Source of the DNA: Macrostomum lignano
Lineage: Eukaryota
Reading direction: 5' to 3'
Assembly: GCA_002269645.1 (NCBI GenBank)
Contig: NIVC01002646.1
Coordinates: forward strand, 62,001 to 126,000
DNA length: 64,000 nucleotides
This document shows positions 1 through 64,000 of the stretch, piece by piece. Position 1 is the stretch's first letter. Each line of letters opens with the position of its first letter. Under the pieces are notes generated by a model. That model saw nothing but the letters and a program-made list of their open reading frames with translations. It searched no databases and was not told the origin of the DNA. The translations under genes were made by a program, and so were the position numbers.

Positions 1-494
1 TAGAGCGTGTCAGTCCCTAGCTGTCTTCCCCAGAAAGAATCGTGTCTCTAGCTTAATCAGCTTTCCAGATGTTCACTCAAAAATGGCGATTCCAGAAATT
101 TGCAATGCATTCAAATGGTGAAATTCCCGAAAATCAATCAGCAATTGCCAAGCTTTATCACTAGACTCAAATATGAAATTCTACAGATCATTAGAGCGTC
201 CACACTATCCAAAAGGTATTCAAACAGAGTCCACACTAACCCATACTACATTAAGAGTGTTTGGTAGGGAAACTCGGCCCGTGTTTCCATTGCAATTAGC
301 AGCAGGCGCGCTCTGATGAGCTGGAGTTTTCCTGTCTGTCCGAACCGGCTACATGTATTTTACAGTACTAAATACAGCAGCGGATTTTGCAGCTCTGCTG
401 TCTTTATGACTTCGCATTTTTGTACCCTCACTTTCCACTTTCTACAAGCGTTTATCTAGGACTCCTTTCTCTTGGCGACACGACATCATGCAGC

Positions 495-539
495 CAAGGA
501 CGACTAAAGTAACGTATATATCTACTTAAGTAGTCCTTG
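495..539. mobile_element. 45-bp palindromic insert (17+11+17), probable DNA-transposon excision footprint
   Basis: Arms CAAGGACGACTAAAGTA / TACTTAAGTAGTCCTTG (2 mismatches), flanked by CATGCAGC (487-494) and CATGCAGA (540-547), 7/8 identical. Confidence 0.7.
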
Positions 540-1099
540 CATGCAGAATAGCTCTAATAGAGGAAAATTAACTGCCGCAGTGCATTTTTCATGACACAAA
601 TCGAGCTACTCTCCAGATTTTCTTTTCCAGGTAGTTCCGTAGCTAAACTACAAAAAACAAAAAAATATCGATGTATCTTGCTGAGCTACGGTTCATGACG
701 GCATGCTGCTCAAGAAAAGAGTCAGAATCATCTTCAGGAGAAGTCTGTTGGCCCGGCGGGACAATGCAGCTTTTTGAATTCTAAGCATTACACTTTATGT
801 TATATTGAATTGCCTGGTCTGCTTTTAGCTGCTTTTTCTCGGATATCAAAGGCCAAGTCCACGCATCAAAGAATAAAAATATCACTGTTTAAAATCCTTA
901 ATATGTGCTTTACTGCTTAAGGATACATTGCAGACTCATCACATCAAAGTATTTTTGGTCTTTAATCGCGGAACAATAATTTGAATTCACGAATGAATTG
1001 CAAACGTATTGCAGAAGGTGCTAACTAGTTTTTAAGCACTTTGATCGAAGATTTTAAAAAATAGAATTCATTTAAAAACTGTCTCGTCGATCATTTCTT

Positions 1100-1432
1100 T
1101 CATAAGCTGTCCAGCATTTTCATTGCACTTTCTCGATCAATTTTTTTCAGACAACCGTAAATCAGTTGTGAAGTGCCGTCTGAAACTTTGCAACCGGACG
1201 CAATGCAATTACTCACTTCTTCCAGATTGTCACCGAATTGGAATATACAAGCTCCGTACACTGACTTGATCTCACAGGTTTCCGAAAGAACACGAGCTGT
1301 TCTCCAGCACTCAATATCCATTTCACTTTGCTCGCCAGAACCAGCTGCATCCTCGATAGCTGCGGTTGCCATGGAAACCAGGGCAAAAATAAGAACGCAA
1401 ACTTTAATAATTTTTCGGAAACTCTCAGCCAT
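1100..1432 (-). CDS. Small secreted 6-Cys protein A (110 aa), family not recognised
   Basis: ATG at 1432 downstream of acceptor-like TTGCAG (~1483). Hydrophobic leader MAESFRKIIKVCVLIFALVSMATA. Cys spacing C-x10-C-x8-C-x13-C-x4-C-x12-C. Paralogous to 3686-3967. Confidence 0.8.
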   Translation of the reverse strand: MAESFRKIIKVCVLIFALVSMATAAIEDAAGSGEQSEMDIECWRTARVLSETCEIKSVYGACIFQFGDNLEEVSNCIASGCKVSDGTSQLIYGCLKKIDRESAMKMLDSL

Positions 1433-2843
1433 GGTAATGGTTATCCAATGGGTAGCTTTCAGATGAGATATAACGTTGCCGATCTGCAACTATAAACTCA
1501 GTCAAAGCTTTAGTTGATGGTCTCTGTTTAAATAAAACTATTTTAGCAGTGGATAGTGCGTGTATGTTTCGAATATTTTTGCTAGCTTGAAATTTTTCTT
1601 TTCGTTATTCTATTCCATTTTTTCTTAAACTCGATAGAGCAAGCGGCACACAACATTTTAAAATGTTTCATTTGCTGAAGAGTAGATGTCTAAAAAAGTT
1701 TTAGAATCTAAGTAGCTTGAATATTTTATGAAAGAATTTTTAAGTAATATGCAATTGTCAGTGGAAAGAATTTTCATGAGCGCGCCTTCTGTATGGTTAA
1801 GAATTTTTAGCATTTTCAATTTTGCTAAATTGAGATTGAAAAAAAATCAATGGTATGTGAGGCGAGGCGATTCGATTCGTCTCATGTAGCAAACCAGACA
1901 CGAACGATTTCCAAATTTCCCTATTTCAAGCATCAAGTAACGGCTAATGATGCTGTTTTGTTGAAACTATAGAGTGCAAGTACTTGATAACTTGAGCACA
2001 TTGACGTCGGTGTGTTTAAATAATTTACCTTTTAGGGATTCAGTTTTTCATAACTGCAATCAATTTTGCCCGCAGAACTTCACGACTATATCCATGTCTC
2101 ATAGCTTCCTGTTACCTTCAACACATTTACCATTTACAAGAGAAACGAACGCTACAATCGAACAGCATCGTATGTAAGTACTCAAGTGAGTGGCTAAGGT
2201 CTTCATGGATGTCATCACCAAGCAGAAGTGCATTCATTCAGTGAACCATACCCAAACGTACATCCAGAGATGTCCAGGGCCTGGTCGACATCTTTGACTG
2301 AATGATACGTATCCTGAGTACTTTGTCATCGATTGCAGACTCATTTTTACCTCAGACTGGTCTGAAACGTTTTACTAAAAATCTGTGCAAGTAGACTATA
2401 GTGTCATAATTTTTATTGCTAGACTTTAGGCAGTAACACTACACTATAACTATTCTTTTATTGTGAGGATTGCCACAGAGAGTATCTGCAAGCGCGAAGT
2501 TTCTACAAGGATGATTCCTGCTGCAAAAATATCACTGTTCCAACTATGAATGCCTCTATTGATGTTGATTGATGAGTGAAATCAAAAGCGCCTTTTCTAC
2601 CTAGGAGAATAAGACTACTTTAAATTAATTAGTTATTGCATCATAGAGCTCTGCACTAGTAGTTTAGCCTACTAGATTTAACTAACTTTAACAGAATCAG
2701 AACAATAACTTTTGTTCTCTAGCGATAACGTGCTTGACTTTGTCAGATTTTGATTATTTTGCAAAAGGCATGCTTTTAACAATCTTTCTGGCCGAAGTAA
2801 CCGGACCTCATCAAAATACGCCGTAAAATATACCACTCAGCCT

Positions 2844-3066
2844 ATGTCAAGTTCTGCTCATAGTAGTTTCAAACTGTCCTTGTTAAGCAACTTCCACGAC
2901 ACCTGCCGTCAGCATCGACATTAGCTGTTCAGCTGAGTCGGGCGTCTCCTCAGTGTTCTGCATCGTGGAAAATTTTAAATCCACACGACACAGCCTGCTG
3001 TCGCTGTGCCTGGCGCAGAAGTGCGGAGGAGCGCCAGCCGTTATCGAGCGCTGCATCCACTTCTAG
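2844..3066 (+). pseudogene. Broken third member of the Cys-rich peptide family (5 Cys)
   Basis: Frame 2887-3066 reads ATSTTPAVSIDISCSAESGVSSVFCIVENFKSTRHSLLSLCLAQKCGGAPAVIERCIHF*, which aligns to peptide B. In-frame TAA at 2884-2886; ATG 2844 joins only with a 1-nt indel; third Cys missing. Absent from the ORF track. Confidence 0.6.
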
Positions 3067-3685
3067 TCTATACGAGCTACCTGTTTATTTCTGCTCTTAA
3101 GCTTAAATCTTTCTATTATAGTCATAAAGACTTATGCAACTTGAAACTTTACGCTGCAATCTTAGTATTGTTTAATTAGTTTAGTGAAAACTTAAGCTCG
3201 ACTTGAGCCCGTGCGTGCAACATTTCCACGTCTGCCGACGTACCCGACGTACCCAAGTCACTGGGAATCATTTGACAGCTGCGTGGATAGATGCCTGCTT
3301 GGCTGATTATCAGTTAAATATGAAAGATTTGGCTTTAAAAAACGTTACATCAACCTGCAGGCAAATGACTTAAACATTGGTTTATTTGCTCTTAAAAATC
3401 TAGCGATCACACTAGCGGAAAAAAATACCCAACTCGACAATGCATTTCGTAAGCTTGTTTCCTGTTCAAGATTCGAAAAAAACTACTTTTCAGCAAAGTC
3501 TTTAAGATTAGTGAGCATGGCGTTGCCAGTCAACTTCACTTGCTGCTAATGCGTTGCAAACTTGAACTTCTCACATGAGTAACATTTGTCAATCACTTAT
3601 CTTTCGAGACCGTATCAATTTGTTTTATTCAATCGTAACTAGTAAAAAATCTTGCGAAAGTCATTTGAAAAGCGCAACTGCAATA

Positions 3686-3967
3686 TCAAGGCTTTTTAAG
3701 ACAACTGACAATCAGCTCGGCCGATCCTCCGCACCTGCCAGCCAGGCAGTTCGCCACCCTGTTGTAGTCGCCGCTGGATGATGCCGCACAGCCGAACAGC
3801 GAGTTGACCACGCACACTAGAGAGTTGACGCCAGCCAGCTTCATGCAGTAGGTGTCGATGTAGATCCGCGGTGCATCGTTCTTTGGAGTCGCATCGGCAA
3901 CAGTCATCGGTCCCAGGGCTACAAGCGCTAGCAGGACTTTCAGATGGCAAAGCTTTGAAATTAACAT
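3686..3967 (-). CDS. Small secreted 6-Cys protein B (93 aa), family not recognised
   Basis: Leader MLISKLCHLKVLLALVALGPMTVADA. C-x10-C-x7-C-x13-C-x4-C-x9-C. Shares GD-x4-V-x-NC-x-A-x2-C and LI-x2-CLKK with protein A. Confidence 0.8.
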   Translation of the reverse strand: MLISKLCHLKVLLALVALGPMTVADATPKNDAPRIYIDTYCMKLAGVNSLVCVVNSLFGCAASSSGDYNRVANCLAGRCGGSAELIVSCLKKP

Positions 3968-4816
3968 CTTTGCTGACTAGAAAATCACCCGTGCCCAACT
4001 AATGGAATGAATATATATCTTAGTTCTGCAATCCAGTGCGTGGCTATATGACCAGCGCTACATTTTAAATAGTGCTGTTGACTTAACTAATCATAATTTA
4101 TAGCCTAATAGTAAACCAATTAATATCATAAATTTCTTTACATAGGAAACTAGCCACAATCTTCTCGGGTACAGGTTCCAGAAAAACCGACTTTTTTCTT
4201 TAGAGTTTGGCCCTTGTGTAAGCTTGCCTAAGCTTGTGTTGTGTAAGCCCGTATCTATACAGTAGGGAATTAATAAACCTCTCTCGAAGCATTGCCCTTT
4301 GTAGTTTAGCTTGTTAATTACCGACAATAAAATACAAAGCCATATGCCATTTTCCTTTGGTTTAGGGTACAGTCAGGCTGAGAGTTCAATTGAAAGAATG
4401 GAGTATCAGGGTACTTGACAACATAAAAAAACTATTGCACTCGGTAAATGCTACTAAATATCTTACTATGCTAGTAGTAATATGCTGTGAATATATTTGT
4501 TTTAATTCCCTTTTCATTTAAACTTCCTTATATTTTCATAAAGTCGCAGTAGGTTTCAGAAGTTTTTTTTTCTTTTTTTTCGCGAAAAGGATAGTCCTAT
4601 TTTAAAAACGCACTGAAGAGTATGATTAATTTTTTTCAAAGTACGGATTGCACTTTGAATTTATTTTCATTAAAATATTAGCATAAAGCATGCGTGTTAT
4701 AGTACGTATTTATACACGCAAATGAAATGAGATGAATAAATAATGTGAGAAAAGCATTTCCGTAAATAGAAGTTATAAATTCACTTCGGAATAACAAAAT
4801 GATTTTGCGCACGAAT

Positions 4817-6398
4817 TCAAATCAGCGCCTCTCGCTCCTGGTCTCTATCGCGCATCTCAGCGGCGGCGGCTGCAGCGGCGGCCTCTTTGATGTCCAGCTG
4901 TTGCAGAAGCATCGCGGTGGTTGGTCCGAGGTCTGCTAAATCCCGATCTAGAGAAGGACTGTCTTCAACGGCTTCTGCTAAAGATAAAATTGAAAATCGT
5001 TTAGTAAACCTCATTAGGCCATTTTTTAAACAAAACAAAATACATGTACGTTCAACATATAGGACGCAAAATCATATACGACAATTCATAACTATATTTC
5101 GTCTATTGGTATTCAGGTATTTTATGAATTTATTCCGTTTCTGGTTTACTGTGAAAAATTTAAATTAAATACCAAGTTTTTTTCCTTTTTCTATAATTTA
5201 CAAATTACAGTGTTGCTATACTGGTGCAAAAAATATCGCGTTCATAAAAGAAAACTTTATGAAAAAACAATTCATTTACTGAAAATGGTAAATGCTAAAG
5301 ACTTAAGTAGCCATCTAGCAGTATTATCAATTTGGCTCGTCTTCATTCTAAAATCTCCTTCCATTCTCACTTATTTGCACCGCCTATTCAATGCCCCTTA
5401 GAGCGCCCTCACTGAAGTTTATCCTTTCCTTAACACTTCTCTTCATCACTTTTCCTTTTCGTTTCATTCGTATTAGCAAGTGGCACTTTTTCATAGATAA
5501 TTCCCCGATGATTGCCCGAACCGAGCAGGAAGGAAATATCTCCCTAAGGCGCTGAGAGGCCTAAGGCGACTCGCCCTTACAAAGAGCCTCTCCACTAACC
5601 GCAGCCTGTCAAGCGTGCGAAGAATAAGACGCCGGATCTGGGCTGGAGATTGCGCCAGTTTCGCTGGCCAAGACATCGGTGGCCAAGATCCGAGCTTCAA
5701 ATGCTTCCATCGCAGCTAAGCCGAAAAAAAACAGCCCCAAGATGAAACAGGGGGCGAAGAAAAAGGTATTTTGATCCCCGCAAAATGCATATTTTATCCC
5801 CCTAGGACCCAGCAGTCTTCGAGACATAAGCTCCCCTGGAATAGGGCTGTTGATAACAAAAAATAATGAATCATGAAAGAAAGCTCATACTGTAATAATG
5901 TTTTTAGGCTGCTATTTTATGAAAAAATGCCGCAAAGTGGCGAAACACTTCTGTATCGTCAATTTAACAACTGCCTAAATATTTCTAACTAATTCTGCTA
6001 TAATATTACACATACCTTCACTTGCCGTTGTCGATGGCGCTGGGTTCTTCCCCGCCGCAGCTTTCGTTGTGACCGGCGTCGTGTCGAAGGTTAATTTAGT
6101 TTTATCGACTTTTGAGTTCACTGACCGTTCACTACTTTGATTATTGTCACACGCTGGCTTCTTTTCGGCCTTCCTGGCGGCCTCTCTGGCTTCTCTCTCG
6201 CATTCGCTGCAGTAGCTGTCCGAGCCGAGCAGCTAGCATCGCCCGGATTCTGATCATCGTTGTCAAAGTCACCTTCTGAGCAGCCGCCATCGACGTCACT
6301 GCCCGCCCGATTGTCAAAATCATCTTCAGACTCCGACGAAGAAGACGAACCAGCGGCCAGAGATGCGGACTCCCTGTCTTTACTGGAGCTGCTCCGGT
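4817..6398 (-). CDS. 3' exons of an unidentified gene (Ser/Asp-rich, AT-hook-like RPPGRPKR), one frameshift
   Basis: Exon 6398-6016 (TGCAG acceptor, GTATGT donor, 383 nt, one base short of keeping phase) and terminal exon 4977-4817 (TTTAG acceptor, ...AAAAEMRDRDQEREALI*). 5' exons not located. Confidence 0.4.
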
Positions 6399-7006
6399 CT
6401 GCACCAAGTTAGATAGTTGACGATCGGCACCTCCGATCGGCGTCCGTTATTGAAGGTAGGGGTACTACCCGAGCTACAGAACTCAGGGGTTTTAGTAGCA
6501 ATATAAGCCAGGAAGTCTTCACCTCTCTGGTTAATATCAGAACTGCCCCAGTGGGTATGGTGGGCGTTGATATCGCCTGCCACAAGCAGCTCATAATTTC
6601 TGGTGGAGCAGAGCTCGACCAGTGTGACAAGCTCCCCTGGGATCATCTCGCCGTCACCCGGTAGGTAAACGGAGGCGATGAGGGTAGCACTCCCACTCCC
6701 AGGGAGTATGTCTTCAGATTGGATGACGCAGATGTCCCTGGTGGACAGGTCCGATCTGAGCCATGCGTTAATAGAATTGGACACCATGATGCAGGATCTT
6801 GGTGTCATGTTTCCCTCCCGGGTGCCAGCGGTTAAACACTGGTAGCCGGTGGGGACATGTTGGGGGCTGCCCCTTAGCGTCCAAGGTTCCTGGATAAGGA
6901 TAATCCCTGGCGCGTATTGGTCAGTGTGCTTCAAGAGGTTGACCGAAGCAGCAATGCCGTGCTGCAGGTTGACCTGCAAGCAGTGGATGCCCTGGGAGAC
7001 GGTCAT
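6380..7006 (-). pseudogene. Retrotransposon APE endonuclease domain, truncated ORF2
   Basis: 208-aa ORF with exo/endo/phosphatase motifs. After PTFNNGRRSEV it runs into non-element sequence instead of the expected IDLT motif and RT. Confidence 0.85.
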
Positions 7007-8756
7007 GTCTACTGTCCAGGGGAGGAGAAAAGCAACTCATTCTCAGCCTCATCGGTGAGAGTTGAGTCGCCAATTTCCATTGGCTCAGGCAAGGACCACT
7101 AGAAGTAACTTCTAGTGGTCCTTGGGCTCAGGCCCAGCCGCCTCCCCAGCCGCCGCGGAGGCGGACACGGCGCCCACGGCAGGTGAGTCACCTAGCCGCG
7201 CTACACCGCCCTCCCCCCAGCGACTGGGGTACGGCTGCTGCCTTCGCCTTGCGCCGCCCCGCCGTCGGGAGTCTGAGCTCGGCCGGCAGCGTCCTGCTGG
7301 TGGTAATCCCACCAGTTGGAAGGCTGAACCATGCCGTCGTCCAGTTCCCTCGGCTGGCTTTCAGTGTTTTTGCGAGCAGCACGAGTCTGCTCGAGGTGAA
7401 GTCTCAGAGACTGAGCTTCGTCAAGTGCGCGCTGGATTAGCCCGGACCGCCGGTTACTGCGGGCGGGTCTACGTCCGCGCGAGGCGGACTCAGCAGCGCG
7501 AATAGCCTTGTTAGGCTCGGGATCGGGTTGCTGCTGCCGCTTGGCCGGCGGAGCCTGAGCCCCAGCTCCGGGAGCGGCGCGCTTCCCGTCGTTCTTGGTC
7601 TCCACCTTGCCCTCCTCACAGTGGAGGATGGTCAGTTGATGGAGACCAAGCTGACGTGGAGGTTTGTGCCGTGTGGTAGCCGCTTGGCCCATCCCTCCGT
7701 CAGGCCGAGGATGACGGTGGCCCCGATCGTGCCCTTGCGGACCGTGCTGTGGTACACAAGACCACTGGCGTCAAGATCCGGGTGCCGCTTGAGCAGGAGC
7801 TGCCGCAGCTGCTCCCCGGACTTGATCGCACTGTCGGCCGGGACCCAAATCCGATGGCGGATGGTCTTCGGCCGCTCGCTCTCCAGGGCGAAGGTCGACT
7901 GGCCCAGATCGCTGTGCCAGTCGAACTTGGGCAGCTGATCCCGCAGGGTCTGGGTGCTTTCCTTGAATTTGCACCACAGTAGGATGCACCCGTTCGCCTT
8001 GGTGGACTTGACGATATCCACGAAGACGCCCTTCAGGGTTAGGTTGAGCAAGCCCTCGTCGATGGTACGCCACGCGACGTCGAGCTGCTCGGGCGTCAGG
8101 TCGAAGTCCCCGCCGAGGATCATCACGGCGGGTTGCAGCGGCTGCTTGACCTTGGAGGCGTAGGACTCGGAGGTCTTGAGCGGGGCCGCCTTGTCCTTGG
8201 AGAGCGGTAGGCCGGCAGGGTTTCCCCCTGAGAGTCCGAGGACACGGCGGTTCCTGACGGCCCAGCCGCGCCACTGGACTCCCCAGAGGGCCTCCCCGCT
8301 GCGGTGGCTCCCGAAGGCCTCACCGCGGCTTGCCCGCCCTCCGCGGGCGCAGCAGCAGCCCGCTTCTTCTGCCGCTTACGGTTGCGGCGAATGTTTCGCT
8401 GCCGTCGGTACTCGGCCGTGCGCGGTCGGCTAGACTGGCGGCCAGGGTGCTCGGCGGCAGCGTTAGCTGGCCCAGTTGGACCAGGTTGGGCCTTGGTGCT
8501 ACCAGTGGTAGCTACCGGAGCGGCTGATCCCGGTGGGCCAGAGGCGACCGGGTCAGTTTCGATCGTTTGGGATGGTGGCGTTAGTGGTCATAGCTGAAAA
8601 GCGGGGAGGGCTACTCGTTACGCGAGTTGAGTACCCGACTGGCCGACACCTCAAGCCAGCCGGTTTGAAAAAGGGGACCGCTAGCGACCGGACTACTCCC
8701 GGCCTTCCAGCCCATCGGCACGGTCAAACACCTTCGGCATTAGAGGGCCTTAGGCA
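6420..8756 (-). mobile_element. 3'-truncated non-LTR retrotransposon (LOA/R1-like): 5'UTR, frameshifted ORF1, APE endonuclease of ORF2
   Basis: ORF2 start encodes APE motifs (QVNLQH, IQEPW, SVYLP, GDINAHHTHWGS, NQRGE, TPTF) and breaks off at ~6420 with no RT. ORF1 ~8591-7012 is spread over several frames and includes SYASKVK plus a DUF4780-like region. Confidence 0.85.
7090..7124. mobile_element. 35-bp perfect palindrome (17+1+17) with 8-bp TSD, inserted in LINE ORF1
   Basis: CAAGGACCACTAGAAGT-A-ACTTCTAGTGGTCCTTG between GGCTCAGG (7082-7089) and GGCTCAGG (7125-7132). Removing the insert and one TSD restores the ORF1 tail GEAAGPEP-MEIGDSTLTDEAENELL... Confidence 0.85.
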
Positions 8757-9153
8757 TTAAGCATATATTAGCTTCAAGCAGCAGCACGGCCTGCAGGCTG
8801 GCGAGCATACCCAAATTCGGCCAAAGCCACTGGATGGGTCGCCAGCGCCGGAGCCCAGTCTGTCCAGCAGCCCTAGGGTCTGCCTTGAACACACGCGGGG
8901 ACGGGTACCCCTGGGTCGACTTGTGAAACAGCGTGGGGGAGTCTGCGGCTGCCAGAAGCAAATAGAGGGTGCAGACCTCCCGCCAGCCTTGACCTGCGGA
9001 TAGGTAGGGGCAGGCGTGAAGCATCGCAGACCTTAGCTCGTAGGCCTAGCCTGCCTTTACTTCACTGGCATGCTGAATACGCCTTCGCGTGCCCTACAAT
9101 TGTCAAGTGTAAACCCCATCTGCGATTCATCAATCGGCATGCACCCGGATGAA

Positions 9154-9329
9154 CCAATCAAGATAACCAAAAATAACCCAGCTACGGTAACCAATCACGC
9201 GCGCTTACACTAGACTAGTGGCTTAACTTCTACCCTGTCATGTAGCTTGACAGCAATTAAAGCATGACCCTTTGACATTTACGAAAATGTGATGAACGAC
9301 CTCGAGAGGGGTCCGTTTGCCTATAAATA
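9154..9329 (+). promoter_or_regulatory. CCAAT-CCAAT-TATA promoter-like module
   Basis: CCAAT at 9154 and 9191, TATAAATA at 9322-9329. Motif evidence only. Confidence 0.35.
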
Positions 9330-9597
9330 CAAGTGGTCGAAAGCGGACCCAGAGCCAACAACCGAACCGCTAGGGATCCCATAGCTAGTTAATTCGAAGC
9401 TTCCGATTGGTCCGAAACACAGATAACGGCCGGCAATACTCCAAGGAGCACCAAAAAGGACCAACACCAGAGTGAGCTAGGAACCACGAGGCGCCTGAAC
9501 AACTGATCAACGAATTCACTAGAACATCCCTGACGCGCCCTGCTGATCTACATGTACTATAATATTACTGTGACCTTGCACGGGGCCGCGTAGTACT

Positions 9598-9633
<36 letters not shown>

Positions 9634-9644
9634 TTGTTGTTGTT
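9598..9644. repeat. (TTG)n microsatellite
   Basis: About 15 near-perfect units. Confidence 0.95.
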
Positions 9645-12600
9645 CAGTGTACATGTTTTATACGCGTCATATACTCTTTAAGCATATATTAGCTGACTTT
9701 TAGAGAGTTACATGTACGATCGAGTACAGTTACTTGTAAAACATGTATAGTTATGTGATTAATGTGATGTGATGTAAGGTAATGCAATACAATGTAATGT
9801 AAACCAATGATGGTATTGAAAGTGCATGTCATTTATGGAAGCTCTTCTTAAAAATTGAATGAAACTCATGAATTGTAGTTTATAGAAAAATAAAATCATC
9901 TTCGAATCATTAAAGTTTCTGGCAAAATGTCATTGATGCAAGTTAATTACGAAAGAACCAAGTTTTTCTTTATTAAAATCATCTACACCTAAGTTTGTTA
10001 AATTGTAAACTAAGATTAGACGGATTACTTTTCAGCACGCGTAAAATTTTCATTGTGTGCCTAAAAGTTCTTAAGCACACATTCTTAAGCATACATGCCC
10101 ACATTTCAAAGTAAAATTTGCTCGTAAGTTTTGCAATGAATAGTAGTAATAAAGCATGTAAGTGAAAAATAAAATGACTTTTAACGTTAAAAACGTAAGA
10201 ACTATTATAGTTGCGAAGTGTCTTTGATTTAATCGCTTAAAAGCATATTAATATTTTCAAAATCACCTGTCGAGCCGGTAGAAATATAAATTAGATCCTT
10301 GGAACGAACACAGGAAACTTTCGGCCCAACTTACTATTTTAAATAAACAGGCGCAAGAGCCAATTTTAAAACGGCTGACGCGCGGCCCGGTGAGCTGTCT
10401 GCTTGACTCTCCCGTGGCAAACTTATTAACGAACGAGGAAACTTTCGGCAACTAGCCTTACCATCAGGCATCAGCCATCGCCATGCCTAATTCCTACTAA
10501 CGTATCTACGACTGCTATACGAGTAATAATAATTCTTTTGCATTTGGGCAAATAATATAAATTGACTAGGTTCAATTGCTTTCACGCGTACTCTACATGT
10601 ACTAGACAAATCTAGTTAGATCAATCAAGCCGATGCCCGATGGCTATGGTTAGACCTATATTTGTCATTTGTGCTTTAACTTAACATTTCTTAATTAGCA
10701 TCGTTAGGTAGGACCTATGCCTATGGACGATTCGGAGCGCTGCCCAGGGCCTGAGTATAGTCTCTGTGCAGGCTAGTAGGGGCCTATTGTAATTATTTAT
10801 ATAACTGCAATTTAATAAATTATAGCTAGATAGATAGATCAATGAATAGTACTAGTATAGGCCTATTTAATCATCAGTTATCTAGTAGATATCAATCATA
10901 ATTGACAAAGAGCCAAAATATGTGGATCAATGTTGGCTTTTCTAATTCAACATAGGTCTAGGTGCAATGCATTGCCATTAGACTTGTATTTATTTTGTAG
11001 CATAACTAGGGCCTATTCTATAGTTTTGTTTGTTAAATTATTTTGACTCTAGAAAAAAAATCTACAAACTATTTTTAGCACAAAAACTAATTTTAAGAGA
11101 CTAATGATTAAACACTAATTTGAATAAATATCTATTACTAATATTAGGCTTAGTTTCATTAACACTTATTGTAATTTTCAATTTGGCCTAAAAAGCTCAA
11201 GTTTAAAAAAGATAAGACTTTTTTATGACTTTTTGTTTTTTTCTAGCCAATTGGCATGCTTTCAAGTTTTATCAGTTCATCATTTATACCATAGTTTGAA
11301 TTGTGTTGTGTATTAGTATAGGTATAGGCCCTATGGCTATGCTGGGTCTAGTAGGGGAAAAAGTATAGGACCACATTTGTATGCCAGTATTAAAAAGTTT
11401 TCAACTATGTACACTGAAGTTGTACACTTTTTTCATTTTTGAACCTATTATTCCTGCATAATTAAAAACTAGAAACTATGGACTTTTTAATGTGCAACGA
11501 GAAAATAGGCCTACAATTATAAAAGAAGTACGTTAAATATTTTTTGCTAAAAATGAAAAAAAAAATTAAATTTGTTTTTTTTTCTATGTTCCATAATGAT
11601 AGTGTTGCATATAGTCTATTCTATATAAAGTCATTTTATTTGATCCTAACATATATATAGGTATATCATAGATATAAGCCAAAATTTTCCACTGTGTCAT
11701 TAGTCATATATGCTAGGATGTAATATGTATGTTGATGTATGTTGAAAAATGGCAAGTTCCCTTGTTGCTGTATACCGGGAAATCCCAGTATACATGTTGC
11801 CTTCCAAACTATGGCATTTATAGAGTCTAGTGACTTAGTAAGATTTTAAAATGTTCAATTTTCATGTTTTTGTTGTTATTCTTAGGTAGATCTAATTTGT
11901 ACAAGTAAATAGACATCTCATTTGTAAAAATTGATTTAGAAATAAAAAAGTTATGACTATTTTATTGTGATAATTTCTTTGATTTTTATGGTATATTTTT
12001 TTTCAATAACAACTATGATTTGTTAATTTAAATATTAATTGAATAAATTAAGTAGAAAAAAGCAAGTCAAAAATGGTACAAACATTTTAAAAAGAAACAA
12101 ATAACAAAAGTAAATAAAATAGTAAGATTATGTAAAAGAAAAAGAAAAATCATATTTTTAAATATAAAAAACTTTTTAGTAAAAAACTTTTTTATTTCAA
12201 TTCTTTTGAACTGTCTTGTTCATTTTTATATTTGTTTTCTTCATTTTTAGGTGTATACTTTGTTCCCAATCCAATAGCAATATTGATATACATAATGTTA
12301 GGGGGTGCAATCTTTGTAGCCTTTTCCAGGTGAATCCAGGTAAGTTTTATAAAAAATTGCTATAGCTATTCAATGTAGAATATTATGCCAAAATTCTACA
12401 TTGATAAGTCATAGGTGGAAAGTAGTAGCACAATGTTTACTATTGAGCTTTATTGCAGCCAGTATTGAGGCTAACATTATAAAGAGAAAAGTTGTGGCAC
12501 AATCTCAATTAGAATTATTCAGTTAATAAGATTTTGACCATTTCTAGCCTCCATTAAAAGCATTGGAAAAACTCTTTCAAATATTTTACCATCTTCCCAT

Positions 12601-13628
12601 TCAAATTTTTCAATGCAATTATTTCCACATAATCCACAAGAATTTCCATTTGAATAAAGCAAGTTTTTAAAAATTGGTTTAGGCGTTCAGGCTATAGACT
12701 GAAATATTAGTCAGACAAACCTTAGACATTTAGTTTATTGTGAGTGATAATAGAAATCTCAATCAAGGAAAAAGACTTGAAAATTAATTATATATTTTTT
12801 TCACTGTTGTTTTTGGTCAAAAGGTTTATGATATCTTGATTTATAACTATGGCACACATTGAAATCTTTTTTGGAAACTTAATGATAAAACTTATAATTG
12901 TTTATAAATTTAAATTGCATTTTTATGTAAACTATGTAATTTCTACATATTTTATAAGCTATATGACATTTTAGTGACATTAATATTTCCATTATTTAAA
13001 CTTTAATTTAGGTTAATTTAAACTAAAATCAATATTCAATGAAGTAAAAATAATATTATTTAATAATTTTCAAAATAGAAATGCAAATGTTATTTTTTTT
13101 CTTAAATTTATCATATACCTAGATAGATGAAATTTTTTTAGCATATTAGATATACTTATAAATTGTGCAAAGCTGAAAGTTTGACAAAGCCAATAGACTT
13201 CTTTCTCTTACTTTTAATTTTTAGCCAAAGACCAACCTTTAACTTAAATGTCCATTTTTCAATGTCTTTTGTAGATGTGATTTAAGCCCATTGTGATCCA
13301 AATTATACATGTACATGTATAAGATTTAAATATCCAATAAGAAAATAGTTTTTTAATGTAACCATCTTCTAAACTGTATATTAGAGGTTCTGCTTCTGAT
13401 TATTTGTAAAACTTGTTTATCCACCATTTCTGCCCGTGAATCTGCTACACAACTTGGCCATCATACAAAATTGTCAACCTTTAGCTCAGGCAATTTGGAA
13501 AAAAACTTTTCCAACTGAGAAAATTGAGCTGCCAAATCACTCATTATTTTGAGTTCAATGCACTGCAGCTGAAGCTTTATTGACTTATTTTTGCTGATTC
13601 TGTGTGCCTGTTCAAACAGCCAGCTTCC

Positions 13629-16600
13629 ATGTTTAACAACGATTATAACGACCTAATTAAGATTCTGCGTATTCCAAGTCATGAGAGAACTGACGAGGTA
13701 ATTGGTTATGCATGTGTACCATTTGTACTTTTGATTTACGAAGATATGGTCGAGATATTAATTTACTGCGTAGATAACAACCATTGGCTCAAAGTATGAG
13801 TTTATTTTTAGACATTAGCATAGCCCAGTGTCTTATGCTATGTCGCTGTGAACTAATTGCTTAAAATAATTGATAAGAAATATGCATTTTTAGCAGTTAG
13901 AATGTATCAGTATTTTATTGTAGCTCTGGTGTGTCATTTTTGTGTCATTTGTTCTGTCCTTCTCTCCCGCCCCTACCTACCAAATCTACTGCCTTTCTAC
14001 CCTATTCTCTTTCCGCCCTCTACCATATCTACCCTATTCCCTTCCACCCCCTACCATATCTACCCTATTCCCTTCCACCCTACCATATCTACCCTATTCC
14101 CTTCCACCCCCTACCATATCTACCCTATTCCCTTCCACCCCCTACCATATCCACCCTATTCCATTCCGCCCTCTACCACATCTAACCTATTGTCTTTCCG
14201 CCCCCTCTACCATATTCTAAGGGTCTTTCCGCCCCCTCTACCATATTCTACCCTATTGTCTTTCCGCCCCCTCTACCATATTCTACCCTATTGTCTTTCC
14301 GCCCCTTCTACCATAGTCTACCCTATTGTCTTACCGCCCCCTCTACCATAGTCTACCCTATTGTCTTACCGCCCCCTCCACCATATTCTACCCTATTGTC
14401 TTTCCGCCCCCTCTACCATATTCTAGCCTATTGTCTTTCCGCCTTTTCTACCATATTCTACCCTATTGTCTTTCCGCCCCCTCTATCATATTCTACCCTA
14501 TTGTCTTTCCGCCCCCTCTACCATATTCTACCCTATTGTCTTTCCGCCCCCTCTACCATATTCTACCCTATTGTCTCTCCGCCCCTCTACCATATTCTAG
14601 CCTATTGTCTCTCCGCCCCTCTACCATATTCTAGCCTATTCTCCTAACGTAGGATCTGTTGAACAAGTGAGTGCATAAATTTTGAGTTATGTAGAGTTTT
14701 TGTTACATTTTTGCACCGGAATAAGCAGGTACATTAAATATCTATAATTATCTGTGCGTTCACTGCTTCGAATATTAATAGAATTCTTAGTCACTAAGCT
14801 TTGTGTGGTAGATTTCAATTTCTAAATTTGGGGTTTGGCATATCAGTAAACAGAGCCTTAGAAATTGGAAACAGATTCTGCATTAGCGTATGATTTGTTT
14901 ACATTTTTAACATCATGATTACATTGTAAGTCATCGCTTTAGAGATTGTACAGTTTAAATGCAATGCACACGAATTAATTAAAAAGTGAAATGCTTCTAT
15001 TTCTACTTATAAGTAGACTACTGGTCTGAAATGCTTAATTAATGATTTTTCATGTAAAAATGTTCGCAGGAGCACGACTATCTGTTTGCATTTCTGCGCA
15101 GCATTGACGAATTGAAGCACTACAGAGAGAATTTGTTAAAGTCAATCGCTTGGATTATTAGACACGAAGAATACCCGGTGCCAAATACTGTTATCTACAG
15201 GTAAGCTAAAGTATGCAGTTTATCTAGCTATGCTACTTATTACTCGTTAAACCAGTAGTTATGCGAAAATTTTGATTTCTATTTTTAGCAATGGCAGTCG
15301 AATCACTTGCTGGTATATTCTATTGTCTGGTTCCATTTTTCTTGGCGGAAAAATGTTTTTGCCAACTACTTGGTGAGTTTTTCTGTGTTTTATTGTGCTT
15401 TGTGAGTTTTTTAGGAAGGGGAGGGAGAGGATAGAGGGCGGAGAGGGAGAGGATATGGGGCGGAGAGGGAGAGGATAAGGGGCGGAGAGGGAAAGGATAG
15501 GGGCGGAGAGGGAGAGGATATGGGGCGGAGAGGGAGAGGATAAGGGGCGGAGAGGGAAAGGATAGGGGGCGGAGAGGGAGAGGATATGGGGCGGAGAGGG
15601 AGAGGATAAGGGGCGGAGAGGGAAAGGATAGGGGGCGGAGAGGGAAAGGATAGGGGGCGGAGAGGAAAAGGATAGGGGGCGGAGAGGGAGAGGATATGGG
15701 GCGTAGAGAGGGAGAGGATAGAGGGCGGAGAGGGAGAGGATAAGGGGCGGAGAGGGAGTGAATAGGGGGCGGAGAGGGAGAGAATAGAGGGCGGAGAGGG
15801 AGATGATAAGGGGCGGAGAGGGAGTGGATAGGGGGCGGAGAGGGAGAGGATAGGGGGCGGAGAGGAAGAGGATAGAGGGCGGAGAGGGAGAGGATAAGGG
15901 GCGGAGAGGGAGAGGATAGAGGGCGGAGAGGAAGATGATAAGGGGCGGAGAGGGAGTGGATAGGGGGCGGAGAGGGAGAGGATAGGGGGCGGAGAGGGAG
16001 AGGATAGGCGGCGGATAGAGAGAGGATAGGGGCGGAGGAGGGGATAGGGGGGCGGAGAGGGAGAGGATAGGGGGCGGAGGAGGGGATAGGAGGGCGGAGA
16101 GGGAAAGGATAGGCGGCGGATAGAGAGAGGATAGGGGGCGGAGGAGGGGATAGGGGGCGGAGAGGGAGAGGATAGGGGGCGGAGAGGAAGAGGATAGAGG
16201 GCGGGGAGGGAGAGGATAAGGGGCGGAGAGGGAGAGGATAGAGGGCGGAGAGGAAGATGATAAGGGGCGGAGAGGGAGAGGATAGGGGGCGGAGAGGGAG
16301 AGGATAGGCGGCGGATAGAGAGAGGATAGGGGCGGAGGAGGGGATAGGGGGGCGGAGAGGGAGAGGATAGGGGGCGGAGGAGGGGATAGGAGGGCGGAGA
16401 GGGAGAGGATAGGCGGAGGAGGGGATAGGGGGCGGAGAGATAGAGGATAGGCGGCGGATAGAGAGAGGATATGGGGCGGAGAGGGAGAGGATAGGCGGAG
16501 GAGGGGATAAGGGGCGGAGAGATAGAGGATAGGCGGCGGATAGAGAGAGGATATGGGGCGGAGAGGGAGAGGATAGGCGGCGGATAGAGAGAGGGTAGGG

Positions 16601-18725
16601 GGCGGAGAAGGGGATAGGGGGCGGAGAGGGAATCAGACACAAGGGTTAGTGTAGAGTTAAACAATATTAAATTGCAAAGGACCAATTGACCATGCAATTG
16701 GATTCTTGTGCAATAATCTGCAAATTAATAAACAAGAATTACAATTTTTTGCACTGACTGTTTAGTAAAGCCTTAGTTTAGTATTAAATAGCATGCAATG
16801 TATATCCATATGTATACATAATGTACTGCAGCTGGCTTTTCACTGGCTGTTTCTGCTTCCAGTCAGTCTCTCTCCCTCAGCTCTCGGCCTGCAATATCGG
16901 ATACCCCGTGCCCCGTCCCACCGCCCTAACCAATGTATATTAAAGTTTAGCTTTCACCTTACACTATCTGGCACGGCATGATAGCGAGTGACTTAGTCAG
17001 TAAGCCGTGGTTATACTTGATGCGTATTATCTATAGATTTTAATACGCTTAGTTGAAATTAGTATTGAATAAAAATATAACAGCTTTTTATTGAGAATTT
17101 TTGGTAAGTTTTATCACGATTTTTATAAAAAAATTATTTGTTCAGAATCATATTTCGACTGGTTTATGAACAGCAGTTACTAACGTCAGGATCATAAAAA
17201 GTATTTTTGGGTTTTTTATGACGCATCAAAGTTTTTATCTCTGTCTGGCAATGTCATAAACAAAGTACTTTTGCTAGGGAGGGGGGGGGGGTTGGGTAAT
17301 TATTCAAGATTACTCTTTACCGAAGTTGCCATCGTGTTCCCTTGCAGAGATACAGTCTCTATAAAAAATTCCCTTAAACGAATCGCCCCTACAAAAAAAG
17401 ATTCCCCTCTCAGAAGAATGGCACCTACAAATAGATTCCCCTCTCAGAAAAATCGCCCCTACATAAAGATTCCCCTCTCAGAAAAATCGCCCCTACATAA
17501 AGATTCCCCTCTCAGAAAAATCGCCCCTACAAAAAGATTCCCCTCTCAGAAGAATCTTCCTTAGAAAAAGATTCCCCTCTCAGAAGAATCGCCCCTACAA
17601 AAAGATTCCCCTCTCAGAAGAATCGCCCCTTAGAAAAAGATTCCCCTCTCAGAAGAATCGCCCCTTAGAAAAAGATTCCCCTCTCAGAAGAATCGCCCCT
17701 TAGAAAAAGATTCCCCTCTCAGAAGAATCGCCCCTACAAAAAGATCCCCCTCTCAGAAGAATCGCCCCTACAAAAAGATCCCCCTCTCAGAAGAATCGCC
17801 CCTTAGAAAAAGATTCCCCTCTCAGAAGAATCGCCCCTACAAAAAGATCCCCTCTCAGAAGAATCGCCCCTACAAAAAGATTCCCCTCTCAGAAGAATGT
17901 GAATATTCCCCGCCCTCTAACACAACCACCGCAGCTTCGGCCGCCGCATCGGCAGAGACACCTACAGACGTGAGGACTGCATCTGTTTGGAGGCCTGCGA
18001 CCTACTTGTGGTAAGCGCCTCGGGCTGATGATAGAACGCACAGACGCAGAGAAATGTGATAACTGACGCTTTAAAATTTGCATGCAAAAATAGATCAAAG
18101 AGGCCGGCGTGCCTTTGTAAGCGAAGGGCTGCAGAGAATTGCCGAAAAATCGATATTATAATATTCGCACGTTTATACATCGTGCCGCCTGAAGTCTACA
18201 TATATATAGAACTGCAGAGCTTGTATCGTATTACTACTGTCTATTATTAATTAGCTATATATTCGAACTATTTCAGTACAGTATATTGATAGATAGCTTA
18301 ATTTATTTCTGTAATTTTTCACGCGTCACCTTATAGATTGACACGCCAGATCTGGAGCAGAGGCCTGTAGTGGCTCTTGATCGCGTGTACAACCCTAGTG
18401 GTATTGTCAGTCCTAGCAACCCGACTTCCGGTGCCGTCGCTGCTGTTGGTGGCGTCCCATCGTTGGCTGGCCTCGATCCCAGAGCTGCAGCTATGATGCA
18501 GCAGCAGCAACAGTATCCTAAGGTAGGCTTTTGCATTATTGGCATCCCTAATATGATTGCATTGAGATTTACATGGTCTGAATATGAATACACACTCTTA
18601 TGTATGCGTATTGAGTGCCTGTGTAGTGTCCATCTGTCTGTCTGTAGTGTCCGTCTGTCTGTCTGTAGTGTCTATCTGTCTGTCTGTCTGTCTGTAGTGT
18701 CCGTCTGTCTGTCTGTCTGTTTAGC

Positions 18726-18794
<69 letters not shown>

Positions 18795-21700
18795 GCAGTT
18801 CAACGCTGAAGTCTGTGCAGGCTGTGCTGCGTGACCATATTTTGAATACACATTCTCAAGTCCGTCAGGTCCATCTAGCTGTCTATAGAGTCTGCCAGGT
18901 CTGTGCTGGCGTATGCTGTTTCATCAGGCATGCTAATTCCATCCTTCTTCATCTCTCCCGCAGCTGCTGAACCATCAGGAGACTCTGCTAGCCCGCCTAA
19001 GCGATTCCTCAGTTGCCAAGCGGATGTCGCACAGCTCAGACACATCGTCAGCCTACTCTGGCAGCGGCGAATTGGACAGCTCCGTACAGAATTATGACAG
19101 TGATGAAGAGCTTCATCAGCAGATGCGGATGCTGGACGCTGATTCGGCTCACGGGGTTCAAGTGACGCCCGACCTGCCTAGGCGGAGTCCCCTACTAATT
19201 GCCCTAGAAAAGGACCCAACTGAAAGGTCAAATGAGGACATCGAATTATTGCTAGACTCCTTTCAACGTTTGCATGCGTTCTCAAATTTCACTCGAGCTA
19301 CTCAGAGGCAATTCGCCGGCTGCATGCTGTACGCGGTGGTTGAGAAACCTGGACAGGTTGTACTGGATGACGGAGAGAAGCTGGACTCTTGGTCCGTTAT
19401 TGTTGATGGCGAAGTGGAGATTCAACGGCCTGGCAACGCGCCCGTGCAGCTGCACTGCGGCGATGCCTTCGGAGTGAAGCCGACTACTGAGCGGCAGCAC
19501 CACGTGGGGGTCATGCGGTCGCTGGTGCCCAACTGCCGGTTCGCCTTCATCACTCAGGTTGGTTGCTGCTGGGACTGCAGCTGGTTGTTTTTAACGCGTC
19601 TCAGCTTGAGATTTCTAAGTGTCTCATCCTGAGATTTCTAAGTGTCTCACCTTGAGATTTCTAAGTGTCTCACCTTGAGATTTCTAAGTGTCTCACCTTG
19701 AGATTTCTAAGTGTCTCACCCTGAGAGGGATTTCCTAGCCAGCCTCCCAGATCTTCAGTTGCTGGGCCAGCCTCCCAGATCCTCAGTTGCTAGGCCACCA
19801 GCCTTCAGATCCTCAGTTGCTGGGCCACCAGCCTTCAGATCCTCAGTTGCTGGGCCACCAGCCTTCAGATCCTTAGTTGCTGGGCCACCAGCCTCCCAGA
19901 TCCTCAGTTGCTGGGCCAGCCTCCCAGATCCTCAGTTGCTGGGCCAGCCTCCCAGATGCTCAGTTGCTGGGCCACCAGCCTTCAGATCCTCAGTTGCTGG
20001 GCCACCAGCCTTCAGATCCTCAGTTGCTGGGCCACCAGCCTCCCGGATCCTCAGTTGCTGGGCCAGCCTCCCAGATCCCCAGTTGCTGGGCCAGCTACCC
20101 AGATCCCCATCAGTTGCTGGGCCAGCCTCCCAGATCCTCAGTTGCTGGGCCAGCCTCCCAGATCCCCATCAGTTGCTGGGCCAGCCTCCCAGATCCTCAG
20201 TTGCTGGGCCAGCCTCCCAGATCCTCAGTTGCTGGGCCAGCCTCCCAGATCCTCAGTTGCTAGGCCAGCCTCCCAGATCCTCAGTTGCTGGGCCAGCCTC
20301 CCAGATCCTCAGTTGCTGGGCCAGCCTCCCAGATCCTCAGTTGCTGGGCCAGCCTCGCAGTTCACGAGTTAATGACCCCCTCATCCACCGTACTCAGGAG
20401 CAGTACTGCAAGGTGCTCTCAGCCGAAGCGGAGAACACCATAGAGATTCGAGCCTCTGACGGCAGTCTGCAGCTGGTGAAGGAGATCCGCACGCTGGAGT
20501 CGGGTACGCTTAAAAAGCAGCAGACGATAATTCGAGGCACGCCGCAGGCGCTCATCGATCAGCTGCTGGAGTGCCGCGGTGGTTCCTCGGCCGACCCGAA
20601 CTATGCCGACGACTTCCTGTTGACTTATCGCACCTTCTTGGACAGCGGCCTGCCGGTGGCCCAGCGGCTCCTTGAAGGCCTTGGCTGCGGTGGCGAACAG
20701 GCCAGCCGTGCTGTCCGAGTGTTCCTGCTGTGGACCAACAATCATTTCAACGACTTCGACGATTCCAGCGAATTGTTTCGAATATTGCAACACTTCGACA
20801 GGCAGTTGGAACGCCGGGAGGAGACTCGAGGACCGCAGAATCTGCTCAGAATTGCCTGCTCGACAAAGTCGCGATTGAGAAAAGCGGCCTGCCCTGTGGT
20901 TAACAGTGGGGCCAGGTTTCATCTGGGCGAACGGCTGTGTTACGTTCGAGACGTGATTGACAGCAGTCCGGCTGCTCTGTGCGGTCTACGGTCCGGCGAT
21001 CGAGTCGTGTCCATTGGTGGTCAGCCTGTGGAGCAGATGCCGCTGGTGCGACTGAAGAGCCTGCTGCAGGTACGCTGTGCTTGATATGGGAGGAGGGGGG
21101 CAAATATTTGTGCACTTAGTGCCATTTTGTAAACCTAATAGTGCCATTTTTAATTAAAGGTGCCATTTTTAAACTAAGGGTGTCATTTTTAAACTATGGT
21201 TGTCATTTTTAAACTAAAAGTGCCGTTTTTAAACTATAAGTGCCATTTTAAACTATGGGTGCCGTTTTTAAACTATAAGTGCCATTTTTAAAACTATGGG
21301 TGCCATTTTTAAAACTATGGGTGCCATTTTAAAAACTATAGGTGCCATTTTTAAAACTATAGGTGCCAAACTATTGGTGGTATTTTTGAAACTATGGGTG
21401 CCATTTTCTAAACTATGGGTGCCATTTTTGAAACTATGGGTGCTATTTTTAAAACTGTAGGTGCCATTTTTTAAACTATGGGTGCCATTTTCAAAACTAT
21501 GGGCGCCATTTTAAACTAAGGGTGCCATTTTTGAAACTATGGGTGCTATTTTTAAAACTGTAGGTGCCATTTTTTAAACTATTGGTGCCATTTTCAAAAC
21601 TATGGGCGCCATTTTAAACTAAGGGTGCCATTTTTGAAACTATTGGTGCCATTTTCAAAACTATGGGCGCCATTTTAAACTAAGGGTGCCATTTTTGAAA

Positions 21701-24700
21701 CTATGGGTGCCATTTTCTAAACTATGGGTGTCATTTTCTCAACTATGGGTGTCATTTTTGAAACTATGGGTGCCATTTTTTACTATGGTAGCCATTTTTA
21801 AATTATGGGTGGGTGCCATTTTTAGACTAGGGGTGCCATTTGTAAACTATAGGTGCCATTTCCAGACTATGGGTGCCATTTCCAGACTATGGGTGCCATT
21901 TCCAGACTATGGGTGCCATTTTTTTGTTTTGATTTTACCAAACCTATCATTTGGTAATCATTATTGATAATAATCAATTGTTATTATCAATAACAATTGA
22001 TAATAAGTTTCAAATTGATAATCATTATCATCCCTCCCACCACCAGCCGTCGCATCAGCAACAGTCTGACGCTAAACTCGACTTGACAGTTCGTTGGGAT
22101 CCGCTAAATTTTTATAAACTGTTGCTGGCCTCCAATGCATCGGCCACAGCAGCTGGTGGAGGCCATCAGGACTCGGGGAATGGCGGCAGCAGCAGCAGCG
22201 GCGGCGGCTCACTCGGCAGAGCCACAGGCCGTCAGCTGGTTCCTGGCAAAGCTGGTAGCGACACCGGAGCAGCGGAGAAGGTTGCCGCCTCTGCTGCAGG
22301 TACATCTGGAGGTCACGCTCTGAAGGGATCGACCTCCAATCCAGATTTAAGCGCCGGTATTGGCAGTGTCAGTGGCGTAGCCGATCAGCCGGATCACGTG
22401 ATCCGTGTCTTCAGACCCGACGGTGCGTTTAAACTGTTGTGCATCAACCAGGAGACTACGGCTAGAGAAGTTGTGATGCTGTCTATGCAAGAGTTCGGAT
22501 TGCACGGCTCAAGCAATGAGTATAAACTCATGGAGATTAGCGTCAATGCTGGGCCGCTGATCCGGCGGAAGACCCTGTCGGATAATCTGCAAGACCTTGG
22601 CAACCGGCTAGCGTTGAACGCTCGCTACTATGTTAAACAGCAGAATGAGCTGGCGCACCAGTTCCTGTCAGATGCGGATGCTCAGGATGTGCTCAGGGAG
22701 GCTGCTGTGGACTTTTTGCAGGTGAGCTCTGCTTATTGCTTAGCTGATACCCACTTGAACATTTTGCTTGGTTAAATAATTTTGCTAAAAAATAGCTAAT
22801 TTACATAGATAGTGGCCAGTTTACATGAATATTGGCCAATTTACATGCTTAATAGCCAATGTACATAATTGGCCAATTTACATGAATATTAGCCAATTTA
22901 CATGAATATTAGCCAATTTACATGAATATTAGCTAATTTACATCAATATTTGCCAATTTACATGAATATCGGTCAGTTTACATGAATATTGGCCCATTTT
23001 CATGAATATTAGCCAATTTACATGAATATTGGCCAATCTACATGAATATTAGCCAATTTACATGAATATTAGCTAATCATAATTTAGCTACATAATCATG
23101 ACTGATAATTTACATGGATATTAGCCAATTTACATTAATAGTGACCAATTTACAAGCATATTGGCCAGTTTGCATTAATTTTGGCCAATTTGCATAGATA
23201 ATTAACGAGAAAATCAGGCAGTTTACAAAAATAGTATTAATCAAATGAATGACTCATCAATAATCATGGTTAACTTTTTATTTATTCAGAATAATAATAA
23301 AGCCTTTTATATATGTATTTGAGGTTAATACCCGTTTCCCAGACTTTTTCCTCTGGAATCATAGCGCGTAAAAGATTATATAAGATGTATAATTATTGCA
23401 CAGAATCCCTGCTAAACCCTCAGATACTTGTAACTTCTGCCCTTGGTGTCCTGACTTGCCACTGTTATAGTGCATGCAGCTGTATATCACGCACACACAC
23501 ACGCGCCTCGCACTAACTGGGTTCTAGAACTAATCCCACGACTTAAACCCCTCCTCTATCAAGTCTTTTCCATTCCCTCTTTTTCTATTGATGACTCATC
23601 TTGCTATACATCAGTGCCAGGTGCCGGAGGTCCACTCCGCCCATTTCTGATCCTAGCCCCCCCCCCCTCTAGTTCAACTCGGGATGGGACTTCTACCTAT
23701 GACTGTAGTTGTGTAAGGAAAAAATGTTTTTATCTACCTGTTTTTTGGGGTGAAAAGTGAGAGAGAGAAATGCGAAAGACTGACATATTTTTTCGTTTTG
23801 TACCTGGCACTAGATAGGTCTGCTTGAATAGTGATGTAGAGTAGGCTACTTCTACACATATTGTTTATGTTTAATAAGCAGTAATGACTGATAAAACTTA
23901 TTATTTTTTAGAAATTTTTAATGCCTACGAATTCATTATCAAAAGTCGATTCGTATGAATAACAGAGAGGGGGGAGAGAGGTAGTTAGGAGAGAGGAAGA
24001 TAGGAGATTTAGGGGAGAGGGGAGATAGGAGAGAGGAAGATAGGAGATTTAGGGGAGAGGGGAGATAGGAGAGTTAGGAGATAGGAGAGTTAGGAACGAG
24101 GAGAGATAGTTGAGTTAGGAGAGAGGAGAGAGGAGAGAGGGAGATAGGAGAGAGGAAGATAGGAGATTTAGGGGAGAGGGGAGATAGGAGAGTTAGGAGA
24201 TAGGAGAGTTAGGAACGAGGAGAGATAGTTGAGTTAGGAGAGAGGAGAGAGGGAGATAGGAGAGTTAGGAGAGGGACATAGGAGAGTTAGGAGAGAGGGA
24301 GATAGGAGAGTTAGGAGAGAGGGGAGATAGGAGAGATAGGAGATTGGAGAGATAGGAGAGAGGGGGGGGTAGAAGAGAGGAGAGATGGGATAGAGTGAGA
24401 TAGGAGAGAAGGGGATAAGAGAGAGGGAGAGAGAATAAAATAGAAGTGATTGGTTTAAAGGCAAAAAAGGAGTCGATTTCAAAACTTTGAGCAGTCTGTT
24501 CCAGTTTCCCAATTAATTTACATGCTATAGGTTGCGACAAAATCGGCTCTATACCGATATGTATCGAAACGCCTAACAAACCTTATACACCTAACAATTA
24601 ATCCCAGCTGGATCCGCAAGAGGTAGCTATGCGCATCACTACAGAAGACTTCAACGTGTTCCAACGAATCCTGCCTACCCACCTGGTGGACTGGTGGCAC

Positions 24701-27700
24701 CGGAAAGAGAAGGCCTCTAAAGAGATCAATGAGCTTTCGGCGGTCACTGAAAAAGAATCCAATTGGCCAGTTAGCGAGCTCACAGCCGAGCAGAACACCA
24801 ATCGTCGAGTCCGTTTATTGAAGCACTTTCTCAAAGTGGCACAGTACTGTCGTCAATTGAACAATCTCAATACCTTGATGAGCCTGACTCTTGGCCTAGC
24901 AAAGAGTCAGAACTCTCAGCTCAATCCTGCGTGGGAAAAATTGCCTAAGAAATATCGAGACATTTGGAAGTCTTTAGAAAAACTAACTGATATCCGGATG
25001 AATCACTCTAGCTACCGGCAGCTTTTTAAATCCGATAAATTCCAAGCTCCGGCCATACCTTACCTGCCTATACTGTGCAAAGATTTAACTGCTATTCGCG
25101 AGTGCAATGAACAGATGAAGGATGGTCTAGTAAACTTTGAGAAGCTGCGACTGCTGGCTAGAGAGGTAAGTTTGTAATCTTGTGTGTCTTTCAGTGACTT
25201 CTATGTGAAACTTCAGGGGATTGCTGTACCCTCTCTGAAACTTCAGGGGATTGCTGTACCCTCTCTGAAACTTCAGGGGATTGCTGTACCCTCTCTGAAA
25301 CTTCAGGGGATTGCTGTACCCTCTCTGAAACTTCAGGGGATTGCTGTACCCTCTCTGAAGCTTCAAGAGGTTGCTATATCCTCTCTGAAACCTCAAGACG
25401 TTGCTATACCCTCTCTGAAACTTCAGGGGGTTGTTGTTATACCCTCTCTGAAGCTTCAAGATGTTGCTATACCCTCTCTGAAACTTCAGGGGGTTGTTAT
25501 ACCCTCTCTGAAACTCAAGGGGTTGCTATACCCTCTCTGAAACTCAAGGGGTTGCTATACCCTCTCTGAAACTTCAAGAGGTTGCTATACCCTCTTTGAA
25601 ACTTCAGGGGATTGCTATACTCCCTCTGAAACTTCAGGGGGTTGCTATACCCTCTCTGAAACTTCAGGGGGTTGCTATACCCTCTTTGAAATTTCAGGGG
25701 GTTGCTATACCCTCTCTGAAACTTCAGAGGGTTGCTATACCCTCTCTGAAACTTCAGAGGGTTGCTATACCCTCTCTGAAACTTCAGTGGGTTGCTATAC
25801 CCTCTCTGAAACTTCAGGGGGTTGCTATACCCTCTCTGAAACTTCAGGGGGTTGCTATACTCTCTCTGAAACTTCAGGGGGTTGCTATACCCTCTCTGGA
25901 ACTTCAAGAGGTTGCTATACCCTCTCTGAAACTTCAGGGGGTTGCTATACCCTCTCTGAAACTTCAGGGGGTTGCTATACCCTCTCTGAAACTTCAAGAG
26001 GTTGCTATACCCTCTTTGAAACTTCAGGGGGTTGCTATACCCTCTCTGAAACTTCAGGGGGTTGCTATACCCTCTCTGAAACTTCAGGGGGTTGCTATAC
26101 CCTCTCTGAAACTTCAAGAGGTTGCTATACCCTCTCTGAAACTTCAGGGGGTTGCTATACCCTCTCTGAAACTTCAGGGGGTTGCTATACCCTCTCTGAA
26201 ACTTCAAGAGGTTGCTATACCCTCTCTGAAACTTCAGGGGGTTGCTATACCCTCTCTGAAACTTCAAGAGGTTGCTATACCCTCTTTGAAACTTCAGGGG
26301 GTTGCTATACTCCCTCTGAAACTTCAGGGGGTTGCTATACCCTCTCTGAAACTTTAAGAGGTTGCTATACCCTCTCTGAAACTTCAGGGGGTTGCTATAC
26401 CCTCTCTGAAACTTCAGGGGGTTGCTATACTCCCTCTGAAACTTCATGGGTTTGCTGTACCCTCTCTAAATCTTAAGTTGGTTGCTGTACCCTCTCTGAA
26501 TCTTCAGGAGGTTGCTATACCCTCTACAACCATTTGAAACCATATTTTTACACTTAGGTGCGCGGCTTCTGCCACTATGCGCAGGCCAGCTATGAAGGTC
26601 ACACCTGGCGGCAAGGTGGGCATCATCAGGGCTCCGCCTCAGCTTCCACGGCGGCCACTCTGCATCTTGCTGGCGCCCCAAATGCCTCCGTGCCGCCACC
26701 GCTTCGACGGGCCGGCAGCAGCTCCGCCCTGACCGTCGGCTCCGGCTCAGGGAAGCGCCGCTCCGCCGCGGTGGCCGCTCTGACCAAGAAGCTTCACGAC
26801 GAGACCATCGCCGAGAAGAAGCTGGCCGAGTACGTGTCCCGGCTCCGGCTGACATCGGCTGAATCAGACGGAGGCCCGATCTCCCAGTGTCCCGATGTGG
26901 CCTCCACTGCTGGGACTAAGTTTAACACTACTAACGATGCCCAGTTTAATAAGCTCATGTCGCTTAGCGAGGGCCGCAAGCCGGCCAAGCATCAGCACAT
27001 TCCTGCTGCTGTGCCCGCCGCTGTCGTGGCCGGCGCCGCCGCGCCTGCGGCCAGACCGCCTCTGCCGCCGCCCTATCAACAGGTCAGTTTATATCATATC
27101 TATCTCTGTCGCCCTCCCAGATCCCCAGTTGCTGGGCCAGCCTCCCAGACCCCCAGTTGCTGGGCCAGCCTCCCAGATCCTCAGTTGCTGGGCCAATAGC
27201 CTCCCAGATCCTCAGTTGCTGGGCCATCAACCTCCCAGTGTCAGTCGCTGGGCCAGCCTCCCAGATCACCAGTTGCTGGGCCAGCCTCCCAGATCCTCAG
27301 TTGCTGGGCCACCAACCTCCCAGATCCTCAGTTGCTGGGCCACCAACCTCCCAGATCCTCAGTTGCTGGCCCAGCCTTCCAGAGTGTCAGTCGCTGGGCC
27401 AGCCTCCCAGATCCTCAGTTGCTGGGCCAGCCTCCCAGATCCTCAGTCCCCAGTTGCTGGGCCAGCCTCCCAGATCCCCAGTTGCTGGGCCAGCCTCCCA
27501 AATCCTCAGTTGCTTGGACAGCCGCCCAGATCCTCAGTTGCTAGGCCAGCCTCCGGATCCTCAGTTGCTGGGCCAGCCTCTCAGATCCTCAGTTGCTGGG
27601 CCAGCCTCTCAGATCCTCAGTTGCTGGACCAGCCTCCCAGATTCTCAATCCTGACCCATGGCAAGCTTATTTCACTTTCCACAGGTGATGCAGCAACGGC

Positions 27701-30700
27701 AGCATCTCAGCGGCGTCCAGCAGCTCCCAGCCTCCCCATCGCCTTCCTCATCCTCATCGTCGGTGGCTTCGCCTGCGCCTCCGCCGCCGCCGCCACCCCG
27801 AAGCGAGACCACCGTGGCCACCGTTGGCCGCCCATTGGCGCCGCCGCCCTACCACCAGGCCGTTGCTAGGCGAGGTGAGTCATAATTGAATTTATTCTTA
27901 TTATAAGCGCAAATCATAGTTTTTATGCTTGTTGTTCACGTATTGCTGAAATGCTTTGTATGTTATTCACGCTTCTTTATGTGGTTGGTTGTTATGTTAT
28001 CACTGGGAGCACTTTTTATTAATTCGGAGGGAATGTATTGATTTTCCAGATTTGTACTTCTTTGTAGGTTTTATTATGATTTGCTCAATTTCAATTCGCA
28101 ATCTTTTGGTCAGGTGCCTCTTGTAATCTGCTTCTTGCTATCTACCCTTCCTATCTACTTTCCAATCTACCCTTCCAATCTACTTTCCTATCTACCCTTC
28201 CTATCTACCCTTCCTATCTACCTTTCCTATCTACCCTTCCTATCTACCCTTCCTATCTACCCTTCCTATCTACCCTTCCTATCTACCCTTCCTATCTACT
28301 TACCTATCTACCCTTCCTATCTACCCTTCCTATCTACCCTTCCTATCTACTTACCTATCTACCCTTCCTATCTACCCTTCCTATCTACCCTTCCTATCTA
28401 CCCTTCCTATCTACCCTTCCTATCTACCCTTCCTATCTACCCTTCCTATCTACCCTTCCTATCTACCATTCCCATCTACCCTTCCTATCTACTTTTCCGA
28501 TCTACTTTTCCTATCTACCCTTCCAATCTACTTTCCTATCTACCCTTCCAATCTACTTTTCTATCTACCCTTCCAATCTATTTTTCCTATCTATATCTTC
28601 AATCTACTTTCTTTAACCCTATGCCCTTCTTTTTAAGCTTCTTTGCCACTGATTTTTGTCAATAATGCTTTAAATTCATTGACATCTTGTTAATTAGAAT
28701 TTTATTTATAATTTATTAAGTTGATGTGTATTTTTCTCGAATCTCAGTGCTGATATTTATTACAATTATCAGTAGAGGTTTCGGACTTAGTAACTGTTTG
28801 TTATATTTAACCCACGCACCACTGTCCCATGATTACATAAGTTAATAAATAAAGATAATCCCTAATCCGGAATACAAAACTTTAACAGATTATTAACAAT
28901 TATTTATTATAAAGTTTTGCCGTTGTGTGATAACATTTGTCACAATTTGTTGATTTTAATAAATCAATCAATTATATCTTTCCCGATTGTAAAATGATTA
29001 AATCCTCTACCGAAAACAAAATCACTTTATTTAATAAGCCAATCGTATTTGTGCAGTTCCTTTACCTTGCCGTTTTTTTCTTAGAATCTCTCGGATAGAA
29101 TGACTAAAAATTCCTACAAATTGAACAAGGTATATTTGTTTAACTATACTGCAATAACTCATGTTTAATAGTAATATATAACTTAACTATATTTCATTAA
29201 CCTGCGAAACCAGCAAGCCAATGTCTTTGGCAGCTTAATAATGTTATAATATCAATGCATAACAAAGTTATTTTTGTTTTTTTGACCATTATCTATAAAA
29301 CGACATTTTTTTGGTTTGTTTGAGCTAATCTGCAGTAGTTCGGTCTGGCTTTTAACTCATGGTGTGCTGGAAATTAACAATGAATGACAGCGTCAAATTG
29401 AAGTGCAAAACTTTATAATGCCCGTCAAAATTATTCCAAGGTCATTTTAAGCTTTATCACTTCGCACTATCTCATTTATGGGTCATTGTTGGTTGCGTCA
29501 CTTCACATCCTCTCTCATTTATGAGTCATTGTTGGTTGCATAACTTAACACCCTCTCTCATTTTTTGAGTCATTGTTGGTTGCATCACTTCACATCCTTT
29601 CTCATTTATGAGTCATTGTTGGTTGCATCACTTCTCACCCTCTCTCATTTATGAGTCATTGTTGGTTGCATAACTTAACACCCTCTCTCATTTTTTGAGT
29701 CATTGTTGGTTGCATCACTTCACATCCTTTCTCATTTATGAGTCATTGTTGGTTGCATCACTTCTCACCCTCTCTCATTTATGAGTCATTGTTTTTTGCA
29801 TCACTTCACACCCTCTCATTTATGGGTCATTGTTAGTTGCATCACTTTACACCCTCTCATTTATGGGTCATTGTTGGTTGCGTCACTTCATACCCTCTCA
29901 TTTATGAGTCATTGTTGGTTGCATCACTTCACATCCTCTCTCATTTATGAGTCATTGTTGGTTGCACCACTTCACATCCTCTCTCATTTATGAGTCATTG
30001 TTGGTTGCATCACTTTACACCCTCTCATTTACGGGTCATTGTTGGTTGCGTCACTTCATACCCTCTCATTTATGAGTCATTGTTGGTTGCATCACTTCTC
30101 ACCCTCTATCATTTATGAGTCATTGTTAGTTGCATCACTTCATACCCTCTCATTTATGAGTCATTGTTAGTTGCATCACTTCATACTTTCTCATTTATAA
30201 GTCATTGTTGGTTGCATCACTTTAAACCCTCTTAATGTCTTTGTCAAGCAAGCTATTTACATTTAAACTTACATTGAAGGTCATTTTCATGCGTTCTGAA
30301 CTAGCATTTCCTCTTGTGCACAAACGGCAGTTTTGCTATACTAATTCACACAGCTCAGTTTTTGTAGTAAACTTCTCTATTTCTAATTAAAAGTTTTGTT
30401 TGTGACCGCATTAAAAAAACATCATTTAAAACAACAGTGTTCACAACTTGGCTGTAAGAATGTGGTCACCCAGCATTGGTAACTAACTGGAATCCATATT
30501 TTCATGTACTTTAAAAGTTAAATCATTCTTCAGATGTAGTTGAAATTTTAGTGCAAACAAAAATAATGTAATTTTGCACTTTCTAATACTCTGACTAATA
30601 GAACTATTAGTAGTGTGTTACACAACTTTTAGTTGACTTTTTTGAATGATCTGAAAAGCAAATTTATTTGAGAAAGCATGAAAAATTACTGAATGCTATT

Positions 30701-30869
30701 AAACATTTTAATATTCTTACTAACTTTTTATTTCTATAGTTTTTATAAGTTTCTATATTGTTTGTTTCTTCATTTAATTTCCATTTCAGCTGACACCACA
30801 GAGGCCGGAAGTCAGCACTCGACGGTCAGGCAGCAATGCAACGATGATGAGTTAATTACTTTTGTGTAA
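13629..30869 (+). CDS. RAPGEF2: Rap guanine nucleotide exchange factor, PDZ-GEF (RAPGEF2/6 family), ~1273 aa
   Basis: Exons 13629-13697, 15070-15200, 15289-15372, 17935-18010, 18337-18522, 18964-19557, 20398-21069, 22065-22721, 24608-25165, 26558-27082, 27685-27874, 30790-30869 (3822 nt, all GT-AG, in phase). Domains: cNMP-like (CWYILLSG; LDSWSVIVDG), REM (DFLLTYRTF, WTNNHFNDF), PDZ, RA, RasGEF (GLVNFEKLR), C-terminal ITFV*. RAPGEF2 vs 6 cannot be resolved. Confidence 0.92.
13990..14640. repeat. C/T-rich minisatellite, ~34-bp unit (RAPGEF intron 1)
   Basis: TCTACCCTATTGTCTTTCCGCCCCCTCTACCATAT-like units. Confidence 0.9.
15420..16630. repeat. Purine-rich minisatellite, ~21-22 bp (RAPGEF intron 3)
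   Basis: GGGGCGGAGAGGGAGAGGATA units; G4-prone on the + strand. Confidence 0.95.
17385..17897. repeat. 34-bp minisatellite
   Basis: AAAAAGATTCCCCTCTCAGAAGAATCGCCCCTAC units. Confidence 0.95.
18625..18795. repeat. (TGTC)n microsatellite
   Basis: Direct reading. Confidence 0.95.
19600..19725. repeat. 23-bp minisatellite, ~5 copies
   Basis: TTGAGATTTCTAAGTGTCTCACC units. Confidence 0.9.
19735..20357 (+). repeat. 28-bp minisatellite family X, array 1
   Basis: CAGTTGCTGGGCCAGCCTCCCAGATCCT units. Confidence 0.95.
21130..21922. repeat. ~21-bp minisatellite
   Basis: AAACTATGGGTGCCATTTTT units. Confidence 0.95.
22795..23195. repeat. 20-bp minisatellite
   Basis: TTTACATGAATATTAGCCAA units. Confidence 0.9.
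23965..24435. repeat. GA-rich low-complexity/minisatellite
   Basis: GGAGATAGGAGAGTTA-like units. Confidence 0.9.
25204..26525. repeat. 30-bp minisatellite, ~44 copies
   Basis: CTCTCTGAAACTTCAGGGGGTTGCTATACC units. Confidence 0.95.
27112..27645 (+). repeat. 28-bp family X, array 2
   Basis: Same unit as 19735-20357. Confidence 0.95.
28138..28605. repeat. 13-bp minisatellite
   Basis: TCTACCCTTCCTA units. Confidence 0.95.
29465..30225. repeat. ~41-43-bp minisatellite
   Basis: GAGTCATTGTTGGTTGCATCACTTCACACCCTCTCATTTAT units. Confidence 0.95.
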
Positions 30870-30954
30870 CATTCTGCGTGTGATATAGCTTTGTATTTGC
30901 TTGGCCCTTCTGGTAGCTTGCTTTTGCTTGCTTTCACTGTGTTCGCTGTTTGCA

Positions 30955-32005
30955 AGATCCTCATCAGTTGCTGGGCCAGCCTCTCATATCCTCAGTTGCT
31001 GGGCCAGCCTCCCAGATCCTCAGTCGCTGGGCCAGCCTCTCAGATCCTCAGTTGCTGGGCCAGCCTTTCAGATCCTCAGTTGCTGGGCCAGCCTCCCAGA
31101 TCCTCATCAGTCGCTGAGCCAGCCTCCCAGATCCTCATCAGTCGCTGGGCCAGCCTCCCAGATCCTCAGTTGCTGGGCCAGCCTCCCAGATCCTCATCAG
31201 TCGCTGGGCCAGCCTCCCAGATCCTCAGTTGCTGGGCCAGCCTCCCAGATCCTCAGTTGCTAGGCCAGCCTCCCAGATCCTCAGTTGCTGGGCCAGCCTT
31301 CCAGATCCTCATCAGTCGCTGGGCCAGCCTCTCAGATCCTCAGTTGCTGGGCCAGCCTCCCACATCCTCAGTTGCTGTGTCAGCCTCCCAGATCCTCATC
31401 AGTTGCTGGGCCAGCCTCCCAGATCCTCAGTTGCTGGGCCAGCCTCTCAGATCCTCATCAGTTGCTGGGCCAGCCTCTCAGATCCTCATCAGTTGCTGGG
31501 CCAGCCTCCCAGATCCTCAGTTGCTGGGCCAGCCTTTCGATCCTCATCAGTTGCTGGGCCAGCCTCTCAGATCCTCAGTTGCTGGGCCAGCCTCCCAGAT
31601 CCTCAGTTGCTGGGCCAGCCTCCCCGATCCTCATCAGTTGCTGGGCCAGCCTCTCAGATCCTCAGTTGCTGGGCCAGCCTCCCAGGTCCTCAGTTGCTGG
31701 GCCAGCCTCCCCGATCCTCATCAGTTGCTGGGCCAGCCTCTCAGATCCTCAGTTGCTGGGCCAGCCTCCCAGATCCTCAATTGCTGGGCCAGCCTCCCAG
31801 ATCCTCAGTTGCTGGGCCAGCCTCCCAGATTCTCAGTTGCTGGGCCAGCCTCCCAGATCCTCAATTGCTGGGCCAGCCTCCCAGATCCTCAGTTGCTGGG
31901 CCAGCCTCCCAGATCCTCAGTTGCTGGGCCAGCCTCCCAGATTCTCAATTGCTGGGCCAGCCTCTCAGATCCTCAGTTGCTGGGCCAGCCAGCCTCCCAG
32001 ATTCT
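30955..32005 (+). repeat. 28-bp family X, array 3 (just after RAPGEF stop)
   Basis: Same unit, with CAT insertions. Confidence 0.95.
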
Positions 32006-32954
32006 CATAGGTACACCTAATGGCATAGTATCAAGGAAGCAGTTTATTCAGCGATTCCACTAAATATTTCATGTACAAGTTTCATCTCAAGTATGCAAAG
32101 AATTCAACCCTGCTTACTGTGTGCTTGCCACCAATAACGGTTCACACACTGTTGGACCTCGATAATGATTCACATGAGCTGTTATATCATAAGCTAGCCA
32201 TTCATTCTCTGTCTACAAACTGTGCATTATCCAAAAAGTCTGAATTATATACGAGCGTAGTAGTTATTTCTAAGTTTAAAACAAAAATCAATTTTAACTG
32301 AAATCGGTTATGCTCACCTTTGCCGGCTGTGTTAACCTTTAATTCTGTCTACTTATTTATTAATTAATAATACGCCTTATTTATTAACATTTTTCTACAA
32401 ACTACACTTGTTTGTCCTTTTAGCCAACCAGAAAATGTTTTAACATTATTTCTTAATTCTCCACGCAAACTTGGCGCATGAAATTTGGAAATCAAGCCTT
32501 ATATAATTTAATTTCAAGCTTACCTGTATAACTACTAATTACTTTGCTCTATATACTTAGATAAGTAGAAATGGCTGCTTATTTTTGTTTGAATTTTCTT
32601 GTTTTTAATTACAAGTAGAAATTAAAAATATGTAATGATATTCCATGCGCGCGCTTCTGCAGGTACAAATTATTGAATTGCTGTTTTGTCTGTCTAGAAT
32701 TGTTTGTTTGTGTGTTGCATAAATTGCTTATTTTCTGTTTGTTGTTGTATATCTCTGTTTAATTGCTACTTCTACCGATTGTATATTGTATTGTAAATGT
32801 AAAAATAATTTAAATATAACTGAGAGTTGTGAACGCTTTATGCAGACCGTTTATGTATAAATAATAATTCTTGATTGTTTGTTGTCTATTTGTCTCTAAA
32901 TTAATTCACCTTGTATGTATCTTTTGATTTCCGTCCTTCCATGTACCTAAATAT

Positions 32955-33315
32955 AGCCCTTTGGGATTCTCCTTGCCTTATATCCAACCTCTGGGATTCC
33001 CCTTGCCTTTATCCTACCCTCTGGGATTCCCCTTGCCTTTATCCTACTTTCTGGGATTCCCCTTGCCTTTATCCTTCTCTCTGGGATTCCCCTTGCCTTT
33101 ATCCTACCCTCTGGGATTCCCTTTGCCTTTATCCTACTCTCTGGGATTCCCCTTGCCTTTATCCTTCTCTCTGGGATTCCCCTTGCCTTTATCCTACTCT
33201 CTGGGATTCTCCTTGTCTTTATCCTATGGGATTCCCCTTGTCTTTCTCGTACTCTCTGGGATTCCCCTTGCCTTTATCCTACTCTCTGGGATTCCCCTTG
33301 CCTTTATCCTACTCT
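32955..33315. repeat. 30-bp minisatellite between convergent genes
   Basis: CTGGGATTCCCCTTGCCTTTATCCTACTCT units. Confidence 0.9.
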
Positions 33316-33868
33316 CTATTCATTCTCTCTTCATTATCCTACCTCTTCATAATCTCCTCTCGATTAAATCTACCATAATCCGGTATGTTATGAAGCTATG
33401 CAATTATATAACTACATCTGGGATTTGTGCAGAAAATCGAATTAACTTTTCTAGTCATTCTACTTAAAGTAAAAACCCGATGAAGTCGAAATTGTTTTTT
33501 AAGACACACCTCTGATACGGGACTAAAATATATTTTAGAAGTACGTAGTTTAGTAAAGATTATAAATTTATGCTTGTGGTTCCCGGAATGTAGGATTTAA
33601 TTCAGTGAGATTTAACTAAAAGCTACATTACAGTAAGATTTAAATTAACATTATCGTATAGAGTCTGGTAAAATAATCAGATCTGGTTAGTATAAGCAGG
33701 ACTACAAGAACTGACATATAGTTACTTCTTAAGATTCTTCACAATGACACATTGTAATACAAGTTTATAATATGCCTACTAGGATACTAGATTCTGACCG
33801 CATGACCTTCTCTATACTTGTCCGAAAAACTAAATAAACTTGGAAACTGTTGTCATGGTTACGAGCTG

Positions 33869-56138
<22,270 letters not shown>

Positions 56139-56319
56139 TGCGCAGCACTTGGTGCTGTCTTAAAATTTTCTGTCTTATATAAAATATTGAAGTCTCTATT
56201 TAAAATTATGCCTACAGTCTTAGTTATGAAGATTTTTATCACGCATTTATGGACTGTAGCCGAACTGATAGATGTTTTTCTGCCGGCATCTGCCTTTGGA
56301 TTAGCTTGTACATGTCCGG

Positions 56320-56400
56320 ATTATCCAATAGGGACTAGATGGAGAATGCTGCAGATTTTCACAGCCAGTTTCTATTGGATCTGGATGGGCATCCAATATG
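56320..56400. promoter_or_regulatory. Putative bidirectional promoter region for PLCB and NIPSNAP
   Basis: CCAAT/ATTGG motifs at ~56325, ~56374 and ~56393, between the PLCB ATG exon (-) and a + strand donor CGA|GTAAGA at ~56532. Confidence 0.35.
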
Positions 56401-56544
56401 TTACCAGTTTCTGTTGCTAAATTGCTTGTCATTCCAAGAAATCGCACATTCCTCTTACTACTCAGTTTTCAGTAGTTGTGTTCAATTAAAATCGGTGCAA
56501 ACTTGCGTCTTAGGTCTACCGTAGGATTCGAGTAAGAAACCCGA

Positions 56545-57675
56545 ACACTGACTAACACCTGACAAATACTGACCAACACCAATGACAAACACTGACCAAC
56601 ACCTGACAAAAACTGACCAACACCTGACAAATACTGACCAACACCTGACAAACACTGACCAACACCAATGACAAACACTGACCAACACCTGACAAAAACT
56701 GACCAACACTTGACAAATACTGACCAACACCTGACAAACACTGACTAACACCTGACAAACACTGACCAACATCTGAAAAACACTGACCAACACCTGAAAA
56801 ACACTGACCAACACCTGACAAACACTGACCAACACCTGACAAACACTGACCAACAACACCTGACAAACACTGACCAACACCTGACAAACACTGACCAACA
56901 CCTGACAAACACTGACCAACAACTGGAAAACACTGACCAACATCTGACAAACACTGACCAACACCTGACAAACACTGACCAACACCTGACAAACACTGAC
57001 CAACATCTGAAAAACACTGACCAACACCTGAAAAACACTGACCAACATCTGAAAAACACTGACCAACACCTGAAAAACACTGACCAACACCTGAAAAACA
57101 CTGACCAACAACTGGAAAACACTGACCAACACCTGACAAACACTGACCAACACCTGACAAACACTGACCAACAACTGGAAAACACTGACCAACATCTGAC
57201 AAACACTGACCAACACCTGACAAACACTGACCAACACCTGACAAACACTGACCAACACCTGAAAAACACTGACCAACATCTGACAAACACTGACCAACAC
57301 CTGACAAACACTGACCAACACCTGACAAACACTGACCAACAACACCTGACAAACACTGACCAACACCTGACAAACACTGACCAACAACACCTGACAAACA
57401 CTGACCAACATCTGACAAACACTGACCAACATCTGACAAATACTGACAGAACACCTGACAAACACTGACCAACACCTGAAAAACACTGACCAACACCTGA
57501 CAAACACTGACCAACATCTGACAAATACTGACCAACAACTGACAAAAACTGACCAACACCTGACAAACACTGACCAACACCTGACAAACATTGTCCAACA
57601 CCTGACAAACACTGACCAATACCTGAAAAACACTGACCAACACCTGACAAACACTGTCTTACACCTGACCAACAC
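56545..57675. repeat. 21-bp minisatellite
   Basis: ACCAACACCTGACAAACACTG units. Confidence 0.95.
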
Positions 57676-57992
57676 TTGGTCAACAACACATTCAGTATAG
57701 ACACTTTGTTCTTAACTTACAGCACCTAATTCTTGACTCTTATAGCACTTGATAGCACAAGTCCCTAAAGTACGGTCGTAAGAACAGAACTGCATATTTA
57801 CATAAGACGAACACTCTGCATACATTCATTGTAGGTATTGGCTTGGCAGGAAAGAATTAGAGTCAATAGCTGTCTGCCCCAGTCAACTCTGTACAAGTGG
57901 GTGAATATATTAGGGGACTAATCTTCAAGCCTTCTTATTACAAAATACCTGAATTATATTCTGATTTTTTATTCAAGTCAAAAGAAGAAAAA

Positions 57993-60208
57993 ATGTCAAG
58001 CCCCAAAGTGTACGAATTTCGTTACTACCAAATTGCTGCAAGATTTGTCGTCCAGTTCAAGCAATTGGCAGCTCAGCATGTGCCGCACAGGGCGAGACGG
58101 TCGAGGCTCGTTGGAATCTGGATGACCGAGCTTGGGGCACTCAATCATGTGCTGCACGTCTGGGAGTACGGTATGCTGCACTTCTGAGGTCAATGGGTGC
58201 TGGGAGGGGTCAGTGGGTGCTGGAAGGGGTCAGTGGGTGTTGGAAGGGGTCAGTGGGTGTTGGAAAGGGTCAGTGGGTGCTGGAAGGGGTCAGTGGGTGT
58301 TGGAAGGGGTCAGTGGGTGTTGGAAAGGGTCAGTGGGTGCTGGAAGGGATCAGTGGGTGCTGGAAGGGGTCAGTGGGTGTTGGAAGGGGTCAGTGGGTGT
58401 TGGAAAGGGTCAGTGGGTGCTGGAAGGGGTCAGTGGGTGTTGGAAGGGGTCAGTGGGTGTTGGATAGGGTCAGTGGGTGCTGGAAGGGGTCAGTGCAGGT
58501 GCTGGAAGGGGTCAGTGGGTGTTGGAAGGGGTCAGTGGGTGTTGGAAGGGGTCAGAGGGTGCTAGAAGGGGGATTGGTGTGCTAGAAGGGGACAGGTGTG
58601 CTAGATAGGGGGGACAGGTGAGCTAGATAGGGGGAACAGGTGTGCTAGATAGGGGGACAGGTGTGCTAGAAGGGGGACAGGTGTGCTAGATAGGGGGGAT
58701 AGGTGTGCTAGGAAGGGGACAGGTGTGCTAGAAGGGGGACAGGTGTGCTAGATAGGGGGGGACAGGTGTGCTAGCTAGGGGGGACAGGTGTGCTAAATAG
58801 GGGGGACAGGTGTGCTAGATAGGGGGGACAGGTGTGCTAGATAGGGGGGACAGGTGTGCTAGATAGGTGAGACATGAGTGCTAGATAGGGGGACAGGTGT
58901 GCTAGAATGGGGACAAGTGCAACACAAAGTGTTATGCTTGTCCCCAAGAAGAGTGAAGACGCACTATAATCAAACACAATACATTTGTTCCATGCTCTTG
59001 CAGAATCCCTGGCTCACCGCAAGTCCGTGAGAGACGAGATGTACACGGACACTGAGTGGACGGAATTTCTCGGCCAAGTTGGCCCAATGTTTCAAATGAT
59101 GGACAACTGGCTCTGCCGCTGTGTGGCTGGCGATGCCAGCAGCCGGTGGCCTGACAAAGGTGAGAAGTAGAGAGGAAGGGGAGCACAAATGTCATGGTCC
59201 CAAAACTTCATGAGGGCAGGTTTATGATCCCAAACTTTATGATCCCCTAACTTCATGATCCCCAAACTTCCTGATCCCCAAACTTCCTGATCCCCAAACT
59301 TCCTGATCCCCAAACTTCATGATCCCCAAACTTCATGATCCCCAAACTTCATGATTCCCAAGCTTCATGATTCCCAAACTTCATGATCCCCAAACTTCAT
59401 GATCCCCAAACTTATAATGATCCCCAAACTTCATGATCCCCCAACTTCATGATCCCCAAACTTCATGATCCCCAAACTTCATGATTCCCAAGCTTCATGA
59501 TTCCCAAACTTCATGATCCCCAAACTTCATGATCTCCAAACTTCATCATGCCCAAACTTCAGGATGCCCAAACTTCAGGATTCCCAAACTTAATGATTCC
59601 CAAACTTCATGATTCCCAAACTTCATGATTCCCAAACTTCATGATTCCCAAACTTCACGATCCCCAAACTTTATGATTCCCAAACCTTATGATCACAAAA
59701 CTTCATGATCCCCAAACTTAACAATCCCCAAACTTCATGATCCCCAATTTTCACAGATTTCATTAAATGCTAATTAAATTGTCACCTAATTATAAAATGC
59801 AGAGTTCTACCAGCTCAGCACACTGAAATTTGCACCAATCGAGTCAGCAAAGACTGCTGCGACCGACTGCATCGAAGTCTGCAGCCAACGACCCGGCTTC
59901 AAGGCCGCCTTTGAAAGCCTGGTTGGAAAGGCGAACAGGCGTGAGATGGCTGGAGATTCTCTGCCTCCAAAGCACCCACTGCTTCCCTCAGCAACCCGTG
60001 CTATTTTATAGCACAAAAATCTATACAATGCTCTCATTTAATTGATTTTTTACTTCTTCCGCTTCTAAAACCCGCAGTCTATGTCGTGGAGTCGGCCGCC
60101 GATCCTGACGACTTTCTGAGCCAAACAAACCTGTTGGAAAAATCGGCTGGCGTTGCTATGGAAACCAAGATATTGACACCGCTACCATGGAGCGAGTGGC
60201 AGAGCTGA
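57993..60208 (+). CDS. NIPSNAP3: NIPSNAP family protein (NIPSNAP3-like), 200 aa
   Basis: Exons 57993-58170, 59004-59159, 59803-59940, 60078-60208 (603 nt). VYEFRYY...LVGIWMTELGALNHVLHVWEY-ESLAHRKSVR; second repeat FYQL...GKANRLYVV; ends LTPLPWSEWQS*. An upstream exon is possible. Confidence 0.85.
58193..58565. repeat. 20-bp G-rich minisatellite
   Basis: GGAAGGGGTCAGTGGGTGTT units. Confidence 0.95.
58575..58915. repeat. ~21-bp minisatellite
   Basis: GGGGGACAGGTGTGCTAGATA units. Confidence 0.9.
59195..59750. repeat. 16-bp minisatellite
   Basis: CCCCAAACTTCATGAT units. Confidence 0.95.
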
Positions 60209-60246
60209 CAAATTTTATGTAAATAATATTTATCAATCTATCTATA

Positions 60247-60557
60247 GGGGTTGTAGTGGTTAGAGCGTCGGACTCAGGACTGGAAAGTCGGGGGTTCGAT
60301 TCCCGATCCCACAGAAACAATTTGTGTTCTTGAGCAAGACACTCAACTCTGCATTGCTTCAGTTCACCCAGCTGTAAAATGGGTGCCAGCATTAGCCACA
60401 GATACTAGAATAACTGGAATACTCTAGTATCTGTGGCATTAGCTGGGGTAACTGAGGGTGTGTGGCGACCCCCCGGTCCTTTGGACTGAACAGCCGTACG
60501 CAGCCTTCAGATGTGCCGCCCATTAGGGCAGGTGTAATCAATTATTATTTATTATTA
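60247..60557 (+). mobile_element. tRNA-derived SINE with CORE-like central domain
   Basis: A box TAGTGGTTAGAGC and B box GGTTCGATTCC. TTCTTGAGCAAGACACTCAACTC...CAGCTGTAAAATGGG resembles the MIR/CORE domain. (ATT)n tail; 9-bp TSD CTATCTATA at 60238-60246 and 60558-60566. Confidence 0.8.
60397..60435. mobile_element. 39-bp palindromic insert (16+7+16) with perfect 8-bp TSD, nested in the SINE
   Basis: CACAGATACTAGAATA...TACTCTAGTATCTGTG between GCATTAGC (60389-60396) and GCATTAGC (60436-60443). Confidence 0.85.
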
Positions 60558-60559
60558 CT

Positions 60560-61050
<491 letters not shown>

Positions 61051-62014
61051 GATGTTGGTGTGCTAGAATTTTAAATGAACAACAATGAAACACCAAAATA
61101 TTATTATTTTGTGTCTAACCAGGGATAAAGAAGAAATCAGTACAAAACTTGCTTAATAAAGTCTCTCTTATATTTTTACTATCAGCGAAGTCTATACAGT
61201 ACAGGACACAGGATTATTATGTACTTTACTAATATAAATAACCACTGTCTGTAAGTCTGTGCTATTCTTTAACTCTAACTAAATACATTTTTCTTGAATA
61301 ATTTAACTTAAATTAACGATGAAGAAAAGTAGTCGCTTATTAAACAGAACAAAATAGATTGCATTACATACTTGTATACATCTTGGAACATAGTTCACAC
61401 AAAAAAGGTTTTTAAAATTACATCGAATGTGAAGCAGTCAAATAATTATTATTTAAATAACCGATTCTGAAAATCACGTGCTACTTTCTACTAATAATTT
61501 TAGCTACTTACACTAATGAGTAGTATAATTAGAATATACATTTCTGTAGCACTAAAAAAGGCACAGCCGTTTCAGCAAAGTTCAAATGTTTTATTGTTTT
61601 ATTGTTTTTGGTAGTGTGGAATTCGGTGAAATTAAAAAGTACAGAATGTACACCGAATGCAAAAGAAGGCATAGGATGGAATAAATAGGAAAGATGTACG
61701 GGAGTATACGCGTGACGTGCAGAAATAAATGTGTTTGAAGAATGATATAATTTTCTACAATCAAACACTGCATGCTTCTTGGAACTTTTTTTGAAGACTT
61801 ACTTCTGCCGAAGTATCGCGTATACTTCTTGTACATGGGCAGCAGATTATTTTAATATTCTATTTCTGTAGTACATGTGCATACTATTAAAGAAAAACAA
61901 AATATGAGACCAATATATCCATATTTATTCCATAGAATATCAGTAAACAAGCTCATTTAAAAATGAAAAAAGCAACTGTACTTTAATTAGATCCAGTACA
62001 GGTAAGGAGCATAG

Positions 62015-62910
62015 GCGCAAAAAGTTGAGGCCCAACCCCCATAGTCACGCGACCTATCAGAGACAGAGAGTACATAAAGTCAAGGCCCAATCCCCCATAG
62101 TCACCTGACCTAACAGAGACAGAGAGTACAAATAGTTTAGGCCCAACCCCCATAGTCACGTGACCTAACAGAGACAGAGAGTACAAATAGTTTAGGCCCA
62201 ACCCCCATAGTCACGTGACCTAACAGAGACAGAGAGTACAAATAGTTTAGGCCCAACCCCCATAGTCACGTGACCTAACAGAGACAGAGAGTACAAATAG
62301 TTTAGGCCCAACTCCCATAGTCACGTGACCTATTAGAGACTGAGAGTACATTAAAGTCAAGGCCCAACCCCTATAGTCACGTGACCTAACAGAGACCGAG
62401 AGTACAAAATCTTAGACAATTAGTATAGGTGGAAGTCAAGGCCCAATCCATCATAGTCACGTGACCTATCAGAGACAGAGAGTACATAAAGTCAAGGCCC
62501 AATCCCCCATAGTCACCTGACCTAACGGAGACCGAGAGTACATAAAGTCAAGGCCCAACCCCTTTAGTCACGTGACCTATCAGAGACAGAGAGTACATTA
62601 AAGTCAAGGCCCAATCCCCCATAGTCACCTGACCTAACGGAGACCGAGAGTACATAAAGTCAAGGCCCAACCCCTTTAGTCACGTGACCTATCAGAGACA
62701 GAGAGTACATTAAAGTCAAGGCCCAACCCCTATAGTCACGTGACCTAACAGAGACTGTGAGAGTACATAAGCCAAGGCCCAATCCCCCATAGTCACGTGA
62801 CCTAACGGAGACCGAGAGTACATAAAGTCAAGGCCCAACCCCTTTAGTCACGTGACCTATCAGAGACAGAAAGTGCATACAGTCGAGTCCCAATCCCCTA
62901 TAGTCACATG
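62015..62910. repeat. ~56-bp minisatellite containing GTCACGTGAC
   Basis: GTCAAGGCCCAACCCCCATAGTCACGTGACCTAACAGAGACAGAGAGTACATAAA-like units. Confidence 0.9.
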
Positions 62911-63301
62911 ACGTAGAATGCACACAAATGACCCGCCGCAAAGTCACGTGATGTATCGCAAATATCGAAAATTAGTATTTAGTCAACAAAACAAACAACG
63001 CACACGATTGATACGCTCAAAATTATTTTTTTGAATTTGTCAAATACCTTACAAATATAAATATTGCATCGCTATAAAGTTATTAACAATAAAGAAATTA
63101 ATAAACCAATCCGAAAACTACTTACAAATCATGCATAATACATTTTGCAGAGGGGTTAAGTAAGATTGTGTAGTTTTTCAAAAGAGCAGCATAGAACATA
63201 GAATAGAAGGCCACATATATATATTTGAATTAAAGCTGTCATATAAATAGCACTGCATTAGCTCGCGTCAGAATTGCTTCTCCCGTGGTGTGATAGAAAT
63301 C

Positions 63302-63379
63302 TTTATTTATTATTCTGGCTTGATCTCGAATGAACAGCTGATAGAGGAGGTCATTCATCCCGCCTCTGAATCAGAACTC
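63302..63379 (-). other. Possible terminal exon of a gene extending beyond the window
   Basis: Acceptor CATTTCCCGCAG| at ~63380, stops soon after in all three frames, AATAAA at 63307-63302. No protein identity. Confidence 0.25.
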
Positions 63380-63451
63380 CTGCGGGAAATGAAGACACGA
63401 GTTCGAAAATTTTACTGAGGCAACAATATTCTGCTTAAACGGGGTGGCGGT

Positions 63452-64000
63452 GACCCAGCAACTGGGGATCTGGGAGGCTGGCCCAGCGACTGATGAGGAT
63501 CTGGGAGGCTGGCCCAGCAACTGAGGATCTGGGAGGCTGGCCCAGCGACTGATGAGGATCTGGGAGGCTGGCCCAGCAACTGAGGATCTGGGAGGCTGGC
63601 CCAGCAACTGAGGATCTGGGAGGCTGGCCCAGCAACTGAGGATCTGGGAGGCTGGCCCAGCAACTGAGAATCTGGGAGGCTGGCCCAGCAACTGAGGATC
63701 TGGGAGGCTGGCCCAGCAACTGAGTATCTGGGAGGCTGGCCCAGCAACAGGATCTGGGAGGCTGGCCCAGCGACTGATGAGGATCTGGGAGGCTGGCCCA
63801 GCAACTGGGGATCTGGGAAGCTGGCCCAGCAACTGAGGATCTGGGAGGCTGGCCCAGCGACTGATGAGGATCTGGGAGGCTGGCCCAGCAACTGAGGATC
63901 TGGGAGGCTGGCCCAGCGACTGATGAGGATCTGGGAGGCTGGCCCAGCAACTGAGGATCTGGGAGGCTGGCCCAGCGACTGATGAGGATCTGGGAGACTG
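63452..64000 (-). repeat. 28-bp family X, array 4 (reverse orientation, runs off window)
   Basis: Reverse complement of the family X unit. Confidence 0.95.

Follow-up and report, generated by a model that had tools for sequence, protein, structure and literature searches.

[quoted passage not shown] The inserts derive from mobile elements and are most likely the scars of cut-and-paste DNA transposons that jumped out, the transposons probably being relatives of the P element. In its complete form, where the scars were left by long-stagger, P-like transposons, this is the explanation that we favor, with somewhat better than even confidence. The kind of event is known; the families involved here are new. 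The features, in window coordinates, are as follows.

487-494, no strand assigned: site 1 TSD, left copy (CATGCAGC), 7/8 identical to 540-547
495-539, no strand assigned: site 1 insert, 45 bp, palindromic arms plus centre
495-511: site 1 left arm, CAAGGACGACTAAAGTA; 512-522: centre, ACGTATATATC; 523-539: right arm, TACTTAAGTAGTCCTTG
540-547, no strand assigned: site 1 TSD, right copy (CATGCAGA)
7082-7089, no strand assigned: site 2 TSD, left copy (GGCTCAGG)
7090-7124, no strand assigned: site 2 insert, a 35-bp perfect palindrome
7090-7106: site 2 left arm, CAAGGACCACTAGAAGT; 7107: centre, A; 7108-7124: right arm, ACTTCTAGTGGTCCTTG
7125-7132, no strand assigned: site 2 TSD, right copy (GGCTCAGG)
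60389-60396, no strand assigned: site 3 TSD, left copy (GCATTAGC)
60397-60435, no strand assigned: site 3 insert, 39 bp, second terminal inverted repeat (TIR) family
60397-60412: site 3 left arm, CACAGATACTAGAATA; 60413-60419: centre, ACTGGAA; 60420-60435: right arm, TACTCTAGTATCTGTG
60436-60443, no strand assigned: site 3 TSD, right copy (GCATTAGC)

Read directly from the sequence, site 1 has the layout catgcagC / CAAGGACGACTAAAGTA-ACGTATATATC-TACTTAAGTAGTCCTTG / catgcagA, with 15 of 17 arm positions matching, an 11-nt centre and a TSD match of 7/8. Site 2 reads ggctcagg / CAAGGACCACTAGAAGT-A-ACTTCTAGTGGTCCTTG / ggctcagg (arms 17/17, TSD 8/8) and falls within a LINE fragment, with an ORF1-like frame on one side and the endonuclease ORF on the other. 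Site 3, located in a tRNA-derived SINE, reads gcattagc / CACAGATACTAGAATA-ACTGGAA-TACTCTAGTATCTGTG / gcattagc (arms 15/16, TSD 8/8). The coordinates and lengths given in the initial annotation of this DNA are correct, with two small amendments: the site 1 TSD is mismatched at one position, and neither site 1 nor site 3 has perfect arms. The three inserts start with CA-N-R-G, none of the arms resembles its flanks, and the terminus CAAGGACNACTA(G)AAGTAAC is common to sites 1 and 2, which differ there by a single indel. The arms are 17, 17 and 16 nt, with one side possibly reaching 18-20. Two TIR families, CAAGG... and CACAG..., are represented in the window, as expected from the earlier proposal of at least two lineages.

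The inserts were also recovered by an unbiased scan of the whole window for 8-bp repeats (at most one mismatch) enclosing an insert of 24-100 bp whose ends are complementary at 12 or more of 17 positions. Sites 1-3 and one AT-rich chance match were the entire output. Under these criteria, which are much looser than the real sites, 30 third-order Markov simulations gave a mean of 0.17 matches per window; at the actual match strengths, a rough analytic estimate of our own is ~1e-5 per window. With the site 2 insert and one TSD copy removed in silico, a LINE frame upstream grows from 82 codons to 102, which is consistent with insertion but is weak evidence because the LINE is already frameshifted. 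At site 3, TAACTG recurs ~15 bp downstream; a templated origin for the site 3 filler was rejected, as the recurrence is not statistically meaningful. Within the window, no paralogous SINE or LINE copies were found that could serve for an empty-site comparison, and no empty site was seen. A protein search for LINE paralogues, in a database that lacks eukaryotic relatives, gave one uninformative JGI match and no RasGEF match, and a small secreted ORF, looked up by exact match, had no record.

How could such structures arise? A DNA transposon would first insert and generate the 8-bp target duplication. On later excision, the transposase would cleave at the element's edge on the 3′ strand and deep within the inverted repeat on the 5′ strand, so that each flank would be left with a 3′ single-stranded tail corresponding to the outermost ~16-18 nt of the TIR. 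Host end-joining of these non-complementary tails, whether blunt, through 1-2 nt of microhomology or with a few filler nucleotides, would yield, between the two TSD copies, one TIR tip, the junction and the other TIR tip in inverted orientation, and the scar would then become fixed at the donor site. The two predicted parent families would have had the termini CAAGGACNACTAGAAGT... and CACAGATACTAGA.... To our knowledge, the P-element/THAP9 type is the sole transposase for which such a cut is known biochemically, and the parents are therefore most likely members of the P superfamily.

The anatomy of the inserts is that of recovered P-element donor repair products, as had been proposed. P transposase makes a 17-nt 3′ stagger and an 8-bp TSD (PMC7776569), and experimental P{wa} repair products such as acccagacCATGATGAAATAACATA / TATGTTATTTCATCATGacccagac have junctions with microhomology, with inserts of 1-3 nt and with templated inserts (PMC2895639). 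Like the window sites, the Drosophila melanogaster donor products have an 8-bp TSD on both sides and keep ~17 nt of each TIR in inverted orientation; their junctions are blunt, use 1-3 nt of microhomology or contain short or templated filler, and site 2 is comparable as a 17+1+17 arrangement. The terminus of the Drosophila element, CATGATGAAATAACATA, is unrelated to CAAGGACCACTAGAAGT or CACAGATACTAGA of the window, and the Drosophila products are laboratory events whereas the inserts are fixed alleles in a non-insect animal, with parents that are predicted only. Other members of the superfamily share different features. P itself has an 8-bp TSD, and 1360 (Hoppel) and Galileo have TSDs of 7 bp, occasionally 8 in Galileo. 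The window copies differ from 1360 and Galileo in having 8-bp TSDs; the likeness is instead to the relatives of the inserts described below, and rests on the TSD and the target motif, GTTNAAC for 1360 being close to the GCTNAGC of the relatives. Galileo also provides a documented mix of 7 and 8 bp within one family, as seen among those relatives. We know of no characterization of 1360 or Galileo footprints. Zebrafish Pdre2/THAP9 is a P-like, non-insect system with 8-bp TSDs and short (13 bp) TIRs, and Pdre2 can be excised by zfTHAP9 and by the Drosophila transposase, although its repeat organization differs from that of the window inserts.

A scan of metagenomes in which a match to 11+11 nt of the arms was sufficient turned up relatives of the inserts. 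They have this architecture and the terminus CAAGGACNACT... and occur at many loci, in contigs that are eukaryote-like by their low ORF density and in metazoan mRNAs. Perfect, flush 7-bp TSDs are present at 8 independent loci, an 8-bp TSD at one and 6/7 matches at several more. This mixture of 7 and 8 bp among close relatives is as found in the P superfamily, supporting the earlier assignment of a P-type TSD length, and the superfamily therefore fits better than hAT. The symmetrized target motif of the relatives is TRG / GCTNAGC / CYA (n = 13 loci), and the window TSDs GGCTCAGG, GCATTAGC and CATGCAGC fit it, site 3 included. Together with the TSDs and shared termini, the occurrence of relatives with a common palindromic target motif at many loci in other animals establishes the origin of the inserts from mobile elements. 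The motif has no power to tell families apart, because palindromic targets are generic to DDE transposons.

The most informative relatives are a one-host group, G1, comprising five independent loci, each with unique flanks. The outer 19-nt arms equal the shared TIR model exactly at all five, apart from a single base change in L027, one of two copies sampled at locus A. All other variation is confined to the centre (L21/R19-21; overlaps of TA or A, fillers of C, CTT or GTAA), so that each junction has 1-2 nt of microhomology or 1-4 nt of filler. Identical arms with differing centres point to independent joining events, in agreement with the original proposal, and not copies of one mini-element. 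This variety is what is seen experimentally when P-element donor ends are joined.

The relatives do not bear out the prediction that arm length should show a sharp limit at ~17. Arms extend to 16-18 nt in the window, which suits such a limit, but to 19-22 in G1, about 22-25 in another host and 11-16 in the transcripts; among relatives with a near-identical terminus the range is 11 to 24 nt, with clusters at 19-22 in one host and about 22-25 in another. Because the limits differ by lineage, a universal 17-nt limit is unsupported, and the limit is either lineage-specific or set by the length of the TIR. This variation counts against excision scars, since in relatives as close as these one might look for a single stagger length, a structural property; a family-specific TIR length would account for the variation equally well.

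Such family-specific lengths are what would be expected of micro-MITEs, ultra-short non-autonomous elements consisting of roughly two TIRs that inserted as 30-50 bp units and made their own TSDs; the arms of each family would then simply be as long as its TIR. We regard this as unlikely, though it has the most to recommend it among the alternatives: arm lengths (16-18, 19-22 and about 22-25) are family-specific despite almost identical termini, two of the G1 loci have the same 43-bp structure except for 1 nt, one group of relatives has 47-52 bp copies of similar overall design at several loci, and the TSDs at both ends are intact. MITE copies share their length and internal sequence and are typically ~50-800 bp, whereas the inserts, at 35-45 bp, are smaller than any MITE described, with known hAT MITEs likewise longer. 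In what is a small sample, sites 1 and 2 differ in length (45 versus 35 bp) and in centre, and the five G1 loci have five centres between matching outer arms. A search of the 64-kb window for further arm copies (at most 3 mismatches) returned the known sites and chance matches only. There is also a steric difficulty: a 35-45 bp duplex is far below the persistence length of DNA, which should make it implausible for both ends of a 35-bp element to be synapsed within one transpososome and would argue against the inserts having moved as units. Drosophila P, moreover, requires internal transposase-binding sites outside its 31-bp TIR.

A somewhat less probable alternative is that the inserts are in-situ remnants of another TIR superfamily with 7-9 bp TSDs (hAT, Mutator, Merlin or one not yet described), all but the two ends having been lost through an internal deletion or abortive gap repair; a long staggered cut would have no part in this route. 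Synthesis-dependent strand annealing followed by end-joining does yield internally deleted elements after excision (PMC2895639), but random deletion predicts a broad spread of end lengths, and per-side retention is tightly clustered within each lineage. For Mutator-like elements, excision of the MULE Muta1 is precise or produces small deletions (PMC5225508). As for hAT, the terminus consensus of the superfamily is YARNG, which together with the 8-bp TSD makes the CAAGG terminus compatible with hAT; the CACAG terminus of the site 3 family falls outside it. An invariant 8-bp TSD, a hAT trait (8 bp in 99.8% of hobo insertions), holds within the window and fails at the family level, where most relatives with the CAAGGACNACT terminus have 7 bp. 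Excision by hAT transposases proceeds through hairpins on the flanks and leaves flank-derived palindromic nucleotides, not TIR tips. If the inserts are scars, they differ from such footprints in having arms that are unrelated to the flanks and common to different loci. The hAT target rule nTnnnnAn was considered as an argument against hAT and dropped, since T2 and A7 occur in the P-element consensus GTCCGGAC as well. Tc1/mariner elements follow the same principle as that proposed here, in that nucleotides from the transposon ends stay behind between the two TSD copies after a staggered cut at the donor site, but their footprints retain 2-3 nt per end between TA duplications, compared with 16-18 nt per end and 8 bp in the window.

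That the sites are palindromes by chance, or hairpins with some function such as protein binding or small-RNA production, unrelated to transposition, is effectively refuted by the TSD statistics: the pattern does also match unrelated bacterial hairpins and long palindromes (58 metagenome matches) and an actinomycete MAG, but these lack TSDs and their palindromes extend outward, whereas the window sites have 8-bp direct repeats, flank-unrelated arms, TSD-bearing relatives at unrelated loci and an expectation far below 1. Genome and viral contigs, when scanned, yielded only an operator-like palindrome from an actinomycete, single matches attributable to chance and a match in a phage coding region, none with TSDs.

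Returning to excision scars of P-like transposons, the architecture of the inserts and the TSD lengths of their relatives support the P-superfamily origin initially proposed; a full-length element or a P/THAP transposase with these ends was not found in the window or the fetched loci, which suits internally deleted remnants of another superfamily as well. A search of the window and of 120 fetched loci for longer elements that combine these ends with a TSD of 7-9 bp found none. A P-superfamily parent would encode a transposase with a THAP domain and an RNase H fold carrying a GTP-binding insertion; no THAP, Tnp_P_element or hAT domain was found in the 65 non-repeat ORFs of the window or in ORFs at the related loci fetched. 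One apparent end pair, at L086, was rejected as a longer element, being a local duplication. In the literature searched we found no description of fixed P-type footprints genome-wide, and searching with the terminal sequences returned primers only.

Two further-reaching possibilities may be mentioned, which even jointly we consider improbable. The first is that what moves is the palindrome itself, a unit of 30-52 bp bounded by CAAGGAC... or CACAG..., perhaps mobilized in a folded or hairpin form. No eukaryotic transposable element known would then be smaller, and such units would occur widely among marine invertebrates and within mRNA UTRs. The second, milder version is that closely related P-like transposases differ in their stagger (~17, ~21 and ~24 nt) and that these differences can be read from genomic scars.

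If the inserts are indeed scars, short palindromes within 7-8 bp duplications would record past excisions of P-like elements outside insects. The terminal 16-22 nt could then be recovered for elements that perhaps no longer exist at full length, and excision activity, not insertion alone, could be estimated. Scars would also provide a natural read-out of where the transposase cuts inside the inverted repeat and of how the host joins long non-complementary 3′ tails, both so far measured for the Drosophila P element only. Finally, they would account for a class of short hairpins with perfect pairing, located in introns and UTRs or within other repeats, which might otherwise be mistaken during annotation for regulatory hairpins or small-RNA genes.

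Three palindromic inserts, each enclosed by a target-site duplication (TSD), were confirmed by direct reading where the initial annotation had placed them.

Palindromic inserts in the window
495–539: site 1, 45 bp, in the order CAAGGACGACTAAAGTA + ACGTATATATC + TACTTAAGTAGTCCTTG; flanks CATGCAGC and CATGCAGA
7090–7124: site 2, 35-bp perfect palindrome CAAGGACCACTAGAAGT-A-ACTTCTAGTGGTCCTTG; a copy of GGCTCAGG on either side
60397–60435: site 3, 39 bp, in the order CACAGATACTAGAATA + ACTGGAA + TACTCTAGTATCTGTG; a copy of GCATTAGC on either side

The arms (the inverted halves of an insert) are unrelated to the flanks at the three sites, as had been claimed. Sites 1 and 2 have CAAGGACNACTA(G)AAGTAAC in common, one indel apart, and the likeness of site 3 to them is limited to CA...ACTAGAA. 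An unbiased scan of the whole window for 8-bp repeats (at most one mismatch) around 24–100 bp inserts with ends complementary at 12 or more of 17 positions returned only these sites and one AT-rich hit; the same criteria gave a mean of 0.17 chance hits over 30 third-order Markov simulations. Sites 2 and 3 alone were recovered when the TSD had to be exact. The window holds neither weaker or intermediate inserts of this kind nor a longer element bounded by the ends of the three sites. Extrapolation beyond the window from three sites is unsafe, since it was selected for them.

The inserts lie in animal DNA (G+C 44%, CpG observed/expected 0.56), in which a Pfam search identified three genes and one repeat.

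Features of the window
1103–1489 and 3689–3976, both − strand: small single-exon ORFs with signal-peptide-like N-termini
6383–7036, − strand: LINE endonuclease ORF (Exo_endo_phos_2, Pfam)
6383–8375, − strand: GC-rich LINE fragment, with the endonuclease ORF and frameshifted ORF1-like frames
18937–27196 (~18.9–27.2 kb), + strand: exons of a RAPGEF2/6-like gene (cNMP-binding, RasGEF_N, PDZ, RA and RasGEF domains, Pfam)
42305–47717 (~42.3–47.7 kb), − strand: exons of a phospholipase C gene (EF-hand-like, X and Y domains, Pfam)
57870–58184, + strand: exons of a NIPSNAP gene, from ~57.9 kb (Pfam)
~60246–60540: tRNA-derived SINE, host of site 3, with A and B boxes (TAGTGGTTAGAGC, GGTTCGATTCCCG)
19738–20360, 27113–27647, 30964–31990 and 63454–64000: examples of minisatellite arrays

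Site 1 is located on the 3′ side of a small secreted-protein ORF. The two ORFs of this kind have similar cysteine-rich C-termini (...CIASGCKVSDGTSQLIYGCLKK and ...CLAGRCGGSAELIVSCLKK) and may be paralogous secreted proteins; neither has a Pfam match or an exact database record. Site 2 interrupts the LINE fragment directly upstream of the endonuclease ORF, and without the insert and one TSD the upstream frame would run to 102 codons instead of 82 (+20), which weakly supports insertion. Site 3 is probably inside a NIPSNAP intron. The SINE around it has a conserved core (...gagcaagacactcaac...cagctgtaaaatgggtgcc...) and gives way to ATT and CTAT microsatellites; ARAGORN called no intact tRNA in it. 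Minisatellite arrays with periods of 13–60 bp make up ~41% of the window, in the stretch 13995–64000. A 28-bp unit (CCCAGCAACTGAGGATCTGGGAGGCTGG) forms arrays in four separate places and both orientations, and units of 38 bp (36569, 39793) and 24–26 bp (45155, 48430) also recur, which suggests dispersal by a carrier element. A 26-bp palindrome at 11769–11794 (TGTATACCGGGAAATCCCAGTATACA), between 6-bp direct repeats TGTTGC, may be the scar of a different element. It is close to where a 526-bp candidate element (11289–11814) ends on the right; this candidate has 10–12 bp terminal inverted repeats (TIRs; CCATAGTTTG...) and an 8-bp repeat CATTTATA, and does not exceed chance expectation.

In cleavage by P transposase, the 3′ strand is cut at the tip of the element and the 5′ strand 17 nt into the 31-bp repeat; the TSD is 8 bp (PMC7776569). 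Because of this 17-nt stagger, excision leaves each flank with an identical, non-complementary 17-nt 3′ tail, and joining of the tails gives TSD+17+junction+17+TSD. Sites 2 (17+1+17), 1 (17+11+17) and 3 (16+7+16) are close to this layout, and by virtue of that fit an origin as excision scars is the best supported reading.

Relatives were sought in metagenomes with the pattern CAAGGACNACT N{6,36} AGTNGTCCTTG, of which a TSD was not part. More than 120 contigs matched, and 58 matches (about half) are unrelated, being bacterial hairpins or an outward-extending palindrome at contig ends. The latter, a perfect 52-bp palindrome (CAAGGACAACTCCTGTCATGATCAAG|CTTGATCATGACAGGAGTTGTCCTTG) at L005, L010, L016 and ~45 other loci (samples Ga0105053-55, Ga0209390, Ga0209491 and Ga0335398), runs outward into inverted flanks (tatttatacc / ggtataaata), mostly within ~140 bp of contig ends. 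It probably belongs to a long multicopy foldback repeat at which assemblies break, and was rejected as a relative, having no TSD and an unrelated architecture. The remaining matches are eukaryote-like (low ORF density, or metazoan mRNAs) and share the architecture of the window inserts. They include inserts in the 3′ UTRs of a syntaxin-like metazoan mRNA (L002, L074, L100) and a CUB-domain protein mRNA (L036); the syntaxin insert, of 32–34 bp, is kept between ~90% identical contigs. Perfect flush 7-bp TSDs occur at eight independent eukaryote-like loci and an 8-bp TSD at one; at several others the repeats agree at 6/7 positions. As these TSDs are present though the pattern required none, they independently show the CAAGGAC...GTCCTTG palindromes to be transposition products widespread in invertebrates. 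Some copies are old, being common to contigs whose flanks are only 83–94% identical. At L086 one insert with its TSD GCCTGTG is present twice (1077–1116 and 1856–1895), 779 bp apart, through local duplication, which shows that scars can multiply passively when host sequence duplicates.

Five independent loci from one host (G1), each with unique flanks, lie on non-coding-like contigs of samples Ga0056128, Ga0209454 and related ones; duplicate samplings of any given locus are 99.8–100% identical. Their inserts (39, 40, 43, 43 and 45 bp) were decomposed against the TIR model CAAGGACTACTAGATTACTTA.

Junctions of the G1 inserts (L and R, nt kept per side)
L21/R19, 1-nt overlap
L21/R21, TA overlap
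L21+C+R21
L21+CTT+R19
L21+GTAA+R20, filler a partial repeat of the neighbouring arm

At all five loci the outermost 19 nt of each arm equal the model exactly, the sole exception being one substitution, present in just one of the two copies of locus A that were sampled (L027); variation is otherwise confined to the insert centre. This spectrum matches that of Drosophila P-element donor end-joining, where blunt joins, 1–3 nt microhomologies, 1–3 nt insertions and templated insertions arise from the substrate acccagacCATGATGAAATAACATA / TATGTTATTTCATCATGacccagac (PMC2895639). The two 43-bp inserts differ by just one base, which we counted as weakening the claim of the initial annotation.

Families differ sharply in TSD length: 8 bp in 99.8% of hobo (hAT) insertions, 8 bp for P and 7 bp for 1360 (PMC3276498), and for Galileo 7 bp, occasionally 8 bp (PMC4168063). 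Near-identical termini have 8-bp TSDs in the window and mostly 7-bp TSDs in relatives elsewhere, and this mixture fits the P superfamily rather than hAT. MULEs excise precisely or with small deletions (PMC5225508). The symmetrised target motif of the relatives, TRG|GCTNAGC|CYA (13 loci with 7-bp TSDs), is close to that of 1360 (GTTNAAC), a likeness of limited weight for family assignment since palindromic target motifs are generic. All three window TSDs, that of site 3 included, agree with this motif, suggesting that related transposases served both TIR families. A T2/A7 target rule was rejected as a discriminator because it does not separate hAT from P.

A sharp limit of arm length at ~17, predicted by the initial annotation, fails across the relatives: arms measure 11–16 nt in transcripts, 16–18 in the window, 19–22 in G1 and ~22–25 in another group, although their first 11–14 nt are almost identical. 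This leaves two options, a stagger that varies among close relatives or an arm length that mirrors the length of the TIR. The latter possibility keeps alive a reading of the inserts as micro-MITEs, which we consider improbable; movement of 35–45 bp inserts as units is unlikely, because so short and stiff a duplex could hardly synapse both ends in one transpososome. The same possibility also sustains in-situ deletion of an element by abortive gap repair, to which we give somewhat less credence still.

Of the proposal that these are P-element-type excision footprints, the observation stands and the interpretation is partly borne out, by the scar layout and by the mix of 7- and 8-bp TSDs among close relatives. 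The ~17 limit does not hold, the Pfam search found no transposase domain whatever in the window, and neither there nor in the fetched loci or the contig scans was a complete element or a P/THAP transposase tied to these ends found. On a balance somewhat better than even, the most likely origin of the sites is excision by long-stagger, P-like cut-and-paste transposons of two families, which left them as fixed scars. The excision-scar phenomenon is already known from Drosophila genetics; the novelty would lie in scars that stand as fixed alleles in a different lineage of animals, in a CAAGGAC... terminus family common to marine invertebrates, and in the hint of a lineage-specific retained length.

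Follow-up and report, generated by a model that had tools for sequence, protein, structure and literature searches.

A small cluster of genes for cysteine-rich, predicted secreted proteins lies at positions 1100-3967 of a 64-kb stretch of the Macrostomum lignano genome (the window, meaning the whole of the DNA that was analysed), and the preferred reading as a whole, of a Macrostomum-restricted family with a working gene, B, a doubtful gene, A, and a dead copy, C, has a probability of roughly 0.6. A real, secreted and lineage-specific family in which B is functional and C is a pseudogene is very probable, and the data support a family that evolves fast and through the birth and death of its genes.

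An earlier, sequence-only reading had described two intact, intronless open reading frames with signal-like leaders, a common six-cysteine scaffold and common motifs, and these features were borne out. In the ORF listing both A and B are uninterrupted, with single-exon coding regions on the minus strand. Past the leader, the cysteines are spaced 10/8/13/4/12 in A and 10/7/13/4/9 in B, the common scaffold being C-x10-C-x7/8-C-x13-C-x4-C-x9/12-C, and both proteins carry the motifs GD..V.NC.A..C and LI..CLKK. The pair aligns by BLASTP at E=4e-9 with 37% identity across 60 aa, and tblastn of the whole window with A as query gave E=1.9e-5. A heuristic inspection of the leaders found, in all members of the family, AxA-type sites and, inside the first 20 residues, a hydrophobic stretch of ten with a mean KD of 2.5-3.2.

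A family HMM, trained solely on paralogues from other genomic loci, was run against 3152 six-frame segments of the window and loci L001-L008. This independent profile recovered all three, B with E=2.4e-19, C with 3.4e-9 and A with 2.5e-7, and the next-best window segment had E=0.08, so the similarity of the three goes beyond chance. With membership defined by a match to the other-locus profile together with the cysteine spacing, A and B belong with the full spacing and C without Cys3. No fourth copy was found in the 64-kb window by tblastn and HMM in all six frames; weak matches at 30.9 kb were rejected as extra copies, being minisatellite ORFs, and an Rfam scan of the window found no RNA families.

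Gene B (3686..3967, minus strand) is a single-exon coding sequence with its ATG at 3967 and its stop at 3686-3688, and encodes a predicted secreted six-cysteine protein of 93 aa. The predicted signal peptide, MLISKLCHLKVLLALVALGPMTVADA (3890..3967, minus strand), was delimited heuristically: LKVLLALVAL forms its hydrophobic core, with a mean KD of 2.71, small residues stand at -3 and -1, and cleavage is likely between ADA and TP. Pattern searches found an AATAAA polyadenylation-type hexamer (3624..3629, minus strand) 57 nt past the stop and a TATA-like TATATAT (4011..4017, minus strand) 50 nt upstream of the ATG, both of which may have the roles that their patterns suggest. Among the homeologous copies the coding sequence of B diverges by 0.7-2.1% with zero indels, against 2-19% and many indels in the flanks, and pN/pS among recent copies is 0.20; B is under purifying selection. 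Its GC3 is 0.65, compared with a flank GC of 0.37-0.39. The protein is identical or nearly so to a GenBank 'hypothetical protein' (BOX15_Mlig026862 / Mlig019425), and the members of its protein cluster include PAA48749 and PAA57546. An RNA-seq-guided transcriptome was the sole basis of the GenBank annotation of the M. lignano assembly (PMC5730564), so that B is evidently transcribed, as are its paralogues Mlig029556, Mlig018888, Mlig001791 and Mlig013012.

A third copy had been placed between the two ORFs on the opposite strand, and one does lie there at about 2827-3066, but it proved to be a pseudogene. This copy, C (2827..3066, plus strand), stands tail-to-tail with B and is matched to it by tblastn at E=4.5e-7. 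From the TAA upstream of it (2824-2826) as far as the TAG at its end (3064-3066) its frame has no Met, a premature in-frame TAA (2884..2886, plus strand; frame inspection and tblastn alignment) interrupts the leader, and the segment with Cys3 and the GD motif is deleted, which together mark C as a dead, inverted copy of the family. The homeologous C in L001 has the identical in-frame stop and the identical gap relative to B, and C is present in two of the six homeologous copies and deleted in the other four. The DNA alignment of A, B and C is too divergent to place the ancestral start codon of C.

ORF A (1100..1432, minus strand; ATG at 1432, TGA at 1100-1102) is a single exon of 110 aa whose functional status is uncertain. 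A TTG start at 1489 was rejected, as it merely gives the longest mechanical ORF. The protein is the most divergent of the family, acidic (pI 4.4) and with a 13-residue C-terminal extension, and its predicted signal peptide, MAESFRKIIKVCVLIFALVSMATA (1361..1432, minus strand), has by the same heuristic three K/R in the n-region, a core VCVLIFALVS (mean KD 3.10), small residues at -3 and -1 and a likely cleavage between ATA and AI. The variant polyadenylation hexamer ATTAAA (961..966, minus strand), a weak pattern match 134 nt past the stop, may play a corresponding part.

The description of A as intact holds for its uninterrupted frame, but neither the annotation nor dN/dS (0.83) gave a sign of expression or constraint, and the chance that A is functional is put a little below even. 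Even odds are given to the alternative that only B matters here, with A a non-functional relic awaiting a disabling mutation and the cluster one gene with two decaying copies. Such a relic would fit the absence of A from the transcript-based GenBank annotation at all three loci that carry it, its GC3 of 0.39, which is the background level, a coding divergence of 2.4% that is not under the flank values of 1.2-2.2%, and the loss of A from three of the six homeologous copies (L002, L004 and L005). It fits less well with an ORF that L001 and L003 carry intact at 94.5% identity and that is free of indels in all three copies, whereas each 700-bp flank alignment has 2-44 gap columns. Although A is only about 35% identical to other members, it has all six cysteines and the motifs of the family, and seven of eight changes are confined to codons 1-44, with codons 45-109 free of substitution where about four would be expected at 2% (Poisson estimate, P ~0.02). 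In the preferred reading of one working, one doubtful and one dead member, A may be an old, divergent paralogue that is weakly expressed or on its way to loss. In the protein databases A occurs solely as one exon in the chimeric UniRef model A0A1I8FVG9; P0006 (3935 aa), a chimeric model that combines parts of B and A with ORFs of retrotransposons, was rejected as a genuine A-containing protein.

The birth-and-death mode of evolution that had been proposed from the sequence is supported by the dead copy C, by the presence of A, B and C varying among the six homeologous loci, as detailed above for A and C, and by a tandem array elsewhere in the genome, with at least five copies and one truncated copy within 15 kb. 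The further proposal that the family is fast-evolving held only in part, and the dN/dS comparisons that had been suggested for it gave a mixed answer. For the tandem paralogues P11 and P12, omega is 0.3-0.9 in the leader and N-helix and 0.9-1.3 in the Cys domain, the latter in favour of rapid change; the low ratio of B among recent copies speaks against it, and the value for A is that given above. A Cys-domain omega near 1 does not exceed 1 significantly (binomial P=0.45) and could come from relaxed constraint, and gene conversion could account for the lower dS of the 5' half.

On the evidence of sequence searches, the family is probably restricted to Macrostomum. An exhaustive HMMER search through 1.84e9 representative proteins returned M. 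lignano entries only, and word-seeded searches of 5.8e9 clusters returned those entries and a single further protein, P0013, which originates from the sequencing runs SRR31628394 and SRR31628425 and whose flanks gave no alignment to the M. lignano loci compared; P0013 apart, these searches found no relatives outside M. lignano. Closest of all are M. lignano 'hypothetical proteins' with BOX15_Mlig names; the Mlig gene IDs were not found in full text or in the supplements of M. lignano papers, and keyword literature searches gave nothing relevant. All members have six invariant cysteines and the conserved scaffold spacing. In mature form most members are hydrophobic, with a GRAVY of +0.2 to +0.5, and their character is mainly acidic to neutral; net charge (-7 for A, +2 for B, -1 to -3 for the others) is not consistently cationic. 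In the tandem-cluster genes GC3 reaches 0.84-0.92, which suggests strong codon bias.

The view that the cysteine spacing matches no recognised family, and that the proteins are probably helical, agrees with what was found; a significant match in Pfam or by Foldseek was looked for, and none appeared. Against Pfam, hmmscan gave nothing beyond noise at E<=10 for A, B, P0007, P0008, P0011, P0012 and P0013, the ShKT, CHH/ITP, Kunitz, insect OBP and insulin-like models included among those without a match in the seven members, and the PDB sequence profile search gave no match (best E 0.47). The AF2 models, which have a pLDDT of 72.5 (A) and 81.7 (B) and come from alignments of 8-9 sequences only, predict four to five helices, with a four-helix core and a two-residue bridge at the termini, and Foldseek searches with them against the PDB, which are insensitive for domains of about 55 residues, found no match (best E 1.5 for A and 5.8 for B, TM<=0.41). 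As to the CSab defensin/macin framework, CxxxC and CxC are absent from the cysteine spacing of the family, the models are essentially all-helical and Pfam gave no match. As far as profile searches and predicted structures reach, the family is without a detectable link to any known one. A tentative extension, held at clearly less than even odds, would make it an undescribed disulfide-locked four-helix fold born in Macrostomum or macrostomorph flatworms. Its members would then serve as secreted effectors that diversify, either host-defence/toxin-like or connected with mating, the mature domain being hypervariable and the leader/pro-helix conserved.

The proteins are predicted to be secreted, at about 7-9 kDa, from precursors with a cleavable N-terminal signal peptide. 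In the model the mature core of about 55 residues forms four short helices, which three disulfides of the six invariant cysteines presumably hold together, and the conserved (I/V)D-x-x-C start and SC(L/I)K end adjoin as a tiny beta-bridge. How the proteins might act can be sketched with low confidence. Secreted by glands, they would be extracellular effectors whose hydrophobic, disulfide-stabilised helices may bind lipid, membrane or a partner molecule, with a putative role in defence/digestion or in reproduction, and they would have evolved by tandem duplication, by the loss of genes and by a mature domain that changes quickly while its leader stays conserved. A membrane- or lipid-active, defence-type role is itself doubtful, at some three chances in ten, and the net charge of the family, not consistently cationic, is unlike that of classical cationic antimicrobial peptides.

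Less probable again is a reading as reproductive secretions, such as seminal-fluid proteins of the prostate glands, shaped by sexual selection or conflict, though a small, predicted secreted, lineage-restricted and rapidly diverging family would suit such a role. Reproduction-related genes are described as fast-evolving in Macrostomum (PMC7336406), and a screen for putative seminal-fluid proteins exists for M. lignano (PMC5977470). The gene IDs and peptide strings of the family are, however, absent from the supplements of both papers, which is weak evidence, since those studies may use other transcript IDs. Diffusible signals, either water-borne pheromones or hormone-like ligands acting via a receptor, are improbable. 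They have a precedent in the helical three-disulfide mini-proteins that are pheromones in Aplysia (attractin) and Euplotes, and the members of the family are strongly unlike in charge and surface; yet the Cys frameworks are unlike those of the attractin and Euplotes families, and the many copies with their very strong codon bias (the GC3 values given above) suggest bulk secretory products rather than signals.

Most improbable of all is an origin of the family as a divergent offshoot of the saposin-like proteins (SAPLIPs, PROSITE PS50015: amoebapores, NK-lysin, caenopores) with lipid binding or pore formation alike, even though its members are small, predicted secreted and helical, six-cysteine, hydrophobic and multi-copy, and P0012 (Mlig013012g1) is named 'Saposin B-type domain-containing protein' in UniRef. 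That label, which P0012 alone bears, was rejected as a probable artefact or false positive: P0012 alone starts MCKLVC, and the C-x3-C within its signal peptide may mimic the first saposin Cys pair. Saposins, whose disulfides connect cysteines 1-6, 2-5 and 3-4, have a close pair of cysteines near each end (C-x2-3-C ... C ... C ... C-x5-C), and this arrangement the spacing 10/7(8)/13/4/9(12) of all members does not fit; SapB_1 and SapB_2 of Pfam found no match at E<=10 in any of the seven members, and the PDB profile matches include no saposin. The PDB is expected to contain many saposin-fold structures, and Foldseek, with shallow-alignment models of a small domain, had no saposin among the matches listed, which were all 14 for B and the best 50 of 94 for A, with no E below 1.5. 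Membership aside, the family may by analogy work like the SAPLIPs.

Taxonomically restricted, secreted cysteine-rich proteins often underlie lineage-specific defence, adhesion, mating conflict and venom, and M. lignano is a transgenic, RNAi-amenable model. Its compact orphan family, of about 55 residues, has a clear-cut Cys framework and a tandem array, matches no known fold and shows genes being born and lost, and would be directly testable in this animal. A truly new fold would be an extra scaffold among disulfide-rich mini-proteins; otherwise the family would be another uncharacterised orphan of a sort plentiful in every invertebrate genome. The family is new, yet of a common kind.

Several known systems invite comparison. 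The prostate-limited seminal-fluid transcripts of M. lignano (PMC5977470) come from the same organism and are likewise candidates for secreted, lineage-restricted products, but the supplements give no link to the family. With the SAPLIPs it shares small size, predicted secretion, a predicted all-helical build, six cysteines with three presumed disulfides, a hydrophobic and mildly acidic character and a multigene organisation, but its core of about 55 residues contrasts with about 75-80 in saposins, and its 10/7/13/4/9 spacing with their paired end cysteines. Attractin and the Euplotes Er pheromones belong to the same size class and resemble its predicted features, namely the three-disulfide helical bundle, secretion and rapid divergence, but differ in Cys spacings and lengths, with no detectable homology. 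Conotoxins and amphibian skin antimicrobial peptides, gene superfamilies in which a conserved prepro-region precedes a hypervariable, disulfide-rich mature peptide, have no sequence or framework relation to the family, in which omega is not significantly above 1 and 5' gene conversion is an alternative; the likeness to them lies in tandem paralogues with a near-identical signal peptide and N-helix (omega about 0.3), in a Cys domain with omega of about 1 that keeps all of its cysteines, and in tandem duplicates accompanied by pseudogenes.

Exactly three copies of one gene family lie within 1100-3967 of the window. ORF A (1432..1100, 110 aa) and ORF B (3967..3686, 93 aa) are read from the minus strand, and a degenerate copy, C (2827..3066), from the plus strand. 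The sequence-only reading had described two ORFs with signal-like leaders, a common cysteine scaffold and shared motifs, and this description was accurate. In both A and B, a hydrophobic N-terminal leader precedes six cysteines, spaced 10/8/13/4/12 in A and 10/7/13/4/9 in B, and the motifs GD..V.NC.A..C and LI..CLKK are common to the two, which are 37% identical across 60 residues (pairwise E=4e-9). A HMMER search of 1.84 billion representative proteins with a profile of A and B retrieved two more M. lignano proteins sharing the Cys framework, Mlig029556 (E=1.4e-7) and Mlig018888 (E=1.7e-6), and an iterated search added three further clusters, Mlig001791, Mlig013012 and P0013. A second HMM was built from the paralogues only, leaving out A, B and C; among 3152 six-frame segments from the window and loci L001-L008 (homeologous or allelic loci, Logan contigs and a tandem-array locus), it recovered B (2.4e-19), C (3.4e-9) and A (2.5e-7), with the next window segment at only E=0.08. 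P0013 (GC3 0.92) is a family protein from two Logan assemblies, SRR31628394 and SRR31628425, located on short genomic contigs. When these contigs were compared with the M. lignano loci analysed here, the CDS alone aligned (about 80%); they come either from a different species of Macrostomum or from a locus that the assembly lacks. The terminal sequence of one of them, L006, appeared tRNA-like by eye.

B is a real gene. Five 'hypothetical proteins' of GenBank assembly GCA_002269645.1 (BOX15_Mlig026862 g1/g2/g4/g5 and Mlig019425g1) match it exactly or at 97-99% identity, and because a genome-guided RNA-seq transcriptome was the sole source of that annotation (PMC5730564), B must be transcribed. 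When six homeologous or allelic loci (the window and L001-L005) are compared, the B CDS is free of indels and diverges by 0.7-2.1%, against 2-19% in its 700-bp flanks, which also contain tens to hundreds of gapped positions. The pooled pN/pS is 0.20, and GC3 is 0.65 against a flank GC of 0.37-0.39. A TATA-like heptamer lies 50 nt 5' of the ATG, and an AATAAA 57 nt 3' of the stop codon. Directly upstream, inside a GC-richer patch, is a 73-aa ORF (4817-5038, minus strand) that contains a run of alanines and has an acidic C-terminal end (…DIKEAAAAAAAAEMRDRDQEREALI); it has no Pfam match and is possibly an exon belonging to an adjacent gene.

The claim of two intact ORFs and a third copy held for the reading frames of A and B; C is dead, and A may not be functional. 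C is a pseudogene: its frame has no Met from the upstream stop to the terminal TAG, there is an in-frame TAA at 2884-2886, and the segment bearing the third cysteine and the GD motif is missing. The same in-frame stop and, when aligned to B, the same gap are found in one of the five other loci (L001), and the region is deleted in the remaining four. The status of A is ambiguous. Its ORF is unbroken and indel-free at three loci, all family hallmarks are retained and codons 45-109 have no substitutions; on the other side, its CDS divergence (2.4%) is not lower than that of its flanks (1.2-2.2%), dN/dS is 0.83 from 8 changes, GC3 (0.39) is at background level, and it is missing at three of the six loci. 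A was not found in the transcript-based GenBank annotation, and in UniRef it appears only as an exon of A0A1I8FVG9, a chimeric model of 3935 aa that strings together retrotransposon ORFs, part of B and A.

Retrotransposon ORFs of the kind joined in that model occur at 6380-9400 (minus strand), where a fragmented non-LTR element includes an ORF (6380-7006, minus) with an Exo_endo_phos_2 endonuclease domain (E=3.9e-11) and overlapping GC-rich ORFs extending to about 8274. From about 18.3 to 27 kb (plus strand) runs a multi-exon gene of PDZ-GEF / RapGEF2/6 type, with exons at 19024-19632 (cNMP-binding, weak), 20380-21084 (RasGEF_N and PDZ), 21951-22775 (RA) and 24629-25177 (RasGEF, E=3.7e-41), all on the plus strand; minisatellites fill its introns. 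The tandem-repeat load of 14-64 kb is extraordinary, with more than 35 distinct arrays of TRF score >=400 and periods of 4-209 bp (for example 25206-26525, period 30; 45155-46800, period 26; 56544-57676, period 21), and related 38-bp units occur at 36569-36887 and 39793-40679. A 28-bp minisatellite (TCAGTTGCTGGGCCAGCCTCCCAGATCC) forms four dispersed arrays in both orientations (19738-20360, 27113-27647 and 30964-31990, plus; 63454-64000, minus), yields long spurious ORFs (LLGQPPRSSVAGPASQILSCWASLPDPQ...) and may be a mobile-element-borne satellite. Nearly all window ORFs of >=130 aa are repeat artefacts.

Elsewhere in the genome, Mlig029556 and Mlig018888 are single copies adjoining unrelated genes, and locus L008, on contig NIVC01000671.1, carries a tandem array (L008 1511-13411) of at least five family genes and one truncated copy inside 15 kb. 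Coding regions are single-exon in all members, as had been proposed, against about 4.9 introns in the average M. lignano gene (PMC5730564). Tandem-cluster members have a very high GC3 (0.84-0.92) and an additional N-terminal helix segment (AYTPEQKNEVVNDIIHEVVPV), giving the order signal peptide, helix, Cys domain. When Mlig001791-type and Mlig013012-type paralogues of the array were compared, the signal peptide and N-helix were nearly invariant (omega 0.3-0.9, dS 0.04-0.08), whereas about 40% of Cys-domain residues differed with every cysteine kept (omega 0.9-1.3, dS 0.19-0.29). This is a 'conserved leader, fast mature domain' pattern with omega not significantly above 1. The 5' half has the lower dS as well, so that gene conversion there may play a part. 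The proposed fast evolution stands, and birth and death are evident in the dead C, the patchy A and the array with its truncated copy.

The sequence-only reading had also recognised no known family, and here too the searches agreed. Pfam gave only sub-threshold noise for seven members, and the family profile reached a best E=0.47 against all PDB sequences. AlphaFold2 models built from 8-9 family sequences are in line with the proposed helical structure, with predicted helices at 16-21, 31-42, 46-56 and 63-73 and a C-terminal extension at 76-84 in A (mean pLDDT 72.5), and at 13-18, 24-38, 42-53 and 57-63 in B (81.7), where a two-residue bridge would link the conserved ID and LK ends. Foldseek against 350,542 PDB chains gave best E values of 1.5 (A) and 5.8 (B) with TM<=0.41, and no saposin was among the matches listed. 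This is a new Cys framework, apparently confined to Macrostomum, with no fold relative detected.

The precursor would enter the ER by its heuristically predicted signal peptide; for the most part we infer that the six cysteines would then oxidise to three disulfides locking a compact helical core, and that the mature protein would be secreted. The mature forms are hydrophobic by the standard of soluble proteins (GRAVY +0.2 to +0.5), A being the exception at -0.1, and pI ranges from acidic (A, 4.4) to mildly basic (B, 8.6). High copy number, strongly biased codon use in the array, a mature domain that changes fast and confinement to one lineage speak for an abundant gland product whose partner is fast-changing or external. 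No publication mentioning B or its paralogues was found; the sequences are public and uncharacterised, and the effector roles named in the sequence-only reading are speculation. Our tentative first choice, at a probability of about 0.3, is an effector in defence or digestion that interacts with lipids or membranes. A reproductive secretion seems somewhat less probable, a structural secretion is a further alternative, and a signalling ligand is improbable.

Such a defence or digestive effector would resemble saposin-like proteins (SAPLIPs) in action without being one. The mature Cys spacing of the Macrostomum family does not fit saposins. One member, Mlig013012g1, bears the automatic UniRef name 'Saposin B-type domain-containing protein', which is probably a false positive: its mature spacing is unlike that of saposins, tests of saposin membership failed and no Pfam saposin model matches it. 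It alone begins with MCKLVC, and this C-x3-C inside the signal peptide was presumably read as the first cysteine pair of a saposin. The family is one of a very common class, the orphan secreted cysteine-rich mini-proteins.
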